NCBI GenBank assembly: GCA_003135635.1
Contig: PLCJ01000003.1
Coordinates: 53,087 to 117,086, forward strand
Reading direction: 5' to 3'
Length of the DNA stretch: 64,000 bases
Source: Candidatus Adlerbacteria bacterium
GTDB taxonomy: Bacteria; Patescibacteriota; Minisyncoccia; Phycocordibacterales; SBAW01
In this document: in pieces, positions 1-64,000 of the stretch
How the letters are laid out: each line of letters starts with the position of its first letter
How positions within the stretch are numbered: the stretch's first letter is position 1
Notes under the pieces: model-generated
Seen by the model: only the letters and a program-made list of their open reading frames with translations
Told to the model about the DNA's origin: nothing
Database searches by the model: none
Program-made: the position numbers and the translations under genes

Positions 1-5
1 AAAAA

Positions 6-770
6 GTGGAGCGCCGTGGTGACATTATTTATGTCACACTGCATTTTTCCGCACTTCGAGGTATCGGGAGACGCCCTGAACAGGAAATAGATTTCATTAT
101 CGGAAAACATTTTCTTATCACCACCCATTATGAAACGAACGACCCGCTCCATGCATTTGCTAAAGCATTTGAAGTTGATTCAGTACTTGATCAGAATCAG
201 ACACAGATTCATGGGGGCCATTTGTTCGTAGAGATGGTGGGAAATTTGTATCGGGCACTCATAGAAGAATGTGAATTGCTGGAGCGTCGACTTATTGACA
301 TTGAAGAGCGAATCTTTGATGGAAGCACCCCACATATGGTTGCAGAAATTTCCCAAACAGGTCGTATTATTCATGATTTTCATCAATCGCTTCTTCCCCA
401 CCGAGAAATGTTGACCTCCCTTGAACCAGTGGCAAATCGTATGTTTGGCAGTGAATTTTTGTATCATCTGCGCAATCTTGAGGGAGTATACAACCGTCTC
501 GAGCAGACACTTAAAAATCTCCGGGAATCGCTCATGGAGCTGCGCGAGACAAATAACTCGCTTTTATCGACAAAACAAAACGAGATTATGAAAACGCTTA
601 CTGTGCTTACTTTTATTTTCTTTCCCTTGGTATTTGTCGGCAGTATTTTAGACCTCTACCTGCAGTACGCAGTGGGCGGCCACGCATACATTTTTTGGAT
701 CACCATTGGCGCAATGGCTCTGGTAGCGCTCTTTTGTCTCGTGTATTTCAAGCGGAAGGGTTGGTTGTAA
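6..770 (+). CDS. CorA-family divalent cation transporter, C-terminal part (N-terminus outside window)
   Basis: Two C-terminal TM helices ending in the CorA-typical YFKRKGWL tail, preceded by a long coiled-coil cytoplasmic region. The canonical GMN loop motif is replaced by LDL. Confidence 0.7.
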   Translation: MERRGDIIYVTLHFSALRGIGRRPEQEIDFIIGKHFLITTHYETNDPLHAFAKAFEVDSVLDQNQTQIHGGHLFVEMVGNLYRALIEECELLERRLIDIEERIFDGSTPHMVAEISQTGRIIHDFHQSLLPHREMLTSLEPVANRMFGSEFLYHLRNLEGVYNRLEQTLKNLRESLMELRETNNSLLSTKQNEIMKTLTVLTFIFFPLVFVGSILDLYLQYAVGGHAYIFWITIGAMALVALFCLVYFKRKGWL

Positions 771-780
771 TACACATTAT

Positions 781-2217
781 ATGGAATTACCTGGTTTTCG
801 CTTGAGTAAAAAAACAACGCTACCTCCTTTACGATTTCACAATACGCTCTCGGGAAAAATTGAGGTGTTTACTCCCCTCTCTGAGAAAGAAATCAAAATA
901 TATAACTGTGGACCCACTGCATATGATAGGCAACACATTGGTAATCTATTTCCTCCTATTGTTGCCAATCTTATACAGAGAACTCTTCTGGTATGGGGAT
1001 ATAGCGTACAGGAAGTAAATAACATTACCGACTTTGGTCATATTTCTGAAGATGAAGATACCGAGGACAAAATGACAAAAGGGCTCAGGCGTGAAGGCAT
1101 GACTCTCACGCTTCCACACATGCGGGCCCTTGCAGAAAGATATGCTGCACTGTTTTTTGAAGATTTGCCTTTACTTGGGGTTGATCCGGGTAAGGTAACC
1201 TATCCACGCGCGAGCGATTATATCCCGGAGCAGATTGCGGTAATTAAAACTCTAGAGCAAAAAGGATACGCGTATCGTACGAGTGATGGTGTGTATTTTG
1301 ATACATCGAAATTTACCAACTACGGCGAGCTGGGCGGCATACGTCTTTCAGGGCTAAAGGAAGGTGCCCGTATCGAGCACAACCCGCAGAAACATACCCC
1401 GCATGATTTTGCGCTGTGGAAACTAGATACAAAACTCGGGTGGGAGTCTCCTTGGGGACTCGGTTTTCCTGGCTGGCATACAGAATGCGTGGCAATGATA
1501 TTTAAAATTCTTGGTAAGCAGATAGATATTCATATGGGTGGCGTTGACCTTATACCGATTCATCACAACAACGAGATAGCGCAGGCAGAAGCAATCACTG
1601 GAAAACAGTTTGTGAAATATTGGATACACAATGCGCATATTACCGTCGAAGGAAAGAAAGTATCTAAATCGCTTGGTAATACAATTTATGTAAGTGACTT
1701 AGTCGATAGAGGCCTTTCTCCTTCGGCCTTGCGATACTGGTTTCTTACCGCGCATTATCGAACCCCCACAAATTTCACTTGGGATGCTATCGAAGGAGCA
1801 AACACCGCTCTCTCGCGTCTTCGCATATTTTTTGAAAGCCTCGCCACTGTCAGTCATGAAGAGCCTGATCAAAAATTCATGAATGATTTTTATGGCGCAT
1901 TTGCAAATGATCTTGATACCCCCAAGACTATAGCCCTTGTCTGGGAGCTTATTAAAAACCCCGACGTCTCAGCGCAGTCAAAACGAGCCTCCCTCCTTAA
2001 GGCAGATGAGATCCTCGGTCTTGGTCTTTCAGAGCCTCTTAAGAGTGCATCTTCCTCTATCGAGGTACCCGAAGCGGTCCAAGCCTTAGTAAAAGAACGC
2101 GAAAAAGCCCGAAAAATGAAGCATTTTGCTGAAGCCGATAAGCTCCGTAGTCACATTGAGGAGCTCGGATATGATATTACTGATACCTCTGAGGGTCCGC
2201 GACTGAGTCCTCGCTGA
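781..2217 (+). CDS. cysS: Cysteinyl-tRNA synthetase
   Basis: NCGPTAYDRQHIGN matches the class I HIGH region (HIGN variant). KVSKSLGN matches KMSKS. Zn-ligand Cys/His pattern and length fit CysRS. The true start may lie about 20 codons downstream. Confidence 0.9.
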   Translation: MELPGFRLSKKTTLPPLRFHNTLSGKIEVFTPLSEKEIKIYNCGPTAYDRQHIGNLFPPIVANLIQRTLLVWGYSVQEVNNITDFGHISEDEDTEDKMTKGLRREGMTLTLPHMRALAERYAALFFEDLPLLGVDPGKVTYPRASDYIPEQIAVIKTLEQKGYAYRTSDGVYFDTSKFTNYGELGGIRLSGLKEGARIEHNPQKHTPHDFALWKLDTKLGWESPWGLGFPGWHTECVAMIFKILGKQIDIHMGGVDLIPIHHNNEIAQAEAITGKQFVKYWIHNAHITVEGKKVSKSLGNTIYVSDLVDRGLSPSALRYWFLTAHYRTPTNFTWDAIEGANTALSRLRIFFESLATVSHEEPDQKFMNDFYGAFANDLDTPKTIALVWELIKNPDVSAQSKRASLLKADEILGLGLSEPLKSASSSIEVPEAVQALVKEREKARKMKHFAEADKLRSHIEELGYDITDTSEGPRLSPR

Positions 2218-2310
2218 ACTTCTTTTTTCCACTTGTTTTCCACACTATATCCGACTTGAAATAGCAAAAAAGCGCTTCCCCCTTATCCCCAAAAAAGGTA
2301 CTCTAAGAAG

Positions 2311-3699
2311 ATGGCGGTAAGAAAAAAAGTTACCAATGAATTCCGAGTACCTCCTCAGACTATCGAATCAGAGAAAGCGCTTCTTGGTGCACTCATGATC
2401 CGCCCAGAGGGCATGGGTGAATCAGTGGATGTACTGTCACCTGAAGCTTTTTATAGCGAGAAGCATCGTATTTTATACCGTGCAATGTTGGCACTTTTCA
2501 ATAAAAATGAGCCGATAGATGTTGAAAGTGTACGAACCTGTCTTTCCGATCAAAAGCAGCTCGTGGCAATCGGTGGAGTTTCCTATCTGGCAGAGCTGGT
2601 GAGTGACGTGCCAGCGGCCAGTAATGCGCGCCACTATGCACAGCAAGTACAGAAAAAATATATGTTGCGTTCGCTTATTGACGTCGGCGAGTACGTCGCC
2701 GAGCTTGGCTACGATGAAGGTGAAAACTTGGAAGAAACGCTTGATCGCGCAGAGAAAAAAATTTATGAGGTAACCTCAACCCCTACTCTTTCAAAGTTTA
2801 CCTCTCTGCGGGAAACGCTTGCAGCAGCGTGGGAGCGATTTGAGTATCTCCAGCAGCACAAAGATGAACTGCGTGGCATACGTACAGGATTTAAAGATCT
2901 CGACGCACTCCTTGCTGGTTTGCAGAAGTCCGATCTTATTATTCTTGCCGCTCGACCTAGTATGGGCAAAACGTCCCTCGCGCTTGATATTGCAAGGCAG
3001 GCAGCAGTGCAGCATCAAGTGACCGTTGGCATCTTTTCCCTTGAAATGGATGCACAACAATTGGTTGATCGCATGGTGGCCGCTGAGGCAAATGTTAATT
3101 CATGGAATCTGCGGATCGGGCGTATTACTAATGATGAAGACTTCTCTCGAATCAGGGATGCCTATGACCGCCTCTCGCAAGCACCCATTTTTATTGATGA
3201 TCAGCCCGCCAATAATATTCTTAAAATGCGCGCGGTGGCACGCCGATTAAAAAAACAACATGGCCTCGGGCTTTTGGTGGTCGATTACTTGCAACTTATG
3301 GCGCCTACTACCGCGCGAGCCAGTGATTCTTTGGTCCAGCAGGTTACTGAGATCTCTCGCTCACTGAAACATCTTGCCCGCGAGCTTGATGTGCCGGTTC
3401 TTGCGCTGTCGCAGCTTTCTCGTGCAATTGAAACGCGCCGAGGAAAACCACGCCTCTCTGACCTGCGCGATTCGGGTTCCATTGAGCAAGACGCCGATGT
3501 GGTTATGTTCATACATCGCGATGACAAGTTTAATGAAGGATCAGAGCGCCCCAATATCGCTGAAATTTTGGTTGAAAAACACCGTAATGGTCCGACAGGA
3601 AAAATTGAATTGTATTTTGACGAGAAGCGCACGAGCTTTCTATCACTTGAGAAAACTGACTTTAGTGTGTTTGAGAAATCATCAACTGAGAACCTTTAA
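2311..3699 (+). CDS. dnaB: Replicative DNA helicase DnaB
   Basis: N-terminal DnaB domain (SIESEKALLGALM), Walker A ARPSMGKTSLAL, RecA-like C-terminal domain. Confidence 0.95.
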   Translation: MAVRKKVTNEFRVPPQTIESEKALLGALMIRPEGMGESVDVLSPEAFYSEKHRILYRAMLALFNKNEPIDVESVRTCLSDQKQLVAIGGVSYLAELVSDVPAASNARHYAQQVQKKYMLRSLIDVGEYVAELGYDEGENLEETLDRAEKKIYEVTSTPTLSKFTSLRETLAAAWERFEYLQQHKDELRGIRTGFKDLDALLAGLQKSDLIILAARPSMGKTSLALDIARQAAVQHQVTVGIFSLEMDAQQLVDRMVAAEANVNSWNLRIGRITNDEDFSRIRDAYDRLSQAPIFIDDQPANNILKMRAVARRLKKQHGLGLLVVDYLQLMAPTTARASDSLVQQVTEISRSLKHLARELDVPVLALSQLSRAIETRRGKPRLSDLRDSGSIEQDADVVMFIHRDDKFNEGSERPNIAEILVEKHRNGPTGKIELYFDEKRTSFLSLEKTDFSVFEKSSTENL

Positions 3700-3717
3700 T
3701 CTGCGGCATAGATATCT

Positions 3718-4335
3718 ATGGATCCTCTTGAGCGGCTTGTAGAAATATTCGAGCATTTTCCTGGCATCGGCCCACGACAGGCACGCCGATTCGTACAATT
3801 TCTTCTTGTACAACGACCTTCTTTTAGGACTGACTTAGCCCAAGCAATCAAAGAGCTGGGGAGCCGCACTCAGCAGTGTGCGTTGTGTTTTCGTTGGTTT
3901 GCGAAGTCAGATAGCACTGAGCGCCGGTGCGATATTTGTATAAATCAAACGCGCGATTCTGGTGTGCTTTTTGTGGTTGAAAAGGATGCAGATATAAGAA
4001 ATGTAGAAGGAAGTGGGTTTCAGGGGCTCTACTTTGTACTGGGGGGCACCATTCCCCTGGCTACGCAAGAGCCTGAAAAACAGGTTCGTTTGCGAGAGCT
4101 TATCTCTCGAATCGATGCAGATGGCGCTCAAAAAAAACTCAAAGAAATCATATTGGGACTTTCTGCAACCACTGAGGGAGACCATACGCGACTGATACTT
4201 CAAGAGAAAATCCGTCCGCTTGCAGAAGGTTTTAACATTAAGGTATCCTCCCTCGGCCGCGGTCTTTCAACTGGATCGGAGCTTGAATATGCTGATCCAG
4301 ATACGTTGGCAAACGCACTTCATTCAAGAAATTAA
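3718..4335 (+). CDS. recR: Recombination protein RecR
   Basis: HhH FPGIGPRQARRF, C4 zinc finger CALC...CDIC, Toprim domain. Length 205 aa. Confidence 0.95.
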   Translation: MDPLERLVEIFEHFPGIGPRQARRFVQFLLVQRPSFRTDLAQAIKELGSRTQQCALCFRWFAKSDSTERRCDICINQTRDSGVLFVVEKDADIRNVEGSGFQGLYFVLGGTIPLATQEPEKQVRLRELISRIDADGAQKKLKEIILGLSATTEGDHTRLILQEKIRPLAEGFNIKVSSLGRGLSTGSELEYADPDTLANALHSRN

Positions 4336-4341
4336 AAACGT

Positions 4342-4662
4342 TTAGGAAAACTTCAGGATCTTTACTTCAAAAAAAGGCTGGCGGTGACCACGCTTTTTAA
4401 AATAATTGCTTTTTGCTTTATATTTAATGACTACAACCTTTTTTTTTCGAGATATTTTTTCAATCTTGCCTTCAACCGTTGCCCCAGCAATATAGGGTGT
4501 CCCGAGCGTAGTATCAGAGCCATTATCGACAACTAGTACTTTATTAAATACCACCGCATCCCCGGTTTTATATTCACCTTTCATTTTCTCTATTTGAACA
4601 ATATCACCTGCCGAGACAAGGTATTGTTTTCCTCCGGTTTCTATAATGGCAAACTCTTTCAT
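4342..4662 (-). CDS. rplU: 50S ribosomal protein L21
   Basis: MKEFAIIETGGKQYLVSAGD matches the L21 family. Start trimmed from the longer ORF to the internal Met. Confidence 0.9.
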   Translation of the reverse strand: MKEFAIIETGGKQYLVSAGDIVQIEKMKGEYKTGDAVVFNKVLVVDNGSDTTLGTPYIAGATVEGKIEKISRKKKVVVIKYKAKSNYFKKRGHRQPFFEVKILKFS

Positions 4663-4730
4663 GGTTTTAACAGAAATGAGTATAGCCAAAAAATCTATAA
4701 AATGCAAACAAAAAACACTAAACAGAGATG

Positions 4731-5816
4731 TTACTCCCTGCCTTCGAGCGCTGGTTTATCTAATTGTTCGACGTCGATTTCTATTGCACCACCGGTAACA
4801 CGCAAGACATCTTTATCTATCTTGCCGAGCTCTTTATAGCCGACATTGTAATGATTGACCGTGGTTGAAAGTGCGTTTCCAATTTTTTTGTAATAATCCT
4901 CGTATGCTTTGATATGACGGGAAAGATTCTCGACATTTTTAATTATTTCTTTTGAATTCTCTTCTACTTTGAATGCTTGCAGACCATTTGCAACTGATAG
5001 CAAATATGCCATAAAAGTCGTTGGAGAGGCTATGATAACTTTCTTATCTCGGTATGCATAATCTATTAGATTGCGCGCATTGACCTTCCCTTCATTAACT
5101 TCCCCTACAAGAAGATCGTAATAAATCGCTTCTGCGGGAATATACATAAACGCCAAGGGCAAAGTACCATCTTTGGGGCGTATATACTTGGCGGTTTCAT
5201 CTATCCGCGCCTTAAGATCATTTTTGAAAGTTTTCTCTAGTTCTGTGCGCTGATTTTCATCAACGGCATTCGCAAGCCGGGTATAATTATCAAGCGAGAA
5301 TTTTGCGTCGATCGGGATCATGCCGTCCTTGGTTAATATCACAGCATCTACTGTTTCACCCCCAGGAAATTGATATTGTGTTTTAAAAGCCGTTGGCGGC
5401 AGAAAATTTTCCAATATCAATTTCAAGGAGGCTTCTCCCCAATTCCCTCTTTGTTTTTGGTGGGTAAGTATTTTCTCCAGATTTTTTAATTGTTCTGCTA
5501 TTGTAAAAACTTGCCGAGTTGATTCCTTTGTCTCTGAAACACCCTTCACAACCTCCAAAAGCTGATCCGAAACTTGTTTGTTTATTGTACTTATGAGAAC
5601 TCGCGCCTGTTCTGATTGGGTAGACATGAATTCAGACATAGTCCGATTACCTTCCCCTAGTTTTTGGTCCATTGCCCGGGTAAGGTCTTGTAATTGATTT
5701 TGAAGAAGCACCATCCCCTGAACATCAGTAGATACTTTACCGCGCTGCCAAAGGAGATACAAAGCTGAAATGTTACCTACCACAAGAATTGCTAGAAGCA
5801 CAATGAGCCAGGTCAT
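4731..5816 (-). CDS. rmuC: DNA recombination protein RmuC
   Basis: N-terminal TM, long coiled coil, C-terminal RmuC nuclease-like domain (IIASPTTFMAYL). Confidence 0.8.
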   Translation of the reverse strand: MTWLIVLLAILVVGNISALYLLWQRGKVSTDVQGMVLLQNQLQDLTRAMDQKLGEGNRTMSEFMSTQSEQARVLISTINKQVSDQLLEVVKGVSETKESTRQVFTIAEQLKNLEKILTHQKQRGNWGEASLKLILENFLPPTAFKTQYQFPGGETVDAVILTKDGMIPIDAKFSLDNYTRLANAVDENQRTELEKTFKNDLKARIDETAKYIRPKDGTLPLAFMYIPAEAIYYDLLVGEVNEGKVNARNLIDYAYRDKKVIIASPTTFMAYLLSVANGLQAFKVEENSKEIIKNVENLSRHIKAYEDYYKKIGNALSTTVNHYNVGYKELGKIDKDVLRVTGGAIEIDVEQLDKPALEGRE

Positions 5817-5838
5817 GAACGTATAGTATCACGCGCGA

Positions 5839-6312
5839 ATGTTTGATAGTATACATTCTATGACTCACCAAGAATTAAAAGGTTCCGTCAAGATTGCAAT
5901 GAAAAATAGAGAGCTCGATAAACTTTCAGTACTCCGGGGACTTATGGCTGCCGCAACCAATGAGCTCGTTGCAAAAGGAAGGAAGCCCGACGAGGAACTC
6001 TCTGAAGAAGATGTTATGACTTTGATACGCAGGGGGGCAAGACAACGTAAAGATTCTATTGAGCAGTTTGAAAAAGGAGGACGTGCTGATCTTGCTGAGC
6101 ATGAAAAAACTGAACTAACTATTCTTGAAGCTTTCCTTCCTACACAAATGTCAGAAGAAGAGATACGACCCATTGCTCAGACAAAAGCTAAAGAAATGGG
6201 TATCATTGATAATACAAAAACGAATCAGCTCATGGGTGTGCTTATGAAGGATTTAAAGGGCAAGGCAGATGGGACAGTGGTAAAACGTGTTGTAGAAAGC
6301 CTTTTTCAGTGA
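5839..6312 (+). CDS. GatB/YqeY domain protein
   Basis: YqeY-like helical domain at about 150 aa. The conserved EAFLP...KGKADG pattern is present. Confidence 0.8.
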   Translation: MFDSIHSMTHQELKGSVKIAMKNRELDKLSVLRGLMAAATNELVAKGRKPDEELSEEDVMTLIRRGARQRKDSIEQFEKGGRADLAEHEKTELTILEAFLPTQMSEEEIRPIAQTKAKEMGIIDNTKTNQLMGVLMKDLKGKADGTVVKRVVESLFQ

Positions 6313-6386
6313 CTTGACTTTTTTATTTTTACTGTTATCATTAAACCCAGTAGCTGCCATTGAAACTTTCAAAGGAGTGTTAGCCA

Positions 6387-6641
6387 GTGGCTGAAAATAT
6401 CGACTTGGATTCTACTCTTTTGCAAAACCTGGTAGATAGGTGGAGCAGGGAGCAGAAATTCTGGAGTAAACAATATTCCTATCCCCTAGCGATCTACAGA
6501 ATGACGGAGAGAGAGCTGCGGGAGAGAGGAATACGTGAAAATCTGACCACACAATCGCAAGCTTACGCCAAGGGTGTTCGTAAAATACTCGATTCTCGTC
6601 GTCGCCCGAAGCGCCAATTGCGTTTCAAACTAGGAGTATGA
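6387..6641 (+). CDS. hypothetical small basic protein
   Basis: 84-aa ORF in an intergenic gap, no recognisable family. Confidence 0.3.
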   Translation: MAENIDLDSTLLQNLVDRWSREQKFWSKQYSYPLAIYRMTERELRERGIRENLTTQSQAYAKGVRKILDSRRRPKRQLRFKLGV

Positions 6642-6708
6642 AAAACCATGCTCCTATTTTCTTCTAGAAAGATATATAAATCACCAAGATTTTTACCCAT
6701 TTTTTTCA

Positions 6709-7209
6709 TCAAACTCTCTGCCACTCGACTTTGATGCCTTTCCGTTGGTTTTCTGCCATCACCAGCTCATCTAAAATACCATCGATGAGTTGATAGTTCT
6801 TAGCTTCTTTCAGTGTTACCCAACGGAAATCATCGGCTTCATCAGGTTTGAGAATTACTTCGCCCAACTGGTAATCAGCGAGACAAGAGATAACCAGAGA
6901 AGGATTACCATCCCCATGGATAGTTGCCAAACTTGTTACGTATACAATATTGGAAATTTCTAAGCCGACTTCTTCTTTCACTTCTCTCCGCAAGACTTTT
7001 TCAAGTACATTGTACCAATAATTAGTTGTGTCTTTTGGTAAATTAATATAATCGTCCGTTTCAAGTTTACCGCCAGGAACTGTCCACATGCCAGGAAAAC
7101 GCTTTTTATTTAGCGAGCGGCGGGTGATTAGATATTTCTCATTCTTAACAATGATTGCGGTAATTGCAACTTCATGAAGATACTTATTTCCCATATTTTT
7201 ACCACTCAT
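6709..7209 (-). CDS. NUDIX hydrolase
   Basis: Nudix box GGKLETDD...REVKEEVGLE. Confidence 0.85.
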   Translation of the reverse strand: MSGKNMGNKYLHEVAITAIIVKNEKYLITRRSLNKKRFPGMWTVPGGKLETDDYINLPKDTTNYWYNVLEKVLRREVKEEVGLEISNIVYVTSLATIHGDGNPSLVISCLADYQLGEVILKPDEADDFRWVTLKEAKNYQLIDGILDELVMAENQRKGIKVEWQRV

Positions 7210-8069
7210 TTGAACAGCCCCATAAACTTCATAGGATCAATCGACACACCTTGTATACGCACAGATACGTGCAAGTGGGGACCATCCGCATAGCCGGTGC
7301 TTCCGCTCAAACCAATTACTTGTCCCTGTTCAACAAGTTCACCGACTACGACCTTTATTTTAGAAAGATGCATATAAAACGTGAACAGTCCGAGACCATG
7401 ATCGATAACTATGGTATTTCCATACGTAGTGTAAAACTGGGTTTTTCTTACAATACCCCGATTCATCGCCATGACGGGAGTTCCGGTCACCGCACGAAAA
7501 TCAGTCCCTAAATGTGCTATTAAATATCCATCAGTTTGCCGCGTATACCCATAGGGGTCAGTAATCGTAGTAGTGCCGAGTAGGGGTAGGGTGAATATAT
7601 TACTCCAGAGTGTATGATTTACAGTTTTAATATTAGCCAGACTTTTATTATCTTTTGTAAGCGTACTCACCAGATTCTTCGCACTTGCTGCGGTATTGCC
7701 CCCAAGTTTTGCAGGAATACCAAGAGGTTTTTCTATATTTTGGCGTGCTCCGATTGTAATTGTCTTTTCTATTGTTTGTCCATTTTTCATGATGGCTTGT
7801 AGGGAGTAACCACCAGGCTTTTTTGAAAGAGGTACACCTACAAAAGCCGTTGGAATAGCCTTGTACGTAAAAACATTTACCACCATCCCATCGAACAAAA
7901 TCTTTTTCATATCAGTGGTAATCGCATCTCCCTGTATCTGGATCATAAACGGCTCACCCTGAATTATTTGACCAGGAGTTACGACTATTGAAATAGTTTG
8001 TGCAGCTACGGGTGGAACCGTAAGAAAAAATAGCCCAACTAGAACTATGGGTAAAATAGTATACTTCAC
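7206..8069 (-). CDS. M23 family peptidase (LytM domain), secreted
   Basis: Signal peptide. HLGTDF...IDHGLG...GSTGYADGPHLH metal-ligand motifs of peptidase M23. Confidence 0.85.
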   Translation of the reverse strand: MKYTILPIVLVGLFFLTVPPVAAQTISIVVTPGQIIQGEPFMIQIQGDAITTDMKKILFDGMVVNVFTYKAIPTAFVGVPLSKKPGGYSLQAIMKNGQTIEKTITIGARQNIEKPLGIPAKLGGNTAASAKNLVSTLTKDNKSLANIKTVNHTLWSNIFTLPLLGTTTITDPYGYTRQTDGYLIAHLGTDFRAVTGTPVMAMNRGIVRKTQFYTTYGNTIVIDHGLGLFTFYMHLSKIKVVVGELVEQGQVIGLSGSTGYADGPHLHVSVRIQGVSIDPMKFMGLFK

Positions 8070-8104
8070 TAATACAGTGTAGCAAAAAAGCTAAGCTGCC
8101 GATG

Positions 8105-8176
8105 TGACCCTACGGGGAGTCGAACCCCGATTTACGCCGTGAGAGGGCGCTGTCCTAACCATTAGACGATAGGGCC
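8105..8176 (-). tRNA. tRNA-Glu (anticodon CUC)
   Basis: Reverse complement folds as a cloverleaf: acceptor GGCCCUA/UAGGGUC, D-arm GUCU..GGAC, anticodon stem GCGCC/GGCGU with loop CUCUCAC, T-arm CGGGG-UUCGACU-CCCCG. CCA is not encoded. Confidence 0.85.
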
Positions 8177-8199
8177 AGTGGACTAACCTTATAATATTT

Positions 8200-9519
8200 C
8201 TATCGCTTCTTCCACTCTTTATCTTGTCGCACTAATAATTCGCTCGCACGTTCAGGTTCAGCCATAATTTCTTCGACGATGCGCTCCATCCGCATAGACT
8301 GTGAACCCTTCACAAGAATCAAATCCCCTTCCGTTAACATATTTTGAAGTTCATTTCCTACCACAGCAACATCTTCATACTGAAAAATTGCAGAATCTGA
8401 CATCCCTGCATCAAGCGCTCCCTCAGCAATATCACGAGCGCGAAATCCCACAGTGATAAGAAGCTGGGCGTTTTTGGCTGCATGGGCGCCTACTTTCCGG
8501 TGTTCTTTAACCGACTGTCGGCCAAGCTCAAGCATACCGCCCAAAACCGCAATAGTGCGTCCTTTCAAGGGAGTGTGCTGAGCAATAAAAGCAAGCGTAT
8601 CAAGAGCAGCAGTTACCGCAGCAGGAGAGGAGTTATAGGTGTCATCAATAATAAGTGTCTTCTTGATGCCCCTAATAAGGTACATGCGTCCAGGAGGAGG
8701 TGCGAAGGATTGCAGTATCTCAAGTGTTGGAGACATATCCTTGCCAAGAGCTTGAGCCACCGCTACCGCTACCAACAGTGAGAGAAAGGTATGCGCACCA
8801 GCAGCGCCGATAAGAAATAAAGAACCTGAAGTAATGTGTGTACTTATCCGAGCCCGCATACCGACAACCTGCTGTGTTCCCTCTTCAAAGAGAAGCGCAA
8901 ATTCATCAGCGCGAATATCCGCAGCTGCAGAAACCCCAAAGGTGAGTATCTTGGCCTGTCGCAGAGCCGCCCGCTGCTGCAGCGCAGAAACCCGATCGTC
9001 ATCAGCATACACGATTAAGACACCCCCCGGTCGCAAGGTATCGATAAGGGAGGATTTTTCTTCCACTAGCGCCTCGACAGATTCAAAAAACTCCACATGC
9101 ACTGGCACTTCAGGAAGCCGAGTAATAACCACGACATCAACCGTAAGCCATGAAGCGAGTGATTTGATATCGCCCGGCCGATCAGCACCTATCTCAAGCA
9201 CCAACCACTCAGGGTATGGGGAGCGAAAAAGAAGAAGAAATATTCCATCAGAGAGATTTTGGAGCCATCGCACGGGATTGTGCCATGCATTGGGGGCACC
9301 GAGGATAGTAAGCGGGATCCCGATCTCTCCATTGAAACTTTTTTCACTTTTGCGCACATGGGTGTCTCGCGCAAGCACGGTGTAGATGGCATCTTTCGCA
9401 GATGTCTTGCCCACACTGCCCGTCACCGCAACGATGTGGGGTTTGTATTTGCGCAACACCAACCGAGCTTCAAGGGTGAGCAAAAAAATTACTGCGTGTT
9501 TAAGCATATGTAGTATCAA
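8200..9519 (-). CDS. murF: Mur ligase, most likely UDP-MurNAc-pentapeptide synthetase MurF (short N-terminal domain)
   Basis: P-loop VAVTGSVGKTSAKD about 30 aa from the start. DDTYNSSP motif typical of MurF. Position after ftsI in the dcw cluster. Confidence 0.7.
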   Translation of the reverse strand: MILHMLKHAVIFLLTLEARLVLRKYKPHIVAVTGSVGKTSAKDAIYTVLARDTHVRKSEKSFNGEIGIPLTILGAPNAWHNPVRWLQNLSDGIFLLLFRSPYPEWLVLEIGADRPGDIKSLASWLTVDVVVITRLPEVPVHVEFFESVEALVEEKSSLIDTLRPGGVLIVYADDDRVSALQQRAALRQAKILTFGVSAAADIRADEFALLFEEGTQQVVGMRARISTHITSGSLFLIGAAGAHTFLSLLVAVAVAQALGKDMSPTLEILQSFAPPPGRMYLIRGIKKTLIIDDTYNSSPAAVTAALDTLAFIAQHTPLKGRTIAVLGGMLELGRQSVKEHRKVGAHAAKNAQLLITVGFRARDIAEGALDAGMSDSAIFQYEDVAVVGNELQNMLTEGDLILVKGSQSMRMERIVEEIMAEPERASELLVRQDKEWKKR

Positions 9520-9524
9520 TATCT

Positions 9525-11231
9525 TTATCGATCAGGCGGCACATTATAGTAGTTGATAAGAAACTGAACAAGACTGTGGAAATATGTCCCCCATGTTTCT
9601 GAGGAATACGGCGCGCCGACCGGTTCATATCCAAAAAGAAAGATGATAAATTTTGGATTGGAGGCTGGGAAGTAGCCAAAATAACTGTGCACATAGGTGT
9701 CGGGATAGTACTGGCCCGTCGCCGGATTGGCAATTTGTGCTGTTCCCGTCTTGGCAGAGACGCTGTAATTGGGAAAACTTATCCCCTTGGCAAACCCCAC
9801 ATCAACCACCGTCACGAGCATCTGGGTCACGGTGGCAGCCGTTTGAGGCTTTAGCACCGGACCTGTCTTCGGCCAATTAAGCGTTGTAGTAATGCCGGTG
9901 TCGTAATTAATGGCACGCACGAGATGCGGCGTCACGAGATAGCCGCCATTTGCAAGTACAGCAAGCGCGCGGATCATGGTGATGGGGCTCACCGCAATGC
10001 CTTGCCCGAATGCTGCAGTATCATAATCAACCTGTTGGAGGGTATGGAGGTTAGCGACCAGACCTGCTTGTTCGTTTGGTAAATCAATGCCAGTTATTCC
10101 TCCCAGATTATAATGGTTCAAAAAATAATCGCGCATCGTCGTGGTACCCATTTGCGTTGCAATAAATGACGCACCAACGTTGAGCGATTGGCTTAAAACT
10201 TGCTGCATGGGAATAACGCCACGTGCCTTGAGGTCATAGTTGCAAATCCTGGCCGTATTGACGGTGATGCAGCCGGTGTCGTTGTAGGTGGTCGTTGCAG
10301 TAATCGCGCCAGAATCGATGCCCGCGGCCATGGTGAGCGGTTTCATAATCGAGCCCATTTCATAGATATTGTTTACCATGGCATTGCCATATATGGCGGG
10401 ATCTGTTTGAGCGCCAAAATCCTTGAGATCAAAGGTTGGTGATACCGCCATTGCATAAATTTCCCCGTTTTGTGGATTCATGATGATGCCACCGGCGAGT
10501 TTCGGATGCCACTGTGCGTCATACAGCACCAAATCGCGCTCTAATTCTTGCTGGACTGAGGGCTCTATTGTGGTAGTAAGATTGCCTGTTTGGGAGTTGC
10601 CTTGAAGTGTAGATTTTACTCCTCCAAATAGTTGTACAAAAAAGTTTGTGTACAGATCTTGGCTATTTCGCGTGAGTGTCATGTTGTATTTCTTCTCAAG
10701 TCCGTATTGGCCCTCTACTAGGTTGCCACTATAGGCAACAAAACCAATTTCTTGCGCCGCAAGGGAGCCACCAGGATAATATCGCCAGCGGTCCTCAGAG
10801 ATAATAACCCCGGGAAGGTTTGCCGCTTCAAGCGTCTGTCCTTCGCTGGTTGGCAAGTGACCTGCCATGAGAACGTACTGTACCCCCGATTGTTTTGCTT
10901 TCGCGATAAAAGTATTGTGATCAATGGGTACGATAGGATTAATTTGATTATAGAGCGCTTCGGGATCAGTGATTTTGGTTGGATTAAGCGCAAGGGAAAA
11001 ACCTTCTTCAAGCGTTGCGGCAAGAATCTGTGTGTTATTTTTATCGGTAAAATAAATTGATGCGCGATCAATAAGCGGACTCTGCGGCAAAATAAATTGC
11101 GCATTCGCCCGTGCAAAGTACTGACTGCCTTGTATTATTTGAAGTATATATAGCCGTCCCACAATGAGAGCGGTAATACCTATAAAGGCAACGGCTAGCC
11201 ACCTGGTACGAAGCACAAACCTTTTATTCAT
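9525..11231 (-). CDS. ftsI: Penicillin-binding protein (FtsI-type transpeptidase)
   Basis: N-terminal TM, dimerisation domain, SxxK (GSIMKP), SxN, KTGTAQ motifs. dcw context. Confidence 0.85.
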   Translation of the reverse strand: MNKRFVLRTRWLAVAFIGITALIVGRLYILQIIQGSQYFARANAQFILPQSPLIDRASIYFTDKNNTQILAATLEEGFSLALNPTKITDPEALYNQINPIVPIDHNTFIAKAKQSGVQYVLMAGHLPTSEGQTLEAANLPGVIISEDRWRYYPGGSLAAQEIGFVAYSGNLVEGQYGLEKKYNMTLTRNSQDLYTNFFVQLFGGVKSTLQGNSQTGNLTTTIEPSVQQELERDLVLYDAQWHPKLAGGIIMNPQNGEIYAMAVSPTFDLKDFGAQTDPAIYGNAMVNNIYEMGSIMKPLTMAAGIDSGAITATTTYNDTGCITVNTARICNYDLKARGVIPMQQVLSQSLNVGASFIATQMGTTTMRDYFLNHYNLGGITGIDLPNEQAGLVANLHTLQQVDYDTAAFGQGIAVSPITMIRALAVLANGGYLVTPHLVRAINYDTGITTTLNWPKTGPVLKPQTAATVTQMLVTVVDVGFAKGISFPNYSVSAKTGTAQIANPATGQYYPDTYVHSYFGYFPASNPKFIIFLFGYEPVGAPYSSETWGTYFHSLVQFLINYYNVPPDR

Positions 11232-11232
11232 A

Positions 11233-11550
11233 CTATTCCCCTATTCTAAGTGATAGAGGGTTTATGTCAGTACTTGCTACGGTTGAAATTACCGTGGGAG
11301 TTACCATTCCTAACTGAGCGGCTGTACTGGGAGTTATGCTTTCTGTTTTTTGAAGATATTGCGCTTCAAGTGTGCCAACTTGCGTCGCGAGGCTCCCAAT
11401 ATGCGCCTGGGCACTTTGGCGTGCTGCTGCATGCATTACGGTCATCAAAAGAAGCACCGCATACACAAAAGCGGCAAAAACACTCACGATTGCAAGGCTC
11501 ACGGACGCACGAGTGAGATATGATGATGCAACAAAGGTGATAGCTTTCAT
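11233..11550 (-). CDS. FtsL-like small membrane/coiled-coil cell-division protein
   Basis: Single TM plus coiled coil, located between rsmH and ftsI. Confidence 0.45.
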   Translation of the reverse strand: MKAITFVASSYLTRASVSLAIVSVFAAFVYAVLLLMTVMHAAARQSAQAHIGSLATQVGTLEAQYLQKTESITPSTAAQLGMVTPTVISTVASTDINPLSLRIGE

Positions 11551-12524
11551 ATTTTTTCAATAACACGCATCTTTGCGCTGCGTGCCGAGGGATTAGCTTC
11601 TAATTCTTCTTTTGCGGGCACGAGCGGCTTTTTTGCAATGCGTTTACCGCCCTGCATAGAAAATGTTTGAAAAAGTTTTTTAACAGCACGGTCTTCGACG
11701 CTGTGAAAAGTAATAACAGCGATGCGTCCACCTGGGTGCATATGCTTCCACGCGCTTTGCAGTCCCCGATTCAGTACTCCCATTTCATCATTGACTGCAA
11801 TGCGCAATGCTTGAAACGTGCGTGTCGCGGGATGGATGCGACCACGACGATAGGCCGGTGGTACTGCACCCACAATTACTTCGACAAGTTGGTTTGTGAG
11901 CACAAAAGGTTCTTTTGTTCGAGTTTCAACTATTTTTTTTGCAATGCGTCGTGCGTAGCGCTCTTCTCCATATCCAAAAAACACATCGGCAAGAGTTTTT
12001 TCGCTCCACATATTGAGCGCTTCGGCGACAGTAAAACCTGAGGCTGGGTGGCGCCCATAACTCATATTGAGTGGTTCATCGCGCAGAAAGGAAAAACCAC
12101 GACCAGAAAAAAGCTGCCCGCGGTTCCATCCAAGATCAAACAATGCCTTATCAATCGTCGACTCATTAAGTTTTTTAAGAACTGCACTTAAGTCCCCGAA
12201 GTTCGCTTCAACAACTCTCACTCGATCTCCAAAGCGAGAAAGCCGTTTGCGAGTATCCCTCACCGCCTGGGGATCCGCATCAAGAGCAATAAGGGACACG
12301 GGCGCCGCTTTGAGTATTCGTTCACTGTGACCGCCTTGCCCAGCAGTTGCATCGAGTACGAGATCTCCTTTTTTAAGAGCAAGAAGAGCAACTGCCTCGA
12401 AGGGAAAGACTGTTTGATGGGAAGATTCTATGAGTCGCTGCTCTGGCTTCTGCTCATGCGCAACAGCATCCTCCTCTCGAAAGAGACGTCGCCCCGCACG
12501 AACAGAAGTCAAAGTAATACTCAT
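11547..12524 (-). CDS. rsmH: 16S rRNA m4C1402 methyltransferase RsmH (MraW)
   Basis: GQGGHSE SAM-binding motif and RsmH-length body. Start set at internal ATG 12522-12524 so the gene abuts mraZ instead of overlapping it by 130 nt. Confidence 0.9.
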   Translation of the reverse strand: MSITLTSVRAGRRLFREEDAVAHEQKPEQRLIESSHQTVFPFEAVALLALKKGDLVLDATAGQGGHSERILKAAPVSLIALDADPQAVRDTRKRLSRFGDRVRVVEANFGDLSAVLKKLNESTIDKALFDLGWNRGQLFSGRGFSFLRDEPLNMSYGRHPASGFTVAEALNMWSEKTLADVFFGYGEERYARRIAKKIVETRTKEPFVLTNQLVEVIVGAVPPAYRRGRIHPATRTFQALRIAVNDEMGVLNRGLQSAWKHMHPGGRIAVITFHSVEDRAVKKLFQTFSMQGGKRIAKKPLVPAKEELEANPSARSAKMRVIEKI

Positions 12525-12528
12525 GTCG

Positions 12529-12984
12529 CTATAAAATTCCGAGCTCACCAAGCTTTTGTGCCATTTGATCGGCACTGTGTTCCATGCGTCGCTTATATGC
12601 TTCCCATGCTTTTTCATTCCAGAGTTCAATACGGTCAGAAAGGCCAGCAAGTACAACGCGAGATTTAAGTTGAGCGAAATCTTTCAAAAAATCAGGAATG
12701 AGAATACGACCTGCACTATCAAGCTCTGTCTCAACAGCTCCAGCAAGCAAGAAACGACTCATACCTCGTGTGTCCGCTTGCCCAACGGGAAGTAAGGCAA
12801 GTTTTTGTGCAATGGTGCTCCATGCTTTCTCAGAAAACACAAAGAGACAAGTATCAAGACCACGTGTAACTACTATTTTCTTTCCTACTTCCTTGCGAAA
12901 TTTTGCAGGAAGCGAGAGACGTTTCTTTTCGTCAAGCGTGTGTCGATATTCACCAATGAGCATGCCAATTTGGTGGAATCCCAC
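12529..12984 (-). CDS. mraZ: Transcriptional regulator MraZ
   Basis: Duplicated MraZ/SpoVT-AbrB fold (DEKKRLSLPAKFR...). First gene of the dcw cluster. Confidence 0.85.
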   Translation of the reverse strand: MGFHQIGMLIGEYRHTLDEKKRLSLPAKFRKEVGKKIVVTRGLDTCLFVFSEKAWSTIAQKLALLPVGQADTRGMSRFLLAGAVETELDSAGRILIPDFLKDFAQLKSRVVLAGLSDRIELWNEKAWEAYKRRMEHSADQMAQKLGELGIL

Positions 12985-13109
12985 TTAATCCCACTGACCT
13001 GTTATTCTACTGCACTTTATCCCACCAATAGGCATATGTTATCCACACGTGCGAAATTGTCCCTCGGCGACAGATAGGCACTCCCCCACTCCAAAGTCGG
13101 ATTAAAAAC

Positions 13110-13195
13110 CCGTCTGCCAGCAAACCGCTTGGAGGACGATTTTGCCTTATTTATTCAATCAACTCTTCTATCTCCTCTAGTGAAAAAAGTCAACT
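13110..13195 (+). repeat. Composite island element, copy A (type I hairpin with GGAGGA loop, then degenerate core)
   Basis: cagcaaaccgcttGGAGGAcgattttgcc hairpin followed by a T-rich run and caatcaactcttctatctcctctagtgaaaaaag. Confidence 0.5.
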
Positions 13196-13544
13196 TTTTT
13201 GATATAGTGCACATGCCCGAGACATCTCCCGGGTAGAGTGTTGGCCCTACCTACAAATAGAAAAGATACGGCGTTTCGGGCAGCGGGCATGAAACAGCCA
13301 TTCTTTTCACCAACCGGAGCATCGTGCCCCGTAATGTATTGTGGCATGTTAAGGGGAATTCTTGAGTGCTTTTCTCCCAAGATGCTATGAACAAGCAACA
13401 CGAGGACAGGGCAGACCAACTGCTCCCCACCACGTCGAAAGGCTTGGTGGGTTTTACTTTTTATATCTTCAAACGGATTTGAACATCGTCTGCAAGGGAG
13501 AAAAAAACAACACAAAATTCCTTTATAAGGTAGAATCCGTAGTG

Positions 13545-14150
13545 ATGAAAAAGGACAACACGGGATCCGTTATTGAGTTTTATAAAGTACTAAATATATT
13601 TCAGCATGTGGTACGTGTGCCACATGTCCCCGGAGAAAACCGACGTGAAAACGATGTTGAACACAGTTATTTTTTAGCAATGATGGCATGGTATATGATC
13701 GATATCCTCAAACTCAATCTGGATATGAGTAGGGTTTTGCGATACGCACTAATACATGATTTGGTAGAGGTGTATGCAGGAGACACATATGTGTTTTCAA
13801 AAAATAAAGAGCTTCTTGAGACAAAACATAAGCGTGAGGGTGAAGCACAGAAGAGACTCAAATCTGAGTTTCCAGAAATTGAAAGCATGCACGAATGTAT
13901 CGAGCAGTATGAACGACGAAGTGATTCAGAAAGTGTATTTATTCATGCCCTTGATAAACTTATGCCGGTTCTTAACCAATATATTCAAGATGGTCGTACA
14001 TGGAAATCTGAAAAAATCTCCTTCTCAGATATTGTGACATTGAAACGCCGCACAGTTGCAGCTTCTCCAGAAATAAAAAACTTATTAGAACAATTAATCC
14101 AGCTAATAGAAAAAGATAGGAAACGCTTCTTCGGTGAATTAATAGATTAA
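13545..14150 (+). CDS. HD-domain phosphohydrolase (YfbR-like 5'-deoxynucleotidase family)
   Basis: H...HD...D metal-binding pattern (EHSYFLAMMAW, IHDLVEVYAGD). Start trimmed to MKKDNTG. Confidence 0.75.
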   Translation: MKKDNTGSVIEFYKVLNIFQHVVRVPHVPGENRRENDVEHSYFLAMMAWYMIDILKLNLDMSRVLRYALIHDLVEVYAGDTYVFSKNKELLETKHKREGEAQKRLKSEFPEIESMHECIEQYERRSDSESVFIHALDKLMPVLNQYIQDGRTWKSEKISFSDIVTLKRRTVAASPEIKNLLEQLIQLIEKDRKRFFGELID

Positions 14151-14299
14151 GAATAGACAAGTTTGAAAATCATCCCATTGGGAGAGCTGGAAAGAATTAT
14201 TTAAGAAGATTTTGAGATACTTGACATAATGCAATTGAGATGGAAATATCATCGCATTGTTCACTGACTGAAGTGAATGTTCTTTGAGGAAACAAAATT

Positions 14300-14710
14300 A
14301 TGCGCAAGGTCCTAGTTGCCTTGATCGTCGCTTTGGTATGCGGAAGCACCGCACAAGCGCGATCTAATTCCATCGCCATATCCCCGAATATGAAATCGCC
14401 GTGCGTTGGTACACCCATGATAGCTCAGCAACCTGCACCGGCGCCCCGCTACCTTGTGTGTGGCGTAACAACGTACTTGGTGGACGAGCGGGATAACGTG
14501 ATCTCCAACGCCTGGTATGACAAATTTCAACGGTTGCAGAACGGCAGCTGGGTTGGGAAACAAGGTGCCCTGTTCTATCTCTTAAGAAACGGCCAACCCA
14601 TTTCATATGGGTACCACAGAATCGTTCCAATAAAGAACGGCTACCGTACCGAGTTGGGAGCATTTCGCTTCATCCTCAACACGAACGGTCAGGTTGTTCC
14701 ACAACATTAG
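14300..14710 (+). CDS. hypothetical secreted protein
   Basis: Signal peptide MRKVLVALIVALVCGSTAQA. RBS gaggaaa. Confidence 0.6.
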   Translation: MRKVLVALIVALVCGSTAQARSNSIAISPNMKSPCVGTPMIAQQPAPAPRYLVCGVTTYLVDERDNVISNAWYDKFQRLQNGSWVGKQGALFYLLRNGQPISYGYHRIVPIKNGYRTELGAFRFILNTNGQVVPQH

Positions 14711-14716
14711 AGTTGG

Positions 14717-14831
14717 CTCCGCGCCGACAGGAAGCTCTGTATTGACTTTCTGTAGTGCGGAGTTTTCTTTTTATACCCTCACTCCCCTATTTACATAAGT
14801 TCCAACATCCTCTAAGGCACGGAGCAAAAAT
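14717..14831 (+). repeat. Composite island element, copy B (type III hairpin CTCCGC..GCGGAG, T-run, ATACCCTCAC, core)
   Basis: gtgcggagttttctttttataccctcac...gttccaacatcctctaaggcacggagcaaaaat. Confidence 0.8.
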
Positions 14832-14895
14832 ATACCCAGGGATACTCTTTACAAACAACCAAACTTATGCTTTACTTCGGTCAGGAGGGAGTGCT

Positions 14896-15177
14896 ATGCT
14901 CCATTTCATTGCACAGACCTGGTGGGTGTGGTTGTTGTTCACAGTAAGCGCCACCTTCTACGTCGTCTATTACGTGTTGCACGCAATACGCGGTAGCATA
15001 CAAGCAGCAAGAGGATACAAAAAGTTCAAACTTAATGACCCTTCCAACATCTGGAAGATAGACGGTTTCTTAACACTCATCGCGGGTATAAAGATACTGT
15101 TTGTCTGCCTGTGGGTCATACCCATAGCGGGACTTATGCTTGTTCTTTCAACACTCCTCGTCATATTTCGCTACTGA
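14896..15177 (+). CDS. hypothetical membrane protein (2-3 TM)
   Basis: Start at ATG preceded by GGAGGGAG. Hydrophobic helices. The longer ORF upstream reads through element copy B. Confidence 0.55.
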   Translation: MLHFIAQTWWVWLLFTVSATFYVVYYVLHAIRGSIQAARGYKKFKLNDPSNIWKIDGFLTLIAGIKILFVCLWVIPIAGLMLVLSTLLVIFRY

Positions 15178-15285
15178 GCCGCCTTTCGAAAGATTGGCGG
15201 TTCTCTCGTCAGTACAGTAAAAGCGAAGCAGCAGCGTGGCTCAAAAGTCACTACCACAACTAGCTCAAGCCATCACTTGCCATTC

Positions 15286-15366
15286 ACCAGCAAGCCGCCT
15301 GGAGGACGGTTTTGTTTTTTTATACACTTAACCAGGTTCTAACATCCTCCACGAGGGTAAGCGGAT
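15286..15366 (+). repeat. Composite island element, copy C (type I hairpin, T-run, ATACAC, core)
   Basis: accagcaagccgcctGGAGGAcggttttgtttttttatacacttaaccaGGTTCTAACATCCTCCAcgagggtaagcgg. Confidence 0.85.
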
Positions 15367-15474
15367 TTTACTAATAAATTGGGAACCGTATACCCTCTAG
15401 TTACCTTTCATTCTCTGGTATATACTCGCGTCAGAAGATTTCGCGTCGCTGGCACTGCCAGAGAGGAGGAGGTC

Positions 15475-15855
15475 TTGCTGCGAATCGTAGTAATACTTAG
15501 TTCAAGTGTTCTTTTCGTGTTTCTCACCATCGAAATTGCCGTCGCGCAAGGTGCTGGTGCTACCATCCGGCATGGAGAATCAGTTATCGTGTGGAACCGC
15601 TACATTGGTAACGACTCTGGACGTTTATGCCGCATAAAACGGGGAGCAATGCTTACAGTCATTGGAGTACGTGATAGCGGAATAGGCGAAAGCGGGAAAA
15701 AAGAAAAACTGCTGGTAGTTCGCTACGACACTGAAGAGGGCGTGACGTATGTTAACGCTAAGCACGAGTGTACCAACCATGTCGTGCTTTTGAAGACACG
15801 TCAGGAGTACAATTCCCTTGTCTCCAACAAACCATTTCATGGTAATAAGCATTGA
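15475..15855 (+). CDS. hypothetical secreted protein
   Basis: TTG start after gaggaggagg. Signal peptide LLRIVVILSSSVLFVFLTIEIAVAQG. Confidence 0.5.
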   Translation: MLRIVVILSSSVLFVFLTIEIAVAQGAGATIRHGESVIVWNRYIGNDSGRLCRIKRGAMLTVIGVRDSGIGESGKKEKLLVVRYDTEEGVTYVNAKHECTNHVVLLKTRQEYNSLVSNKPFHGNKH

Positions 15856-15950
15856 AGAGTCTGTCTGCAACAGGCTCTTCTTTTTTATACAATCACCAGC
15901 ACCTTTATTGGGCAGGTTTAAAAGTCATCTACAGTAGAGCAATTAAAAAC
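15854..15950 (+). repeat. Composite island element, copy R (terminator, T-run, ATACAATCACC, degenerate core)
   Basis: gaagagtctgtctgcaacaggctcttcttttttatacaatcacc...ggcaggtttaaaagtcatctacagtagagcaattaaaaac. Confidence 0.5.
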
Positions 15951-16218
15951 GGGATGCCAAAGCAATTTGCAATGGCAGCCCGTTTCTTGTTCAGGTATCT
16001 AGGGTATGTGTTGTAGAGAGGTAACTGTTTACAAACCACCTCCTTCGATCACAAAACGATTACACTTTCGAGTCTAGTTGAATTGTAACAAGAAAAGACG
16101 AAAAAGCAAGATATCGTGTTGGTAACTGTTTAATCTATAATCTAGCGGGGCCCATTTTCATGTTTTGACTCGTATGATATAGGATGTTATCTTTTAACCA
16201 GAACCTCGCGCGAAGGGG

Positions 16219-16455
16219 GTGAACATAGTGCGACAACTATCAGAGGGCTATATCTTTATAGATTACGAAACAGACGCTAAAGGAAGAAATATCGCTGCAA
16301 TATTCAAATCTAATACTACGTCTGGATCTGAACCTGTGGAGACTCATCGCTGGGGTAGGCCGTTCTGCGAGCAGCGCTTAAGCGCCCTCAAAAGCGGGAA
16401 GTTGCCCTCTGAGCACATGCAGCGTGCCTTAGACGGCTGGGACAGCAAGCCCTAG
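16219..16455 (+). CDS. hypothetical small protein
   Basis: GTG start after aagggggtg. 78 aa. Followed by an element hairpin. Confidence 0.4.
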   Translation: MNIVRQLSEGYIFIDYETDAKGRNIAAIFKSNTTSGSEPVETHRWGRPFCEQRLSALKSGKLPSEHMQRALDGWDSKP

Positions 16456-16461
16456 CGATAT

Positions 16462-16556
16462 CCGCCCACCGGAAGACTGACCCATCAGTCCATGGTGTGG
16501 CGGTCTTCTTTTTATTCAACCAGCTTTCACTATCAAATAGGTTTAAATCTTGTCTA
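16462..16556 (+). repeat. Composite island element, copy S (type II hairpin CCGCCC..GGCGGTCTTCTTTTTATT, degenerate core)
   Basis: The 18-mer GGCGGTCTTCTTTTTATT is shared with copy N. ataggtttaaatcttgtc resembles the core. Confidence 0.5.
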
Positions 16557-16573
16557 TAATGGTTTGCGAAGGC

Positions 16574-18166
16574 TTACTTGCTCACTTCCTGGAGTCGTTT
16601 TAATACAAACTCCTTATCCAGCACTGAAAGAAACCACCCAGCCTTAGGACCATACGATTTACCGAGAAATGAAAGGTATAAGGCACTAAAAAAATCAGCG
16701 GGGGCAATGTGTTCTTTTTCCTTTATTTCGTGTAATGTGTGGTGCAATGTTTCTCCATTGGGCATCTCTGATTGTTCCTGCAGATATTCCCGCAGGAGCG
16801 CAAGAGTATGTTTTTGAGCCATAGTGAGTGAAGCAACGGCGGCAGGTAGCGTATGCTGTAATTTGAATACAAATTTGTCTGGCGCATAAAGTTCAAGCCA
16901 TGTCCGGGCATATACTGCACGCTCGGAAAGCTCTATTTTATCTGCTTGTGAAAGTGGAGAGCCTTTTAAATGCGCAACCTCAGTCTCTAAATCCAAATGT
17001 GGCATCTGTACAAGAAACGCTACTTGGGAGAACCGCGCCAGATATTCCGGTACAACAAGATTTGATCTTTCTTTGGCAGGATGCGCAAATAGAAATAAAC
17101 GAGTAAAATCGTCCTGCACGCCCTCCTTATAGTTGAGTGCTAATTTGTCGTACAGATCATACAGCACTGGAATAGTATCTCCTTCCGGATCAAAATTGAA
17201 GGCTTGATTAATGTCTTTAAAAATAAGAGCGAGACGAAAGATTTTGGTAGGCAAAAGGTTTGCAATTTCCTGAGCTGAGTTCCCGCGCCCTTTTGAGGAG
17301 GACATTTTTCTGCCTCCGACGAGAAAAAATTCATAGGGAATATCAAACGGGGGTGGATAATGAAATACTTCTTTGGAAATATGGTTTCCCACATCCCGTG
17401 AACCTCCTTTTGTTGAGTGGTCCTTGCCGCCACCCTCAACGTTTACCCGCATAACTTTCCATTTCGCTGGCCATTCCACTTTCCAAGAAAGTTTAGCACC
17501 ACCGGCAAATGGACTCAGACGACCTTCAAATCCGCAGCCTCGAGTCCACGGTAATTTATTTTCTAGACACTGTACTTTGATTGTTTTCCCATCAAAATCA
17601 CTTGCATCCGTCGTTGAAAGTTTGCCACAACGCGGACATAAAGCAGCAAGGGGCAGCCATCCTTCTGGCCGTTGAGCTCCAGAGACTTCCCTATATATCC
17701 GGCGAATCGTTTCTGCCCCTTCAATGGCTTCGACAATAACACTATCCATTTTGCCTGAGAAGTACAATTCACTTCCCCAATAAAATTCAGGTTTCCAGCC
17801 AGCGTTTTCTATCACCCTGCGAAATTCATTTGCAAAGTATTGTGCAAAATTATTTGCAGAGGGGTCTGGGGAAGGAATATTTCGTAGTGGCATTCCCAAG
17901 TATCGTTCAAACTGCTCCCGCTGCAGATAGGGCGGGATATCATCCATAGGGTCAAAATCATTAAACTCGTACAAAAATTTATTCCCTATTTTACGCTCAG
18001 TCAGTGCCTCCGATACTGAGCCATGGATAGCAACCCCCCGCATGGAGCCCACATGTACGGGGCCTGAAGTAGTTTTCTCATCCCGGATGATACATGGCTC
18101 TCCACTAGGTAGAGCATGTGCTCGTTCCTTTTCTATAGCACTGCCAATTCTGTCGGCCCAAAACAT
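16574..18166 (-). CDS. lysK: Lysyl-tRNA synthetase, class I
   Basis: HVGSMRG (HIGH-like) and KMSSSKG (KMSKS). Internal Zn-binding CPRCGK..C..C insertion. About 530 aa, as in class I LysRS. Confidence 0.85.
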   Translation of the reverse strand: MFWADRIGSAIEKERAHALPSGEPCIIRDEKTTSGPVHVGSMRGVAIHGSVSEALTERKIGNKFLYEFNDFDPMDDIPPYLQREQFERYLGMPLRNIPSPDPSANNFAQYFANEFRRVIENAGWKPEFYWGSELYFSGKMDSVIVEAIEGAETIRRIYREVSGAQRPEGWLPLAALCPRCGKLSTTDASDFDGKTIKVQCLENKLPWTRGCGFEGRLSPFAGGAKLSWKVEWPAKWKVMRVNVEGGGKDHSTKGGSRDVGNHISKEVFHYPPPFDIPYEFFLVGGRKMSSSKGRGNSAQEIANLLPTKIFRLALIFKDINQAFNFDPEGDTIPVLYDLYDKLALNYKEGVQDDFTRLFLFAHPAKERSNLVVPEYLARFSQVAFLVQMPHLDLETEVAHLKGSPLSQADKIELSERAVYARTWLELYAPDKFVFKLQHTLPAAVASLTMAQKHTLALLREYLQEQSEMPNGETLHHTLHEIKEKEHIAPADFFSALYLSFLGKSYGPKAGWFLSVLDKEFVLKRLQEVSK

Positions 18167-18175
18167 GGAGTAAGT

Positions 18176-18640
18176 TTACTCCACTTTAAGGATTTTGTAG
18201 CGTTGCGTACCCTTTGGGGTATGGAAGGAAAACTCCTCCCCTGCCTTTTTTCCAAGGAGCGCCCCACCAAGCGGTGAATGATAAGAGATTTTTCCAGAAA
18301 ACATATCTGCTTCTTCTGCGCCCACAATAGTGTAGCTATGTTTTTCAGTTCCCCCGAGCTTTTGCAGCGATGCCACCGAGCCCATGCCGACGGTATCACT
18401 TTTTGTGCTGCGAACAATTTTTGCGTGTTTTAAAATAGTCTCAAGCTTCTGGATACGCTCTTCCACTGCAGCCTGTAATCCTCGCGCCTCCTGATATTCA
18501 GCATTCTCAGAAAGATCTCCGAGTGAACGGGCATATTCAAGCTGCTCTGCAACTTCCTTTCTGCGTGTTGTGTGAAGCTCGTTGAGCTCCTGAGTTAGTT
18601 CCTCGAATTTTTCTTGTGAAATAAACTCCGCAGTAGCCAT
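18176..18640 (-). CDS. greA: Transcription elongation factor GreA
   Basis: Coiled-coil N-domain with GDLSENAEY, FKBP-like C-domain. Confidence 0.9.
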   Translation of the reverse strand: MATAEFISQEKFEELTQELNELHTTRRKEVAEQLEYARSLGDLSENAEYQEARGLQAAVEERIQKLETILKHAKIVRSTKSDTVGMGSVASLQKLGGTEKHSYTIVGAEEADMFSGKISYHSPLGGALLGKKAGEEFSFHTPKGTQRYKILKVE

Positions 18641-18680
18641 TGAGAAGAAAGTGTAACGAATTCAAAACGAATGTCAACCT

Positions 18681-20585
18681 TTATGTAGAGGTGGCGTTTT
18701 GGAGATACTGTGGTGTGTTTGTCTCCATCCACTGTAAAAAATTTCCCACCGCAACTGGTGCCCCTATAAGTGTTCCTGTGGGGGCTTTTTCCAGTACCAC
18801 CGCATATGCATAGCGCGGATGCTCGTACGGGAAGAATCCTATCATCCAGGAATTTTCATATTGGTTATTTGCTCCCAGTTGGGCGGTACCGGTCTTTCCT
18901 GCAACATGTACAAAATCAAACTTTACTGCCTGTGAAATGCCACTGGTGACTCCGAGGCGCATACCTTGTTGTATTATCTGAATGTTATAAAGAGGCACTC
19001 CGAGCTGTTTTCCCTCAGGCGTTGAGCTTGCGATAAGTGTCGGCGTCATGAGGGTCCCTCCGTTTGCAATAGCTGCCGCTTCGCGCACCGCTTGGAGAGG
19101 AGTTATGGTGACCCCATACTGACCGATCGTCGTGTGATAGGTATCGCCGATCCGCCAGGTGGGATCCGTGGGGAAATTTTGTGCTTTCCAAGCGGGAGAT
19201 GGAACCGTGCCGGAGGGTTCAGTAAAGCCCGCAAGTCCAGTAGGACTTCCGAAACCAAAAAGATGCATATAGGTATCAATGCCGCTGATACCAATTCCCG
19301 GCTGATTCTGGTAGCCTCCCCCAACTTCATAAAAATAAACATCTGAAGACCATGCAATCGCCAGACGCATATCAACCCATCCATTCGCTCGCCAATCTTT
19401 AAAAATAGAAGGGTGCTTGGGATCAAATGGATTAGGAACACTAATAGAACCGGTGCTGAGTATCTGTGTATTTTCATTGATAACCCCCTCGGTGAGAGCA
19501 CCGACTCCTATAATGGGCTTCACTATCGAACCAGGGGCGTACAGCCCATCAACCGCTCGATTCAGAAATGGCTGGCGGGGGTCGGCGTTATAGCCTGAAA
19601 TGGCGGCAGTATCGCCGTTTGTCATTGCCTGGGGAGAGTACTGCGGATAGCTAGTGAGTGCCAAAATTTCTCCCGTAGTAACATCCATAACAACCCCCGC
19701 GCCCGCCTGAAAGCCTGATTTCTGTACTCTATCGGCAATGGCGGTATATAACGCTTGGGTAACACTGGCATCAATCGATAGAGTGATTTTTTTACCGGGA
19801 ACGGGTGGCTGGAGGACATCTTCTGACACTACTCCACCGTGTGCATTGGCCTCGGTGAGTTTGAGACCGTTTTGGCCCGCAAGCTCTTGGTTATATGCTT
19901 TCTCTATCCCATCCATTCCGACAAATTCGTCTCGGAAATATACCCCACTGCTGTCTTTTGCTGGAGGCACCGCGTATCCCAACACCAGTGCAAGCCCCTG
20001 CAGGGGGGTATACACGCGTTGCGCGAAATCGTCAGTAAGGTTGACACGGTTATTTCCTGCAAGTAATACGCCGTTTCGATCTACTATGATGCCGCGATCA
20101 GCAAAGATGACTTGCTGAATAAGTGGGTTATCGGCCGCTTGTTTTGCATAGGTTTGGCCGTGCGCAATCTCAAGATCGCCCGCGCGGATAACCAGTAGCG
20201 CAAAGATTATGGCAACAATACTTCCCGCCGCAACAATAGAGCGCCGAGAAATCGGACGCTCAAGACGGCCTTCAAACTGATCCTTATCAAATGCAGGAAG
20301 ATTTGATGAGTCGATGAAGATTTCCTCCGGATTAATCTCGGCTGAAATTTTTTTCCGGCCCCACATCTTTCTTCTTCCCATGAGGCAAGTATAGCTCTCC
20401 GGGGTTCTCTCATCCAATTTTTCCCTTCCTTTAAGAGCACAAAAGTGCCTATAGCCGGTCGGGCATCCGCAGACGGATGCGCCCGAGGAGCATATGCCGA
20501 AAAGCAACGACAACGCATGCACACAAGGTCCACGGCAACAAAAGAAAATGAAAAAATCCTGTTGGTGTTCCCCACAAAAGATCAA
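18681..20585 (-). CDS. mrdA: Penicillin-binding protein 2 (elongasome transpeptidase)
   Basis: SxxK GSIVKP, KTGTAQL. Directly downstream of mreBCD. The real start is probably internal (MGRRKMWGRKK). Confidence 0.85.
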   Translation of the reverse strand: MIFCGEHQQDFFIFFCCRGPCVHALSLLFGICSSGASVCGCPTGYRHFCALKGREKLDERTPESYTCLMGRRKMWGRKKISAEINPEEIFIDSSNLPAFDKDQFEGRLERPISRRSIVAAGSIVAIIFALLVIRAGDLEIAHGQTYAKQAADNPLIQQVIFADRGIIVDRNGVLLAGNNRVNLTDDFAQRVYTPLQGLALVLGYAVPPAKDSSGVYFRDEFVGMDGIEKAYNQELAGQNGLKLTEANAHGGVVSEDVLQPPVPGKKITLSIDASVTQALYTAIADRVQKSGFQAGAGVVMDVTTGEILALTSYPQYSPQAMTNGDTAAISGYNADPRQPFLNRAVDGLYAPGSIVKPIIGVGALTEGVINENTQILSTGSISVPNPFDPKHPSIFKDWRANGWVDMRLAIAWSSDVYFYEVGGGYQNQPGIGISGIDTYMHLFGFGSPTGLAGFTEPSGTVPSPAWKAQNFPTDPTWRIGDTYHTTIGQYGVTITPLQAVREAAAIANGGTLMTPTLIASSTPEGKQLGVPLYNIQIIQQGMRLGVTSGISQAVKFDFVHVAGKTGTAQLGANNQYENSWMIGFFPYEHPRYAYAVVLEKAPTGTLIGAPVAVGNFLQWMETNTPQYLQNATST

Positions 20586-20760
20586 GAAAAATTCCTATGC
20601 ATACAGCAAGCACCCACCTTCCTTGAATAGCGGCAAACAGTAACCCCAAAACCGCAAGGGGCCAAAAGGATAGAAGCAATCCTACCAGTAGAATTATGAG
20701 CGCGATAAGAGATCCGATGCTGCGGGACATACTTAACTTATTGTTTCCAAACCTCAACAT
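20449..20760 (-). CDS. mreD: MreD-like membrane protein
   Basis: Small polytopic membrane protein between mreC and mrdA. Confidence 0.5.
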   Translation of the reverse strand: MLRFGNNKLSMSRSIGSLIALIILLVGLLLSFWPLAVLGLLFAAIQGRWVLAVCIGIFLDLLWGTPTGFFHFLLLPWTLCACVVVAFRHMLLGRIRLRMPDRL

Positions 20761-21616
20761 ATTGAAGTGCGAAAGGATTTACCGGCATCTGAAGATAAAG
20801 TGTTTCAAACGATTGATCTTGGGGCGCTACCACTGCAGAAACCGTCGCCATTATGCCGCCGGAGAGAGTGGGAAGGACTACCGAATCTCCAACTGAGGCC
20901 GCAACACCAATCGGCACTTTTGAAACAAGAGAACCACCCCCTTGCCCTTCTATCGAAATGGGAGTGAGCGTACCGTTTTGGCTGTGCAACAGGGCAGCAT
21001 ACGTTTCCCCCGGTGTTGAAAAAAGCGTGACCCGCGATGTTGTGTCATATACCTGCGAAACAATACCAATAAAAAGGGTGCCGCCAGCAGAGACAAGATC
21101 ATTGGTAATAACGCCATTGCTACTGCCGACATCAATAACAAAAACGTCATAGGGTAGCGCGGGCGGACGCATGAGGACTACCCCAAGAATAGTTTTTGTA
21201 CTGCCATTTCGGCTCAAACGATTTTCAAGGTCAAGGGTTTCTTGATAGAGCATGTTGCGATCGGCAAGAAGCGCCGTGGTTGAGGCAAGCTCCGCCTGAA
21301 GAATGGTATTCTCTTTTTCAAGAGCCGCTTTTGAGGCGAAAGGATTTGCTACATCTCCGAGCGTCATACGAACCTGTGCTACCTGAGACCATATGCGCCA
21401 AAAAAAATTCTCAAGGGTAGGACGCAATATCAGAACTCCTATAAGAATAAGAACTCCCAAGAGAGCCACGACAACGCTACCGTGACGTATCTTCGATCGC
21501 TTCTCGCGATTAGGCGAGGTCATCTTCATACTCAATAAGCATATCGCGATAGAGATCGATATTCTCAAGAATAACGCCAGTACCACGGGCAACGGAGGTA
21601 AGCGGATCCTCCGCAA
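20738..21616 (-). CDS. mreC: Rod shape-determining protein MreC
   Basis: N-terminal TM, coiled coil, beta-rich C-terminal domain. Directly downstream of mreB. Confidence 0.65.
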   Translation of the reverse strand: MRRIRLPPLPVVLALFLRISISIAICLLSMKMTSPNREKRSKIRHGSVVVALLGVLILIGVLILRPTLENFFWRIWSQVAQVRMTLGDVANPFASKAALEKENTILQAELASTTALLADRNMLYQETLDLENRLSRNGSTKTILGVVLMRPPALPYDVFVIDVGSSNGVITNDLVSAGGTLFIGIVSQVYDTTSRVTLFSTPGETYAALLHSQNGTLTPISIEGQGGGSLVSKVPIGVAASVGDSVVLPTLSGGIMATVSAVVAPQDQSFETLYLQMPVNPFALQYVEVWKQ

Positions 21617-22565
21617 TCACGACCGGTATCTTCAGCCATTCACTCATGAGCCTTCCCAAGCCCTTAAGGAGTGCTCCGCCGCCTGAAAGTACGATACCTG
21701 AGCGCATAATGTCCCCTAAGATCTCTGGTGGGGTCGTTTCAAGCACTTCTCGCACCGATTCAATGAGTACATCAATTGTCTGGGAAATTGCTTCGCGGAC
21801 ATCAGAGTCTGTAAGCACCACCTCCCGCGGCAGCCCGGTGATAAGATCACGACCGCACACAACCATCTCAAGTGGGATTCCTTCCCCTATGACTGCACCA
21901 ATCGTTATTTTCACCTCCTCGGCAGTTTTCTCACCAATCAAAATCTTAAATTCGGAGCGTACATATGAAGCGATATCCCGATTGAGTTTATCGCCAGCAA
22001 CGCGCAGATTCTTGGAGCGCACAATTCCGCCAAGTGACAAGACGGCGATATCGGTAGTCCCTCCACCGATATCAACGATCATATTTCCAATCGCCTCACG
22101 AATAGGCATGCGAATACCAAGCGCTGCAGCCACGGGCTGCTCCACGATAAATACTTCCCGTGCGCCTGCGTTTTCTGCCGCATCCTTAACCGCACGTATT
22201 TCAACATTGGTAATGCCTGAGGGAACACCGATCACCGCTCGTGGACCGAGTGTTTTTTTGTGTAGTGCCTGTGCGCGATTAATAAAGTATGCGAGCATTT
22301 CCTCCGTTGCCTCAAAGTCTGACACCACACCATCTACCAAAGGCCGAATAGCGACTAAGTGGCCGGGGGTGCGGCCGAGCATTTCTTTTGCCTCAGCTCC
22401 TACTGCTACCACTTGTCCTGTTTTTTGATTCACCGACACGACAGAGGGCTCCATAATGACAATCCCCTTGCCGCGCAGGTATACCAGTGTATTTGCTGTC
22501 CCCAGATCAATTCCGATGTCGTTGGAAAGCAGGGGTAATATTTTTTTAGTGATTTGCTCAAACAT
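21510..22565 (-). CDS. mreB: Rod shape-determining protein MreB
   Basis: Actin-fold motifs DIGIDLGTANTLVY, DIGGGTTD. Confidence 0.9.
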   Translation of the reverse strand: MFEQITKKILPLLSNDIGIDLGTANTLVYLRGKGIVIMEPSVVSVNQKTGQVVAVGAEAKEMLGRTPGHLVAIRPLVDGVVSDFEATEEMLAYFINRAQALHKKTLGPRAVIGVPSGITNVEIRAVKDAAENAGAREVFIVEQPVAAALGIRMPIREAIGNMIVDIGGGTTDIAVLSLGGIVRSKNLRVAGDKLNRDIASYVRSEFKILIGEKTAEEVKITIGAVIGEGIPLEMVVCGRDLITGLPREVVLTDSDVREAISQTIDVLIESVREVLETTPPEILGDIMRSGIVLSGGGALLKGLGRLMSEWLKIPVVIAEDPLTSVARGTGVILENIDLYRDMLIEYEDDLA

Positions 22566-23829
22566 GTCGCAACAATCCAATTAATTCTGATATGCTCACC
22601 AGTGCTGTCTTTCCTGTTTTGCGCTCCACACATTCAAACTTGCCTGCGGATAGCGTCTTCTCCGACACCACCACACGCAGTGGAATACCAATGAGATCGC
22701 TGTCGGCAAATTTTTCTCCTGCGCGAGCGTCTCGGTCATCCCATAGCACCTCTACTCCCTCCTGGATGAGTTCCCGATACAACTCCTTGGCTTCCGCTTT
22801 TACCTCCTCGTTACTTCCTTGCAGCTCAATCATGTGCACATCAAAGGGAGCCACACTCCGGGGCCAGACAATACCCTTTTCATCGGATAATTTCTCTACA
22901 ATAACCCCCATGACGCGCGAGGGCCCGAGCCCATAGCAACCCATATAGACCAATTGCTGTTTTCCCTCTTCGTCCGTATAGGTGTAGTTAAACGCTTTGC
23001 TAAACTTAATATTGAGCGGGAAAATATTTCCCACCTCGCATGCATGCACCTGCTCAAGCGCAGCAAAATCAACGTTGAGCTTCTTGCTATTTTCTTCGCT
23101 TATAATTTCTTTGTTATATGCGATTTTGTGTGTGCGGTCGAGATAAATGATATCTTCGCCAGCATCGCACAGCGTTTGGAACTCGTGTGAAAAATCAAGC
23201 GTGAAGTCCCCTCCTGAGGCAAGGGTGATAAATGTATCAGTGCCGATTTCAAGTCGGTCAAAAATCGTCTGGTAGGAATCTTTCACCTTTTCGTAATAGC
23301 GCTTCAGGTCTTCTTCATCACGATGGAAACTATAGAGATCCTTCATGCGGAACTCCCGTCCGCGCAAAAGGCCAGACTTCGCTCGCACTTCGTTTCGAAA
23401 CTTAGTTTGAATCTGATAATACGCAACAGGCAAGTCTTTGTATGACTGATTGAATTGTTGTGCTATTGGCGTGATGAGTTCTTCATTTGAGTAATTCAAA
23501 ATATACGAAGAATCGTTCTTCGCAAGTGAGAGCTCGTTGGCCCCCAGCGTGCGCATGAGCACATCCACGCTGTTAAGGCGGCCAGTCTGCTTCCAGGGCT
23601 CCAGAGGTGAGAGAGCCGACATCAATATTTCTCTACCAATTTTGTCCATCTCCTCGCGCACGATTCCTTCTATCTTTTGAAGTACCCGAAGACCCAGCGG
23701 CAGAAATGAATATACCCCCGCCATTTCTTTATGCAGATATCCACCCCGTATCAAAAGCTGGGCATTTTTAGCAACTTCGTCCTTAGGCGCTTCACGCCGA
23801 GTCTTGGTAAAAAGCTGTGATTGAAGCAT
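22558..23829 (-). CDS. proS: Prolyl-tRNA synthetase (short form without INS editing domain)
   Basis: Class II motifs. N-terminus aligns with ProRS (ELITPIAQ...RGREF). 423 aa. Confidence 0.85.
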   Translation of the reverse strand: MLQSQLFTKTRREAPKDEVAKNAQLLIRGGYLHKEMAGVYSFLPLGLRVLQKIEGIVREEMDKIGREILMSALSPLEPWKQTGRLNSVDVLMRTLGANELSLAKNDSSYILNYSNEELITPIAQQFNQSYKDLPVAYYQIQTKFRNEVRAKSGLLRGREFRMKDLYSFHRDEEDLKRYYEKVKDSYQTIFDRLEIGTDTFITLASGGDFTLDFSHEFQTLCDAGEDIIYLDRTHKIAYNKEIISEENSKKLNVDFAALEQVHACEVGNIFPLNIKFSKAFNYTYTDEEGKQQLVYMGCYGLGPSRVMGVIVEKLSDEKGIVWPRSVAPFDVHMIELQGSNEEVKAEAKELYRELIQEGVEVLWDDRDARAGEKFADSDLIGIPLRVVVSEKTLSAGKFECVERKTGKTALVSISELIGLLRHV

Positions 23830-23875
23830 AGAGTGCCATTGTAATGGTAAACGCCACTACCGGCAAAATGAGCAT

Positions 23876-24982
23876 TTAGAAATGAAAGAGACGAACAATA
23901 TCGTGATAGGAAATGATGACCATAAACATGAGAAGAAGAGCGAAACTTGCAATTGTAAGATTGGTAGTCAAACGCTCGGGAAGAGGGCGGCCTCGGAGAG
24001 CTTCAATGACAATAAAAGCCAAACGTCCCCCATCAAGACCGGGAATAGGAAGCACGTTGATGAACGCAAGGTTGATGGAGATAAGTGCGGTCAGGAGAAG
24101 TACGGAAGTAAATCCTTGCCGCACCGCTGCCGAGCCGATATATGCAATGCCGATTGGACCTGCAACTTCACTGAAACTTGCCACACCGTGGAGAATACTT
24201 GCAAAAAAAGTTACTAATCCGACGGCGGTTGAGTCAACCATTTGGGAGAATAAGATTGCTCCCTGAACAAGCGCAAGGGGTAGCGACAATCGCAATGTAC
24301 CCACATCGTCAAGTTCGATGCCGATCGCCTGGTGTCCTGGTACGATTCCCGCTGCAGGTTTTGCCAAAAATACATCTTGAACTCCATTACGCTCAACAAA
24401 AAGCACAATACTCTCCCCTGCATGACCCGCAATGAACTGCTGCAGCGCGCTTGAGGACGCTCCGGGGGCGAGCGTTGCCGTAGCAGTTTGAATTTTTACT
24501 ACTTGGTCTCCCGCTTGTATTCCCGCTTGCTCTGCCGGAGAGCCGGGGAGCACATAAACAATCGTCGTATGTACACCCTGCACTACACCCATGGTATGCT
24601 CCCCTGCGCTGGCGGGAAGTCCTACCAGGTAGCCCACAGAGAGCAACAACCACGCAAAAACCAGATTGCACGCAATGCCAGCCACAATGACCGCTCCTTG
24701 TACCCAGGGTGAGCGGTGGGTAAAGCTTCGTTTCTTCTCACTGTCTGAGAGCAATTGGTTCTTTTTTTCGCTTTCTTCGCCAAAAATCTTTACATACCCA
24801 CCCAAAAGAAGCAGATTAAAAGAATAGAGAGTTCCTCCTTTGAAAAAGGAAAAAAGTCGCGGGGGGAACCCTATTGCAAACTCCTCCACTGCTATACCAA
24901 AAGCTTTTGCAGCAAAAAAATGCCCCCATTCATGTACGAGAATAAGACCGATAAGGATGCATACAAAGATAAATAGTGACAT
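23876..24982 (-). CDS. rseP: Site-2 protease RseP (M50 zinc metalloprotease with PDZ)
   Basis: HEWGH zinc motif in TM1, PDZ domain, LDGG motif. Confidence 0.85.
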   Translation of the reverse strand: MSLFIFVCILIGLILVHEWGHFFAAKAFGIAVEEFAIGFPPRLFSFFKGGTLYSFNLLLLGGYVKIFGEESEKKNQLLSDSEKKRSFTHRSPWVQGAVIVAGIACNLVFAWLLLSVGYLVGLPASAGEHTMGVVQGVHTTIVYVLPGSPAEQAGIQAGDQVVKIQTATATLAPGASSSALQQFIAGHAGESIVLFVERNGVQDVFLAKPAAGIVPGHQAIGIELDDVGTLRLSLPLALVQGAILFSQMVDSTAVGLVTFFASILHGVASFSEVAGPIGIAYIGSAAVRQGFTSVLLLTALISINLAFINVLPIPGLDGGRLAFIVIEALRGRPLPERLTTNLTIASFALLLMFMVIISYHDIVRLFHF

Positions 24983-24984
24983 AG

Positions 24985-25536
24985 CTATCCGCCTATTTCT
25001 TTCTCTTTACGGGCAAACATCTCGTCAAACTCTTTATTGAGAGCATCGACACGCTTTTGCATGTCCTCTTTGTTGCGAAATTTATCATCCTCGGTTATGG
25101 TGCCGTCCCGCTCCTTTGCTTGGATATCGCTCCATACTTCATCGCGCACCGCCCGTAGGGCGGTGCGTGCCTCCTCAAGCTTGGCCTTAGCAATTTTTAT
25201 AAGTGCACTGCGACGCTCAGCCGTAAGTTCAGGGAAAAATACGCGTACTCCTTTTTCATCAGCACCCACTGAAAGGCCGAGGTTTGCAGCAAGAATTGCT
25301 TTCTCTATCTCTTTTGCCTGACTGGGTTCCCAGGGAGCGATGCGCAGGGTGCGTGCATCCTCCGTGGCAATGTTGGCCAGTTGTGCGATCGGCATACGAG
25401 TGCCATAACTTTCAACCATGATACCGTCAAGGATTGCCGAGGAGGCGCGGCCGGTGCGCACGCTTGAAAATTCACGGGATAAACGATCTTGTATTTCCGT
25501 TAGATGTTTTTGAAAAAGAGTGAAATCGTACGCCAT
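24985..25536 (-). CDS. frr: Ribosome recycling factor
   Basis: Full-length RRF fold signature (183 aa). Confidence 0.95.
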   Translation of the reverse strand: MAYDFTLFQKHLTEIQDRLSREFSSVRTGRASSAILDGIMVESYGTRMPIAQLANIATEDARTLRIAPWEPSQAKEIEKAILAANLGLSVGADEKGVRVFFPELTAERRSALIKIAKAKLEEARTALRAVRDEVWSDIQAKERDGTITEDDKFRNKEDMQKRVDALNKEFDEMFARKEKEIGG

Positions 25537-25550
25537 AGTGAATAAGTATA

Positions 25551-26213
25551 CTATACGCGAAAACGCTTGGCGGCAGGCGGATATATTTTTACGAGTGGAT
25601 CTTTACTGAGATCATATTTTCTAGCCGGCGCAATTTGGCGGCCATACTCAATGACCCGGTAGGTAAAAGGGAGCCATTCTTTTTTTGGAAGTAACTGCAT
25701 AAGATCTCGCTCGATTCGCACCGGATCTGTATAGTCAGAAAGATCGTAGCGGATCACAAAACGTATAACGTGAGTATCAACAGCGATACCCTCCACTATC
25801 CCAAAGGCATTGCCTAAGACAACATTTGCCGTTTTGCGCGCCACACCCGGCAGGCGAAGGATTTCTGTCATCGTTTGCGGCACACTGCCACCAAATTCTT
25901 TTTTTAGCATCTGCGCTGCAGCTAAAATATTTTTCGCCTTCGCACGATAAAAACCTGCTGCATAGATATCGCGTTCAAATTCCTGTGGTTTGGCTCGCAC
26001 GTATGCCTCAAGTGTTTTGTACTTTTTAAAAAGCTTCTTAGTAATACGGTTGACCATGCTGTCCGTACATTGCGCGCTGAGCTGTACTGCCACAACAAGC
26101 TCCCAGGTAGTATTGAAGTTAAGTGCAATATGAGCGTCGGGGAAAAGTTTTTTAAGAGCGTGGTTGAGTTTTGTTATTCGTTTGCGTCGTGCTTCCAGGT
26201 GCTCATTTTTCAT
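25551..26213 (-). CDS. nth: Endonuclease III-like HhH-GPD DNA glycosylase (no Fe-S cysteines)
   Basis: HhH-GPD LPGVARKTANVVL, catalytic K and D present. The C-terminal 4Cys cluster is absent. Confidence 0.75.
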   Translation of the reverse strand: MKNEHLEARRKRITKLNHALKKLFPDAHIALNFNTTWELVVAVQLSAQCTDSMVNRITKKLFKKYKTLEAYVRAKPQEFERDIYAAGFYRAKAKNILAAAQMLKKEFGGSVPQTMTEILRLPGVARKTANVVLGNAFGIVEGIAVDTHVIRFVIRYDLSDYTDPVRIERDLMQLLPKKEWLPFTYRVIEYGRQIAPARKYDLSKDPLVKIYPPAAKRFRV

Positions 26214-26860
26214 GGTGTGCGTGGGAGTGTGGCAGCCACGTGCTCAAGAAGCATCTTCAAAGATGCCGATCGGTCAGGAAGATAGGAGCGGATGAGTGCA
26301 ATATCGGCAAGCCCCTGACGCATTCCTGCACTTTGGGCGAGATGCGGATATAGCTCCGCCTCGATTGCTTGCAAAAAGTCCCGCACACGGTCGCGTGCTC
26401 CCTCTTCCTCTTCAAGGAGTTCGCTGAGATACGCGCTGCGCTCCTTATACGGAAGCGATAGAAAATGAGCTCCCGGATGTGAGGCGGTGATGCCTGGTAT
26501 GAGGAGCTCCTCGGGGTATGGCGTGAAGCGCGAACGGAGCGTTGCCAGGAGTACACCCGGGGGCACCAAGAGCACAAATACCATTCCCGTTTGAGGCTCT
26601 TCAAATAATTTCAAAAGGGCCTGTTGCGCTTCAGTGGTAATTGAAGAGACACCCACCAAGTAAAGGGCACGGCCGGTGATATTTTTAAGTGCACTTCGTG
26701 TGCGCAAAGCGCGTGCTTCCTCTATGCCAAATTTCTCCCACTCTTCAATATAGAGCTCACCACCAATCTCCCTGCTAAACCCGAAACGCAAGCATGCATC
26801 TTCGGCAAGTGCGCTCAGCTGCGTTCGCGGTCCTTCGTATAGATATGCGTGATGCTCCAT
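26210..26860 (-). CDS. holB: DNA polymerase III delta' subunit-like (degenerate AAA+)
   Basis: ALLKLFEEP box and HAYLYEGP N-terminus. No intact Walker A. Confidence 0.6.
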   Translation of the reverse strand: MEHHAYLYEGPRTQLSALAEDACLRFGFSREIGGELYIEEWEKFGIEEARALRTRSALKNITGRALYLVGVSSITTEAQQALLKLFEEPQTGMVFVLLVPPGVLLATLRSRFTPYPEELLIPGITASHPGAHFLSLPYKERSAYLSELLEEEEGARDRVRDFLQAIEAELYPHLAQSAGMRQGLADIALIRSYLPDRSASLKMLLEHVAATLPRTP

Positions 26861-26871
26861 AGAGCTCCCTT

Positions 26872-27885
26872 TTAGCGCTTAGCGATAATAGCTTTTTTAT
26901 AGGTATCTAAATGTTCAAGAGCAATACCCGTCCCACGCACAACACAAAAAAGTGGGTCCTCTGCCACGTGAGCTTTGACGCCTGTGCGCCGAAGCACCAA
27001 CTCGGGGAAATGGCGCAAGAGAGAAGTGCCTCCGGTCATAACAATGCCTCGTTCGATGATATCGCTTGCAAACTCTGGGGGGGTTTCTTGCAAGACGTCC
27101 CGAATCGCTTTTATGATCTCGCGTAATTCTTTTCCCATTGCTTTGACAATATCGTTTGTCTTGAGCTCCGCTGAGCGAGGCAGACCGGTAATAAAATCGC
27201 GCCCGTGTACGTTCATGACAAGCTCTTCATCAAGCGGCACCGCTGAACCAATAGCAATTTTAATATCTTCTGCAGTTTTTTCGCCGATCGCAAGGTTGTG
27301 TGTTTTTTTTATGTAATCAGCGATAGCGTGGTCAAGTCGATCTCCTGCACATTTAACGGATATCGATGCGACGATGCCGCCCAGAGATATGACTGCGACA
27401 TCGGTTGTTCCTCCTCCGATGTCAATAACCATATTTCCTCGTGGTTCTTGAATAGGTATGCCCGCACCAATAGCCGCTAGCACCGACTCTTTGACGACGT
27501 AGGCGCTCTTGGCTCCTGCTCGAATGGCAGCCTCTACCACAGCGCGACGCTCAGTTGAGGTGACCCCGGTGGGCACTGATACCATTACTTCAGGGCGAAA
27601 AAGCTGAAATCGTCCTAACGCTTTACCGATGAAATAGCGCAGCATCGCTTGGGTTACCCGATAATCAGCGATTACTCCATCTTTAAGTGGTCGGTATGCA
27701 ATTATTTCACTTGGTGTCCGACCAATCATCTCCTTTGCTCTGGCGCCCACCGCCAAAATCCGTTTATCCACTTCAGAAATTGCAACAACTGAAGCTTCAT
27801 TGAGTACCACCCCACGCCCAGGCACAAACACCAGCGTATTGGCTGTACCTAAATCAATGCCGAGCTTAGGGTTAAAAAAAGCCAT
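26872..27885 (-). CDS. MreB/Mbl-like actin homolog (second paralog)
   Basis: LGIDLGTANTLVF, DIGGGTTD. 337 aa. Confidence 0.85.
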   Translation of the reverse strand: MAFFNPKLGIDLGTANTLVFVPGRGVVLNEASVVAISEVDKRILAVGARAKEMIGRTPSEIIAYRPLKDGVIADYRVTQAMLRYFIGKALGRFQLFRPEVMVSVPTGVTSTERRAVVEAAIRAGAKSAYVVKESVLAAIGAGIPIQEPRGNMVIDIGGGTTDVAVISLGGIVASISVKCAGDRLDHAIADYIKKTHNLAIGEKTAEDIKIAIGSAVPLDEELVMNVHGRDFITGLPRSAELKTNDIVKAMGKELREIIKAIRDVLQETPPEFASDIIERGIVMTGGTSLLRHFPELVLRRTGVKAHVAEDPLFCVVRGTGIALEHLDTYKKAIIAKR

Positions 27886-27964
27886 GGAGCGTCATGATAC
27901 CTGAGCGCGTGCGGTAAAACAAACTTTGTCAACGTGTGCGCGCTGCGGTAAGCTAGAAATCCCG

Positions 27965-29287
27965 ATGCAGCCTACACTTAATTTTAAAATCGAAGGGGGA
28001 AGAAAGCTCCATGGCAGCGTCGTGGTCAATCCTTCGAAGAATGGTGCGGTAGCGCTCTTGTGCGCGGCGCTTATAAACCGCGGAACGACAACACTTACTC
28101 AGGTACCCAAGATCGAGGAAGTGCACCGCCTCATTGAGGTACTGCGCTCCATCGGCGCGGTGGTGGAGTGGCGCGGGAGTGCAGTCGTCATCACGCCGCC
28201 CAAAAAATTTACGCTGGGGGCCATTGACCGCGATGCCGCGGAGCAGACACGAAGTATCATTATGTTTGCCGGCGCTTTAGTGCATGCGCTCACCTCTTTT
28301 TCTCTGCCGCGGGTGGGTGGCTGCAAACTTGGTTTGCGCACCGTGCGTCCGCACCTGTATGCACTTGAAAAATTCGGTATTGATATTACAACCGTAGATG
28401 GCTTTTGGCGTATCTCCCGGAAAAAAAGACTGCGTGCTGCTGAAGTAATAATGTATGAATCCGGTGATACGGCAACTATCAATGCAATTCTTGCTGCCGC
28501 GGGTATTGCCGGCACCAGCCATATAAAATACGCCTCAGCAAACTATCAAGTACAAGAGCTGTGTTTCTTTCTGCGCAAATTCGGGATCTCAGTTGAAGGG
28601 ATCGGCACCACAACACTTATTATTCAGGGGAAGGGCCGCATCAAAAAAAATGTAACCTACCCCATTGGTGAAGATCCGACCGATGCGATGTTTTTTCTTG
28701 CTACTGCGATAGTCACTCGATCTTCAATCATAATTCGCCGCTGTCCAATTGATTTCATCGAACTCGAACTCTTGATGCTTGAAAAAATGGGTTTTAAATA
28801 CACTGCTTCCGCACGCTACAAGGGGCGCGATGGGCATATTAACTTGGTCAATATACGAACGTTCCCGAGTCTTTTGGTGGCCTCTCCTGAGAAAATACAC
28901 CCGCGCCCGTACCCGGGGCTGAACATGGATAATCTTCCCTTTTTTGCGGTTATCGCCACACAAGCCCGCGGCACGACCCTTATTCACGACTGGGTGTATG
29001 AGAAGCGCGCACTATACTTTACTGAGCTTGATAAGTTTGGTGCGACAACGCTCCTTGCCGACCCGCATCGTATCTTTATCTCTGGCAGAACCCCACTCCA
29101 CGCAGTTGACCTTGTGTGTCCCCCGGCACTGCGACCGGCCACCATTCTCCTTATCGCCATGCTTGCAGCGCCAGGCACCTCCACTCTGCGCAACATCTAC
29201 AGTATCAACCGCGGGTACGAGGGGCTCGTTTCGAGGCTGACTTCTTTGGGAGCAAAGATCGAGATGGTTGAGGAGCGTGCTTCTTAG
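27965..29287 (+). CDS. murA: UDP-N-acetylglucosamine 1-carboxyvinyltransferase
   Basis: EPT-fold enzyme. N-terminus aligns with MurA (KIEGGRKLHGSVVVNPSKNGAVAL). Start set at MQPTLNF. Confidence 0.85.
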   Translation: MQPTLNFKIEGGRKLHGSVVVNPSKNGAVALLCAALINRGTTTLTQVPKIEEVHRLIEVLRSIGAVVEWRGSAVVITPPKKFTLGAIDRDAAEQTRSIIMFAGALVHALTSFSLPRVGGCKLGLRTVRPHLYALEKFGIDITTVDGFWRISRKKRLRAAEVIMYESGDTATINAILAAAGIAGTSHIKYASANYQVQELCFFLRKFGISVEGIGTTTLIIQGKGRIKKNVTYPIGEDPTDAMFFLATAIVTRSSIIIRRCPIDFIELELLMLEKMGFKYTASARYKGRDGHINLVNIRTFPSLLVASPEKIHPRPYPGLNMDNLPFFAVIATQARGTTLIHDWVYEKRALYFTELDKFGATTLLADPHRIFISGRTPLHAVDLVCPPALRPATILLIAMLAAPGTSTLRNIYSINRGYEGLVSRLTSLGAKIEMVEERAS

Positions 29288-29465
29288 GGTTTACTTCCCA
29301 CCAAAATTTTTTTGAAAAACTACTTGCCTGCTCACAGACACTTTTGAGGTAATAAATATCGCGCGTTGGTATTCCCTCCAGAATACGCCCCATGCGTGGC
29401 ATGGAGAGCGCTGGCAAGCCGTCGCGAATGCGCGTGGCATTGAGTTTCTCAAGAAAGTAGCGCAT
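29205..29465 (-). CDS. hypothetical protein (doubtful)
   Basis: ORF convergent with murA, overlapping its 3' end. No family assignment. Confidence 0.2.
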   Translation of the reverse strand: MRYFLEKLNATRIRDGLPALSMPRMGRILEGIPTRDIYYLKSVCEQASSFSKKFWWEVNPKKHAPQPSRSLLPKKSASKRAPRTRG

Positions 29466-29630
29466 GAGTTCGCCGCGCTCGGTTGCCTTTTCTTTTGGGC
29501 GCTCTGAAGCCGATATATGGGAGCTGATATGACGCATAAAAATAGTATACCAACGTCTCACACGTGTTACAAAAAATTATAGTCCTGTGCCTTGGCTCAA
29601 GTGTTTTTTTGTATATACTCAATATCTAAT

Positions 29631-30167
29631 ATGATTCTACAACTAGACAATCCACTTTTGCGTAAAAGGGCAAAACCGGTACTCAAAAAAGACATGGGGA
29701 CACCCAGGCTACGTTTGGCACTTCAACGTATGAAAAAAGCTCTCTCTGCAGAAGAAAGTGGAGTGGCCATTGCCGCGCCGCAAATCGGGGTTTCCTGGCG
29801 GATTTTTATTATTGCAGGCAGAGCATTTGAAATGGAAAAAGAATCCTCTCCTGAAAAAACTCCGATAAGTCAGACCCGGGTGTTTATTAATCCTGAGATC
29901 GTGCGCCTTTCACGTGCTACCCATGAAGTATCTGAGGGCTGTCTTTCGGTGCGAGGAATTTATGGAATCGTTAGCCGACACGAGAAGGCAACGGTCAGGG
30001 CTCTCAATGAAGCTGGAGAAATATTCACTTATCACGGCTCTGGACTTATTTCCCAAATTTTTCAGCATGAAATAGATCACCTCGAAGGCGTCCTCTACGT
30101 CGACAAAGCGGAGCGGTTTGAAAAAGAGTCTGCGCAAGAAAATTCCTCTAAGACCCCTCAGTTGTAA
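29631..30167 (+). CDS. def: Peptide deformylase
   Basis: Motifs GIAAPQIG, EGCLSV, QHEIDHLEG. Confidence 0.9.
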   Translation: MILQLDNPLLRKRAKPVLKKDMGTPRLRLALQRMKKALSAEESGVAIAAPQIGVSWRIFIIAGRAFEMEKESSPEKTPISQTRVFINPEIVRLSRATHEVSEGCLSVRGIYGIVSRHEKATVRALNEAGEIFTYHGSGLISQIFQHEIDHLEGVLYVDKAERFEKESAQENSSKTPQL

Positions 30168-30170
30168 TCT

Positions 30171-31058
30171 ATGAGCCTGCCCCATCTTCCTCGCTTTGCG
30201 TTTTTTGGTACACCCCGCTTTGCCGTGCGGGTACTTGGCGCCCTTGAAACTCAAGGCCTTATGCCTGCGGTTGTAATCACTGCGCCGGACAAGCCTCGCG
30301 GCCGTGGGCTTGTCTCTTCAGCTGCTCCCGCTAAAGAGTGGGCGCTTGAGCGCGATATTGACGTTGTCACACCCGAGCAGCTGAAAGATTCCAATTTTAT
30401 TACAGAACTTGCCAACACTGAGTGGGATGTATTCGTAGTTGCTGCGTATGGGAAGCTGATACCAAAAAATATACTAGAAATGCCTCGAGTGGGCGCTCTT
30501 AACGTGCACCCGTCACTTCTGCCAAAATTTCGCGGCCCCTCGCCTGTTATTTCGGCTATTCTTGCAGATGAGCGCGTTACTGGCGTCACCATCATGCTTA
30601 TGGATGAGCGCATGGACCATGGACCAATCATTGCGCAAGGCCGCATAGAACTTGAAGAGAGCGCATGGCCACCGCAAGGAAGCATGTTTGAAGATCTTCT
30701 TGCAACTGAAGGAGGAAATCTCTTGGCGGAAGCATTGAAGCCCTGGCTTGAGAAAGAAATAACACCGGTGCCCCAAAATGAACACGAGGCCACGTATACA
30801 AAGAAATTCTCAGATGCAGATGCGCGTATTGATCTCAAAGGAGAACCGTATGAGCAGCTTCTCAAAATTCGAGCGTTTGATAGCAACCCAAGAGCTCATT
30901 TTTTCACTCAAACCCCAAGCGGCAGGGATTTTCGCGTTTTAGTGACTGAGGCGGATATAGAAAATAATATGCTACGTATTTTACGAGTCATTCCAGAAGG
31001 AAAGCCGGAAATGGATTACGAAACATTTCTACATTCAGCTGCTAGAAACGATTCCTAA
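30171..31058 (+). CDS. fmt: Methionyl-tRNA formyltransferase
   Basis: N-terminal formyltransferase domain (FFGTP...), C-terminal Fmt domain. Operon with def. Confidence 0.9.
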   Translation: MSLPHLPRFAFFGTPRFAVRVLGALETQGLMPAVVITAPDKPRGRGLVSSAAPAKEWALERDIDVVTPEQLKDSNFITELANTEWDVFVVAAYGKLIPKNILEMPRVGALNVHPSLLPKFRGPSPVISAILADERVTGVTIMLMDERMDHGPIIAQGRIELEESAWPPQGSMFEDLLATEGGNLLAEALKPWLEKEITPVPQNEHEATYTKKFSDADARIDLKGEPYEQLLKIRAFDSNPRAHFFTQTPSGRDFRVLVTEADIENNMLRILRVIPEGKPEMDYETFLHSAARNDS

Positions 31059-31404
31059 GCCCCCGAAGAAAATCTTTTACCCGAGCTGCACTATGGCGCA
31101 TAATATGCTGTCGTTTTTCTTTAACACGCACCACTTCGCGCGTGAATTCTTCAACTGCAAGGTCAATTGCTTCGTGAAGCGTGATACCCTCAGCGCGCGC
31201 ATACAATGCTCTTTTACTGAGTATACTCTTAAGGGAGACGTGATATTTTGCAGCCGGTGCAGCAGAATCGTATGATAATTCTACATCAAGTGGGCTAGCT
31301 GTTCCGTTATGTAAAAACTTTTCTATGTGCGTAACTTTTCGATCGAGATACTCACGCATTTCCAAGGAGAGCGATAAACCGGTACCCTTAAGGTTATAGT
31401 CCAT
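31042..31404 (-). CDS. hpf: Ribosome hibernation promoting factor / RaiA family
   Basis: YfiA/HPF fold signature, 120 aa. Confidence 0.85.
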   Translation of the reverse strand: MDYNLKGTGLSLSLEMREYLDRKVTHIEKFLHNGTASPLDVELSYDSAAPAAKYHVSLKSILSKRALYARAEGITLHEAIDLAVEEFTREVVRVKEKRQHIMRHSAARVKDFLRGLRNRF

Positions 31405-31539
31405 AGGCTGTTTTTACCATCCAAGATAACTATTGCGGGTTATAAGAAGTTTCCTTTAGGAGTTCGACATAAGTATACGCTTGGACAGCCTTTTCTGAAA
31501 GAACTTTCTTGAGTATACTTTACAACGTTCAAAAAAGAT

Positions 31540-31611
31540 TCCGGCGTAGCTCAATGGTAGAGCAGCTCCCTGTTAAGGAGTTGGTTGTAGGTTCGAGTCC
31601 TACCGCCGGAG
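31540..31611 (+). tRNA. tRNA-Asn (anticodon GUU)
   Basis: Cloverleaf: acceptor UCCGGCG/CGCCGGA, D-arm GCUC-AAUGGUA-GAGC, anticodon stem GCUCC/GGAGU with loop CUGUUAA, T-arm GUAGG-UUCGAGU-CCUAC, discriminator G. Confidence 0.85.
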
Positions 31612-32913
31612 CAAGATAGGATTTTTTGAGTACAAATCATCCATATCCCTTGTGTTTGCTTTGTTTTCTACAGGTTCTAACTTTGCGTGAATAGCGCGGA
31701 CCTCAATTGCCATCGTTTGTATTGGGAATAACAGATTATCCCAGTCAATGCTCAACTTCCTGCCTTTTAAGATGAGGTCCGAACCTAGCGCGGCGAAAAT
31801 CTCTTTCCGAGTCTCAAGGTCGTTTCTTTTCTTTGCCTCGGCAAAAACAGCCATCCCCTTCTCTGCAAAGTTGAAACCGCGCTCGGCAATCTCAAGCCAG
31901 TTCTCCACACGCTTATCAGTATCCTTGAGGAGTTCTTGAAGTCGTCCCTTTTCAGCAAGGAGTGTTTGTTTTCTGCCCTTGAACTCCCCCTCTGTCAGCT
32001 CACCGTTGGCACGCATATCAATGAGGTTGTCTACCCTGCGCACACATGCCTCATATTCGCGCCTCTGTGCACCGTAGATACGGTCTCGGTCCGATACCTC
32101 TTGCGTGTTCATCTCACGAAGGCGTGCTAAAGCCCAGTTATTGAAATCAGTAGGTATCTCTATTGAGCCCAGCTCCTTTGCTATCTGTTTCTCAAGCTCC
32201 GCTTCCTCAATCGCTGGCTCTTTGCAGTTCGGGTTCCTGCGTTTGGTGCAATGATAGTAAGTGTAGTGGTGCGTGTTGCCGTTTTTCTGGTATTTCACTT
32301 TTTCCTCGGCAGTAACCATAGCGCCACATCCTCCACACTTGATAGGTCCGCGATACATAATCTCGTGCTTCTTTGGGTGCGGGTAGTTCTTTCGTCCAAT
32401 CAAAAACTGTATGCGGTCATACTCCTCGCGGGTAATCATCGGCTTGTGGATGCCCTTCATCGTGCTAAAGAGTTTCATATCCCGATACTTGTTTGTAGTC
32501 CACGCGGGCACGATGCTCCAAAAGTGGAGTTGTCCATTGTCGCCGATTTTACGGAGAATGACTTTGATTTTGCGCCCATCGGTGATAGCGATAATGCCCC
32601 AATACTTCACGGGCTTTGCTTTGAGTATTTTTTTCTTATGACTTTTGACCTCAAACTGTTTGATAGTTTCTTCGTATTCTTGATAGGTATTAGAGTGCCC
32701 TATGAGTTTTATGGCGCGTGGCAGGAGCTTGAAGCGTAGTATTTGTGATGGACGCTCTCGCTCACTCCGTGAACCTTTGAAAATGATGTGATTGAAACCC
32801 TCTGCTGTGAAATGCACATACTCGTTGAGTGCGGGCGACATAATAGGGCGGGTGGCGCTATAGAGTTTTTGAGCGTCCTCACGGAGTTTGTCGTAGTTAG
32901 AAAGGTCTTCCAT
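31600..32913 (-). CDS. Large-serine-recombinase-like protein (recombinase domain, Zn beta-ribbon, coiled coil) without recognisable resolvase catalytic domain
   Basis: ITREEYDRIQFLIGRK then GPIKCGGCGAMV...YTYYHC...C matches the LSR recombinase/zinc-ribbon region. Long C-terminal coiled coil. The N-terminal 150 aa lack the YxRVSxxxQ serine motif. The 3' end overlaps tRNA-Asn by 12 nt. Confidence 0.65.
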   Translation of the reverse strand: MEDLSNYDKLREDAQKLYSATRPIMSPALNEYVHFTAEGFNHIIFKGSRSERERPSQILRFKLLPRAIKLIGHSNTYQEYEETIKQFEVKSHKKKILKAKPVKYWGIIAITDGRKIKVILRKIGDNGQLHFWSIVPAWTTNKYRDMKLFSTMKGIHKPMITREEYDRIQFLIGRKNYPHPKKHEIMYRGPIKCGGCGAMVTAEEKVKYQKNGNTHHYTYYHCTKRRNPNCKEPAIEEAELEKQIAKELGSIEIPTDFNNWALARLREMNTQEVSDRDRIYGAQRREYEACVRRVDNLIDMRANGELTEGEFKGRKQTLLAEKGRLQELLKDTDKRVENWLEIAERGFNFAEKGMAVFAEAKKRNDLETRKEIFAALGSDLILKGRKLSIDWDNLLFPIQTMAIEVRAIHAKLEPVENKANTRDMDDLYSKNPILLRR

Positions 32914-32970
32914 AGCAAATAGTTTACACTACCCTGCCCCGTTATGGTTTGCACTTAAATACATAAACAA

Positions 32971-33399
32971 ATGCGCTATAATGCAGCAATGTATCGGGCA
33001 ACGAACCTTCAGAAAAAACTACTCTTTATTGCTCTCATAGCGTTTGTGATATTGAGCATGCCCGCTTCCGCTTCTCTAGCTATGCCCGTGGGCACAGACG
33101 GTCATATGTCAGGGTGTACCTTTATGAACGGCGGCTCAATCTGTACCATGGCTCCTTTGGAACACATAGCCGCTTGGCAAAGCATGTTCACCGCGGCGCA
33201 TCTCAAAGAAGCATCTCTTTTTCTCAACCTCATTCTAATCACTCTGTTCTCCGTCTTTCTTTTCTTACGACGTTTGGATACAAGTCAGCTTCAAAACAAA
33301 TCATTGTATACTCAACGTTTCAGATACCCTCGCTATTCAATTCGTAATGAATTACAAGAAGCGTTTTCTAGCGGCATTCTCCATCCCAAAGTTTTTTAG
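32971..33399 (+). CDS. hypothetical membrane protein
   Basis: Two hydrophobic segments. TATAAT promoter upstream. Confidence 0.45.
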   Translation: MRYNAAMYRATNLQKKLLFIALIAFVILSMPASASLAMPVGTDGHMSGCTFMNGGSICTMAPLEHIAAWQSMFTAAHLKEASLFLNLILITLFSVFLFLRRLDTSQLQNKSLYTQRFRYPRYSIRNELQEAFSSGILHPKVF

Positions 33400-33462
33400 A
33401 GCCGTATCAGAGCGTGTTGAATACCGCACGCAGTGTTTTTCTATTACCTAACTTTGTAACCT

Positions 33463-34182
33463 ATGGAACAAGAAACTAAAAAACTACAACTATCCCAGCC
33501 AGTCGCAATTATTATCGCAGGGGTCATCATAGCGGGAGCTGTCATCTGGAGCAGTGGTAACAGAAATGCTGCGCCAAATACAACTGGGAGTACCCAACAG
33601 CAGGGCTCTACCGTTGCTGTAGACAGCAGCAAAGTGAATATCCAAGGCGAGCCATTTATCGGCAATCCCAACGCTCCGCTTATCATCGCATACTGGTTTG
33701 ACTACCAGTGTCCGTTCTGTCAGCGCAATGAGGAGACCGCTATGCCGCAACTAATCAAGGACTATGTAGACACAGGCAAAGCAAAGCTCGTGTTCAAGGA
33801 TTACGAGTTCTTGGGCGATGACTCACAGACACTAGGACAATACGCCCGTGCAGTATGGGCAACAGCACCTGACAAGTTCTACCCGTGGCACAAAGCTATC
33901 TTTGACAATCAAGGTCAAGAGAATAGTGGCTGGGCAACACAGGCAAAAATCCTCTCCATCACAACAAGCGTACTTGGCGCTAGCGATACGGCTAAAGTAG
34001 TAGCTCTCGTAAAAACAAATGGGGCTGCTTACCAGAAAGTAATGGATGCAGATAAAGCCGAAGGTTCAGCAAACGGTGTTACAGGTACTCCAGGTATGGT
34101 CATAGGCAAGCATTTGGTTTCTGGTGCAATACCCTACGCTCAAATAAAGGCAACCATAGAAGCGGCTCTCAAAAACCAATAA
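33463..34182 (+). CDS. DsbA-family thiol:disulfide oxidoreductase (membrane-anchored)
   Basis: N-terminal TM. Thioredoxin fold with CPFC active site. Confidence 0.8.
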   Translation: MEQETKKLQLSQPVAIIIAGVIIAGAVIWSSGNRNAAPNTTGSTQQQGSTVAVDSSKVNIQGEPFIGNPNAPLIIAYWFDYQCPFCQRNEETAMPQLIKDYVDTGKAKLVFKDYEFLGDDSQTLGQYARAVWATAPDKFYPWHKAIFDNQGQENSGWATQAKILSITTSVLGASDTAKVVALVKTNGAAYQKVMDADKAEGSANGVTGTPGMVIGKHLVSGAIPYAQIKATIEAALKNQ

Positions 34183-34184
34183 GT

Positions 34185-34853
34185 ATGCAAAAGAAAACAT
34201 ACACTCCGCTGCTTATCCTAGCGGGCGCACTCCTCATAAGCGGCTTTATTGTTACCAAATCCAGCATCGTACCCAAAGCAAATGCACAGCTCACTGCTAC
34301 ATATAACAGTATTCCAACTGTGAGCGGTAAGGTGCTGTTCATGCAACAGAGCCAAAATCTAACACAGAGCGTTGACCCCGCGCTTGTTGATTTGGACTCC
34401 CAGCTCATTACTTGCAGTCCCAATGTAGATAGTTTGCTTACAGCTAAGCCTATGCTTGGAGGAAGCTGTCTGGCAGGAGATAGTACACTCGGCACAACAA
34501 CGGGCATGTTTTTAGGCGGTCAGTGCTGTGGGTCAATGAAAAATCTAACGGACTATAACACTGAACTTCAAAACCTTCAGCAATACAAAGACATTCCTGA
34601 TTTGCCAATGAACCCATACAAAACGCCCGTGGCTCTTGCGAAGAAATGGATTGACTACGACAAGGCAACTAACCTCACACCTTCAGAACAAGCAACTATG
34701 GACCAAGCAATGCATATGTCAAAAGAAGGTCCATGTTGCTGCAAATGTTGGCACTACTTCGTCAATGAAGGTATCGCAAAGAAAATGATAAAGGATTACC
34801 ACTACAGCGCTCAACAAGTTGCGGCATACTGGGATACTTCAAGTATCTGCTAA
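34185..34853 (+). CDS. hypothetical Cys-rich secreted protein
   Basis: Signal anchor. 13 Cys including CCGS and CCCKC clusters. Confidence 0.6.
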   Translation: MQKKTYTPLLILAGALLISGFIVTKSSIVPKANAQLTATYNSIPTVSGKVLFMQQSQNLTQSVDPALVDLDSQLITCSPNVDSLLTAKPMLGGSCLAGDSTLGTTTGMFLGGQCCGSMKNLTDYNTELQNLQQYKDIPDLPMNPYKTPVALAKKWIDYDKATNLTPSEQATMDQAMHMSKEGPCCCKCWHYFVNEGIAKKMIKDYHYSAQQVAAYWDTSSIC

Positions 34854-34856
34854 CCT

Positions 34857-35483
34857 ATGCGTATGTATATCTGCCCAATGCACCCAGAGGTTCGGCAAGA
34901 CAAGCCTGGTCGTTGTCCTAAATGCGGCATGGCTCTTGTAGATGAGAGCACGTACCAAGCTAAACCCGTTATTGCTGACAAGGGACTTGGGCAGATTACA
35001 TGGCGCAGTTACATACCACTGGCTGTCATTGGGATGCTATTACTGCTCTCTACTCTCGCTGTATCGGTACACCAGTATCTTTTGGGAAGTTTCTTACCCG
35101 CAAATGCCATATCCTACTTTATGGCGGGTTTTTTCATTGTGTTTGCGGGTTTCAAACTTATGGACTTGAAAGGGTTTGCGGAAGGGTACTCAACGTACGA
35201 CTTACTGGCAGGACGCTGGTTTCGCTACGGCTATGTTTATCCGTTTATTGAGCTTGGATTTGGTATGGCTATGCTCGCAGGAATAGTGAACCCCTCCCTT
35301 TTGTGGGCAGAGTTGATAGTAATGTTGTTCAGCGGTATAGGTGTTGCAATCAAACTGGCAAAAGGCGAGAAGTTTCAGTGCGCCTGTCTTGGAACTTTTC
35401 TCAAAGTACCCCTTACAAAAATCACACTCATTGAGGATTTCGGTATGGCACTACTCGCACTAGCACTTCTGCTCATAGGTTGA
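34857..35483 (+). CDS. Heavy-metal-binding domain fused to MauE/DoxX-like membrane oxidoreductase domain
   Basis: N-terminal YICPMHPE...PGRCPKCGMAL. 4-TM body with C-terminal CAC motif (FQCACLG), as in the MauE family. Confidence 0.7.
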   Translation: MRMYICPMHPEVRQDKPGRCPKCGMALVDESTYQAKPVIADKGLGQITWRSYIPLAVIGMLLLLSTLAVSVHQYLLGSFLPANAISYFMAGFFIVFAGFKLMDLKGFAEGYSTYDLLAGRWFRYGYVYPFIELGFGMAMLAGIVNPSLLWAELIVMLFSGIGVAIKLAKGEKFQCACLGTFLKVPLTKITLIEDFGMALLALALLLIG

Positions 35484-35737
35484 AAAACGTATCGGTATTT
35501 ATGCAAGCAGTTTTGGTGAGGGATTTGCCCAACAACTTCAAGTGTGTCTTGTTTTATTATCCTGCCGCATTTAGCGCAAACATAGAGATTTTTCCAGCCG
35601 CTGCCCTTGTCTGGAGAAACCTCGTCTCCTTTTTCATCGCAAGGATAAAAGCCGTCGCTTGTGGGAGTGTTATTGCAGAGACAAATCCACGCCTCCTCAT
35701 TTCCAGCTTCGTGAGTAATGTACTCTTTTTGGTCCAT
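35375..35737 (-). CDS. hypothetical small zinc-ribbon protein
   Basis: CLC...C...CAKCG cysteine pairs. Overlaps the 3' end of the convergent gene by about 100 nt, which lowers confidence. Confidence 0.35.
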   Translation of the reverse strand: MDQKEYITHEAGNEEAWICLCNNTPTSDGFYPCDEKGDEVSPDKGSGWKNLYVCAKCGRIIKQDTLEVVGQIPHQNCLHKYRYVFQPMSRSASASSAIPKSSMSVIFVRGTLRKVPRQAH

Positions 35738-35785
35738 AATTGAATTATACGCCCAGAGCAAATGCAGGACAACGAAAGAAAAATG

Positions 35786-35843
35786 CGCTTTTACCCTCTA
35801 TCAAACAGGTTCTAACACAGTCCAGTTCGCGGAGCTAAAAAAG
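35786..35843 (+). repeat. Composite island element, copy D (TTTTACCCTCTATC, core)
   Basis: cttttaccctctatcaaacaGGTTCTAACAcagtCCAgttcGCGGAGCtAAAAaag. Confidence 0.7.
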
Positions 35844-35868
35844 CCCTATTTCACAATCCTTTTTATAC

Positions 35869-35897
35869 TTGACAATAACTGTTATATATGATTAAAT
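35869..35897 (+). promoter_or_regulatory. sigma70-like promoter candidate for the 35940 gene
   Basis: TTGACA, 17-nt spacer, TTAAAT. GTG start with RBS aaggaga 40 nt downstream. Confidence 0.3.
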
Positions 35898-35939
35898 GTT
35901 CTTGAACGTACCTACACAATTCAACGAAAGGAGAACGTC

Positions 35940-36422
35940 GTGGGCTACTACTATGCCAAGGCAAGGCAGAAAAAAGAGCTCACCGCTCTTCAACAAGAAC
36001 GGTATGGAGAACTTCGTGGAAGTTTTAACGAACTCCACCCTGACCTCGCAACCGATTTGCCCTCTGCGCTTCGGGAACGACTCGTATACGACAAAGACTA
36101 CATCGGGCCCATCTTCAATGGCGAGACTTGGTCCGCCCTGGAAGAACTGGTGGAGGATACTTTGGTCAACTGGGTTTTGGCTGAGGAAAATCCCCAACGA
36201 GTTAAGTGGCTCGATCCCAAGGATCTGGTGGTGCCAGAACCTCCTCCAACTGAAGAAGAGCTCGAAGAGGGTAGGAAGCGGTGGGAAGATCTTATTCGCA
36301 GACAGGAAAAGCGACAAAAAGAAGATGCCCGAATCGATTTTGAAATTCGGTTCTGGTGGCTTCCCGAGCTAATCAAGCGCCCTATGCGAAAAATGGTCAC
36401 CGGCTGTGAATCAGCTCCTTAG
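35940..36422 (+). CDS. hypothetical charged soluble protein
   Basis: GTG start after aaggaga. 160 aa, E/K/R-rich C-terminus. Confidence 0.6.
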   Translation: MGYYYAKARQKKELTALQQERYGELRGSFNELHPDLATDLPSALRERLVYDKDYIGPIFNGETWSALEELVEDTLVNWVLAEENPQRVKWLDPKDLVVPEPPPTEEELEEGRKRWEDLIRRQEKRQKEDARIDFEIRFWWLPELIKRPMRKMVTGCESAP

Positions 36423-36437
36423 GTCGAATGCCTATAG

Positions 36438-36536
36438 CCCCGATGAGACTTCGTTCTCAACGGGGTTTCATTGTTTTTATACCCTCACTTCCCTTCCGAG
36501 ACTGGTTCTAACATCCTCCAGGGCGGGGAGCAAAAT
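36438..36536 (+). repeat. Composite island element, copy E (hairpin, T-run, ATACCCTCAC, core)
   Basis: ccccgatgagacttcgttctcaacggggtttcattgtttttataccctcacttcccttccgagactGGTTCTAACATCCTCCAgggcggggagcaaaat. Confidence 0.85.
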
Positions 36537-36552
36537 AGGTCAAGTTCGGAAC

Positions 36553-36561
36553 TGATATGAT
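36553..36561 (+). promoter_or_regulatory. extended -10 promoter (TGaTATGAT), probably producing a leaderless mRNA
   Basis: TGnTATGAT lies 7 nt upstream of the ATG at 36569. There is no SD. Confidence 0.4.
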
Positions 36562-36568
36562 AAGTCAC

Positions 36569-37009
36569 ATGAATCCATCGCTCAAACAACTGGAGCCATT
36601 GGTTGGTAAATGGGTCATGGAATTGTCCAATGCTTCCTTTCTTCCTGATCATTCTACCACTGTACGAGGAACCACTTCCTGCGAATGGATTGAGGGGGGT
36701 GATTTTTTAGCTGTGCGCCAAGGAGCCAAGGGAGCAGGAACTCCCTATTCTGTATGGCTTATTGGTCGTGACAAAGCATCTTCCGAGTATACTGCTCTTT
36801 ATTTTGACGACCGTGGAGTCTCAAGGGTATATAGAATGAGTTTTAAGAGCGGAATCTGGAAACTCTGGCGGGTCACACCTAAATTCTCGCAACGCTTCGA
36901 GGGCAAACTAAGCAAAGACAAAAAGACCATTAAAGCTCAATGGGAGAAAAAGTTTGGAAGCAAAAAGTGGGAACACGATTTCGACCTAACTTATAGCAAG
37001 CGTAAATAG
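36569..37009 (+). CDS. hypothetical protein (beta-rich, possibly lipocalin/DUF1579-like)
   Basis: 146 aa. Start set at MNPSLKQ downstream of the extended -10. Confidence 0.55.
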   Translation: MNPSLKQLEPLVGKWVMELSNASFLPDHSTTVRGTTSCEWIEGGDFLAVRQGAKGAGTPYSVWLIGRDKASSEYTALYFDDRGVSRVYRMSFKSGIWKLWRVTPKFSQRFEGKLSKDKKTIKAQWEKKFGSKKWEHDFDLTYSKRK

Positions 37010-37042
37010 CTTCTAACATTCTCCAAGGTACGGAGCAAAAAG
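37008..37042 (+). repeat. Composite island element, copy F (core only, abuts the stop codon)
   Basis: agCTTCTAACATtCTCCAaggtacGGAGCAAAAag. Confidence 0.8.
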
Positions 37043-37069
37043 CAGTAGATTACGTGTTACACTAAATCC

Positions 37070-37180
37070 GTGAATATAGCAGCAATATTTTCTTGGGGGT
37101 CACCATTAGGCATAGGACTTTGGATGGCAGGTTTAGGTGTATTTTTTTGGGGCCTGAGCAAATTCATTCACAGGAATTAA
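37070..37180 (+). CDS. candidate 36-aa hydrophobic peptide
   Basis: GTG start. VNIAAIFSWGSPLGIGLWMAGLGVFFWGLSKFIHRN. Lies exactly between element copies F and G. Confidence 0.25.
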   Translation: MNIAAIFSWGSPLGIGLWMAGLGVFFWGLSKFIHRN

Positions 37181-37186
37181 TTAGGC

Positions 37187-37224
37187 TGGTTCTAACATCC
37201 TCCAAGGTGCGGAGCTATTTTTTA
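37187..37224 (+). repeat. Composite island element, copy G (core)
   Basis: ctGGTTCTAACATCCTCCAaggtgcGGAGCtatttttt. Confidence 0.85.
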
Positions 37225-37306
37225 TGCCTTATTTTCAATGGGATTTTTGATACCCCAATTGGACATCAGAACTTTTAATTGGCAATCTCAGTGCTAGGAT
37301 ATACAT

Positions 37307-37489
37307 ATGAACAAGCGACCGCTGTATGTGTACGTAATCGGAGTTGTTGTTGTGTGGGCGATTATTCTCACACTCTCATGGTTTGGAGTCATCTGGAAAC
37401 CCTTCAATGAAGTTGTCACAGTATGTGCGGGCTTCGCCCTCGGGATGCTCGCGATGTATATCGCCGTACACCTGTATAGGTGGAAATAA
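37307..37489 (+). CDS. small membrane protein (2 TM, 60 aa)
   Basis: Two hydrophobic helices (VYVIGVVVVWAIILTL, VCAGFALGMLAMYIAV). Confidence 0.5.
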   Translation: MNKRPLYVYVIGVVVVWAIILTLSWFGVIWKPFNEVVTVCAGFALGMLAMYIAVHLYRWK

Positions 37490-37521
37490 TCTAGCGGACA
37501 ACTCCTGCCCGCAGAGGACAA

Positions 37522-37530
37522 TGGTATAAT
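37522..37530 (+). promoter_or_regulatory. extended -10 promoter (TGgTATAAT), leaderless candidate
   Basis: atgGTATAAT lies 9 nt upstream of the ATG at 37540. Same architecture as at 48602-48610. Confidence 0.4.
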
Positions 37531-37539
37531 AACGACATC

Positions 37540-37719
37540 ATGGACAAATGGCGCTCGACATACGTCAAGCTAGTAGTACTTGAACTTGTACTAAGTGTGG
37601 TGTTCTTTGCACTCGGGCATTACATTGGGAACGCTTATTTTCGTGGCGTAGGTGTCGGCTTGTTAATCGCTTGGGTCACGGGCGCCTTAGCTTATTTTAT
37701 TGTGAAGAGAAGAGTTTGA
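37540..37719 (+). CDS. small membrane protein (2 TM, 59 aa; absent from the ORF track, which omits ORFs under 60 aa)
   Basis: MDKWRSTYVKLVVLELVLSVVFFALGHYIGNAYFRGVGVGLLIAWVTGALAYFIVKRRV. Confidence 0.45.
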   Translation: MDKWRSTYVKLVVLELVLSVVFFALGHYIGNAYFRGVGVGLLIAWVTGALAYFIVKRRV

Positions 37720-37776
37720 ATGTTTGTTTACACAAACCCCAACATTTGAATTTCTTTCGCTAGCGTTGCCCAATCC

Positions 37777-37812
37777 AGAGTTCTGAACGTGTCCAACGAG
37801 TGGAGCAACTAC
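37777..37812 (+). repeat. Composite island element, copy P (degenerate core), immediately followed by TTGACT
   Basis: agaGTTCTgAACgTgTCCAacgagtGGAGCAActac. Confidence 0.5.
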
Positions 37813-37886
37813 TAATTGACTCGACAGATTAACTTATTATGTTAGTCTAATTTTAGAATCTTAAAAGTGCCTACGGGAGAGCAATT

Positions 37887-38111
37887 ATGCGCGACAGGAC
37901 CGACTACGGTCATCAATTTCTCGCCAACCAGGATCCTAAGTTCTGGATGAATAGTTGGGGGCCGTTGATTCTTGTCTTTCCCCCCGGACCTTTCCGAAAC
38001 GGATACTGGAAACTCTTCATCCCAAAAACAGACAAGAGTATCGGGTTCACGGGAGAAACTGCAGAGCAGTCAGCATTTCTATTTGCTGCAATTTTTTCCG
38101 GATCAGCCTAA
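37887..38111 (+). CDS. hypothetical small protein
   Basis: RBS gggagag. 74 aa. Confidence 0.5.
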   Translation: MRDRTDYGHQFLANQDPKFWMNSWGPLILVFPPGPFRNGYWKLFIPKTDKSIGFTGETAEQSAFLFAAIFSGSA

Positions 38112-38121
38112 CCAAGCCGTT

Positions 38122-38201
38122 CACCAGCAAGCCGCCTGGAGGACGGTTTTGCTTTTTATATCTTCAGGCTAGTCCTCACATCCTCCAGAGTGGGCTATAC
38201 C
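38122..38201 (+). repeat. Composite island element, copy H (type I hairpin identical to copy C, then diverged core)
   Basis: accagcaagccgcctGGAGGAcggttttgctttttatatcttcaggctagtcctcACATCCTCCAgagtgggc. Confidence 0.8.
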
Positions 38202-38559
38202 AAATGAAAGGGCCTACGATTGCTCGTGGGCTCAGTTGGGAAGATCGATTTTGAAGTGTTATCGAACTTTTCAGCTCTAGTCTTGAATGAGATGCTGCAA
38301 CCTTTGATACGGATTACTCCGCTTCTCTAGTATTCACAAGTCATTGTTTGACCACTTCTGCCTCGCCGGCACCAACCCGATGTTTAAGCCAGCTACCTGT
38401 TAAGATTTCCGGCTCACCCATCTTGCGTGGCGCGACGACAAAGAACTATCTGGCTTCCTCTATACTAAACATATAGATGTGGATATAGGTGGTCAAGCAT
38501 CATATATAAGAATATCGCTGAATAAGCTGTGCACAATATGTGCAGAAGTGGCATAAAAC

Positions 38560-38646
38560 GGTGGATAGTGCATCCGAGACTTTTTTTATTACTTTGGCAA
38601 GGGGCTAAGATAGGTTCTAACATCTTCCACGAGGGGAGCAAAATGC
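38560..38646 (+). repeat. Composite island element, copy I (weak hairpin, T-run, core)
   Basis: gagactttttttattactttggcaaggggctaagataGGTTCTAACATCtTCCAcgaggggagcaaaatgc. Confidence 0.8.
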
Positions 38647-38746
38647 TTTTTTGTGAAAAGAACTTAAATTACTTGCTTTTTTATACATAGATGCTTTTAT
38701 TGCCAAAGAACCCAAACCTGTAGAGTTTTGTCTTGAGGAGGCAACG

Positions 38747-39400
38747 TTGAAAATAATTCGCCGGCAGATAATCCTAGGAATTGCCGTACTTTTGGTTTTG
38801 TGCGGATGCCAAGGAGCTGCTACAAACACACCTGTTCTTTCACAAACACCCATTCCAGCTTCGACCGTATACTCTCTCGATAATTTTGCGGGTGCGAATG
38901 GGAGCTTGCTGACGGCCCACATCCCGGACATCGGTCCCCTTTGGAGGATCATGACTGATCCAACCAAATGGATCCTTCAATCAGGTGCTCTTACCCGTTC
39001 TTATTTCGTAATCGACCAGGCATGTGTCGATACGAAACAGACTGATGTCGTCATTAGCGCAAACTTCACCTCCCTTAACGGTCTCTCATCGCTCCTTGTG
39101 CGTCGTCAGAATGGGGGGAATTATTGGGGGCTCTTCTACGACACCGTCCGAAACGGCTGGCAAATGGACAAAGTACTAGGAGGTCCTGATCAATTCCAAG
39201 GACCTCTCCTTCCCGGATCGATCGGGATCGTCAGTCTGAGCGCTAAGGGCAACACTATCACGGCGGTAGGACCACGTGGTGATGTGTTTAGTGTCACCGA
39301 TCCAGCACTCAATACTCAGACACAAGCATGTCTCGTCCTTGACGGAGATGGGACAAATGCTTCTACCGTCAAAAGTTGGAAAGCGACCAGCGTCATATAA
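38747..39400 (+). CDS. hypothetical lipoprotein
   Basis: TTG start after gaggagg. Signal peptide with LVLCGC lipobox-like cysteine. Confidence 0.65.
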   Translation: MKIIRRQIILGIAVLLVLCGCQGAATNTPVLSQTPIPASTVYSLDNFAGANGSLLTAHIPDIGPLWRIMTDPTKWILQSGALTRSYFVIDQACVDTKQTDVVISANFTSLNGLSSLLVRRQNGGNYWGLFYDTVRNGWQMDKVLGGPDQFQGPLLPGSIGIVSLSAKGNTITAVGPRGDVFSVTDPALNTQTQACLVLDGDGTNASTVKSWKATSVI

Positions 39401-39421
39401 GGATAAGAACATTTATTCGAG

Positions 39422-39459
39422 GGAGCTTCGTCTTAGTACGAAGCTCCTTTCCATTTTTG
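39422..39459 (+). terminator. intrinsic terminator (10-bp perfect stem GGAGCTTCGT/ACGAAGCTCC, then T-run)
   Basis: ggagcttcgtcttagtacgaagctcctttccatttttg. Forms the 5' part of element copy J. Confidence 0.7.
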
Positions 39460-39502
39460 TGCGTTTATGTAGGTTCGAACATCCTTCATGAGGGAGAGTT
39501 CG
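39422..39502 (+). repeat. Composite island element, copy J (terminator, T-run, core closest to the tRNA-Asn 3' end)
   Basis: tgtAGGTTCGAacatCCTtCAtgaGGGAGAG shares the 10-mer GTAGGTTCGA with the tRNA-Asn T-arm. Confidence 0.8.
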
Positions 39503-39704
39503 TTGTCTCACCTCACTCTAGTGGAGATACATATAAAAATCGAAAGGACCGTGTTCGAGAGAAGGGTGCGAACACCACAACCTATCGAACACGGCCTTGT
39601 CTTTGCTACAACCTCCGAGCGCCAACGCGTTCATTTTTAAGGTCAACAACAGTCAACTTAGAAACTTCGGGAAGCTTGATCGATACCAACTATGGGTCAT
39701 GTCA

Positions 39705-40532
39705 TTAGAATGCTCCCGCGAAGCTGAAAGCCGAACCGATGAGGTTTTCCTGGTACGTATTCCAGAACGGGCTGGACCCCTTTGCGTTTTCGAACGCTCC
39801 AATGCTGGGGCCGAATTCAGTAAAGTAAACCGGCTTCGACGTTCCGAACGCGGCTTGGACTGCCGTGATTGCTGAGCGCATCCCATCGTCGGTCTGCCTG
39901 TACGGATGCAGGCCGTAGCCGTCAACGTAGGGCGCCAGCGACGCGATTGCTTGATCCCATCCGATGTCGAGTCCAGACGTTCCGCCCGTGATAATCGTCG
40001 CGCTCGGGCATGCGGCGCGGATTGCCGGCGCTGTCGCCTTAACGAGCGAGAGATACGCGGTGTAATCGATATTTGCTTGGCCGTTCGGCGCGTCTGGCTC
40101 GTTGTATATCTCGAAGATAAGCGACGGGACTGAACCACAACGCCGCGTGGCCTCGGCTGCGACGTAGACCGCGTAAGCGGCGGGGCTATACGGGAGGCGC
40201 TCGGCGAACGTGCCGTCTGTGTGAATGTACGGCGTGATCTCCATCACGCTGAGATTGTCAGCAGAAGCCGCCGCAAAAAACGCGTCGTAGTACGCTTCGC
40301 CGTACTCCTTCGTGTAGTCAACGCGCACGGCATTTGCCTTCATCGCGACTGCCACTGAAAGTTGCACAGTCGGATCACCGTACTGCGGATGGACTTCAAC
40401 AGAGCGCAGCGTCGTGTAGAGGTTCGTGGACACGGGCGGGATGCTTGGAATCGCGCCACCACCTCCACCACAGCCAGCGAGTGCGGCGATGAATAAAATC
40501 GCGAGGGGTGAGAAGTTCTTTGATATCTTCAC
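39705..40532 (-). CDS. Glycoside hydrolase family 5-like lipoprotein
   Basis: Lipobox LAGC. IFEIYNEPD (acid/base Glu) and YFTEFG (nucleophile Glu). The gene is clearly more GC-rich than its surroundings. Confidence 0.7.
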   Translation of the reverse strand: MKISKNFSPLAILFIAALAGCGGGGGAIPSIPPVSTNLYTTLRSVEVHPQYGDPTVQLSVAVAMKANAVRVDYTKEYGEAYYDAFFAAASADNLSVMEITPYIHTDGTFAERLPYSPAAYAVYVAAEATRRCGSVPSLIFEIYNEPDAPNGQANIDYTAYLSLVKATAPAIRAACPSATIITGGTSGLDIGWDQAIASLAPYVDGYGLHPYRQTDDGMRSAITAVQAAFGTSKPVYFTEFGPSIGAFENAKGSSPFWNTYQENLIGSAFSFAGAF

Positions 40533-40841
40533 GGGAACCGGCCCTTCGTCGGTGCTGAATGGTACCGTTGTCTGGGATATACAATAAATTACTATCGATA
40601 TTTCGTCAATAGCGCGTGCCCTAAATTTAACTATACACTTGACAAATAATTAATACATGGTACACTAGTCCCAGACGCTAAACATTCTCGCGGATTAAGT
40701 GGAATGTACGTTCCTAGAAGGGGTACCACATGTCCTACGCTCTCGACAACCACGGCCAACCACACTTCGGATCGTTCGTTAAAGCATCACAGTCGGCGAC
40801 CGACACCAACAAGAAGTAACACTTCCCGGCCGGTGCGTCAG

Positions 40842-40927
40842 GAGACCTCGCAGCAATTTTGCGGGGTCTCTTTTTTTTTATACAATCAAACTGTTTTGAA
40901 CATCCTCAAGGGTGCGGAGCAATAAAC
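40842..40927 (+). repeat. Composite island element, copy K (terminator, T-run, ATACAATCAAAC, core)
   Basis: gagacctcgcagcaattttgcggggtctcttttttttatacaatcaaactgTTTTGAACATCCTCAAgggtgcGGAGCAAtaaac. Confidence 0.8.
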
Positions 40928-40934
40928 TTGATTT

Positions 40935-41366
40935 CTAGTGCAAGAGTCCCATATGAGTAAATCCAGCATGAATTAGGTAAGCACTAACCACCAAGATAAT
41001 AATGGCATACAGATAGAAAAACTTTTCTAAGTTGACCGAGCGTGCCCAGCGGACGATGGTCTTAGGAATAAAGAGAAGAGCGGCGCCCTTAAGTAAGGCT
41101 GCCCACCCGGTAATGGTAATAACAAGGGCAAGAATCCCTGCATTCCAGTAGTTGTGGTTAAGCACCAATAACAACCCGAGGAGCATCGCAATCCAACCGG
41201 CTAAGAATAGGGAGGTCGAACCACTGTAGAATTCATTTATTACCTCAAGAAACATCTTCTTTCGAAGCAACATCAAAAGTCCCACGAAGAGCAAATACAG
41301 ACCGATAAGCTGAGCGAGAAAATAAGTTAGTCCCATAAAAATTGATGAAACTGATAAGGGGTGCAT
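40935..41366 (-). CDS. hypothetical polytopic membrane protein
   Basis: 4 hydrophobic helices, 143 aa. Confidence 0.6.
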   Translation of the reverse strand: MHPLSVSSIFMGLTYFLAQLIGLYLLFVGLLMLLRKKMFLEVINEFYSGSTSLFLAGWIAMLLGLLLVLNHNYWNAGILALVITITGWAALLKGAALLFIPKTIVRWARSVNLEKFFYLYAIIILVVSAYLIHAGFTHMGLLH

Positions 41367-41386
41367 TCATACTATAGCACCTAAAC

Positions 41387-41422
41387 GGGTTCTGGTACCT
41401 TCCACGAGGAGGAACAAAAAGG
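41387..41422 (+). repeat. Composite island element, copy L (degenerate core)
   Basis: gGGTTCTggtACcTtCCAcgaggagGAaCAAAAagg. Confidence 0.5.
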
Positions 41423-41635
41423 AACCCCGCAGTTGTATGCGGGGCCTTAGGCCTAATCTTTCCTACGATGCGAGTCTATTTACGAGCCTTTTTACCTTTT
41501 CTGGATCCAGCTCGAAGAAGGACCTGCTCACTCCCGTCGACACTAAGAAGCAATCGGCAAGGAGATATCCTCCTATGTTTTCTAGTGTCATGCCGCTTGC
41601 GATCGCAAGTGGATGATCGCCTATTGCTTCCTTCA

Positions 41636-42163
41636 TCACACGGATTTTTCCACGTCTGGTGGAGTTCCTGTCTTTGACCCGCTAGTAGTGATGACATCGA
41701 TGTAGGGGGTCGCTAATTGGGCAACGCGAGCTACGTCATACACAGTTTCCTGGCCCTTGAATGCGACTCCCCCGAAGAGAGGAAAATATTCAGGGAGCAG
41801 GTGTTTTTTCCAATCATGCGTATCGCGGGCCTGACGTACAGGGTCTTCTGCACGCTCACGAATACCGCCGTCGTCTACCCAAAGACCCGACACTGAAGGA
41901 TCTTTCTCAATTTTCCGAATCGCTGTTCTGTTGTCGAGACTAAGATAGTTGAGACCAATCCATAAGTCAGGAAAGGCCTTTCGAGCGAAAAGGTAGCATC
42001 CATCAAGTCGGCCGTGGAGGTCACTATGGTCGATGAGAAAGACCCCATCTGCTCCCGCCTCGCACACAGTGCGCACGTTTCTAAGTGTCTGCTCAACATC
42101 TTTTACATGGATGACGATGAGGAGTGTGTGGGGCTTCGGAAAGATATTTGTGAAGGGGTTCAT
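41636..42163 (-). CDS. hypothetical protein (possible TIM-barrel-like fold)
   Basis: 175 aa. Alternating beta/alpha pattern. No confident family. Confidence 0.5.
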   Translation of the reverse strand: MNPFTNIFPKPHTLLIVIHVKDVEQTLRNVRTVCEAGADGVFLIDHSDLHGRLDGCYLFARKAFPDLWIGLNYLSLDNRTAIRKIEKDPSVSGLWVDDGGIRERAEDPVRQARDTHDWKKHLLPEYFPLFGGVAFKGQETVYDVARVAQLATPYIDVITTSGSKTGTPPDVEKSV

Positions 42164-42247
42164 GACACCTCCTTTCTTTTTTTAATGTTCAGTAGCTGGC
42201 AGAACTATGTGAGATAGCGCCACAGAAGTCAAACTTTGTAATGAAAA

Positions 42248-42285
42248 TAGGTTCGAACATCCTCCACGAAGGGAGCAAACAAAAT
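42248..42285 (+). repeat. Composite island element, copy M (core)
   Basis: tAGGTTCgAACATCCTCCAcgaagGGAGCAAAcaaaat. Confidence 0.85.
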
Positions 42286-42716
42286 AAAATCATCCTGCTG
42301 GTCCTCAGGATGATTCTCTATGACCCCCAAAGGTCAGGCACTAGCTTCTTTTAGCTCGCCGTGCCGGTGTGTTGCCTTATGAGCTTCTATACCCCCTTCG
42401 GATAATAAACCAGGGAAGCCGTTGGCAAATAGATGATGCCAAATTTAAACAGAATAATCAAATATAACTGATAGTGAACATCGTTAACATAACACGAATG
42501 TAAGAACCTTAACTCCCCCACTTCTTCCTATCAGACCTTATAAAAGCTTGTATTTTTCAAACAGATATCCTAAACTCCCATTGGGTTGGAGAAGTGTGTG
42601 TTGGGGACCTTCAAAGCACCGACGCTCGTCGTGGCCACGCTAGGGCCTGGCGGAGACACAATGAGGAGAGTCTCATACTCCCTCTCATTAGCTGGCCTCC
42701 TTCTCTGACTTTTTTA

Positions 42717-42792
42717 CTCCGCCTTGTGCGGAGTTTTCCTTATTATACAATCACCGACTTTCTTCATCATCCGCTTAAGCGAAGAGTGCACC
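42717..42792 (+). repeat. Composite island element, copy Q (type III hairpin, ATACAATCACC, degenerate core)
   Basis: ctccgccttgtgcggagttttccttattatacaatcaccgactttcTTCatCATCCgCttAAGcGaaGAGtgcAcc. Confidence 0.5.
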
Positions 42793-42846
42793 TCTCCCCA
42801 CTCCAATCTCTACCGTCTGACCTTTTATTGCCCCTGCCAACCAAGG

Positions 42847-42855
42847 TTGTATAAT
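42847..42855 (+). promoter_or_regulatory. extended -10 promoter TTGTATAAT for the surface-protein gene
   Basis: TGTATAAT lies 37 nt upstream of the ATG at 42892. Confidence 0.45.
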
Positions 42856-42891
42856 TATTGACACCATTTAATATCATTAATAATAAGAGCT

Positions 42892-44124
42892 ATGGATACA
42901 CAACCATCTGGTAATTATCATCGAAGCATGTGGCCGAGTGGAGCAAAATACACGATTATCACAAGAATTGTTATCGGTGCGATAGTTATAGTGTTTTTAA
43001 TCGTGGTTGGCGTTGTTATTATCGGCATGAGGAATAATTCGTCCTTCAACATCAATCCCGGCTCAGGGAAAGAGGGAACCGAGATCACGATCGTGTATCC
43101 AAAGGCACCGTCTTCCCTTTCCGGTTCAGCAACTGTAAAGTTCTATGATGCTGGTGAGCATGGCTGGTATATGGTTAGTGGCGGCGCCGCAGTTTATGTC
43201 GCCTACGATTCAACCAAGGGTTTGACCTATAGCGCTCCAGCTACGGCTACAGGCTCTAACAACAATGGCGCGAGCTACACGGCAACCGTCCCTCAGGGGA
43301 TTTGCGGATTCATAATTCAATCTGATCAGGCAACACCCGCTCCGCCAAAGGTGCTTGATGTCTCCATAGCAGGGCCTGACGGCACGCCGATCCCGGGGAC
43401 ACATCCGACAAAGTTTAATCTGATATGCGATAAATATACGCTGAAGGCGAAAATCACAGCTAATCCCGACAAGGTTCTGCCGGACGGTGCCAGCCAGTCA
43501 ACCATAACTGCAAACTTGAGCGTGACGGGGCCGGCTCAAGTTGTTATCGGCCAGAAAATTACAAAACCTACTCAACCAATTATTCTAGTGTCACCGCTTG
43601 GTTTGGTGATGGTCCACTTCAATACCAGCCTCGGTACGATTGCGCCGAATCCAGCCAATGTTAAGACCGATTTAAGTGGAGATGCCGTTGTGACTCTTAC
43701 CTCGATGGATGCGGGCATAGCCAAGGTTCAGGCGGTTGCTTCAGGCATCGGAGACGCCATTGCTAATGTTTATTTTGAGCCAAAGATCACCGGCGTCCAG
43801 GAAAATTTCGTCCAGCCAAACAGCCCGACCAATTATCAGATATCCACAATTCCCGCGAATCCAAAGGATCTTACTTTCGATTGGGAGATCATTCGTCCTG
43901 CCGGGCCCGTCTGCGGGAGTCTCACCGGCCCCGCAAGCGGCTTGGGTGAATCAATGAACGGTTTCTTCCATGGACTGACTTCCGATTTTCCGAACGGCTG
44001 CGACGAAACTTATGAATTCGCCACTCAGATCAAAGTCACAGTCACCGACAAGGATGGACAAAGTGATAGTAAAACTTTCTCAGCGAGAGCTCTCGAGGGA
44101 CAGGGCGTGGTCAAGTTGCCGTAG
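42892..44124 (+). CDS. membrane-anchored surface protein with bacterial Ig-like (Big) domains
   Basis: N-terminal TM. Repeated beta-sandwich segments (DGASQSTITANLSVTG, LSGDAVVTLTSMDAGIAKVQAV). Confidence 0.65.
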   Translation: MDTQPSGNYHRSMWPSGAKYTIITRIVIGAIVIVFLIVVGVVIIGMRNNSSFNINPGSGKEGTEITIVYPKAPSSLSGSATVKFYDAGEHGWYMVSGGAAVYVAYDSTKGLTYSAPATATGSNNNGASYTATVPQGICGFIIQSDQATPAPPKVLDVSIAGPDGTPIPGTHPTKFNLICDKYTLKAKITANPDKVLPDGASQSTITANLSVTGPAQVVIGQKITKPTQPIILVSPLGLVMVHFNTSLGTIAPNPANVKTDLSGDAVVTLTSMDAGIAKVQAVASGIGDAIANVYFEPKITGVQENFVQPNSPTNYQISTIPANPKDLTFDWEIIRPAGPVCGSLTGPASGLGESMNGFFHGLTSDFPNGCDETYEFATQIKVTVTDKDGQSDSKTFSARALEGQGVVKLP

Positions 44125-44211
44125 AAGTCAAAAACGAGTTTGAAAGTCGCCCCATCGGAAACAGATATAAAGAAGACGCCGCTCTTTTCAGAACGGCGCT
44201 TGTGCTGCGGT

Positions 44212-44598
44212 TTAACACGCAAGTAAGCTTCTCATCCGATTTATTGTTAGACAGGCCGTTGTGGCTTCTTCGCATGTGGCCGCAAGTTTCTGCAGTCCAG
44301 AAGAATCATCATTGTGCGGTAATGCAGTTTCCACAACATTTACGATGAGCTCATGAAGACCACCAGGCATCGGATGGCTAAGAAGTTCGGAAAGGTGTCT
44401 GTGTGCCTGTTCGGCTCTCTGGCGCTGACCCGCAACAAAGAGGATGTATTTTCTGGAACCTGAATGCTGAGTCGGGTCGGCGTTGAGACAGAAGTACCGT
44501 ATGGCCGAAAGGTCTCGGGCCGCTTGTTGAATGCTCTGGCGCTGATTTCCTTCAGGGAATGAAGGCACAGTTTCGGTCCTCCTTTCAAGTGAAACCAT
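44212..44598 (-). CDS. hypothetical protein (doubtful)
   Basis: ORF in a GC-rich patch, no family. Alternative frames overlap it. Confidence 0.3.
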   Translation of the reverse strand: MVSLERRTETVPSFPEGNQRQSIQQAARDLSAIRYFCLNADPTQHSGSRKYILFVAGQRQRAEQAHRHLSELLSHPMPGGLHELIVNVVETALPHNDDSSGLQKLAATCEEATTACLTINRMRSLLAC

Positions 44599-44687
44599 TC
44601 CTACAATACCTAAAATTTTAAGGATGTCTACAACTGAAGTTTGGGTCGCAAAACACCATCTATCAAAATATAATTTCGGTGGTCTGC

Positions 44688-44975
44688 TTAGTAGTGAATC
44701 GTCGTAGTGGTACTTGTGACAGTACCACTGGTACTGTTTGGAACAGCGGTGGATCCACTACTTGGAACGTTTACTTGAATCGTGCTGGCGGGAGTTGAAT
44801 TATTCCCGACCCTGTAAAAACCAAACCATGCTATAAAACCTACAACCAGCAGCACTAGCAAGACGACGATGACAGTTAACGCTGAACCAGAGTCATTGCC
44901 ACCTCCTGTGTTATTAATTTCTGTAACCATACTATTGGATAGAGTAAATTCTAATAATAATTGGACCTTAGACAA
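44688..44975 (-). CDS. small membrane protein (1 TM, S/T-rich tail)
   Basis: TM ALTVIVVLLVLLVVGFIAWFGF. Confidence 0.45.
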   Translation of the reverse strand: MSKVQLLLEFTLSNSMVTEINNTGGGNDSGSALTVIVVLLVLLVVGFIAWFGFYRVGNNSTPASTIQVNVPSSGSTAVPNSTSGTVTSTTTTIHY

Positions 44976-45189
44976 GCCTTAAACCTCCAAGGAGCATGAG
45001 AACACCTACGATAATTGCCACAACTGCTACGACCATTGCTAAGGTGCGACTTGGAAAGAAGAAATGAATACCATACCCCAGAAAGAAAATGATTTCGCAC
45101 AATGTAAGTAAAGACATGGTTTGGTAGATTACTAATAATTTAGGAACTGCATCATGAATACGTTTTAGATTATGACAATAAAAAAACAA
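44968..45189 (-). CDS. small membrane protein (2 TM)
   Basis: Hydrophobic helices. Adjacent to the preceding small membrane gene. Confidence 0.4.
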   Translation of the reverse strand: MFFYCHNLKRIHDAVPKLLVIYQTMSLLTLCEIIFFLGYGIHFFFPSRTLAMVVAVVAIIVGVLMLLGGLRLV

Positions 45190-45431
45190 AAAAGCAAGGA
45201 AATCCTGTTGATATTAAAACTGACTCCAGTTCAAGATGTAGCGGTCTTTTTTTGTCCAACCAGCTTCCCTATCTCATCTATCACCCGCCCCGGTGAAGTA
45301 TATACTTCTTCCCACGCAGTAGTTTGAAAGTTGCTCCATAAGGAAGGGCGACATTTGATATTTTGTTACATTGTGTTATACTATTTGTAGTATCGTTCTA
45401 AAGAAAACTCTACGGAAGGACGTAAACAACC

Positions 45432-45668
45432 ATGGCGAGCAAGGAAGCTTCCCAGAGTATCCACCTCCTAGGCCTTGTTTCTGGTGCCGTCATCAATGGC
45501 AAGCGTTTCCATATGACAACCAAAGACCGTAAGATTGCGGAGCGAGAGGCCCAAGCCCTGGGTGGCGTTGTCCGAGACTACGGAGTCGACCTGAAGAGGA
45601 TCAATCCCAGTACACTGGAGGCAATAGACTGGGAGAAAACGAAAGGGTTCTCTGTTTGGCTCGATTAG
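45432..45668 (+). CDS. hypothetical small protein
   Basis: RBS ggaagga. 78 aa. Confidence 0.5.
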   Translation: MASKEASQSIHLLGLVSGAVINGKRFHMTTKDRKIAEREAQALGGVVRDYGVDLKRINPSTLEAIDWEKTKGFSVWLD

Positions 45669-45676
45669 ACTCCAAA

Positions 45677-45762
45677 CCGCCCAAGGAAGACCTCCTTCGG
45701 GCGGTCTTCTTTTTATTTGATTAAATAGGTTCAAACACCGTTTATGGCGGGAAGCGAAACAG
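45677..45762 (+). repeat. Composite island element, copy N (type II hairpin, T-run, degenerate core)
   Basis: ccgcccaaggaagacctccttcgggcggtcttctttttatttgattaaatAGGTTCaAACAcCgTttAtggcgggaagcgaaacag. Confidence 0.55.
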
Positions 45763-45874
45763 TCAAAAAAAGATTTAAATATCTGACCTTAATGTAGAGA
45801 ATTATAATTTGAGAAAATTTTGTTATACTGAATAGGATGTGTTTATCTAATCACCATTTTAACAAAATAATTTT

Positions 45875-46234
45875 ATGATAAGAAATATTGCATTTAGTGT
45901 GTATGCCGTAACAGATATGCTAAGGGCCAGAGCCTTTTATGAAGGTATGCTTGGATTAACACCGAGCCCTGAATACGACGGGAGCAAAAATCAAAACTGG
46001 GTTGAGTACAATATAGGAGCGGGCACTCTATCCATAGGATCCTCGCCAGATTGGAAACCATCAGAAGACGGAGCGGTGGTAGCTCTGGAGGTTGATAATT
46101 TTCATGAGTTTGTTGGGCAATTAAAAACTCACAATGTTTCTTTTAAACTTGAGCCACAGCAGTACCCAACCTGCGACATGGCGGTCATAGAAGATCCAGA
46201 TAAAAACAAGATTCTTATTCATCACAAAAAATAG
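45875..46234 (+). CDS. VOC/glyoxalase-bleomycin resistance family protein
   Basis: Paired beta-alpha-beta-beta-beta modules. 119 aa. Confidence 0.75.
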   Translation: MIRNIAFSVYAVTDMLRARAFYEGMLGLTPSPEYDGSKNQNWVEYNIGAGTLSIGSSPDWKPSEDGAVVALEVDNFHEFVGQLKTHNVSFKLEPQQYPTCDMAVIEDPDKNKILIHHKK

Positions 46235-46253
46235 TTTTGCTTAAAAACTACGT

Positions 46254-46721
46254 ATGGACAAGGGTACATGGATTGGAATTACATTGTTATGTATTCTGAC
46301 TTTAGGTCTTGTATATCTTATGGAACAAGTTCAAAACAATAACGGAAGTTCACAATCTGCGACATCCGCTCCAAGTGTCTCAACTCAAACAACAACTAAT
46401 AATACTTCGCAAACTACAAATACGACTGGCTTAGATTGTCAAACAATTGCAAATGAAGCAGCACAAAATAATCAGACAAAACAAGGCCAAACCACCACAG
46501 TGATACAGGCCCATTTAAATCAATCGCTGAATCAATGTTATTACGAACTGAATATTTTTACCGCGTCGGGTGATGAAACAGATATTAGAGTTGCACCCAA
46601 CGACACGATAGTGGCATATTGCATCACCATACCCTCAGGACTATCCTGTCAGAAACCTGGAGTTGGAGCTATAACGGAGCCGCAATTTAAACAGTTCTTA
46701 AAAAGCTATTTTACAAACTAA
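46254..46721 (+). CDS. hypothetical membrane-anchored S/T/N/Q-rich protein
   Basis: N-terminal TM, low-complexity linker, C-terminal Cys-containing domain. Confidence 0.55.
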   Translation: MDKGTWIGITLLCILTLGLVYLMEQVQNNNGSSQSATSAPSVSTQTTTNNTSQTTNTTGLDCQTIANEAAQNNQTKQGQTTTVIQAHLNQSLNQCYYELNIFTASGDETDIRVAPNDTIVAYCITIPSGLSCQKPGVGAITEPQFKQFLKSYFTN

Positions 46722-46761
46722 CTGACCCAGTAGAACGACTTGGTTTATAGAACTTCTTATC

Positions 46762-48126
46762 ATGAAGAACGCTTTAGAAAAATTCGTCGGTGAACCAGCA
46801 ATCCTAATGGAAAAAGGGATTGAGAAAGCTAAAAAACTAGAGGAGGAACTTATAAGTAAAAAACCCTTTAAACTTGCTGAAGAATACTGGGATACTTTAG
46901 GTCCTGGACTCACAACAGGAGCAGCAGATGATGATCCATCTGGAATCGCTACGTACTCTCAAACCGGTGCGCAATATGGATTCCAGTTGCTCTGGCTTGC
47001 AGCGTTTACTTTTCCACTCATGGCAGTTGTCCAGGAAATGTGTGCTCGCATCGGAGTCGTCACTGGGAGAGGTCTTGCTGCAAATATTAAACACCATTAT
47101 TCACGCCCCATATTGTATGTCACAACGATATTATTATTTGCCGCTAATACATTTAACATTGGTGCTGACTTAGGTGCTATGGCTCAAGGTGTGCGCTTAT
47201 TTGCTCCGAATTTCGCTCTCCCCTTCTTAATCATTGCTTTTGCATGTATCAGTTTGCTCTTACAAATCTTCACCACCTACGTCCGCTACGCGAAGTATTT
47301 GAAGTATTTGACACTAGTTTTGTTCGCGTATGTTTTCTCTGCTCTTTTGAGTCATTTGAACTGGACACAGGTCGCCGTTCACTCTATTGTGCCGTCGATA
47401 AGTTTTAACAAGGAACAAATTTATCTCATTTGCGCTATTTTAGGAACCACAATTTCTCCATATCTATTTTTTTGGCAAACTTCTCAGGAAGTCGAGGAAC
47501 AAAATTTGCAAATGCACAATACGGAAGCAGGATGGCATCAACATCCGGCTAAAAAAGATGTGCGCAATCTAAGAACCGATGTGTGGACAGGGATGTTTTT
47601 CTCCAATCTCATCATGTTCTTCATTATCGCTGCCTGCGCAGGGACACTGTTCGTACATGGTATTACTAACATCGCTACAGCTGCAGATGCAGCAACAGCA
47701 TTGCGGCCACTTGCTGGAGATGCCGCATATTTTCTCTTTGGAATTGGAATCATCGGAACTGGCATGCTTGCTATACCAGTATTAGCTGGTTCAACTTCAT
47801 ATGCCATATCCGAGAGTTTCGGCTGGAAGCATGGTCTCTATCGCAAACTTAAAGAAGCGTACGCATTTTATGGTGTCATCATCATTTCGATGTTACTTGG
47901 TATTATTATGAACTTTATAGGTCTAGATCCAATCAAGGCGCTCATTTATTCGGCGGTGGGCAATGCTTTGGTAGCTCCCGTTGTGCTTGTGTTTATTGTT
48001 CGCATGAGCAGTAACAAAAAAATTATGGAAGAGTACGTTAATCATCGGGCCGTAACTTGGGCGGGATGGTTTGTTACGGGAATTATGCTGATTTCTGGAA
48101 TAGCAGCTATCGTATCCCTTTTTTAA
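46762..48126 (+). CDS. mntH: NRAMP-family divalent metal (Mn2+/Fe2+) transporter
   Basis: GPG...DPSGIATYSQTGAQYGFQLLW matches the Nramp consensus. 11-12 TM. Confidence 0.85.
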   Translation: MKNALEKFVGEPAILMEKGIEKAKKLEEELISKKPFKLAEEYWDTLGPGLTTGAADDDPSGIATYSQTGAQYGFQLLWLAAFTFPLMAVVQEMCARIGVVTGRGLAANIKHHYSRPILYVTTILLFAANTFNIGADLGAMAQGVRLFAPNFALPFLIIAFACISLLLQIFTTYVRYAKYLKYLTLVLFAYVFSALLSHLNWTQVAVHSIVPSISFNKEQIYLICAILGTTISPYLFFWQTSQEVEEQNLQMHNTEAGWHQHPAKKDVRNLRTDVWTGMFFSNLIMFFIIAACAGTLFVHGITNIATAADAATALRPLAGDAAYFLFGIGIIGTGMLAIPVLAGSTSYAISESFGWKHGLYRKLKEAYAFYGVIIISMLLGIIMNFIGLDPIKALIYSAVGNALVAPVVLVFIVRMSSNKKIMEEYVNHRAVTWAGWFVTGIMLISGIAAIVSLF

Positions 48127-48170
48127 TGCGACTATTAAAGAGGGTTCATACCCCCATCTAGTCTGCGTGT

Positions 48171-48195
48171 ATAGGAGGTTCGAGTCCCATCGCTG
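48171..48195 (+). other. tRNA-Asn 3'-end-like fragment (possible distal att repeat of island 2)
   Basis: ataggAGGTTCGAGTCCcAtCGCtg against the tRNA-Asn tail gtAGGTTCGAGTCCtAcCGCcgg: 12-nt exact match plus flanking similarity, with a 3-nt insertion. Does not fold as a T-arm. Confidence 0.35.
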
Positions 48196-48255
48196 TTTTT
48201 GCGAAAATAAAAAATAGTGTTACTTTAATATAAGCTTGTTTGTCGGGAGGTTACA

Positions 48256-48483
48256 ATGACCAAGAAAAGACAGGGAGAGATAGCTCTCTTGCTTGTTGAG
48301 CACACAATGAGAAAGAAGGGTCTTTCTCTTACACAAGAATCCAGAGACGATAGCGCCCTCCTAGCTGAACAGATCGGCGTTCCTCAAAGAGAACTCGCTA
48401 GGTTCACTGCAACCACTTCGTCTAGGTTAGTCAAAGAATGGGCCGCGAAGAAGCCGACCGCGAAGACACCCAAAGATGTATGA
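48256..48483 (+). CDS. hypothetical small protein
   Basis: RBS gggagg. 75 aa. Confidence 0.5.
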   Translation: MTKKRQGEIALLLVEHTMRKKGLSLTQESRDDSALLAEQIGVPQRELARFTATTSSRLVKEWAAKKPTAKTPKDV

Positions 48484-48494
48484 CCACCGTCCCC

Positions 48495-48575
48495 AGCGAA
48501 GATCGTTAGGAGGACGGTTTTCGCTTTTTTATGTGCTCAGACTGGTTCTAACATCCTCCAAGGCGGGGAGCCAGC
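48495..48575 (+). repeat. Composite island element, copy O (type I hairpin with compensatory stem changes, T-run, core)
   Basis: agcgaagatcgttaGGAGGAcggttttcgcttttttatgtgctcagactGGTTCTAACATCCTCCAaggcggggagccagc. Confidence 0.85.
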
Positions 48576-48581
48576 AAGATA

Positions 48582-48610
48582 TTGATTTTTTAATTGATTT
48601 ATGGTATTAT
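48582..48610 (+). promoter_or_regulatory. sigma70-like promoter with extended -10, leaderless candidate
   Basis: TTGATT, 17 nt, TGgTATTAT. The ATG at 48619 lies 8 nt downstream. Confidence 0.45.
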
Positions 48611-48618
48611 TGTGGGAC

Positions 48619-48852
48619 ATGAAAAAACACCTTAAAGAGTTAGAAGAAAGCCAAATACAGATATCCCTTTTAGATTTTCTGAAATCCTATAATCAAAATA
48701 TGCCTCCAAATTTTCCCCGAGTCTCTACCGCACTGTTACAGAAGTTCAAAGATACGCATTCGATACTTTTTAAGCACGGTGATTTGTGGTCAATTGACCA
48801 ACATCGAAAAAAGATCATCGATTGGCTTCCTCTAAACAGTGACGTTTCATAA
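48619..48852 (+). CDS. hypothetical small protein
   Basis: Start set at MKKHLKE immediately downstream of the promoter. Confidence 0.5.
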   Translation: MKKHLKELEESQIQISLLDFLKSYNQNMPPNFPRVSTALLQKFKDTHSILFKHGDLWSIDQHRKKIIDWLPLNSDVS

Positions 48853-48951
48853 AAATATTTTACTAGTTTTCTTTTGGCTCATTAAATAGACTCGAGCGTC
48901 TTTTATGCTTGAGTCTAAGTATGTAAAACACTTCTATAGTAGAATTTCAGG

Positions 48952-49584
48952 ATGGAAAAGAAGCAACCGATTCAAAGCTCATTAAAAGTCCTTCGAAAGA
49001 ACCATCGTTTTGCTCCACTAATCTATAAACATGGTCCTCCTGATCTTTCGCGAGGAAAGAACCCATTTAAAGCGCTTGCTCGCTCTATCATCTACCAGCA
49101 ACTATCCGGTAAGGCAGCAGGCACTATTTACAATCGATTTGTTTCTCTTTTCGGAGATAGGAAAAGGTTTCCCACTCCCCAAGAAGTGAGTGAGGTGTCA
49201 GTGAAAAAATTGCGCTCTGCGGGACTCTCTGCTCAGAAAAGTACGTATCTGCATGATCTCGCAAAAAAGTTCTCTGATGGAACAATCAACTATCGAGGGC
49301 TTGGTCGAATGACAAATGAAGAAATTGTCGAACATCTCATCCAAATAAAAGGTGTTGGAGAATGGACAATACATATGTTCCTCATCTTTACTTTAAACCG
49401 AACAAATATATTGCCAACTGGAGATCTAGGTATTCGAAAAGGATTCCAGATAGTCTATCGACTCAAGACACTCCCAGACAAGGCAAAGATGGAACAAATT
49501 GCACTACCCTGGCGTGAGCATGCAACAGTGGCCTCCTGGTACCTCTGGAAAGCGGCAGATGAGATTAAAGCATCGTCGGCGTGA
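48952..49584 (+). CDS. alkA: HhH-GPD DNA glycosylase, AlkA-like 3-methyladenine glycosylase
   Basis: HhH-GPD IKGVGEWTIHMFLIF...D. 210 aa. Confidence 0.75.
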   Translation: MEKKQPIQSSLKVLRKNHRFAPLIYKHGPPDLSRGKNPFKALARSIIYQQLSGKAAGTIYNRFVSLFGDRKRFPTPQEVSEVSVKKLRSAGLSAQKSTYLHDLAKKFSDGTINYRGLGRMTNEEIVEHLIQIKGVGEWTIHMFLIFTLNRTNILPTGDLGIRKGFQIVYRLKTLPDKAKMEQIALPWREHATVASWYLWKAADEIKASSA

Positions 49585-49841
49585 ACTCCGGTGGACTGGG
49601 TGAATATTCCACGAGAAAAGCTCATTTTCTTGGGCCTCTTATGGGTGTTTTTATCAAAATGCCTAGATTCTATAAAGTTCGAAAATGATGCCGGGTGTGG
49701 AATAAAATATTGACTAAATACTCATAACATGATACCTTACAGGTATTCATCTCAGTGCTGATTAAGAGAAACGAGGATCGAGTTTTGATCTTCAGCCCAC
49801 TGTAGTTGATATATTACTAATTGTGAATTTCTCTCATAATC

Positions 49842-50042
49842 ATGCAGGAAGGAACTATCGCCCGAGTCACTGACAGAGGCTTCGGATTCATCAAGCGTCC
49901 GAATGTGGAAAAAGATCTCTTTTTCCACTCCAACGAGCTCAAGAACGCCCAGTTCGATGAGCTTCGCGAAGGAGATAAGGTGACGTTTGAAGTAGCGGAA
50001 GGTCCCAAAGGACCAAACGCAACAAACGTCAGCAAAGTCTAA
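49842..50042 (+). CDS. cspA: Cold-shock protein (CspA family)
   Basis: RNP1 GFGFI, RNP2-like FFHS. 66 aa. Long 5' UTR. Confidence 0.9.
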   Translation: MQEGTIARVTDRGFGFIKRPNVEKDLFFHSNELKNAQFDELREGDKVTFEVAEGPKGPNATNVSKV

Positions 50043-50047
50043 GCATA

Positions 50048-50076
50048 AAGCGCCCCACTCCGGGGCGTTTTGCTTT
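50048..50076 (+). terminator. intrinsic terminator after csp
   Basis: aaGCGCCCCactccGGGGCGttttgctttt. Confidence 0.7.
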
Positions 50077-50249
50077 TGGGAAGTTTAATTCATTTCGAAT
50101 GTAAGAATGCGGATCCAGGCGAAGAAGCTTAGGAAAAGTTGGGCTGCATTGTAAAAAATTGACGATCTATAGGGATGGGTACAATTACTTGTCACTTTAA
50201 GACTTTTTTGAATGTCGAAATTGGAACTGGTGCAGAAGAGATACATCAC

Positions 50250-51683
50250 ATGAATACAGACAAGAGTATAATTGGAAATTCAATAACTTTTATTGCATTT
50301 GGTATTACCGGTGATCTCATGAAACAAAAAATACTTCCTGCCCTTTTTCAATTACATCTCAAGAAAAATCTTCCTAAGAGGTTCCATATTATCGGTATTT
50401 CTCGTCAAGCATGGAATCAAAAACAGCTCCAAACCTATATAACAGAGGTCATACGGGCAATATATCCGACAGAACATGGAGTGCTTTCCTCATTTCTAGA
50501 ATTATTCCAATTTTTTCAAGGAGATATCAATGACAAAGAAAGTTACACACAACTTAAGAAAACTCTCGCTGACCATGATACACAATTAAACGCTTGTACA
50601 AACAAGCTTTTTTATCTCGCAATTGGGCCCAAATTACACGAATCTACCCTCTCACACCTTATTCTTAGCGGTATTATTGAGAAAAATAATACGGGAAATT
50701 ATTGGACACGAATTATTATTGAAAAACCTTTCGGGAATGACCTCACCAGCGCGAAGAGACTTGAAGCACTTATTGAACCCTCTTTCAAAGAGGAGCAAGT
50801 ATATCGTGCGGATCATTATCTCTTGAAGAAAACGGTTCACAACATCCTTGATTTTCGCTTTGTAAATAACTTGTTTGAGTCTCGATTGAATAATGAATAT
50901 GTTAAGCACATTCATATCAAGCTCCTGGAAGATGTGGGGGTAGAAAAACGTGCTGCATTTTACGATGGGGTTGGAGCTCTACGAGATATGGGACAAAGTC
51001 ATCTTTTAGAGATACTTGCACTTTTTACTATGGAAAAGCCAGCGAGCTTGGAAGCGACGGCCGTACGGACTAGGCGCGCAGAAATTTTAGAGATGCTTGT
51101 TATTCTCTCCTCCCAAGAAACCCCAATTGCAACCTTTCGTGCACAGTACCAAGGCTATAGAGATATTGAAGGAGTTGCTCCAGATTCCCAAACAGAAACT
51201 TATTTCAAGATTCAGGCTACTCTCTCTTCTCCGCGTTGGCGGGGGGTTCCTATTTTTCTTGAAAGCGGTAAACGCTTAGGTCACCCATTAAAGGAAGTCA
51301 GTATCACCTTTAAACCTATAGACTTGAACATTTCTTCCTCTCATGGCAGAAACAACGATTCTCTCATTTTCCCCTTGGAATTGAAAGAGAATCAAGCTAT
51401 ATACGAATCAAAAGAATCTGGTGCTCGAGGAGAAGCACAGCAAGAGATAGATTTGTTCTGGTCTGCAGCAAAAGGCGTGTATACAGAATATGAAAGACTC
51501 ATACTTGACTGCATAGGAGGGAATCAAACTCTTTTTGTCAGTATCCAAGAGGTTATGGCAACCTGGCGTTACATTGATCCCATTGTAGCTATGTGGCAAA
51601 AAAACCTGGTACCCCTCAACATATACCCCCAGGGCACCGAACGTATTTTAGAAGAGTCAAAATACATAGAAAATATTCGATAA
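50250..51683 (+). CDS. zwf: Glucose-6-phosphate 1-dehydrogenase
   Basis: NADP-binding AFGITGDL...KILPAL. EKPFGND and RADHYL(L)K motifs. Start trimmed to MNTDKS. Confidence 0.85.
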   Translation: MNTDKSIIGNSITFIAFGITGDLMKQKILPALFQLHLKKNLPKRFHIIGISRQAWNQKQLQTYITEVIRAIYPTEHGVLSSFLELFQFFQGDINDKESYTQLKKTLADHDTQLNACTNKLFYLAIGPKLHESTLSHLILSGIIEKNNTGNYWTRIIIEKPFGNDLTSAKRLEALIEPSFKEEQVYRADHYLLKKTVHNILDFRFVNNLFESRLNNEYVKHIHIKLLEDVGVEKRAAFYDGVGALRDMGQSHLLEILALFTMEKPASLEATAVRTRRAEILEMLVILSSQETPIATFRAQYQGYRDIEGVAPDSQTETYFKIQATLSSPRWRGVPIFLESGKRLGHPLKEVSITFKPIDLNISSSHGRNNDSLIFPLELKENQAIYESKESGARGEAQQEIDLFWSAAKGVYTEYERLILDCIGGNQTLFVSIQEVMATWRYIDPIVAMWQKNLVPLNIYPQGTERILEESKYIENIR

Positions 51684-51745
51684 GCACATTAAGGACATCT
51701 TTTATTTATCGTGATATATTAATATTCTATAATAAATATATGTAT

Positions 51746-51997
51746 ATGCATTGGAATAACTTAAGTGGATTTTCACCAGCTTTTGCAGATACTGTCTTCA
51801 TCCTATTTCTTTTTGCCCTAATCTGGTCATTAATTTGGAAAGGTATTGCGCTGTGGCACGCCGCACGAGATGGAAGCAAGGTTTGGTTTGTAGTATTTCT
51901 TTTTATCAACACTCTTGGCATTTTAGAAATTCTTTATGTGTATTTGTTCAGAAAGAAAAAACATTCTTTAGGAGAGGAAAATAATAAGGAAGTGTAA
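51746..51997 (+). CDS. small membrane protein (DUF5652-like)
   Basis: Two TM helices with WKGIALWHAARDGSKVWFVV. Start trimmed to MHWNN. Confidence 0.5.
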   Translation: MHWNNLSGFSPAFADTVFILFLFALIWSLIWKGIALWHAARDGSKVWFVVFLFINTLGILEILYVYLFRKKKHSLGEENNKEV

Positions 51998-52025
51998 CTA
52001 TCTAGTTATTATTTCTTTATACGTT

Positions 52026-52751
52026 CTACATACGGATATCCTGATATTCCTTTGAAAAAGGTTTCCCCATGAAGATTATCCCAAAATAGTTTGTAACGTA
52101 ATGTAAGCCCGTAGATACTATCCCCTCGCCTATAAGACGACGACCCGAAGAATAAGCAGGTAGAGCAAAAGTCCATTTCACTGTACCTATCTCACTAAGC
52201 CGACGAGCAATATCCGTATCTTCGCCATAAAATGCAATAGAGGTGTCGTAACCACCAACTGATTCCCATGCCTCTCGTTGTATGACAAAGTTGCCGCCCT
52301 GCAACATCGCCATACCAAAAAGCCAATGACTAACATAACCTGAAATATAAAACATACGTACAAGAAAACGTGAGGGGGGTGAAATGTCGTGATATAAAAA
52401 TGGGCCGGAAAGTGCCACTATATCCTTATGTGTGGAAAACTCTGTAAACACTTTTGCGAGCCATCCGATAGGTAAAATGGTATCAGCATCAATATTTGCC
52501 ACCAGCTCCCCTGTCGTTGCCTCAAATCCAGCCTTGCGGGCAAATACAAGACCTTTCCGATCTTCATCTATGACCCGTATCCCTGGAATGCTACTTGCAA
52601 TTTCCTTAGTACGATCAGTTGAAGCGTTATTTACAAGCACTATCTCTGCCTGGCATGGAGTATGCATGAGCTCGTTTAAGATAGAGTGTAGACATCTTTC
52701 AAGCACCGCCTCTTCGTTGTATGCCGGCACTACAAAACTAATTTTTGTCAT
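52026..52751 (-). CDS. Family 2 glycosyltransferase
   Basis: FVVPAYNEE, D.D (NIDADT) and QxxRW-like region. Confidence 0.8.
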   Translation of the reverse strand: MTKISFVVPAYNEEAVLERCLHSILNELMHTPCQAEIVLVNNASTDRTKEIASSIPGIRVIDEDRKGLVFARKAGFEATTGELVANIDADTILPIGWLAKVFTEFSTHKDIVALSGPFLYHDISPPSRFLVRMFYISGYVSHWLFGMAMLQGGNFVIQREAWESVGGYDTSIAFYGEDTDIARRLSEIGTVKWTFALPAYSSGRRLIGEGIVSTGLHYVTNYFGIIFMGKPFSKEYQDIRM

Positions 52752-52779
52752 GTTGGGGCAAAATAATTATTCTCTATTT

Positions 52780-53418
52780 TTATTCTTGATATTGTGTCAT
52801 AAACCAATCTCGAAGGATCTTTTCAAACATAACAATTATAACAAAAATAATTATATATACAGTAATAAGTATCACATGGAGAAAGGTATTTGTAGTCTCT
52901 GAAAATAAGTGGCCAAAAAGAAAACCAACAGAAATTAGTGCGCCACTCCATATAATTTGTCCAACTATATTGACTGCCAAATAGTGCCGAAAGGGTACGC
53001 GAGCAAACCCTGCGGTAAAAAGAGTGACGATTGAGAAACCGAGACCCATAGTTACTTTTGAGAAAAAAAGTATTTTACGCTGATGATCACGAAAAAGTCT
53101 TTTTATTGTACGTATATGAACATCTTTAATACCGAAATATATACCGAACTTTTTTGTAAATGCATCTCCAAATCGATATCCAATCCAATACCACACTACA
53201 TCCCCTATAAGTTCGCCAATAATAAGAGAAAGATAGGTCGGCAACAAAGCAATATACCCTAATCGAATCAAAGAACCTGCAAATAAAGAAACTATAGGCC
53301 CGCCGATTAGAGCTGCAGGAATGAGTACAAAGTATTTATACTGGAAAATAAGCTGCGTCAATATATTTAAGGACATATACAGTAGAAAGCTCCGAGCAGA
53401 ATGTATAGTATAGACCAA
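52780..53418 (-). CDS. DedA/VTT-domain membrane protein
   Basis: GELIGDVVWYWIGYRFG signature. 5-6 TM. Confidence 0.8.
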   Translation of the reverse strand: MVYTIHSARSFLLYMSLNILTQLIFQYKYFVLIPAALIGGPIVSLFAGSLIRLGYIALLPTYLSLIIGELIGDVVWYWIGYRFGDAFTKKFGIYFGIKDVHIRTIKRLFRDHQRKILFFSKVTMGLGFSIVTLFTAGFARVPFRHYLAVNIVGQIIWSGALISVGFLFGHLFSETTNTFLHVILITVYIIIFVIIVMFEKILRDWFMTQYQE

Positions 53419-53526
53419 TAACCCGAGAACCGCATCAACACATCTTCAAAATTGTATCATGATCGATTCTGAGAAAGAAAAGGTTTTTATATACCCAGAA
53501 TCTTTTTTAGGAGAGCAATTTTACCC

Positions 53527-54309
53527 CTATCGTAGCGAGTGTTTTACTTGATATTCTCCTACTTTTGTTCGAAGAATATGAATCGCAAGCGCAGAATATT
53601 TCAAATGCTCACCAAGAGCGTGTGCAATTGAACGTGCATAGGTACCTGAAGAACAAGATATCTCAATGGTGGCACAAGGAAATTCGCGTGTGCCCTCCCC
53701 GTGTAGTGCACGTTTCCATACTTGTATCACCTCTTCTTGACGAAAATTTCCTTGTACTTTCTCAATAGACGACTCAATATATGAGAGAAATGTTCGTTCC
53801 TTGAGTCTATAAAGACTCGTAAGTGAAATATTAGAGATAGTTACTGTGCGGCGCGGTAAGATCATCGTACCGATTGCGCCCGCGCGAGCCCAGGCAAATA
53901 GGGGTTTACCCTCTAATGTTTTTGAAGAAAAGGGTGGGTATTCTTGTGATACGGTACCGCGGAATTCATTGAGTGTCTGTTGTATGTCAGTACGCGTGAG
54001 ATCTTTTGTGTCAGTATTTTCCACCACTTTTCCGAGAATATCGTACGTATCCGTTGAAAAGCCGAAAAGGACATTAAGAACATACTCCTTGCTCATATTG
54101 AGGTATACATCACGTGTTTTATTTGCAGAGCCTACAAGACAGATAAGAACACCTTCTGCCATTGGATCAAGACGTCCAGCATAGGAAAGAACCTCGTGCT
54201 GATATTCAGGACGTTGTGATCGTAATCGTTCTATACGTTCTCTGGGTGTTTCTCCTAAGTTTTTATAGAGATTAAGTACAGACCCCGTCTGTATGAGTTT
54301 TCCATTCAT
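53527..54309 (-). CDS. truB: tRNA pseudouridine(55) synthase TruB
   Basis: GRLDPMAEGVLIC catalytic Asp motif. About 260 aa. Confidence 0.85.
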   Translation of the reverse strand: MNGKLIQTGSVLNLYKNLGETPRERIERLRSQRPEYQHEVLSYAGRLDPMAEGVLICLVGSANKTRDVYLNMSKEYVLNVLFGFSTDTYDILGKVVENTDTKDLTRTDIQQTLNEFRGTVSQEYPPFSSKTLEGKPLFAWARAGAIGTMILPRRTVTISNISLTSLYRLKERTFLSYIESSIEKVQGNFRQEEVIQVWKRALHGEGTREFPCATIEISCSSGTYARSIAHALGEHLKYSALAIHILRTKVGEYQVKHSLR

Positions 54310-54337
54310 TTCTGCTACAATACCTTACACCTAGGCT

Positions 54338-55579
54338 ATGAGCAAAAAAAGGAAACTTTCTAGCGAAGCATATAAGGGAGTGCGAGATTTTTATCCCGAA
54401 GACCAAGCCCTTTTAAGATATTTTTCCACTATTCAGCGTGGTGTCGTAGAGCGTTTTGGGTATGAAGAATATCATGCATCGATACTTGAACCCACTGAAC
54501 TCTATCGTGAAAAAACCAGTGAGGAAATCTTCAATGAACAGATGTACACTTTTACAGATCGTGGAGGTCGTGAAGTAACACTACGTCCTGAAATGACGCC
54601 GACAGTGGCACGAATGATAGCAAAAAGGCGGCGGGAATTGGGTTTCCCCTTACGTTTATATTCCATCCCAAACGTTTTCCGCTATGAACGACCGCAGCGA
54701 GGACGTTTGCGTGAACACTGGCAACTCAATGTGGATTTTTTTGGTTCAGAATCTCTTAATGCAGATGCAGAAATTATTCACGTAGCTCACGCAATTATGT
54801 CAGCGTTCGGTGCTACCGAGAGTGACTTTACTATTCAGGTCAGTAGTCGAACATTTCTAAATGAAAGGGCACAAAAATTAAATCTTTCTGAAGATCGACT
54901 ACGAGCTTTACGTACTCATCTTGACCAGCGCGATAAGATGACGCTGCAGCAATTCAACGAAGGAATTGAAGCATTTGGAATCCTGCCTGATTCTCTTTTC
55001 CCTGACTTCCCCCCAAAAGATGTCGCGGAAGTGCTCCAACTTTTGGAGGAGCAAGGGATTAAAAATGCCATCTTTGCTCCCCATATTGTTCGAGGTTTTG
55101 ACTATTACAGTGGTGTTGTATTTGAAATATTTGATACCAATCCTGATAATAACCGAGCACTTTTTGGAGGTGGCCGATTTGACAACTTGTTGGAACTTTT
55201 TGATGACGAACATATTCCTGCGGTGGGTTTTGGTATGGGTGACGTAACACTTCGTGATTTCCTTGAGACACGAGGTCTTTTACCACCTTATCTTCCCACT
55301 ACTCAGGTATATATCGCGGTCCCCTCTTTGGCGTGTATACCCCAGGCGCAGGAACTCTGCAATTTCTTGCGTTCACAGGGAGTCAATGTAGCCATCGATT
55401 TTGGAGAAAAAAAGCTTGCAGATCAAATCCGTACTGCAAGCAAACATGCTATCCCCTATCTCATTGTGGTGGGTGAAACAGAAATAAGTTCAGGATCCTT
55501 TGTAATACGCGATCTTAGAAGTGGAGAAGAGCATACCTACACTCGTCAACAGTTACCAGCATTTTTCCTGATGGCTTAA
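54338..55579 (+). CDS. hisS: Histidyl-tRNA synthetase
   Basis: Class II motifs. KGVRDFYPED N-terminus. GGGRFD HisA motif. C-terminal anticodon-binding domain. Confidence 0.9.
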   Translation: MSKKRKLSSEAYKGVRDFYPEDQALLRYFSTIQRGVVERFGYEEYHASILEPTELYREKTSEEIFNEQMYTFTDRGGREVTLRPEMTPTVARMIAKRRRELGFPLRLYSIPNVFRYERPQRGRLREHWQLNVDFFGSESLNADAEIIHVAHAIMSAFGATESDFTIQVSSRTFLNERAQKLNLSEDRLRALRTHLDQRDKMTLQQFNEGIEAFGILPDSLFPDFPPKDVAEVLQLLEEQGIKNAIFAPHIVRGFDYYSGVVFEIFDTNPDNNRALFGGGRFDNLLELFDDEHIPAVGFGMGDVTLRDFLETRGLLPPYLPTTQVYIAVPSLACIPQAQELCNFLRSQGVNVAIDFGEKKLADQIRTASKHAIPYLIVVGETEISSGSFVIRDLRSGEEHTYTRQQLPAFFLMA

Positions 55580-55580
55580 T

Positions 55581-56153
55581 ATGCGCCGCATTACGTTAGA
55601 TATAGAAACTATAGGAAATCTTATCCAGGGTGATTTATCCCTTCTGGAAATAACCGTCGTGGGTATTCATGATTCTGAAACAGACAAGTATACAAGTTTT
55701 CTTAAAAATGAGCTTGGGAAACTTTGGCCGATACTTGAACGAGCGGATATACTTATTGGCTATAATTGTGATCATTTTGATATTCCTATACTCAATAAAT
55801 ACTATGCTGGCGACCTCACTAAAATTAAAAGTGTAGACTTGCTCAAAGAAATACGCGGCGTACTTGGACGACGATTAAAGCTCGACAATATTGCCGAGGC
55901 GACTCTCGGTAAAAAGAAATCTGGTACCGGATTAGAAGCCATGAAATGGTGGACGCAAGGAAATGTGGAAAAAGTCCGAAGTTACTGTCTGGATGATGTA
56001 CGGATTACGAAAGAAATTTATGACTATGCCTTGAAAAATGCGTCTCTTAAATATCGTGATTTCGATGGTATCCGGGAGATTAAACTTGATACTTCTACTT
56101 GGGAAGTAGTATTAAACATCAATCCTTCACTTACTCATACGTTGCCATTTTAG
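55581..56153 (+). CDS. DEDDh 3'-5' exonuclease (RNase T/DnaQ-like)
   Basis: Exo I LDIETIG, Exo II YNCDHFDIPIL, Exo III YCLDDVRITKEIY. Confidence 0.7.
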   Translation: MRRITLDIETIGNLIQGDLSLLEITVVGIHDSETDKYTSFLKNELGKLWPILERADILIGYNCDHFDIPILNKYYAGDLTKIKSVDLLKEIRGVLGRRLKLDNIAEATLGKKKSGTGLEAMKWWTQGNVEKVRSYCLDDVRITKEIYDYALKNASLKYRDFDGIREIKLDTSTWEVVLNINPSLTHTLPF

Positions 56154-56198
56154 GCCTTGTATATATACTATAACTAAGTAATCTAATTGTAATAACTT

Positions 56199-56918
56199 AT
56201 GAAAAGCCAGTACGTATTGCCTATTACTATTGTCGTTGCCGGTGCGCTTATTGCTGGAGCTGTTTTTTTGATCGGTAAACAAAATGCGCCAACAAATAGT
56301 CAAACCAATACTCAATTTCAAGCGGATAAGGCGGCACCCGTAACAAGTAGTGATCATATTCTTGGCAATCCGAATGCCCTAGTAAAGGTTATAGAGTATG
56401 CCGATCTTGAGTGTCCGTATTGCAAAGAGTTTCAAACAACGATGAACCAAATAATGGGTTATTACGGCCCGGCAGGAAAAGTAGCTTGGATCTTTCGTGC
56501 TTTTCCACTTGCACAGATCCATTCTAAGGCACCAGAGGAAGCACAGGCTGCTGAGTGTGCAGCTGATCAAGGCGGTAACCAGGCTTTCTTTAATTACATT
56601 GATAAAGTGTATGCAATTACACCATCTGAAAATAATCTTGACCTCTCCCAGCTACCAATTATTGCGGGAGAAATTGGGCTTAATGTAGCTACCTTTAACC
56701 AATGTTTAAGCAGCGGTAAATTTGCCAGTAAGGTTCAACAGAGCTATAACGATGCTATAAATGCTGGCGGTCAAGGCACACCGTTTATTCTTGTGAGCTT
56801 TAATGGCGGAGCTATACCACTTGAAGGTGCACAACCTTATGACTCAATGCGTGCGGTTATTGATGCTGCGCTGGCGCAACTTCCTGCATCCTCAGGTGCT
56901 ACAACGACTGTGCAATAG
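56199..56918 (+). CDS. DsbA-family thiol:disulfide oxidoreductase (second paralog)
   Basis: N-terminal TM. CPYC active site. Same architecture as the gene at 33463-34182. Confidence 0.8.
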   Translation: MKSQYVLPITIVVAGALIAGAVFLIGKQNAPTNSQTNTQFQADKAAPVTSSDHILGNPNALVKVIEYADLECPYCKEFQTTMNQIMGYYGPAGKVAWIFRAFPLAQIHSKAPEEAQAAECAADQGGNQAFFNYIDKVYAITPSENNLDLSQLPIIAGEIGLNVATFNQCLSSGKFASKVQQSYNDAINAGGQGTPFILVSFNGGAIPLEGAQPYDSMRAVIDAALAQLPASSGATTTVQ

Positions 56919-56971
56919 TGAATGCACAACTAAAACCCAATTGATTTAAGAAACCCCTTCGGTCTATAAAA

Positions 56972-59900
56972 TTATCGAGATAATTTGTTTGTGTGCGCCA
57001 GTGATGGACCCATAAATTCTTTAAGTGCACAGTAGCGACACTCTTTTTTACTACATCCCTTTGATACGAAACGAAGATACCAGATTTCTGTTGCTATACT
57101 ACGCACAAGAGTTTGCAGTTGGATACTTTCTTCAGTTGTAAGAGGAATCTGTTCACGTATGCAACGACCTCTTTCATCTGGTTCTAAAAACTCTATAACA
57201 CCTGTGTTAACTTCTTGTAAGGCGCCTCGTATGCGCTGGGAAGTGCTCCGAAGATCAAAAAGCAATTTATAAAATACCAATTGACGTTTATAATTATTCC
57301 AACCAGAAGCATCCGACTTTCCTATTATTTTGCCGTGAGTTTTGCGTTTACCTGTTTTGTAATCATGTATGATCACACCATTATCATTAAAAGATACTTT
57401 ATCGACATCGCCTCGTAGCCGCAAATAGGATAACCCGGTTAGATCTATCGGCAGTAATGCGGTAAGTTTATACTCATTGATAATTGAGCGACTCCAATCT
57501 GTATGCCATTGTTTATAATACGCCGTAAGCGCACGGGTGCCTTTAGAAAGTGCTTCGCGGTATGCTGTGTCACTTAAGGATGATTTTTGCAGAGCCCGTT
57601 TAAAACGTACAACTAAGCCCCGCGCGCCGGGGTTATCCCCTTCTTTCCACAGTTCAAAAAATTCTCGAAGAGCAGTGTGAACCGCTGTTCCATATTCGAG
57701 TGCTTTCTCTGGTGCTTCAGGTATACGTAAAAGATTTCGGTAAAAATAGCGCCACGGACATTCAAGATAATTATTAATTGCCGTCGCCGAAAGTCCTTGT
57801 TCTGTAAAAAGGCTTTTCAACAGGGTTTGATCAAGCCATTTCCCCACAGATGATTGGGAATGTCGAACTGGAAAATGCATGTCCTCGAGTTCTTGTCGGA
57901 ATAAAAACTTATTCCCGATTTCCTCGATATACTGTGAAGGAAGAGCTGAGGCACCACTTTCGCTTTCTCGAGAATACGTTATGGTCACTTTTCGCTTCGC
58001 TCGTGTAAGCGCAACATAAAAAAGCCGTCGTTCATCTTCAATATCATTGCTACTTTTAGTTTCGCTTAGTGGAGAGAAATATGCGCGTTCGCTACGATTG
58101 CCCCAGTGTTTATCACGCGCATGAATAATATAAACATATTCAAATTCAAGTCCTTTCGCTCGATGTGCGGTCATAAGACGCACGGCTTGACGTTCCTTAA
58201 AATTAGAAGAAGCTGAAATTGGTAGATGATATTCCTCAAGAAGAGCAAGATGATCAAGAAATGCTTGTAATGATGCATGGCGGTTAACCATACACACAGC
58301 GCGCGCTTCAGTATATAACGCACCCAGTGTGGCCAATCGCTCCTCAGGATAGGGCGCTTGTAAAATGGCTGCGAGGAGTCCTGACTCTTCAGCAACAGCA
58401 TCCAGCGTCTCCATAAGTGTGCTGTTGTGTGCGAGTATCTTCCAACGTTCAAGCTTTTTTGCAAATAACAGAAACGGCACCGGTCGTTTAATACCAATCT
58501 TCTCGAGCATTTTTCTATTAGTAAGCGCCTCAAATAAGTTATGTTTCACTCGAGCTAGAAATATTGCGACGGAAAGTGGAGGAAGACCAATGAAGTCGAG
58601 ATACAAGCTTGGCACAAGCAAGTCATCGTGACCATACCCCGCAATAGCTGCAAGAATGGCAAGAAATTTTCGTATCCATAGATCAGCTAGTATATTTTGC
58701 TCGGAATCTACAACACTTGGAATAGCCTCAGCAGTAAGTGCTTCCACTATTCCCTGCGCATCACGATTAACACGATACAAAACCGCGATATCCCGTGGCC
58801 GTACACCTTTGGCGATATTGTGCTTAATTTCCTTTACAACATAGGTAAGTTCATCCGCCAATCGCGGGAGTGAAATTACCTGTATCTTTTCAGCAAAATC
58901 TTGGTGCCGTGCAATGAGTGGTAATGCGGGAAATTTTTTATATAGCTGAGCCTGTGATATGAGTGCGTGTGCTGAGTCTAATATAGACTGCGTTGAGCGA
59001 TAATTTTTTCGTAAAGTTATTATAGTTGCTTTTGGATAGCGTTTTTTAAAAAATAAAAAATTCTCCATCGATGCACCCTGAAATCGAAAAATTGCCTGCT
59101 TTTCATCCCCAACTACAAATACGTTTGGGCTTGCATGAAAACTGATGAGAAGTTCTAGTAGGCGATTCTGACTTTCATTGGCATCCTGGTGTTCATCGGC
59201 AAGCACATATTGACATTCCTCTTGGAGAGTAAGCAAGAGTTCCCGATTTTTTTCCAAGGCATGGATAACTTCCAACAACATGTCTTCATAATCGTATACA
59301 TGTCGCTTCGCAAGAGCATTTTCATACGCACGATACAAGCGCAGAAGTTCTCGATCTCGAGCAAGACGCCTCGCTGTTTGAGCATACTTACCGCGAATAG
59401 CATTCTTTTGACCATGAGCTTTATCATATAGATCGGGAATAGATTCAAATAAGTTAAGACGTTTTTTAAGAATTTTATCGTAACTAAAAGGAGATATATT
59501 TTCGCGTTTAAGTTCTGAGATTTTTTGAGATAAGGCTGGAACATAAAAGTATATATTGCCAAATGGACGCAATATAGTAAGAGGAGTAACATCAATCAAT
59601 TCTTGTAAAAGAGAGATGCGTTCAATATTAGTAAGTGCCCGACTTCCGACAATACGAGGAAAAGAATCTGGAAACCGTTGTATTATCTCGTTGGCGTAAC
59701 CATGAAAAGTATGTATTTGAACTCGATATCCATTGGCCCCGACGATATCAACGAGCCGACGACGGCAAGTTGCTGCTGCTGACTCAGTAAATGTAAGAGC
59801 TAAAATAGCCTCTGGGGGAGTATCGGTTTTGCGAAGTATATTTGCAATGCGCAAAGTAAGGATTTGTGTTTTTCCTGTGCCAGGCCCAGCGATAACAATG

Positions 59901-59983
59901 ACGGGCCCTTCAATTGTGTCAACTGCCTGTTTTTGTTCAGCATTGAGCTTGTTATAGAGAGCGGTAAACGTATGAGCGGCCAT
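56972..59983 (-). CDS. UvrD/PcrA-type helicase fused to C-terminal RecB-like PD-(D/E)xK nuclease with Cys cluster (AddA/AddB-like)
   Basis: N-terminal AGPGTGKT Walker A and UvrD motifs. C-terminal ...IIHDYKTGKRK nuclease motif. Terminal C-x4-C-x2-C plus an upstream Cys. Confidence 0.8.
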   Translation of the reverse strand: MAAHTFTALYNKLNAEQKQAVDTIEGPVIVIAGPGTGKTQILTLRIANILRKTDTPPEAILALTFTESAAATCRRRLVDIVGANGYRVQIHTFHGYANEIIQRFPDSFPRIVGSRALTNIERISLLQELIDVTPLTILRPFGNIYFYVPALSQKISELKRENISPFSYDKILKKRLNLFESIPDLYDKAHGQKNAIRGKYAQTARRLARDRELLRLYRAYENALAKRHVYDYEDMLLEVIHALEKNRELLLTLQEECQYVLADEHQDANESQNRLLELLISFHASPNVFVVGDEKQAIFRFQGASMENFLFFKKRYPKATIITLRKNYRSTQSILDSAHALISQAQLYKKFPALPLIARHQDFAEKIQVISLPRLADELTYVVKEIKHNIAKGVRPRDIAVLYRVNRDAQGIVEALTAEAIPSVVDSEQNILADLWIRKFLAILAAIAGYGHDDLLVPSLYLDFIGLPPLSVAIFLARVKHNLFEALTNRKMLEKIGIKRPVPFLLFAKKLERWKILAHNSTLMETLDAVAEESGLLAAILQAPYPEERLATLGALYTEARAVCMVNRHASLQAFLDHLALLEEYHLPISASSNFKERQAVRLMTAHRAKGLEFEYVYIIHARDKHWGNRSERAYFSPLSETKSSNDIEDERRLFYVALTRAKRKVTITYSRESESGASALPSQYIEEIGNKFLFRQELEDMHFPVRHSQSSVGKWLDQTLLKSLFTEQGLSATAINNYLECPWRYFYRNLLRIPEAPEKALEYGTAVHTALREFFELWKEGDNPGARGLVVRFKRALQKSSLSDTAYREALSKGTRALTAYYKQWHTDWSRSIINEYKLTALLPIDLTGLSYLRLRGDVDKVSFNDNGVIIHDYKTGKRKTHGKIIGKSDASGWNNYKRQLVFYKLLFDLRSTSQRIRGALQEVNTGVIEFLEPDERGRCIREQIPLTTEESIQLQTLVRSIATEIWYLRFVSKGCSKKECRYCALKEFMGPSLAHTNKLSR

Positions 59984-60070
59984 GTGGAATTATTATAAAC
60001 AATTAGGCAAAAAGAGAATATGCTGACACAAAGACCAGCTAATTAAGTTTCCCTTCAACTTTTATTTCCC

Positions 60071-61372
60071 CTAATAGCTTCGAAGACGTTTTGCTCTTTC
60101 ATGGGTACGAATACGTTCAAGAGACTTCGCTTCTATTTGACGAATACGTTCGCGCGTAACACCAAATTTTTTTCCCACCTCTTCAAGAGTGTGGTATACA
60201 CCATCTTCAAGACCGTGTCGCAGCTTCAAGATTTCGCGTTCCTTGGGTGAGAGCTCATCTAGGATATCGCGTAATTGATCAGCAAGAATACGATGTGCCA
60301 CCTCCTGATCCGGTGAGAGCATTTTATCGTCTTTAATGAAATCACCAAGTACCGATTTGCCATCACCATCATCATCCCCAACCGGACTCTCAAGAGAAAC
60401 GGTCTCTTGATCAATTTTTTCTATCTGATAGATCTTATCGACATCAACACCCATTTCAAGAGCAATTTCTTCAGCCAAGGGATCACGACCAAGATCTTGA
60501 GCAAGTCGACGTGTTACTTGCTTGTATTTAGCGATAGTTTCTACCATGTGAACTGGAATGCGGATGGTGCGACTCTGATCAGCAAGTGCGCGAGTGATTG
60601 CTTGACGAATCCACCAGGTCGCATATGTTGAGAATTTAAAACCTTTCGAATAATCAAATTTCTCAACTGCTTTATGAAGACCGAGATTTCCTTCTTGGAT
60701 AAGATCAAGAAGAGTAAGGTCTGGGCTACGACCGACATATTTCTTTGCGATAGAGACCACAAGACGCAAATTCGCACGCCAAAGAAGATTTTTTGCCTCG
60801 ATATCACCTTCAACAATACGTTTTGCTAGATTGCGCTCTTCTGGGCCAGATAAAAGTGGATATTTACCTATCTCACGCAAATACATCTGGATTGAGTCAT
60901 ATTGTGAATCGGAACGTGTATAGCCTCTTTCAACCGGTTCTTCTTGTATTTCAAGCATTCCACCGCCTTCCAAAACATCAATATGCGCGGTCGAGAATCG
61001 TTCATAAAGTTCTTCCAGAAAGAAAACATCAACCTCAATATTAGGAAAACTCTTGAGAATTTCATCGTAGGTGACAAAGCCGCGTTCGCGTCCGCGGGCT
61101 ATCAGCTGTTCGGATTTTTTGTTCTGCTCTTCAACTTTCTTGCTAGTTTTGGACTGTGTTTTGTGTATTATTGAAGGCTCATTCTTGATTCTTTTTGCCA
61201 ATTTTTTTGCTGAAACAATGCGCCGTCTTCCTGCAGCAACTTTGTAAAAATGCGCTTTGGTACGCACTTTACTAATAGTGGAACGACCATAAAAAATACG
61301 TTTACCTGAACGAGAGGTCTTCCGGACGGACTTTTTTTTAAGAGATTTTTTTATCTTTGCCATTTTAATCAT
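60071..61372 (-). CDS. rpoD: RNA polymerase sigma factor RpoD (sigma-70)
   Basis: Regions 1.2-4. [40 protein letters not shown]. Confidence 0.9.
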
Positions 61373-61386
61373 CTTAACAGAAAAAA

Positions 61387-63111
61387 TTACTTTCTCAATT
61401 CCTCTTGGCGACGCTTGAGAGTAGTAAGTCTTTTAAGGGACTGAACTTCGTCTCCGCTCTTGCCTAGCGGAGTATTACGCAGCTCTTTTTGGAGAAAACG
61501 CAGTTCTTCTTCTATTACACCTCGCTCTATGCTTTGTAAGAGTGCTGCAACTATATCTTCCACCTCTTCTCCTAGCGCATCAAAGGCAAAACGAAGCGAT
61601 TCTGCTTCCTTTTGCTTTGGCAGTTGCTTGATAAGAATTGCAGCACGTTGAGTTCCGAGCAATTCGTGTACTCGAGCTACCTCGATTGAAGTTGGAGAAT
61701 AATAAGAAAGGATCATCGCTGCAGCACGTTCGTGCGACAAAAGTTCTATTTCCCCCTTTCTCTCTTCCGCAAAGGAATCAGTGACACTTTCCGCTTCCCC
61801 ATATTCATACCGCTGAGATAGTACAATCTTGCCGACTTCTTCCTGCACAGCGATTTCTGGCACACCGAGCTGATACGCAACTAGAGATATAAAATGTGCC
61901 TGATCGATTTTACTTTTTATCGTTGCAATAAGAGGTAATATTTGTGCTTCAACTACTTTTTTATACGTACGTTCATCTCGTGCTGTTTTATGTAATGTTT
62001 CAAGAAAAAACTCAATAGCTGTTTTTGAGTTGCGAATAGTGTTTTTTAATAGATCTGGGTGCTCTCTTGCGATATCTGCTGGGTCTTTTCCTTCTGGAAA
62101 CGCTGGAATTTTAACATCAAACCCTTCCGAAAGTGCCATGTAGGTACTTTTAAGACCTGAACGCAAGCCAGCAAGATCGGCATCAAGTGCAAGCACTAGA
62201 CGTTTGGATAATCGACTAAGAAGAAAGAGATGCTCGGAAGTAAGTGCTGTGCCGGAGAGGGCAACTGTAAAGGGTAAGCCGGACTGGTGGCAAAGAACAA
62301 GATCAAACTGACCTTCAACAAGTAAAGCACAATCAGCCTTACGGATGGCCTGCTTAGCGCGGTCAAACCCATAGAGTATACGAGATTTTTTAAAAAGAGG
62401 GGTTTCAGGCGAATTAAGGTATTTTGCTGGATCTTTTTCTTCTTGGGATCCAGAGACTTTTTCAAAGAACCTTCCTGAGAAGGCTATAACTCTTCCGTTT
62501 GTGTCAAAGAGAGGGAAGATAATTCGTCCGCGAAAGCGGTCATATATCTCGGCTTGTTTTTTCTCTGATTGTACTGCAAGACCCGACTCAATGATTTCAT
62601 CTTTCGAAAACCCTTCTGCGGATAAATATTTGGAAAGATCCTCCCAAGTTGCTGGTGCATAGCCGAGACGCCATGTTATTTGTGTTTCTTTTTTAACACC
62701 ACGACCCTGTAGGTATATTTCTATATCTTTTCGCCGTGTAAGTATTAACTCAAAATATTTTGTCGCTGACTCACATACTGCATATAAGCGTTCATCTTTA
62801 TTTTTTTCTTCAGGAGAACGTATAGTTTGTTGTTGAAGCGTTACGCCCGCACGTTCGGCAAGTTGTCGCAATGCTTCACTAAAATTTATCCCTTCTATCT
62901 TTTGCAAAAATGAAAAGATATCTCCTTTTTCTCCACAGCCAAAACATATATATGTACCCCGCTCAGATGAAACAAAAAACGATGGTGTTTTTTCTTTGTG
63001 GAATGGGCATCGCGCGCGTAGACTCCTACCCGCCCGTTCGAGCTTAACATATTGCCCTACCACATCGGCAATAGATATATGTTCTTTTATTTCTTGCACT
63101 TGCGAGTTCAT
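61387..63111 (-). CDS. dnaG: DNA primase DnaG
   Basis: Zinc-binding [11 protein letters not shown]...CFGCG. Toprim EGQFD...DAD. Sits upstream of rpoD. Confidence 0.9.
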
Positions 63112-63214
63112 ACTAATGTAGTGTAATCCTTTTTTGGAGATAGAGAAACCATTTAGGCTTTTTTCAAGGAACCTTCTCTCCCGTTGAAAAAAGCTTAGTC
63201 TGTTTTATGGCTAG

Positions 63215-64000
63215 CTATACAACTTCTTTTTCTTTCCCCACTAGGCCACTTGAGGAAAGCAGACCAGATTTTTCAATCAAGTGCGCTTTAGGACTACCGA
63301 GGAAACCTGTACCTGCAGGGATAAGCCTACCGATAATCACATTTTCCTTTAAGCCCTTTAAATGATCAACTGCGCCATACAAAGAAGCAAGAATAAGTGT
63401 ACGCGTTGTATGTTGAAATGAGGCGGCAGAGAGAAAACTTGCACGAGACAGAGATACGCCAACAATACCCATAACGAGACCTTCCGATGTCGCCGCCTTA
63501 CCCCCCTCCTGCTTCACGCGATCATTAGCAGCAAGCAGATCCGCCTCAGCAGTGACATCTCCCACGGAGTATTCGGTCCCGCCTGGTTCTGTCACCTTAA
63601 CCCGAGAGAACATTTGTCGGACGATGACTTCAAGATGTTTGACGGAAATGTTAGCTCCTTGGAGCTCATAGATCTTCACCACTTCAGAAATAATATGCTC
63701 TTGTGTTTTTTCTTTACCAGCGTATTTATAGAGTTCTGAAATATCGGCAGAACCGTCTGTAAGAATTTGACCCTTTAGAACCGTATCTCCCACCTTCACG
63801 ATAGGTACGCGACGAACGTGGGCTGAATATTCCACAAATTCCTTTTTACCCTTACCGCGATGCTCAAGATCTGGAGCAACGATAATCAATTTCTCCTTAC
63901 CACTGTCTTTAATTTCAGTTACTACCCCGGGAACCGTTGCAATTACTGCTGGGTTACGGGGTGCGCGCCGTTCAAAAATTTCTTCAACACGTGGAAGGCC
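63215..64000 (-). CDS. rpoC: DNA-directed RNA polymerase beta' subunit, C-terminal end (gene continues beyond window)
   Basis: SFLSAASFQHTTRTL...LKGLKENVIIGRLIPAGTG matches the RpoC C-terminus. The reading frame is open up to the window edge. Confidence 0.85.
   Translation of the reverse strand, partial: GLPRVEEIFERRAPRNPAVIATVPGVVTEIKDSGKEKLIIVAPDLEHRGKGKKEFVEYSAHVRRVPIVKVGDTVLKGQILTDGSADISELYKYAGKEKTQEHIISEVVKIYELQGANISVKHLEVIVRQMFSRVKVTEPGGTEYSVGDVTAEADLLAANDRVKQEGGKAATSEGLVMGIVGVSLSRASFLSAASFQHTTRTLILASLYGAVDHLKGLKENVIIGRLIPAGTGFLGSPKAHLIEKSGLLSSSGLVGKEKEVV

Follow-up and report, generated by a model that had tools for sequence, protein, structure and literature searches.

The window, i.e., the whole stretch of 64,000 nucleotides of a Candidatus Adlerbacteria contig that was analyzed, contains a short element that is repeated between genes. 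The question that it raises is whether the element marks the boundaries of mobile gene cassettes or is an operator or processed-RNA motif, both of which had been suggested in a sequence-only reading.

The core repeat and its distribution

Searching the window with an nhmmer model of the core yielded 14 matches at E ≤ 0.003, with their GGTTC motifs starting at positions 13475, 14798, 15335, 35808, 36504, 37009, 37188, 38171, 38613, 39472, 40893, 42250, 45728, and 48544. As had been reported, the orientation is uniform, with all 14 on the + strand; no comparable match was found on the minus strand of the window, and the reversed-sequence control gave nothing below E = 0.3. Approximately seven more, degenerate cores were recognized by eye (near 13152, 14160, 15914, 16540, 37779, 41388, and 42768), and only four sites in the window match the full 32-nt consensus with at most three mismatches, versus none expected. 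The 19 copies counted previously are a fair approximation if weak ones are included, but only 14 are statistically solid. Every copy lies at 13.1-16.6 or 35.8-48.6 kb, and none was found in the backbone outside these two islands, including its intergenic regions, in agreement with the sequence-only reading. The inter-core intervals measure 0.2-3.5 kb and mostly contain one gene; the earlier description (0.2-3 kb, usually one gene) is therefore largely correct, but the range is wider and two intervals, 42250-45728 and 45728-48544, contain 4-5 genes apiece. The core is not a generic intergenic signal: approximately one true copy was found in 907 kb around lysS from 80 relatives, versus at least 14 in the 64-kb window.

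The conserved unit is ~34 nt long and reads AAAYA-GGTTCKAACATCCTCC-N7-GGAGC. Among 75 copies from many genomes, the information content is ~0 outside positions -5 to +28. Thus, the terminator and ATAC box that were thought to form one composite element with the core are not part of a single conserved composite. The box ATACMMTCAC alone is not enriched in the window (11 matches vs. 10.4 expected), and terminator hairpin and box are the 3' end of the upstream gene, outside the repeat; the supposed composite is a 34-nt site plus the terminator of each cassette. The 16-nt GGTTCKAACATCCTCC arm is not tRNA sequence and is conserved across Patescibacteria classes and Omnitrophota. The CTCC..GGAG inverted repeat, described before as a hairpin of the core, is present in 41 of the 75 copies but entirely missing in ~20, and CGTCC variants show no compensation for their C-to-G change in the hairpin. 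The distance from GGAG to the start codon varies. No Rfam family matched the core, even at E ≤ 5, and no description of the element was found in Rfam or the searchable literature, which agrees with the impression that the system is undescribed.

Array 1 is located between lysS and mraZ, a spacer of 112-1591 nt in relatives, and has no tRNA gene at its head:

13147..16568, + strand: array 1, in the lysS-mraZ spacer
13470-13506, 14793-14825, and 15330-15362, + strand: solid cores (nhmmer)
~13147-13185, 14154-14188, 15909-15941, and 16535-16568, + strand: degenerate cores (by eye)
13545-14150: HD-domain phosphohydrolase gene, in a cassette
15517-15855: 112-aa ORF, in a cassette

Array 2 is headed by a tRNA-Asn gene and a truncated serine recombinase gene. 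Both had been overlooked, as had the mimicry of a tRNA 3' end by the core and the fact that units are not strictly one-gene:

31540..31612, + strand: tRNA-Asn(GTT), head of array 2 (ARAGORN, Rfam)
31600..32913, minus strand: large serine recombinase gene, N-terminally truncated (Pfam Zn_ribbon_recom; weak NCBIfam XisF/CcrB matches)
32971..35483, + strand: four cargo genes (Pfam) from the recombinase remnant to the first core, for a 142-aa unknown protein, a DsbA-like thioredoxin, a 222-aa unknown protein, and HMBD-MauE
35803..35835, + strand: core 8, AAACAGGTTCTAACACAGTCCAGTTCGCGGAGC, first of array 2 (nhmmer E = 0.003; repeat family D1)
36499..36531, + strand: core 9, canonical (nhmmer E = 2e-8; exact consensus match), closing cassette 35836-36531 with a 160-aa ORF at 35940-36422
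37004..37036, + strand: core 10 (nhmmer), closing a cassette with a DUF1579-like gene (36557-37009), at whose stop codon it begins; terminator absent
37183..37215, + strand: core 11, canonical (nhmmer), closing a 180-bp unit without a convincing ORF
37216..37806, + strand: verified mobile cassette with two small membrane-protein genes (37307-37489, 37540-37719)
37774-37806, + strand: core 12, atypical, AGTTCTGAACGTGTCCAACGAGTGGAGC, 3' end of the preceding cassette
38166..38198, + strand: core 13, with a degenerate 3' block and no GGAGC
38608..38639, + strand: core 14, CTTCC/GGGAG variant with an N6 spacer (nhmmer)
39467..39499, + strand: core 15 (nhmmer), closing a lipoprotein cassette (38747-39400); terminator at 39419-39450 before the core
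40888..40920, + strand: core 16 (nhmmer), closing a cassette with a minus-strand GH5-like gene (39705-40532); terminator at 40840-40872
41383..41415, + strand: core 17, weak, after a unit with a minus-strand membrane-protein gene (40935-41366)
42245..42276, + strand: core 18 (nhmmer), after a unit with a minus-strand gene (41636-42163)
near 42755-42800, + strand: very degenerate core copy (by eye)
45723..45755, + strand: core 20, closing a multi-gene unit (Ig-like surface protein, 42892-44124; three small minus-strand genes; 45432-45668)
48539..48571, + strand: core 21, canonical, final one of array 2 (nhmmer; consensus match), closing a unit with glyoxalase, a secreted protein, NRAMP, and a 75-aa ORF
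48582-48610: sigma-70-like promoter after core 21

Units bounded by cores in other genomes

Same-orientation arrays of cores are present in many other Patescibacteria and in Omnitrophota. Spacings of 0.5-2.5 kb were found in loci L020 (8 copies within 8 kb), L104, L040, L021, L034, L016, L060, L113, and L072, the last of which is from Omnitrophota. The cores are the boundaries of units. Cassette 37216-37806 is 90.5% identical at the nucleotide level, over 622 bp, to positions 494-1113 of L207, whereas HisRS of the two genomes shows only 24% identity. In this comparison, which covers window positions 37188-37806 and is bounded by cores, the homology extends from one GGAGC to that of the following core; inside core 11, 6 of 16 positions differ, and the atypical core 12 is common to both. 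Thus, the core is part of the cassette's 3' end, i.e., of the upstream unit. A RhuM-like cassette is shared by L034, L079, and L113 with unrelated upstream DNA, and L040 contains a duplicated cassette, 99.6% identical, that ends at ...GGGA|. These comparisons indicate that units move between distant genomes. The recurrence of core-bounded units beside other neighbors and the rarity of the core in ordinary intergenic DNA bear out the cassette-array reading. The accessory content is of the cassette type (NUDIX, GST, glyoxalase, nucleotidyltransferase, and Fic/RhuM); promoter-like sites are found downstream of the core, at variable distance, and cassettes also have terminators.

tRNA anchors and a large serine recombinase

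The arrays are anchored at tRNA genes. Co-oriented tRNA genes are located upstream of cores, i.e., tRNA-Asn in the window, L060, L038, and L207, tRNA-His in L047 and L063, and tRNA-Trp in L082 and L102. The last 6-9 nt of the core are a copy of the 3' end of the heading tRNA, and this 3' block matches in eight of nine cases, including whether CCA is encoded. Of 48 cores, 46 have a distance of 26 nt from GGTTC to GGA and two have one of 25 nt, whereas the equivalent distance in the tRNA (G52 to N72) is 21 nt, which amounts to a shift of 5 bp. In serine integrases, the ZD motif is likewise shifted 5 bp between attP and attB (PMC3783163). The T loop to the acceptor 3' end of tRNA-Asn (...GGTTCGAGTCCTACCGCCGGA|GC) is proposed to be an attB-type left half-site. 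A mirrored GTTNGAAC motif right of the junction is absent (4 of 48 vs. 2.1 expected) and, therefore, the attP/attB model is fitted by one half-site only. The crossover position is narrowed to ~6 nt. For cores with His-type and Trp-type 3' blocks, no recombinase was identified.

Recombinase genes abut cores. The truncated copy in the window, the only one there, lacks the resolvase catalytic domain; over residues ~150-437, it shares 84% identity with full-length recombinases of 535 aa found in a homologue search. It scored 24 bits against NCBIfam CcrB, with a cut-off of 900, and was therefore rejected as a Ccr orthologue. Its stop codon lies inside the 3' end of tRNA-Asn, and the same junction is found in L203-L207. 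Full-length homologues terminate precisely at the tRNA-Asn 3' end in L203, L204, L206, and L207 and, in the same register, precisely at a core in L229 and L231; in 16 of 97 family members, the C-terminal tail corresponds to a core translated in antisense. A core closes the recombinase element at its far end in L207, where the element is 10.5 kb long, and in the window, where core 8 is proposed to be this junction. On the basis of their position, which matches L207, the four cargo genes at 32971..35483 are read as a remnant of the recombinase-bearing element. Recombinase fragments adjoin cores in L104 and L060. In L202, the recombinase adjoins a partial tRNA that begins in the anticodon loop, where the crossover could have occurred instead of at the 3' end. 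Most array loci, available as 8-kb pieces, contain no recombinase whatever.

Mechanism, alternatives, and known systems

With moderate confidence, we interpret the repeat as the scar of a recombination site, an att site for a serine recombinase, at the 3' ends of stacked mobile cassettes. Each small integrative cassette, composed of a promoter, one or a few genes, a terminator, and AAAYA GGTTCKAACATCCTCC N7 GGA, would have left the core as an attachment-site junction at its 3' end, with the next cassette starting from ~GC. Lacking an integrase, the cassettes would line up behind a tRNA gene in head-to-tail order; this gene is tRNA-Asn for array 2, and certain other genomes have tRNA-His or tRNA-Trp instead. 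With its left arm, the core mimics the tRNA T loop and, with its final 6-9 nt, the acceptor 3' end of the tRNA heading the array, so that it looks like a stretched tRNA 3' end. The system probably runs on a large serine recombinase, and we infer that cassette movement is catalyzed by the Patescibacteria family of which a truncated copy is found at tRNA-Asn in the window. Its zinc-ribbon domain would recognize GGTTCKAAC. Relative to the tRNA (attB-type half-site), the core (attP-type half-site) has this motif 5 bp farther away from the crossover, and strands would be exchanged at or adjacent to GGA|GC. Canonical serine integrases recombine attP with attB only. As the internal junctions of the arrays are all attP-like (P arm plus start of the next cassette), growth would require a relaxed form of this reaction or another one altogether. 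Also against this reading are the single half-site that fits, the missing catalytic domain of the only recombinase copy in the window, the lack of a recombinase in most array loci, the absence of a tRNA gene at the head of array 1, the anticodon-loop junction of L202, the ~6-nt resolution of the crossover, and the cores with His-type and Trp-type 3' blocks, for which no recombinase was identified. The precise point of crossover and the mode of array extension are likewise inferred.

The same cassettes and att sites might be served by a tyrosine recombinase, either of the integrase class that crosses over at the extreme tRNA 3' end or a host Xer-type enzyme, with CCTCC and GGAG(G) as inverted binding arms and N7 as the overlap region. 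We consider this unlikely, although the 5+7+5 arrangement of CCTCC-N7-GGAG is that of a tRNA arm, as typically used by tyrosine integrases, the crossover falls in the N7/GGAGC zone, their att sites typically share an identity block with the tRNA 3' end, and a host enzyme that acts in trans would be consistent with the lack of a neighboring integrase at most arrays. TAACAT in the core also resembles the XerD arm of dif, in a weak match (6-7/11). However, no tyrosine recombinase was found in the window or in any array-bearing locus; the only ones detected were part of the serine-recombinase element (L203-L206) or came from a Chryseosolibacter locus that is unrelated. Furthermore, the N7 spacer varies among cores of one array, something that tyrosine recombination seldom tolerates, the inverted repeat is absent in ~20 of 75 cores, and the constant 5-bp offset and the in-register ends of serine recombinase genes at cores would be left unexplained. 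It is improbable that the cores are passive scars, i.e., decayed partial-tRNA copies from successive full-size integrations at tRNA-Asn, with each element later reduced to one gene and without cassette-level mobility. Such islands, with partial tRNAs and integrase fragments, are documented in Prochlorococcus tycheposons (10.1101/2020.12.28.424599), array 2 is headed by a truncated recombinase and a tRNA, and the cores of L038 closely resemble the tRNA-Asn 3' end. Yet, the 16-nt GGTTCKAACATCCTCC arm is conserved without being tRNA sequence, the near-invariant 26-nt spacing would blur on decay, and the 620-bp unit, 90.5% identical between genomes with ~24% identical housekeeping proteins, ends precisely at cores, as does the duplicated cassette of L040.

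We give very little weight to the core being a regulatory signal, be it as promoter or operator for a regulon specific to the islands, as an antitermination site akin to boxA/ops, or as an RNA that is structured or processed: it moves with the upstream unit and not with the downstream gene, lies upstream of promoter-like sites at variable distance, keeps its + orientation before minus-strand genes, and is absent from the intergenic backbone. Its hairpin is missing in a quarter of the copies and uncompensated in CGTCC variants, the GGAG-to-start-codon distance is variable, and Rfam gave no match. The operator/processed-RNA alternative of the sequence-only reading therefore finds no support, even though the core is intergenic, strand-specific, and directly after terminators, has an anti-SD-like CCUCC able to pair with GGAG, and contains GGTTCTAACA, with a faint likeness to boxA. 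Hardly any credence can be given to the idea that these are classical integron arrays or CALINs whose attC sites have diverged. The single site orientation, the mostly single ORF per unit, the occasional reversed ORFs and empty units, the typical accessory genes, and a 6/7 match of TTCTAAC to the R'' box RYYYAAC would agree with them, but the inverted partner of GGTTCKAAC is absent within ±160 nt of 17 of 17 cores, which excludes R''/R' pairing, the site measures ~34 nt versus 57-141 nt for attC, neither IntI nor another tyrosine recombinase is nearby, cassettes have their own promoter-like sites and terminators, and the crossover is at GGAGC versus G|TT. Membership of the integrons was rejected; that the element lacks attC structure had been noted correctly.

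The arrays appear to represent an undescribed, integron-like gene-capture system. Composite staphylococcal cassette chromosome (SCC) islands at rlmH are moved by the large serine recombinases CcrAB/CcrC (PMC8772726, PMC7029136, 10.1101/336396). They, too, enter a conserved gene at its 3' end and leave it intact, stack in tandem with short direct repeats of the integration site between elements, and include many units (pseudo-SCC) without a recombinase that depend on one in trans; a large serine recombinase would presumably be shared as well. However, their target is a protein-coding gene instead of a tRNA 3' end, their units measure 3-60 kb instead of 0.2-3.5 kb with often a single gene, and, here, the site mimics a tRNA and has an arm stretched by 5 bp, the recombinase is no Ccr orthologue, and the hosts are Patescibacteria and Omnitrophota. 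Tycheposon islands of Prochlorococcus share the full-length tRNA anchor, the displacement of older elements deeper into the island by repeated integration, scattered att-site copies and integrase fragments, adaptive or accessory cargo, and, in a minority of elements, large serine recombinases, but they have true partial-tRNA repeats and kilobase-long elements with their own integrase and replication genes (10.1101/2020.12.28.424599), whereas the repeat of the arrays combines a conserved arm of non-tRNA sequence with a short block matching a tRNA end, and nearly all units lack a mobility gene. In the attP/attB sites of serine integrases (A118/LI, Bxb1, and phiC31), too, one 9-nt motif is present in host and element sites, 5 bp farther from the crossover in the latter, and the recombinase gene lies directly at the junction (PMC3783163); here, the motif is in one half-site only, and the array-internal junctions are attP-like, which model integrases do not recombine. 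With integrons and CALINs, the latter being attC clusters that have no integrase, the arrays have in common co-oriented recombination sites that close cassettes of mostly one gene at their 3' ends, a few cassettes that are reversed or empty, accessory genes, the frequent lack of an adjacent integrase, and the occurrence of one cassette in unrelated genomes. In contrast, they have no attC fold (R''/R' and L''/L' pairing) or IntI, their cassettes have their own promoters and terminators, a tRNA gene takes the place of attI/Pc at the array head, and, whereas attC is conserved in structure only, the 34-nt site is conserved in sequence across phyla.

The repeat and its distribution

The window is chromosomal DNA of Patescibacteria (CPR), with a backbone containing cysS, dnaB, rmuC, a murein ligase, PBPs, rsmH, a class-I lysS, two mreB genes, rpoD and dnaG. 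Its sequence is found unchanged within an ENA contig of 340 kb. Of close strains, L120 and L121 are 100% identical to the window genome and therefore contribute no strain-level variation. Between the two MreB paralogues (21510-22580 and 26872-27885), which are separated by 4 kb, lie MreC and a PBP; this is unusual in a CPR genome of small size and has no relation to the arrays.

The sequence-only reading had counted 19 copies of a composite element, all on the + strand. In a profile search, 14 copies were recovered at E <= 0.003, all on that strand, and none were found in a reversed-sequence control; about seven more are visible by eye alone. Thus, the uniform orientation stands and the count does so in part. 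All copies lie within 13.1-16.6 kb (array 1, in the lysS-mraZ spacer) or 35.8-48.6 kb (array 2). When 75 copies from many genomes were aligned, information content was limited to positions -5 to +28, i.e., AAAYA GGTTCKAACATCCTCC M N6 GGAGC, a conserved site of ~34 nt, hereafter the core. The hairpins 5' of the cores vary between copies, and the ATACMMTCAC box that had been included in the composite is not enriched and lies at a variable distance of 11-27 nt from the core. Therefore, the supposed composite reduces to a single site of 34 nt, located behind the terminator that belongs to each unit.

The arrays contain another small repeat family, present at four cassette 3' ends. Its members are terminator-like hairpins with a large loop, CCGTyC-CCAGCrAnnCCGCyTGGAG-GACGG, and a T-run after the hairpin; 32 nt are identical between the member at 15.3 kb and that at 38.1 kb.

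Copies of the large-loop hairpin in the window
~13105-13145, large-loop hairpin
~15290-15325, large-loop hairpin
~38120-38150, large-loop hairpin
~48490-48525, large-loop hairpin

A scan with GGTTCKAACATCCTCC over one genome per species gave many matches that lie inside genes and are due to chance. Among the matches listed, at least ~45 are full intergenic sites in MAGs of Patescibacteria. The groups with such sites include Paceibacteria, Saccharibacteria, WWE3, Uhrbacteria, Komeilibacteria, Kaiserbacteria and Colwellbacteria, among others, and also some Omnitrophota. One-orientation arrays were found on several 8-kb pieces, with a spacing of 0.5-2.5 kb and mostly one gene per interval; one locus (L020) contains eight copies. 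The lysS regions of 80 related metagenome contigs, 907 kb in total, contain approximately one true copy, so the element is not spread uniformly over all intergenic DNA, and a generic intergenic signal, the outcome that would have undone the cassette proposal, is removed. The cores of L013, L072 and L106 (Omnitrophota) and of L047, L058, L103 and L108 (Saccharibacteria and relatives) have the same left arm and a different, His-like 3' block, CGCCAGTGACCCC or AGTCCCTGACCCC. Thus, the site family extends beyond Patescibacteria, with target-specific classes. In viral contigs, 12 exact 16-mer matches were found, none with the 3' block or in an intergenic setting, and the element is therefore not phage-borne. 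The lysS-mraZ spacer that holds array 1 (12964-16573) measures 3.6 kb vs. 112-1591 nt in ~60 relatives; this spacer varies even in relatives without visible cores.

Several other identities of the core were considered and rejected. By inspection, hexamers or spacing are unsuitable for a sigma-70, ECF or sigma-54 promoter inside the core, and a minus-strand promoter, TTGCTC-N17-TAGAAC, lacks the final T and has a -35 that is not conserved in other genomes. Sequestration of a Shine-Dalgarno sequence is contradicted by the variable distance between GGAG and the start codon (4 to >100 nt), and a minus-strand mini-ORF (GGAGG-ATG-TTM-GAA-CC, "MLEP/MFEP") by a length of 1 to 58 codons and an end that is not conserved. 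A boxA- or ops-like antitermination signal does not agree with the position of the core upstream of promoter-like sites, nor a DNA uptake sequence with its single orientation and restriction to the islands. With dif/Xer sites, TAACAT is the sole shared part, and the 11-6-11 layout is absent. ARAGORN found no tRNA-like cloverleaf. In Rfam 15, only the two tRNAs passed the gathering threshold, and a search of 35.7-39.6 kb at E<=5 gave only a chance miRNA match.

Cores as boundaries of mobile units

The segment at 37188-37806 of the window is 90.5% identical over 622 bp to a segment of L207, with no alignment outside this block. The two genomes are very distant; their HisRS proteins are 24% identical, and the recombinase/tRNA region has 72% nucleotide identity. 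At the left core of the block, 6 of 16 positions differ and identity restarts at CGGAGC; at the right core, both genomes have the same atypical variant, AGTTCTRAACGYGTCCAAC. A RhuM-like cassette is common to L034, L079 and L113, and its homology begins at the core with unrelated DNA upstream. In L040, one cassette is duplicated (99.6% identical), with its left limit after the core loop and its right limit at ...GGGA|, and one cassette end with its core is common to L021 and L104, with divergence beyond. Thus, as in integrons and CALINs, co-oriented sites each close a short cassette at its 3' end, and such cassettes are found in other contexts. Since homology ends at the cores, the unit consists of [GC... 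promoter-like site, gene(s), terminator, AAAYA GGTTCKAACATCCTCC N7 GGA]. By these alignments, the core belongs to the upstream unit and exchange is placed in or beside GGAGC, the junction being mapped no finer than the N7/GGAGC zone. The units recur in distant genomes with other neighbors, and the cassette-array reading that had been proposed is thereby supported; perfect synteny of the units, which would have spoken against it, is not what was found.

The proteins encoded by the window cassettes are HD, DUF1579, GH5-like, glyoxalase and NRAMP proteins, along with small secreted or membrane proteins. The two membrane-protein genes of the cassette at 37216-37806 (37307-37489 and 37540-37719) have 178 homologs across Patescibacteria. 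Among the loci L221-L228, the same pair is present in L226-L228 in reverse order and without flanking cores; therefore, the two genes exist both as backbone genes and as a cassette. These three loci are closely related and differ at about 3100-4000 in one small gene between a peptidase M48 gene and the membrane-protein pair. This slot contains an OmdA-like ORF in one locus and a 67-aa ORF in another, and is empty in the third, a strain-level gene turnover with no detectable cores.

tRNA ends and a serine recombinase

Array 2 lies downstream of a tRNA-Asn gene, the 3' end of which overlaps an ORF related to serine recombinases.

Features at the head of array 2
31540-31612, same strand as array 2, tRNA-Asn
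31600-32913, - strand, recombinase remnant ORF; C-terminal two thirds 84% identical to ~535-aa Patescibacteria large serine recombinases

A tRNA gene is located upstream of the cores and co-oriented with them in 10 of 12 tRNA-containing core loci; array 1 has no tRNA. As expected for a tRNA-anchored island, the full tRNA is proximal and co-oriented repeats resembling the 3' part of the tRNA lie inside the island. The repeat is no partial tRNA but a stretched mimic, and a displaced tRNA-Asn 3' half was searched for in the window and not found. The left arm of the core, GGTTCKAAC, resembles the T loop, and the 3' block matches the 3' end of the array-heading tRNA in eight of nine cases. In L038, the first core begins 26 nt after tRNA-Asn and later cores resemble the 3' end of this tRNA.

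The 3' block of the core beside different tRNA genes
tRNA-Asn: GGAGC or GGAGCCA (CCA only where encoded by the tRNA gene)
tRNA-His: GGCACCC or TGACCCC
tRNA-Trp: CCCTGC or CCCGC

In 46 of 48 cores, the distance from GGTTC to GGA measures 26 nt, vs. 21 nt (G52 to N72) in any tRNA. In serine integrases, the motif of the zinc-ribbon domain is present in both attP and attB, with attB having it nearer the crossover by 5 bp (PMC3783163). Thus, the core resembles an attP-type half-site and the tRNA end an attB-type half-site of one enzyme, the 5-bp shift being seen for the left half-site only. An inverted motif, GTTNGAAC, was present within +2..+40 at four of 48 junctions vs. 2.1 in shuffles, which gives no second half-site, and the P' arms of the recombinase elements have only WGGATTKT in common.

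The ORF at 31600-32913 terminates within the 3' end of tRNA-Asn and is a chimera in which the resolvase domain has been replaced; residues 1-150 have no match to such a domain and resemble another protein, and residues 150-437 form the part with 84% identity. It is probably a deletion or fusion remnant. Full-length homologs are found at the end of 10-12 kb elements with methyltransferase/helicase, MerR-like and DUF5659 genes, and their stop codon lies in tRNA-Asn (L203-L207). In L229 and L231, the gene terminates in the same register at a core, not at a tRNA. Hence, a recombinase gene encoding resolvase, recombinase and zinc-ribbon domains is located at the junction, with the window copy truncated. 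The C-terminal tail L(D/N)(D/E)VRT, an antisense translation of the core, is found in 16 of 97 full-length family members, and in most of the others the reading frame runs through a tRNA T arm (RDSNP) or ends within the acceptor stem. Both in L207 and in the window, the recombinase element has a core at its far end. In L202, the recombinase lies beside a tRNA fragment that starts in the anticodon loop; a crossover in this loop, suggested by that single locus, was not adopted given that the genes in L229 and L231 end at cores in the same register, and it is kept as a caveat.

Within the recombinase genes of the window (31670-31681), L203, L207 and L229, a conserved ACAGGTTCTAAC (codons L-E-P) is also present ~58 nt away from the tRNA end, and it matches the best conserved part of the core exactly. 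It may be a coincidence, a secondary site or the sequence from which the core arm evolved. In some elements (L203-L205, 8729-9853), a 374-aa tyrosine recombinase is encoded directly upstream of the serine recombinase gene.

On the sequence features described here, a serine recombinase of this family would insert circular DNA that bears a core junction into the 3' end of tRNA genes, leaving the tRNA intact and placing the P arm of the element, i.e., the core, at the distal junction. Small cassettes that have the site but lack a recombinase would be moved in trans, and the crossover would presumably fall at or beside GGAGC. Serine integrases cross over at a central dinucleotide and recombine attP only with attB. 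The internal array junctions are attP-like, and such sites are not recombined by model serine integrases, which argues against a strict attP x attB recombination. Alternatively, a tyrosine or Xer-type enzyme may act on the cores. This explanation stays a live rival because most array pieces have no recombinase of any class; against it, the large window ORFs contain no Phage_integrase domain (Pfam), and jackhmmer searches with XerD and the L203 integrase found no tyrosine recombinase in the window or the array loci. A serine recombinase is the enzyme whose gene adjoins the site. If the reading of the 5-bp shift is right, this is a natural serine integrase family whose host site is a universal tRNA feature, which is of interest for site choice and genome engineering. 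The 34-nt site also predicts a specific enzyme-site pair that is testable in vitro.

Significance and comparison with known systems

Tandem site-specific cassette arrays are real and widespread in these bacteria. CPR bacteria have very small genomes, and to our knowledge few mobile elements are recognized in them. The conserved 34-nt site marks exchangeable one-gene units in many CPR lineages, which makes a flexible gene pool directly searchable. No paper with the sequence or with such arrays in Patescibacteria was found in the literature, nor a relevant one on integrons or serine recombinases of this group. Tentatively, and leaning somewhat against it, we consider that Patescibacteria and at least some Omnitrophota may share a phylum-spanning gene-capture platform, an independently built functional parallel of the integron. 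In such a platform, a serine recombinase would read a T-loop mimic, tRNA 3' ends would serve as docking site, and each cassette would bring along a promoter and a terminator of its own and a 34-nt stretched-tRNA-end site. With internal junctions still attP-like, each cassette would stay mobilizable by itself, and cassettes would be exchanged between very distant lineages. If true, this could be a main route to surface and accessory genes for tiny episymbiotic genomes.

The arrays resemble SCC composite islands in logic and probable enzyme class, and differ from them in enzyme family, target and scale. The recombinase class is the same, whereas the family is different; scores were 24.4 bits for NCBIfam CcrB (cut-off 900) and 37.7 bits for XisF (cut-off 375). 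SCC composite islands at rlmH grow by stacking through repeated events (PMC8772726, PMC7029136), and tRNA-linked islands in Prochlorococcus offer a parallel (10.1101/2020.12.28.424599); by analogy, the cassettes may have stacked in the same way. With the tycheposon islands, the arrays share tRNA anchoring. In contrast to these, mobility genes are missing from the units, and a conserved stretched mimic, not a partial tRNA, forms the repeat. An integrase and replication module per element was not seen either, as the 94 ORFs of 17 array loci contain no enriched mobility family.

The closest functional parallel is the integron. The attC sites of integrons consist of imperfect inverted repeats, R''(RYYYAAC)...R'(GTTRRRY), of 57-141 bp that fold as single strands. 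Complete integrons carry the tyrosine recombinase IntI beside attI at the head of the array, and their cassettes are mostly promoterless and depend on a common Pc promoter. Around 17 cores, a search over +-160 nt found no reverse-complement partner of GGTTCKAAC (<=2 mismatches) in a recurring position. Unlike integron cassettes, those of the arrays have their own promoter-like sites and terminators. Terminator-like hairpins lie 5' of the cores and sigma-70-like or extended -10 sites 3' of them, e.g., at 48582-48610 and as TTTGGTATACT in L020, L040 and L104, all as judged by consensus scans only. Thus, the arrays work like integrons or CALINs, yet they fail as members of the integron family for want of an attC fold and of IntI and by having their own promoters and terminators. 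Neither attC sites nor IntI are needed for integron-like cassette arrays to arise.

What the first reader, a model, noticed from the sequence alone, without database searches (positions are those of the whole stretch)
31540..48195. Element core resembles the tRNA-Asn 3' end; island 2 is bounded by tRNA-Asn and a degenerate 3'-end copy, with a recombinase-like gene overlapping the tRNA
The tRNA-Asn 3' end reads GTAGGTTCGAGTCCTACCGCCGGAGCA. It aligns with the core GGTTCTAACATCCTCCAAGGCGGGGAGCAAAA through shared GGTTC, TCCT(A/C)CC, GC(C/G)GGAGCA blocks. Copy J shares the exact 10-mer GTAGGTTCGA with the tRNA-Asn T-arm. A 12-nt exact match, AGGTTCGAGTCC plus CATCGC vs TACCGC, lies at 48171-48195 as a non-folding fragment, consistent with an attR-type direct repeat 16.6 kb from the tRNA. 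The only recombinase-like gene in the window (31600-32913) ends 12 nt inside the tRNA 3' end, the classic position of an integrase next to attL. This suggests integration at tRNA-Asn. More speculatively, the cassette-boundary elements may be tRNA-end-derived recombination sites used by that recombinase, that is, a serine-recombinase-type cassette-accretion system rather than a tyrosine-recombinase integron.
Basis: partly seen in the sequence, partly recalled or inferred. Interest (0 to 1): 0.8.

Follow-up and report, generated by a model that had tools for sequence, protein, structure and literature searches.

The report
Serine-recombinase cassette array at tRNA-Asn
Next to the tRNA-Asn gene of this Patescibacteria (CPR) chromosome lies a dead copy of a serine integrase followed by about a dozen small gene cassettes, each ending in an integrase attachment-site arm, which suggests that a serine recombinase, rather than the tyrosine recombinase of integrons, stacked gene cassettes at a tRNA gene.

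Summary
tRNA-Asn(GTT) lies at 31540-31612. ORF 31600-32913(-) ends 13 nt inside it. The 12-mer sits at 48176-48187.

Two readings are wrong. The ORF keeps only the C-terminal 285 aa of a large serine recombinase (LSR); the catalytic part is replaced by 152 unrelated aa. The proposed attR at 48171-48195 is not the island boundary.

The speculative idea fares better. Intact relatives of this LSR abut the 3' end of tRNA-Asn or tRNA-Gln in at least 10 loci. The repeated core reads GGTTC-N7-STCC-N9-AGC; the tRNA tail reads GGTTC-N2-GTCC-N9-AGC. That 5-bp outward shift is the published attP versus attB half-site geometry of serine integrases. In at least 12 relatives the LSR ORF reads across this arm (LDEVRT tail), so attP lies inside the gene's 3' end.

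The first core (35808), read antisense, encodes the severed tail of the window's own LSR. So 31600-35839 is one LSR unit with attL in the tRNA. Cores from 36504 to 48575 bound about 12 older LSR-less cassettes. One recurs at 90.5% identity in a distant genome, with homology fading inside both flanking cores. Five genomes show a tRNA-Asn followed by a core array.

How the array was built is inferred, not shown.

The parts
31540..31612 (+). tRNA-Asn(GTT). Its tail GGTTC(31590-94)-GA-GTCC-TACCGCCGG-AGC is the attB-type left arm. CGGAGC (31607-31612) is the overlap shared with attR.
31600..32457 (-). Remnant of a large serine recombinase gene: zinc ribbon, coiled coil and C-terminus, corresponding to aa 251-535 of intact homologues. 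The stop codon lies in the tRNA T-stem. Together with the tRNA tail this forms attL.
   Evidence: DNA homology to all relatives stops sharply at 32457.
32458..32913 (-). 152 codons unrelated to any recombinase, fused in frame. They replace the catalytic Ser domain and most of the recombinase domain.
32971..35483 (+). Cargo of the LSR unit: a 142-aa ORF, a DsbA-like thioredoxin, a 222-aa ORF and an HMBD/MauE membrane protein. There are no cores inside.
35745..35834 (-). Severed C-terminal tail of the LSR ORF: LRELDCVRTCLIEGKSAFFFRCPAFALGV*. It was left at attR when integration split the gene.
   Evidence: (E=0.009 to the P0046 tail)
35808..35839 (+). Core of the LSR subtype, GGTTCTAACACAGTCCAGTTCGCGGAGC. 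It is the attR of the LSR unit: an attP-type P arm plus the former tRNA-proximal flank.
   Evidence: The same subtype occurs at L087 1113 and L146 11611.
36504..36535 (+). Core (attP-type arm): GGTTC-N7-CTCC-N9-AGC.
37009..37040 (+). Core.
37188..37810 (+). Mobile cassette with two small membrane-protein genes of about 60 aa, spanning core 37188 to the degenerate core at 37779-37810. It is 90.5% identical to L087 1113-494.
38171..38202 (+). Degenerate core.
38613..38644 (+). Core (N8 variant).
39472..39503 (+). Core 'copy J'. It shares TGTAGGTTCGA with the tRNA.
40893..40924 (+). Core.
41388..41419 (+). Degenerate core.
42250..42281 (+). Core (N8 variant).
45728..45759 (+). Degenerate core.
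48176..48187 (+). 12-mer AGGTTCGAGTCC with tRNA-type (N2) spacing but no CGGAGC. It is not the island boundary and its status is unexplained.
48544..48575 (+). Last core of the array, and the best match to the consensus. The right end of island 2 lies at or beyond this point.
13476..15366 (+). Second array (island 1, between mraZ and lysS) with cores at 13476, 14798 and 15335. There is no tRNA or LSR nearby.

Best explanation
The region is a tRNA-Asn integration hotspot used by a Patescibacteria family of large serine recombinases (LSRs).

Shown or strongly supported:
1. The family integrates so that the last four codons and the stop of the LSR gene lie in the tRNA acceptor and T-stem.
2. In the unintegrated (attP) state the LSR ORF continues across the crossover into a conserved tail (...LLR-x-LDEVRT...GKS.F.Y). 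The antisense of that tail is the core's left arm, GGTTCTAAC.TC.TCCAG. attP therefore lies inside the 3' end of the gene.
3. In this window, integration split the gene. The body sits at the tRNA (attL, 31600-32457). The 29-codon tail sits 4.2 kb away at core 35808 (attR). The crossover lies within the shared CGGAGC.
4. That LSR later lost its catalytic half and is dead.
5. The other cores share the attP-type geometry: the GGTTC motif is 5 bp further from the centre than in the tRNA. At least one of the LSR-less cassettes they bound is shared with a distant genome, with homology fading inside both flanking cores.

Inferred: the array grew by successive LSR-catalysed insertions at the tRNA tail, with the newest unit nearest the tRNA. 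LSR-less cassettes carrying an attP-type site were served in trans. This requires that the tRNA-side junction stays usable as a target after each insertion.
For: LSR family and tRNA:
- There are 681 homologues, mostly 530-570 aa with Resolvase, Recombinase and Zn_ribbon domains.
- The LSR 3' end overlaps tRNA-Asn in L003, L004, L005, L008, L087, L089, L090 and L092. It overlaps tRNA-Gln in L093, L094 and L143-145.
- L089 and L090 carry an identical LSR in different hosts. Their DNA is identical through the gene into the tRNA and first differs in the T-loop. The crossover therefore lies 3' of the T-loop.

Geometry:
- All six tRNA tails tested read GGTTC-N2-(G/A)TCC-N9-AGC.
- Eleven window cores match the pattern (A/G)NTT(C/T)-N7-(G/C/T)T(C/T)N-N8/9-AGC, most as GGTTC-N7-(G/C)TCC-N9-AGC.
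- Rutherford et al. 2013 report the ZD motif shifted 5 bp toward the centre in attB relative to attP, with the RD site unchanged (PMC3783163).

attP inside the gene:
- Twelve of 24 homologues inspected carry LR-x-L(D/N)(E/D)VRT tails.
- In L146 the DNA shows the LSR's normal 3' end joined to the core's left arm. tRNA-Gln lies 6.3 kb further on, with no LSR in between.

Severed tails:
- Window 35834-35745 reads LRELDCVRTCLIEGKSAFFFRCPAFALGV*. tblastn to the P0046 tail gives E=0.009, the best hit outside the LSR gene.
- The L087 core reads LRALDEVRTLLLEGKSVFSYNFAN*, 10.5 kb from an intact LSR.

Cassette mobility:
- Window 37188-37806 matches L087 at 90.5% over 622 nt. The LSR gene DNA of the two genomes is 71% identical and their HisRS proteins 24%.
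- Identity is low in the left core's P arm, high from CGGAGCTATT onward, and lost after GTCCAAC in the right core.

Association with tRNA-Asn:
- L126 and L135 were retrieved by the core pattern alone. Each has tRNA-Asn 600-700 nt upstream on the same strand.
- L040 has three cores downstream of tRNA-Asn and no LSR.
Against: - No recombination was observed, so everything rests on sequence.
- Canonical serine integrases recombine only attP with attB. Repeated insertion at a tRNA junction that is already a hybrid site, and service of LSR-less cassettes in trans, are not established for this family.
- The right arms of the cores are variable, and I did not show them to be P'- or B'-type.
- Island 1 (13.4-15.4 kb) has cores without any tRNA or LSR.
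- Several LSR loci (L003, L004, L089, L093) show no core within 10 kb.
- No recombinase lies near the arrays in L126 or L135.
- The shared cassette encodes a widely conserved small protein that is 82-86% identical at the DNA level in other genomes. Part of the 90.5% identity therefore reflects selection rather than transfer.
- GGTTCTAAC codes for VRT in the LSR tail, so some of its conservation could be a protein constraint.
- L126 and L135 also hold tRNA-tail fragments that break in the T-loop, which this model does not produce.
Confidence: 0.7

Rival explanations
1. The cores are scars of many complete LSR elements. Each integrated at the tRNA with its own recombinase and later lost it by deletion. 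No LSR-less cassettes are captured.
For: - Both LSR copies seen in related islands are decaying: the window's and the IS-truncated copy in L004.
- The right arm of the last core (48572 AGCAAGATATTGATTTTTT) faintly resembles an LSR 3' end.
Against: - Units are 0.18-3.5 kb, mostly too small to have held a 1.6-kb LSR gene.
- tblastn finds no LSR remnant anywhere in 35.9-49 kb.
- The 0.6-kb two-gene cassette recurs with the same core-internal boundaries in a different context in L087.
- In L146 a 6.3-kb LSR-less unit sits between the tRNA and an intact LSR.
Confidence: 0.15
2. The cores are RNA-level elements: a promoter plus a conserved 5' leader, or a small RNA whose anti-SD CCUCC pairs with the GGAG Shine-Dalgarno sequence. 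They are unrelated to recombination.
For: - Cores lie in intergenic DNA, often 20-110 nt upstream of + strand ORFs.
- A TAnnnT box and a T-run precede many of them, and a CUCC/GGAG hairpin is possible.
- In several metagenome loci the core is followed by a terminator.
Against: - No Rfam family matches.
- Folds are no better than shuffles, with z from -1.1 to +0.5.
- All copies are on one strand whatever the orientation of the neighbouring gene.
- The upstream 'conserved RNA' region reads antisense as the LSR tail.
- The idea does not explain the link to tRNA-Asn or the cassette boundaries.
Confidence: 0.05
3. The array is an integron or CALIN whose attC-like sites are used by a tyrosine recombinase encoded elsewhere.
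For: - The array consists of co-oriented small cassettes with no local integrase.
- TTCTAAC resembles the RYYYAAC box.
Against: - No GTTRRRY partner and no R''/L''/L'/R' palindrome lies downstream of any core.
- The upstream hairpins are ordinary terminators of unrelated sequence.
- No tyrosine recombinase lies in the window or near the other arrays.
- The sites match serine-integrase geometry and LSR coding sequence instead.
Confidence: 0.03
4. One reading: a single 16.6-kb island bounded by tRNA-Asn and a degenerate copy of the tRNA 3' end at 48171-48195.
For: - There is a 12-nt exact match, 16 of 18 with extension.
- TTCGAGTCCCAT recurs once, in the analogous island of L146.
Against: - A single 12-mer is expected by chance.
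- The match covers the T-stem and T-loop rather than the acceptor end, where the crossover lies.
- A further core lies 350 nt beyond it, at 48544.
- The severed LSR tail places attR at 35808.
Confidence: 0.04

Closest known systems
Staphylococcal cassette chromosome (SCC/SCCmec) elements and their composite islands, moved by the Ccr large serine recombinases
   Same: - A serine recombinase integrates elements at the 3' end of a conserved housekeeping gene.
- Tandem or nested arrays form with internal att sites.
- Units flanked by att sites but lacking a recombinase exist.
   Different: - The target here is tRNA-Asn/Gln, not rlmH.
- Units are mostly single-gene cassettes of 0.2-3.5 kb, which is integron scale, rather than 20-60-kb elements.
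- attP lies inside the recombinase gene.
- The host is Patescibacteria.
- Orthology to Ccr was not tested.
Phage-type large serine integrases (A118/LI, Bxb1, phiC31) and their attP/attB sites
   Same: - The domain set of intact relatives matches (Resolvase, Recombinase, zinc ribbon, coiled coil).
- The same motif sits 5 bp further out in the attP-type arm than in the attB-type arm, with the inner motif fixed.
- The identity shared between attL and attR is very short (CGGAGC).
   Different: - Canonical enzymes allow only attP x attB and leave inert attL and attR sites.
- Here about a dozen attP-type arms are stacked beside one attB-type arm, which implies repeated use of the same junction.
Integrons (IntI tyrosine recombinase, attI, attC cassettes)
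   Same: - The function looks the same: an array of co-oriented, mostly single-gene, promoter-poor cassettes.
- The cassettes are separated by recombination sites next to one primary site and a recombinase gene.
   Different: - There is no IntI and no attC fold or boxes.
- The chemistry would be serine, not tyrosine.
- The primary site is a tRNA tail.
tRNA-targeting genomic islands and accretion of cis-mobilisable elements (tyrosine integrases; Islander-type islands)
   Same: - The tRNA gene is kept intact by element-borne sequence.
- The recombinase gene lies next to the tRNA.
- Tandem accretion occurs at one tRNA.
   Different: - Those islands are bounded by direct repeats of 15-50 nt of the tRNA 3' end.
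- Here attL and attR share 6 nt, and the distal site is an attP-type arm.
Integration-dependent gene truncation in cluster G mycobacteriophages, where attP lies inside the repressor gene (from my own knowledge: Broussard et al. 2013; not checked here)
   Same: attP lies inside a coding sequence, so integration changes the C-terminus of the protein.
   Different: Here the split gene is the recombinase itself. No regulatory consequence has been shown.

Membership tests
Large serine recombinase (the ORF 31600-32913) | N-terminal resolvase-type catalytic domain with the serine nucleophile (PF00239) | tested here: not met
   Pfam finds no Resolvase domain. The alignment to P0001 covers only aa 153-437 of the ORF, which correspond to aa 251-535 of the enzyme. 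The N-terminal 152 aa match no family.
Large serine recombinase (the ORF 31600-32913) | Recombinase domain (PF07508) | tested here: not met
   There is no PF07508 hit. Homology starts at aa 251 of a 535-aa enzyme.
Large serine recombinase (the ORF 31600-32913) | Zinc-ribbon domain plus the coiled-coil and C-terminal region | tested here: met
   PF13408 hits at E=4.3e-8. Identity to P0001 is 84% over 285 aa. phrog_95 (integrase) hits at E=3.5e-20.
Serine-integrase attachment sites (cores as attP-type arms, tRNA tail as attB-type arm) | The same distal (ZD) motif lies 5 bp further from the centre in attP than in attB, with the proximal (RD) motif at a fixed distance | tested here: met
   GGTTC-N2-GTCC-N9-AGC is found in 6 tRNA tails. 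A relaxed GGTTC-N7-STCC-N8/9-AGC pattern matches 11 window cores. The rule comes from PMC3783163. This is sequence geometry only.
Serine-integrase attachment sites | attL and attR share only a short crossover overlap and are hybrids of attP and attB arms | tested here: met
   attL reads ...CCTACCGC-CGGAGC-AAGATAGG and attR reads ...GTCCAGTTCG-CGGAGC-TAAAAAAG. The LSR ORF is split in frame between them.
Serine-integrase attachment sites | The cognate enzyme recombines the sites | not testable with these tools
   This needs an in vitro or in vivo assay.
tRNA-integrated genomic island (classical) | Direct repeat of the tRNA 3' end (15 nt or more) at the distal boundary | tested here: not met
   The best + strand match is the 12-mer at 48176, which is at chance level and covers the wrong part of the tRNA. 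No such repeat lies within 10 kb in seven LSR loci.
tRNA-integrated genomic island (classical) | Intact tRNA with the integrase gene adjacent | tested here: met
   The arrangement is conserved in at least 10 loci.
Integron / CALIN | IntI-type tyrosine recombinase | tested here: not met
   None is found in the window or near the arrays in L126 and L135. The rest of the genome was not seen.
Integron / CALIN | attC sites with R''/L''/L'/R' boxes and a folded bottom strand | tested here: not met
   No GTTRRRY partner lies within 200 nt of 14 of the 15 cores; the one hit, 180 nt from 13476, is not a partner. The hairpins are terminators of unrelated sequence.
SCC-like composite island | Tandem units separated by internal att sites at the 3' end of one conserved gene, including units that lack a recombinase | tested here: met
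   window; L146. The definition is as used.
SCC-like composite island | Ccr-family recombinase and rlmH target | tested here: not met
   The target is tRNA-Asn, so the rlmH criterion fails. Ccr orthology was not examined.

The most novel reading that the evidence does not exclude
Patescibacteria carry a serine-recombinase counterpart of the integron. A resident large serine recombinase next to tRNA-Asn (or tRNA-Gln) captures recombinase-less, mostly single-gene cassettes that carry a roughly 50-bp attP-type site. It stacks them at the tRNA tail because the tRNA-side junction stays competent after each insertion. The enzyme's own C-terminal tail is switched by integration, because attP lies inside its gene.
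Probability: 0.4. Interest if true: 0.85.

Novelty: new variant of a known kind. Interest (0 to 1): 0.75.

Why it matters
- Integrons are the only well-characterised system that builds arrays of single-gene cassettes, and they depend on a tyrosine recombinase and folded attC sites.
- A serine-recombinase route to the same outcome, in the small, host-dependent genomes of the Candidate Phyla Radiation, would be an independent solution to modular gene acquisition.
- It would explain variable islands next to tRNA-Asn/Gln in these genomes.
- Serine integrases are valued genome-engineering tools because they are strictly attP x attB. A natural family that reuses one junction repeatedly, with attP embedded in its own gene, would bear on how directionality is controlled.
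- The site grammar GGTTC-N2/N7-STCC-N9-AGC is directly testable.

Tried and rejected
- Crossover in the anticodon loop. L003 seemed to hold only the 3' half of tRNA-Asn next to the LSR. The 5' half lies about 255 nt further on, so this is an intron-like insertion, not an att junction.
- Direct repeats of the tRNA tail within 10 kb of seven LSR loci. None was found.
- LSR relatives in viral contigs, to read a free attP. A single-protein query found nothing. The alignment query found only a shorter subfamily of about 36% identity without the C-terminal region.
- Empty tRNA-Asn site in relatives. Loci syntenic for fmt/hpf have tRNA-Asn, but the downstream genes are not conserved, so the right boundary could not be fixed.
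- Canonical attC boxes. They are absent.
- Known RNA family or stable fold. Neither was found.
- Protein-coding explanation of the core in metagenome hits. This is true only for the high-GC contigs, which are chance or coding matches. The low-GC hits are non-coding on the sense strand.
- Identity of the 152-aa N-terminus. No family matched. I ran no further search on it.
- A second ungapped copy of the LSR 3' end at 48572. None is found at up to 3 mismatches. The resemblance needs a gap and is weak.

Full report
**1. What is in the window**

The window is chromosomal DNA of a Patescibacteria (Paceibacteria-like) bacterium.
- The same sequence occurs in a 340-kb ENA contig.
- The nearest species representatives share 61-67% Fmt identity and are labelled Paceibacterota or Adlerbacteria.
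- Housekeeping genes surround the region. mreB, murA, def, fmt and hpf lie to the left of tRNA-Asn. nth, zwf, truB and hisS lie to the right of 48.9 kb.
- tRNA-Asn(GTT) is at 31540-31612.
- ORF 31600-32913(-) ends with LLRR and a stop codon. These are the reverse complement of the acceptor 3' strand and of CTA in the T-stem.

**2. The 'recombinase'**

- Pfam sees only the recombinase zinc ribbon.
- The 681 homologues are mostly large serine recombinases (LSRs) of 530-570 aa with Resolvase, Recombinase and Zn_ribbon domains.
- The window protein aligns to them only over aa 153-437, which correspond to aa 251-535 of P0001, at 84% identity.
- At the DNA level, homology to every relative stops sharply at 32457.
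- The first 152 aa match nothing.
- The gene is therefore a catalytically dead chimera.

**3. The family always sits on a tRNA tail**

- Intact relatives overlap the 3' end of tRNA-Asn in L003, L008, L087, L089, L090 and L092.
- A copy truncated by an IS3-family element does the same in L004 and L005.
- A branch at about 60% identity overlaps tRNA-Gln(CTG) in L093, L094 and L143-145.
- L089 and L090 encode the identical LSR in different hosts. Their DNA is identical through the gene and into the tRNA, and first differs in the T-loop. The crossover therefore lies 3' of the T-loop.
- These results support 'integration at tRNA-Asn'.

**4. The proposed attR at 48171-48195**

- The 12-mer is real, but one 12-mer match to the tRNA is expected by chance. 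The mean is 0.34 per simulated window.
- Three matches are observed, and two of them are antisense and lie inside ORFs.
- The match extends only to 16 of 18 nt, and Rfam finds no tRNA fragment there.
- The 12-mer covers the T-stem and T-loop, not the acceptor end where the crossover lies.
- A further core lies beyond it, at 48544.
- One oddity remains. TTCGAGTCCCAT occurs only here and in the analogous island of L146, across 1.9 Mb of fetched DNA.

**5. What the cores are**

- About 15 copies lie in the window, all on the + strand, in two islands.
- Many follow an ordinary terminator hairpin and a T-run.
- They are not attC sites. They are not a known or stably folded RNA.
With flanks, the copies score well above random sets and above a tRNA-Glu control.

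The resemblance has a precise form.
- Six tRNA tails read GGTTC-N2-(G/A)TCC-N9-AGC.
- Most scorable cores read GGTTC-N7-(G/C)TCC-N9-AGC. Two have N8, and a few have one-base variants.
- The distal motif is therefore displaced outward by exactly 5 bp while the proximal motif keeps its distance.
- Rutherford et al. 2013 established this relation between attP and attB half-sites of serine integrases. The zinc-ribbon motif is shifted by 5 bp and the recombinase-domain site is unchanged (PMC3783163).

**6. attP lies inside the LSR gene**

- Twelve of 24 homologues inspected do not stop at LLR. They continue as LR-x-L(D/N)(E/D)VRT-..L.GKS.F.Y....
- LDEVRT is the antisense translation of GGTTCTAACTTCGTCCAG, which is the core's left arm.
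- L146 shows this at the DNA level. The usual 3' end of the LSR gene is joined to CCAATAAAACGGTTCTAACTTCGTCCAG.
- In L146, tRNA-Gln lies 6.3 kb further on, with nine non-recombinase genes in between.
- Other homologues read antisense through a whole tRNA, giving GDRDSNPD...SYH ends. These are integrated copies without an in-frame stop.

**7. The window's LSR unit**

- Read antisense, core 35808 and the 75 nt upstream of it give LRELDCVRTCLIEGKSAFFFRCPAFALGV*.
- tblastn with tailed LSRs finds this stretch as the best hit outside the gene. P0046 gives 50% identity over 22 aa (E=0.009). P0078 gives 57% over 21 aa.
- The frame joins ...NPILLR at the tRNA to ELDCVRT... through the shared CGGAGC.
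- Integration therefore split the gene. attL is in the tRNA, attR is core 35808-35839, and the unit spans 31600-35839. It carries a DsbA-like gene and an HMBD/MauE gene.
- L087 shows the same layout in working order. An intact LSR sits at tRNA-Asn. A core 10.5 kb away reads LRALDEVRTLLLEGKSVFSYNFAN*.
- The three cores that flank LSR units share the subtype GGTTCTAAC...GTCCAGT.

**8. The array beyond 35.8 kb**

- Cores between 36504 and 48544 bound units of 0.18-3.5 kb. These encode DUF1579, a GH5 fragment, a Big_1 protein, a glyoxalase, Nramp and small unknown proteins.
- No LSR remnant is present in the array.
- The antisense tails of these cores are short, for example LEDVRTSLST*.
- One unit, 37188-37806, carries two membrane-protein genes of about 60 aa. 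It is 90.5% identical over 622 nt to L087 1113-494. The LSR gene DNA of the two genomes is 71% identical and their HisRS proteins 24%.
- In that alignment, identity is poor in the left core's GGTTC...CCA part, high from CGGAGCTATT onward, and lost after GTCCAAC in the right core. This is what a crossover between STCC-N5 and GGAGC would leave.
- A caveat applies. The small protein is widely conserved, and its coding DNA is 82-86% identical in other genomes that lack cores. The non-coding identity and the boundaries carry the argument.
- Because core 35808 joins the LSR unit's P arm to the left end of the next cassette, the LSR unit must have integrated into a tRNA junction that was already occupied.

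**9. Independent link to tRNA-Asn**

- A metagenome scan with the core pattern alone returned 26 loci.
- About 14 are non-coding and share GCGGAGC(C/A)A beyond the searched pattern.
- ARAGORN was run on 13 of these loci. The only tRNAs it found are tRNA-Asn(GTT), 600-700 nt upstream of the core on the same strand, in L126 and L135.
- L040 has three cores downstream of tRNA-Asn and no LSR. L142 has an array with a GGTTCYAACATCGTCC variant.
- In several single-copy loci the core is followed by a terminator, as a virgin tRNA flank would be. The 70 nt upstream read antisense as LR(I/V)VEDVRT plus 20-25 aa, which looks like a second tail subfamily.

**10. What remains inferred**

- The order of events and the use of the occupied junction as a target are inferred.
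- Service of LSR-less cassettes in trans is also inferred.
- Several observations do not fit. Island 1 (13.4-15.4 kb, between mraZ and lysS) has cores without a tRNA. Some LSR loci have no core within reach. L126 and L135 contain tRNA-tail fragments that break in the T-loop, which suggests that other recombinases also use this hotspot.

**11. Comparison and verdict**

- The closest known system is the SCC family. There, Ccr serine recombinases integrate at the 3' end of rlmH and build composite tandem islands that include recombinase-less units.
- In function, the array resembles an integron. It fails every structural test for one.
- I rate it a new variant of a known kind. It is interesting for its cassette scale, its tRNA target, its attP inside the recombinase gene, and its host lineage.

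Noticed in passing
L003 11596-11923; L012 13425-13785: tRNA-Asn genes are split at anticodon-loop position 34/35 by insertions of about 255 nt and about 307 nt. They look like group-I-type tRNA introns. ARAGORN misses these genes.
   Followed up: partly
window 31672-31680 (also L143 11530-11539, L089 11524-11538): The motif GGTTCTAAC also occurs inside the LSR gene, about 60-75 nt from the tRNA end. It lies on the tRNA-sense strand and encodes the conserved (R/K)LEP motif. It is a direct copy of the core's distal motif, not an inverted one, and I could not explain it.
   Followed up: no
window 48179-48190; L146 17921: TTCGAGTCCCAT occurs only at these two places in 1.9 Mb of fetched DNA. Both are on the tRNA-sense strand inside LSR/tRNA-associated islands.
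   Followed up: partly
L126 6165-6625: Three copies of the tRNA-Asn tail are interrupted between GGTT and CGAATCC by GC-rich, hairpin-rich inserts of 55-90 nt that begin TCCGCGAC. A further core (7027) has a 37-nt insert between CCTCC and GCGGAGCC. These may be miniature insertions or scars of another recombinase.
   Followed up: no
L135 8340-8365 and 7465-7480 (- strand): Partial tRNA-Asn tails (GCGAGTCCTACCCGCGGAGCCAG and CCTACCCGCGGAG) are preceded by a repeated CGACYGAAGGGAGAGG. The serine-integrase model does not predict these.
   Followed up: no
window 13100-16560: Island 1, between mraZ and lysS, has cores at 13476, 14798 and 15335 and degenerate copies near 15900 and 16530. It has no tRNA or recombinase. 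Its origin (translocation or a pseudo-site) is unknown.
   Followed up: partly
window 13109-13150, 15279-15320, 38116-38157: A 42-nt terminator region (GCCRTTCACCAGCAAGCCGCCTGGAGGACGGTTTTG) is repeated at three cassette ends, with up to 95% identity. Its 3' arm, CCTGGAGGA, is complementary to the core's TCCTCCAGG.
   Followed up: no
window 37307-37489 and 37540-37719: The roughly 60-aa membrane protein of the mobile cassette belongs to a very widespread, highly conserved Patescibacteria family with 178 clusters. In other genomes it sits just upstream of a P-type cation ATPase (L137, L138).
   Followed up: partly
LSR homologues P0021, P0048, P0050, P0054, P0063, P0081, P0105: The called proteins end in ...GDRDSNPD...SYH. 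This is the antisense translation of a whole tRNA (T-arm GGGTTCGAATCCC), so the annotated C-termini are read-through into the target tRNA.
   Followed up: partly
window 48572-48592: The right arm of the last core (AGCAAGATATTGATTTTTTAA) resembles the 3' end of the LSR gene at the tRNA (AGCAAGATAGGATTTTTTGA), with one gap. It could be the last trace of an older LSR unit at the far end of the array, but the evidence is weak.
   Followed up: partly
L004 8851-12386: In a 993-kb relative with the same murA-def-fmt-hpf synteny, the LSR at tRNA-Asn is truncated at its 5' end by an IS3-family element, and another rve transposase lies between the tRNA and hpf. This is a second, independent inactivation of the recombinase.
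   Followed up: partly
L147 11758-19554: An LSR with the attP-state tail (LNEIRT) is followed by a type I restriction-modification system with an SduA_C gene. Other intact units carry a methylase with a ResIII helicase and, in L087, a SocA_Panacea gene. Defence genes seem to be common cargo.
   Followed up: no

What the first reader, a model, noticed from the sequence alone, without database searches (positions are those of the whole stretch)
31600..32913. Serine-recombinase-like protein lacking the resolvase catalytic domain
Residues about 150-437 match the large-serine-recombinase recombinase-domain end, zinc beta-ribbon (GPIKCGGCGAMV..YTYYHC..C) and long coiled-coil. The first 150 aa (MEDLSNYDKLREDAQ..., K-rich) lack the catalytic Ser/Arg motifs. 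Only 57 nt separate the ORF start from the next gene's promoter, so no catalytic domain can be encoded upstream. The gene is either a decayed integrase, which would imply a fixed island, or a novel N-domain paired with LSR DNA-binding modules.
Basis: partly seen in the sequence, partly recalled or inferred. Interest (0 to 1): 0.6.

Follow-up and report, generated by a model that had tools for sequence, protein, structure and literature searches.

The report
Deletion-made fusion: small gene plus integrase tail
This ORF is a scar of genome decay: a deletion inside a mobile element inserted next to a tRNA gene joined a small conserved gene in frame to the non-catalytic tail of the element's serine integrase, so it is an ordinary remnant and not a new kind of recombinase.

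Summary
The 437-aa ORF (31600..32913, minus strand) has a significant LSR zinc ribbon (PF13408) and coiled-coil tail, and no resolvase domain.

The N-terminal 154 residues are neither degenerate integrase nor a new domain. They are a near-complete copy (94% identity) of a stand-alone 159-aa Patescibacteria protein ("p159"), which is LPD3-like. Residues 153-437 equal residues 251-535 of intact ~535-aa LSRs (84% identity). The two parts meet in frame at a 7-nt microhomology, AAGGGCA (32451-32457).

In relatives, p159 and the LSR lie in the same orientation at opposite ends of 9-14 kb elements integrated at tRNA genes, with the LSR 3' end overlapping the tRNA. A single internal deletion explains the chimera. 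It removed the catalytic domain, most of the recombinase domain, a tyrosine integrase and all cargo.

The exact protein occurs on four independently assembled contigs, so it is not an artefact. No other fusion turned up in a 5.8-billion-protein search. Two other genomes carry differently truncated LSR remnants at the same murA-def-fmt-tRNA-Asn locus.

Verdict: an integrase remnant. The recombinase is certainly inactive. Interest is low.

The parts
31600..32913 (-). Chimeric ORF, 437 aa (p159 codons 1-154 joined to LSR codons ~251-535, plus stop)
   Evidence: ORF list. Two non-overlapping sets of homologs. Exact protein on 4 contigs.
32452..32913 (-). p159-derived part, residues 1-154. It is a near-complete copy of a stand-alone 159-aa LPD3-like protein and lacks only the conserved C-terminal NPDED tail.
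32451..32457 (-). Junction: 7-nt microhomology AAGGGCA shared by the 3' end of p159 genes (ATGAAGGGCAAC) and LSR codons 251-253 (CACAAGGGCATC)
   Evidence: Codon-level comparison of the window with L011/L001/L004 (p159) and L002/L008/L069 (LSR). The blastn boundaries overlap only here.
31603..32450 (-). LSR-derived part: last ~19 residues of the recombinase domain, linker, zinc ribbon, coiled coil and C-terminal tail
   Evidence: 83.5% aa and 82.7% nt identity to L002/P0001 residues 251-535. Alignment to the A118 integrase C-terminal domain, 4KIS/6DNW. Pfam coordinates of P0001.
32170..32355 (-). Recombinase zinc beta-ribbon (residues 187-248; CGGCG...YYHC...C)
   Evidence: PF13408 E 4.3e-8, 33.8 bits, above the curated cutoff of 25.3.
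31885..32064 (-). Coiled-coil region of the LSR zinc-ribbon domain (approx. residues 284-343)
   Evidence: Sub-threshold SHOCT and DUF4164 helical matches. Well-conserved alignment to the same region of full-length LSRs. The coiled-coil assignment is inferred from LSR architecture.
31540..31612 (+). tRNA-Asn(GUU). Its 3' end overlaps the last 13 nt of the ORF. It is the attachment-site tRNA of the former element.
   Evidence: ARAGORN. Rfam RF00005, 73.5 bits. The same LSR/tRNA overlap occurs in L003 (tRNA-Gln), L008, L069 (tRNA-Asn) and L071 (tRNA-Gln).
32914..32970 (.). 57-nt intergenic spacer between the chimeric ORF and the divergent 142-aa membrane-protein ORF. Only the ~18 nt next to the ATG are conserved with other p159 loci.
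   Evidence: No consensus promoter was found in it. No tRNA-Asn fragment or direct repeat was found here or elsewhere in the window.

Best explanation
The ORF is a chimeric remnant made by one internal deletion in a mobile element integrated at tRNA-Asn.

The ancestral arrangement is seen intact in relatives: [p159 ->] - cargo (DGR reverse transcriptase/Avd, N6/N4 methyltransferase + ResIII helicase, DUF5659, HTH protein) - [tyrosine integrase ->][large serine recombinase ->][<- tRNA]. The last codons of the LSR gene overlap the tRNA 3' end.

An illegitimate, microhomology-mediated deletion between AAGGGCA at p159 codons 153-155 and the identical heptamer at LSR codons 251-253 removed roughly 9-13 kb. 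It happened to preserve the reading frame.

The product keeps the p159 (LPD3-like) fold minus its conserved acidic tail. It also keeps the LSR's last recombinase-domain helix, zinc ribbon and coiled coil. It has no catalytic Ser domain and so cannot recombine DNA. With the tyrosine integrase also gone, nothing encoded in the remnant can excise it.

The LSR tail probably survives because deletions cannot extend into the overlapping tRNA-Asn gene.

Shown: the two-part homology, the junction, the loss of domains, the arrangement in relatives, and reproducibility across assemblies. Inferred: the single-deletion history, its mechanism, and the absence of function of the LSR tail.
For: 1. Two disjoint homolog sets. 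Residues 1-154 match 159-aa stand-alone proteins at up to 94% identity. Residues 153-437 match residues 251-535 of ~535-aa LSRs carrying PF00239 + PF07508 + PF13408.
2. DNA similarity to p159 loci ends at 32448-32453 and similarity to LSR loci starts at 32457. The overlap is the heptamer AAGGGCA, present in both parental gene types.
3. Intact elements have p159 and the LSR in the same orientation at opposite ends. In L001+L003 (one 15.8-kb contig) p159 starts 12.1 kb upstream of the LSR, and a 22/23-nt direct repeat of the tRNA-Gln anticodon-arm region lies 144 nt upstream of p159, so p159 is inside the repeat-bounded element. L016 has the same gene order, and in L020 the LSR lies 9 kb downstream. 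Similar repeats sit 146 nt (L026) and 92 nt (L021) upstream of p159.
4. The LSR 3' end overlaps a tRNA in every case checked.
5. Independent decay at the same chromosomal locus (murA-def-fmt-...-tRNA-Asn). L008-L010 keep LSR residues 62-534. L069 keeps 99-535, with IS3-family transposase genes on both sides.
6. No other fusion was found. Maximum query coverage in the 5.8e9-protein search was 76%, from a spurious extension. Among the 15 listed members of the 26-member 90% cluster, the window protein is the only one longer than 182 aa.
7. The exact protein is on 4 independently assembled contigs.
Against: - No intact element at tRNA-Asn in a close relative of this genome was recovered, so the ancestral state is inferred from more distant elements. 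The closest intact LSR, L002, has no p159 within 10 kb upstream.
- No displaced tRNA-Asn fragment or direct repeat marks a left end in the window.
- p159 also occurs as a solitary gene among housekeeping genes or next to IS110, with no element nearby. It may therefore have been a neighbour of the tRNA rather than part of the element.
- The 437-codon frame is intact, and pairwise dN/dS of the LSR part (0.11) is no higher than between intact LSRs (0.08-0.16). Decay of the tail is not demonstrated. This fits a recent deletion but equally allows retained function.
Confidence: 0.85

Rival explanations
1. Same deletion, different starting point. p159 was not part of the element but a resident gene lying convergent to tRNA-Asn. 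An LSR element integrated between them, and the deletion then ran from the 3' end of the host gene across attL and the whole element interior into the LSR gene.
For: p159 lies convergent to a tRNA at only 150-900 nt, with no recombinase remnant between, in many loci: L013, L015, L021, L028, L035 (tRNA-Asn), L048, L051, L053. It also occurs alone among housekeeping genes. No attL repeat lies upstream of p159 in the window.
Against: In the one complete element, and in L026 and L021, the tRNA-derived direct repeat lies 92-146 nt upstream of p159. That places p159 inside the element. The partner tRNA differs between loci (Gln, Asn, Arg/Phe, Ser, Gly) while p159 stays 65-94% identical to the query, which fits a travelling gene better than a fixed host neighbour.
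Confidence: 0.2
2. The fusion is a functional protein of new architecture. An LPD3-like (possibly RNase-toxin-fold) module is tethered to the att-site-binding zinc ribbon and coiled coil of an LSR. It might act as a dominant-negative blocker of re-integration by related elements at tRNA-Asn, or as a DNA-targeted effector.
For: The 437-codon frame is uninterrupted, and all 47 invariant p159 positions are kept. dN/dS is 0.02-0.04 for the p159 part and 0.11 for the LSR part. The AF2 model shows residues 140-154 as disordered, so a C-terminal extension need not disturb the fold.
Against: The fusion is seen in a single lineage only. The in-frame outcome has a 1-in-3 chance expectation. The nearly invariant P/E/D tail of p159 is lost. 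Pairwise dN/dS mostly reflects divergence before the fusion. 5'-truncated LSR remnants at the same locus in other genomes also remain open frames, so an open frame is weak evidence of function.
Confidence: 0.07
3. Assembly or binning artefact: two unrelated contigs joined, or a frameshift hides an upstream catalytic domain.
For: The source is evidently a metagenome-assembled Patescibacteria genome, and p159 genes often sit on ~1-kb contigs, suggesting assembly breakpoints.
Against: The exact 437-aa protein with the same neighbours is on 4 independently assembled contigs of up to 340 kb from different samples and sources. A 7-nt overlap is far below assembler k-mer sizes. No resolvase-domain coding sequence occurs in any frame anywhere in the window.
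Confidence: 0.01
4. The junction was made by an enzyme-mediated event: LSR or tyrosine-integrase recombination at a pseudo-site, or template switching by the element's DGR reverse transcriptase. It would then not be a spontaneous microhomology deletion.
For: The element encodes two recombinases and an RT, and p159 lies next to the RT gene in L001 and L016. LSR crossover needs only a 2-bp identity.
Against: The junction is not recurrent. Other remnants break at LSR residues 62 and 99. The heptamer bears no resemblance to the tRNA-derived att repeats. p159 shows no DGR-type variability. In L001 an internal repeat of the C-terminal coding part of the 109-aa gene h109 lies next to Avd, which suggests that h109, not p159, is the DGR target.
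Confidence: 0.03

Closest known systems
Large serine recombinases / serine integrases (e.g. Listeria phage A118 integrase, PDB 4KIS/6DNW; XisF; CcrB)
   Same: Residues 153-437 are homologous to the C-terminal DNA-binding part: the last recombinase-domain helix, the zinc beta-ribbon (PF13408) and the coiled coil. Identity to bona fide full-length Patescibacteria LSRs is 84%.
   Different: It lacks the whole resolvase catalytic domain with the Ser nucleophile, and 69 of 88 residues of the recombinase domain. It cannot be a recombinase.
Integrase pseudogenes and remnants of degraded tRNA-integrated genomic islands (as catalogued by Islander/TIGER, PMC4383910)
   Same: The remnant abuts the 3' end of a tRNA gene. 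The element's cargo and active integrases are lost. Other genomes carry independently truncated copies at the same locus.
   Different: The integrase next to the tRNA is a serine type, with a tyrosine integrase immediately upstream in intact copies. Islander states that tRNA-gene integration is usually catalysed by tyrosine integrases. Here the remnant is fused in frame to the element's distal gene. No displaced tRNA fragment survives in the window.
LPD3 (PF18798), 'large polyvalent protein-associated domain 3' of phage and conjugative-element polyvalent proteins (Iyer et al. 2017, PMC5512222)
   Same: Family members score just at or below the Pfam cutoff (P0142: 26.9 bits against 27, covering 109 of 114 profile positions). 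The best-coverage BFVD structural hits are polyvalent proteins, some annotated LPD3 (TMq 0.45-0.51).
   Different: Here it is a solo 159-aa protein in Patescibacteria chromosomes and islands, not a domain of a giant polyvalent protein. The window copy itself gives no Pfam hit. The function of LPD3 is unknown.
BECR-fold endoRNase toxins (RelE/ParE/MqsR/BrnT, CdiA-CT, colicin D, RegB)

Membership tests
Large serine recombinase (serine integrase) | N-terminal resolvase catalytic domain (PF00239) with the Ser nucleophile (Y-x-R-x-S motif) | tested here: not met
   No PF00239 hit even at E<=10. Residues 1-154 are homologous to an unrelated 159-aa family. In the intact homolog P0001, PF00239 covers residues 12-155 with an 'YVRKST' motif that I read as the catalytic-Ser motif; all of it lies upstream of the breakpoint at 251.
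Large serine recombinase (serine integrase) | Recombinase domain (PF07508) | tested here: not met
   No PF07508 hit. Only the last ~19 of 88 residues (P0001 251-269) are retained.
Large serine recombinase (serine integrase) | Zinc beta-ribbon domain (PF13408) with Cys ligands | tested here: met
   PF13408 at residues 187-248, E 4.3e-8, 33.8 bits against a cutoff of 25.3.
Large serine recombinase (serine integrase) | Coiled-coil motif embedded in the zinc-ribbon domain | tested here: inconclusive
   The region aligns with good conservation to the corresponding part of full-length LSRs and gives sub-threshold helical matches (SHOCT, DUF4164). No dedicated coiled-coil prediction or structure model of this part was made.
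tRNA-integrated genomic island | Integrase gene adjacent to a tRNA gene whose 3' part is supplied by the element | tested here: met
   The ORF's last 13 nt overlap the tRNA-Asn 3' end. The same overlap occurs in related intact and truncated copies. DNA similarity to L002, L008 and L069 continues into the tRNA.
tRNA-integrated genomic island | Displaced tRNA fragment or direct repeat marking the distal end | tested here: not met
   None in the window. It is present in the related intact element: 22/23 nt, 144 nt upstream of p159 in L001+L003.
tRNA-integrated genomic island | A functional integrase and cargo between the ends | tested here: not met
   Only p159 codons 1-154 and LSR codons 251-535 lie between the upstream divergent gene and the tRNA. 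tblastn with all element proteins finds nothing else in the window.
LPD3 (PF18798) | Score at or above the Pfam gathering threshold (27 bits) | tested here: inconclusive
   The window ORF gives no hit. Family members score 12.7-26.9 bits, with P0142 at 26.9. Structural similarity to LPD3-annotated phage proteins is moderate: TMq 0.45-0.51, best E 8.6e-3.

The most novel reading that the evidence does not exclude
The in-frame chimera is maintained because it works. The LPD3-like module would be carried to tRNA-Asn att-type DNA by the LSR zinc-ribbon and coiled-coil tail. Alternatively the tail alone, through its coiled coil, would poison incoming LSR tetramers. Either way the host would gain immunity against re-integration of related elements. 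This would be a natural catalytic-domain-less LSR acting as an att-site decoy.
Probability: 0.06. Interest if true: 0.6.

Novelty: new member of a known kind. Interest (0 to 1): 0.2.

Why it matters
For annotation, this ORF should be labelled a fusion or pseudogene remnant (p159::LSR C-terminal fragment). It should not be called a recombinase or a new domain architecture. The locus should be read as a nearly erased mobile element at tRNA-Asn.

More broadly, it is a clean example of how reductive Patescibacteria genomes erase integrated elements by microhomology deletions. It also shows why integrase 3' fragments persist when they overlap an essential tRNA gene.

The by-products may be more interesting than the finding:
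- a very conserved, widely scattered LPD3-like gene that often marks the distal end of tRNA-integrated elements;
- an LSR family whose genes overlap tRNA 3' ends.

Tried and rejected
- Searched the whole window by tblastn for the missing resolvase and recombinase-domain part, in case of a split or rearranged gene. Nothing found.
- Looked for a second copy of the tRNA-Asn 3' end or any tRNA-derived direct repeat marking the other element end in the window. None found.
- Suspected a recurrent junction because several database proteins start at 'MITREEY'. In L008 the LSR similarity in fact extends back to residue 62, so that start is a gene-caller choice and the junction is not shared.
- Tested for other recombinase remnants between p159 and the tRNA in 13 short loci. 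None found, only unrelated small genes.
- Tried to find an ancestor-like intact element through the closest p159 relatives. They are solitary genes among housekeeping genes.
- PADLOC found no defence-system match for p159 or the chimera.
- dN/dS could not discriminate recent pseudogenisation from retained function.
- The AFDB50 fold library was unavailable.
- The apparent 76% coverage by P0117 is a low-identity gapped extension into the p159 part, not evidence of a longer LSR match.
- Rfam found no known RNA other than the two tRNAs in the window.

Full report
**1. The observation**

The ORF at 31600..32913 on the minus strand is real and encodes 437 aa.
- Pfam detects only the recombinase zinc beta-ribbon, PF13408, at residues 187-248 (E 4.3e-8, 33.8 bits, cutoff 25.3). 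Neither Resolvase (PF00239) nor Recombinase (PF07508) appears even at E<=10.
- NCBIfam XisF and CcrB models and PHROG 95 'integrase' (E 3.5e-20) match only residues ~148-390.
- The upstream neighbour is a divergent ORF starting at 32971, so the intergenic spacer is 57 nt.
- tblastn with three full-length relatives finds no resolvase-domain coding sequence in any frame of the 64-kb window.

**2. What the two halves are**

A search of 5.8 billion proteins with the whole ORF returns hundreds of ~535-aa Patescibacteria large serine recombinases (LSRs) with PF00239 + PF07508 + PF13408. All of them cover only ~65% of the query.
- The best, P0001, aligns its residues 251-535 to query residues 153-437 at 83.5% identity.
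- In P0001 the Pfam domains are Resolvase 12-155, Recombinase 182-269 and Zn ribbon 285-346. The window ORF therefore lacks the whole catalytic domain and 69 of 88 recombinase-domain residues.
- Alignment to the A118 integrase C-terminal domain (4KIS/6DNW) places the breakpoint just before the 'KGIHEPIISEEQF' segment, near the C-terminal end of the recombinase domain.

A separate search with residues 1-152 returns 669 clusters of stand-alone proteins, almost all 158-162 aa. They match at up to 94% identity over 100% of the query. I call this family p159.
- These proteins end '...KLFSTMKG-NPDED'.
- The window ORF reads '...KLFSTMKG-IHKPMITREEY...', and LSRs read '...WHKG-IHKPMITREEY...'.

**3. 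The junction**

- At the DNA level, similarity to more than 50 p159 loci runs from 32931 to 32448-32453.
- Similarity to LSR loci runs from 32457 through the ORF end into the tRNA.
- The overlap is the heptamer AAGGGCA (32451-32457, minus strand). p159 genes have ATGAAGGGCAAC (for example L011) and LSR genes have CACAAGGGCATC (L002).

This is the signature of a microhomology-mediated deletion that happened to be in frame.

**4. Arrangement in relatives**

One 15.8-kb contig (L001+L003) carries a complete element:
- Gene order: p159(+), DGR RT(-), Avd(+), a 109-aa gene, ResIII helicase(-), N6/N4 methyltransferase(-), three ORFs including DUF5659, a tyrosine integrase(+) and the LSR(+).
- tRNA-Gln(-) overlaps the LSR 3' end by 60 nt.
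- p159 starts 12.1 kb upstream of the LSR.
- A 22/23-nt direct repeat of the tRNA anticodon-arm region lies 144 nt upstream of p159 (E about 3e-7). p159 is therefore the first gene inside the repeat-bounded element.

Other loci agree:
- L016 repeats the same gene order, and L020 has the integrase pair 9 kb downstream of p159.
- L026 and L021 have tRNA-derived repeats 146 nt and 92 nt upstream of p159.
- Across 51 genome loci, a convergent tRNA lies 150 nt to 13 kb downstream of p159 in at least 15. tRNA-Gln is most common, and Asn, Arg/Phe, Ser and Gly also occur.

A single deletion between the 3' end of p159 and LSR codon 251 in such an element yields exactly the window's ORF. It removes the tyrosine integrase and all cargo.

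**5. The locus is a recurrent graveyard**

The window has murA-def-fmt-hpf-tRNA-Asn followed by the remnant. Two other genomes with the same synteny carry LSR remnants truncated elsewhere:
- L008-L010 keep residues 62-534 and have no p159.
- L069, from a 993-kb contig, keeps residues 99-535 and is flanked by IS3-family transposase genes.

In all of them the LSR stop lies inside the tRNA 3' end. That offers a simple reason why C-terminal fragments persist: deletions cannot extend into the tRNA. This reason is an inference. About 20 of the best 120 LSR hits lack PF00239. Two were verified as genuine truncations (P0004, P0007), and at least one (P0041) is probably cut by a contig end.

**6. Artefact and recurrence checks**

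- The exact 437-aa protein is on four independently assembled contigs, up to 340 kb, with identical neighbours.
- In its 26-member 90%-identity cluster, 15 members were listed. The window protein is the only 437-aa member; the other 14 are 159 aa, except one of 182 aa.
- No full-length fusion homolog appeared in the large search.

So the fusion is real but confined to one lineage.

**7. What the N-terminal module is**

- p159 is under strong purifying selection, with pairwise dN/dS of 0.02-0.09.
- The window copy keeps all 47 invariant positions but loses the nearly invariant P/E/D tail.
- Pfam gives consistent sub-threshold LPD3 (PF18798) matches. The best is 26.9 bits against a cutoff of 27.
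- Its best-coverage BFVD matches are phage polyvalent proteins, some annotated LPD3 (TMq 0.45-0.51).
- LPD3 is uncharacterised in its founding paper, which mentions it alongside PBECR RNase domains in Helicobacter prophage proteins (PMC5512222).
- p159 also occurs alone among housekeeping genes or beside IS110.

Whether p159 was inside the element in the window's ancestor, or a resident neighbour of the tRNA, remains open. I give the latter about 0.2.

**8. Function**

Recombinase activity is excluded because the catalytic domain is absent. A residual role for the chimera cannot be excluded. The frame is intact, and dN/dS of the LSR part (0.11) is no higher than between intact LSRs (0.08-0.16). 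But pairwise values mostly reflect evolution before the fusion, and the other truncated remnants are also open frames. I put the functional-fusion reading at about 0.06-0.07.

**9. Verdict**

This is a deletion-generated chimeric ORF, the last trace of a tRNA-Asn-integrated element.
- The 'novel N-domain' alternative is not supported.
- It is an ordinary form of genome decay: a new member of a known kind, with interest about 0.2.

Noticed in passing
window 14798-15351 and 35808-48560 (+ strand): A ~30-40-nt motif with core GGTTCTAACATCCTCCA, often followed by nGGnGnGGAGCAAA and preceded by a T-run plus ATAC, occurs 11 times at up to 3 mismatches. Chance expectation is 0.11. All copies are on the + strand in intergenic positions. 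The motif loosely resembles a tRNA T-arm plus acceptor 3' end, and in some copies it ends in a GGAG just before an ATG. There is no Rfam match. It could be a shared leader or promoter, a small repeat element, or serial att-like scars.
   Followed up: partly
L002 11574-11965 (contig JAYVXU010000058.1): In the genome with the closest intact LSR, the tRNA-Asn abutting the LSR is interrupted in the anticodon-loop region by ~255 nt. This insert matches the group I intron model (RF00028, 84.7 bits, E 4e-22), which explains why ARAGORN finds no tRNA there.
   Followed up: partly
L011-L061, L063-L068 (p159 loci); window 32452-32913: The 159-aa p159 family is unusually conserved: 65-94% aa identity across many Patescibacteria lineages, with dN/dS of 0.02-0.09. 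Yet DNA similarity stops ~18 nt upstream of its ATG, and its neighbours differ from genome to genome (glycolysis genes, ribosomal protein genes, IS110, element ends). Many copies sit on ~1-kb contigs. In at least 15 of 51 loci a tRNA lies convergently 0.15-13 kb downstream. It behaves like a self-contained, possibly mobile or addictive gene of unknown function, LPD3-like with a weak RelE-like fold signal.
   Followed up: partly
L003 10001-11670; L069 5001-6374; L071 20-923; window 31540-31612: In this Patescibacteria LSR family the 3' end of the LSR gene overlaps the 3' end of a tRNA gene (Asn or Gln) by 13-60 nt, so the protein's C-terminal tail is dictated by the tRNA sequence. In the L003 element a tyrosine integrase (PF00589) sits immediately upstream of the LSR; in L002 and L020 a ~396-aa protein occupies that position but has no Pfam hit on record. 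Which enzyme performs the tRNA integration is unclear.
   Followed up: partly
L001 1507-3690: The intact element carries a diversity-generating-retroelement-like module: RT (PF00078) and bAvd. A 117-nt sequence at 2935-3051 matches the C-terminal coding part of a 109-aa gene (residues 68-106, 54% at protein level), which looks like a template-repeat/variable-repeat pair. L016 has the same RT/Avd pair next to p159.
   Followed up: no
window 32971-35483 (+ strand): The genes upstream of the chimeric ORF are a 142-aa membrane protein, a DsbA-like thioredoxin, a 222-aa Cys-rich protein and an HMBD-MauE fusion, which suggests a disulfide or metal-handling cluster. In L004-L007 p159 also neighbours copper and heavy-metal genes, though on its other side. 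Whether this is cargo or host DNA was not resolved.
   Followed up: no
L045 1950-3219; L065 3-1168: L045 has two tandem p159 paralogs, 72% and 35% identical to the query. L065 has a 260-aa N-terminal-only LSR fragment (Resolvase + Recombinase) beside the enolase gene, 2.7 kb from p159.
   Followed up: no
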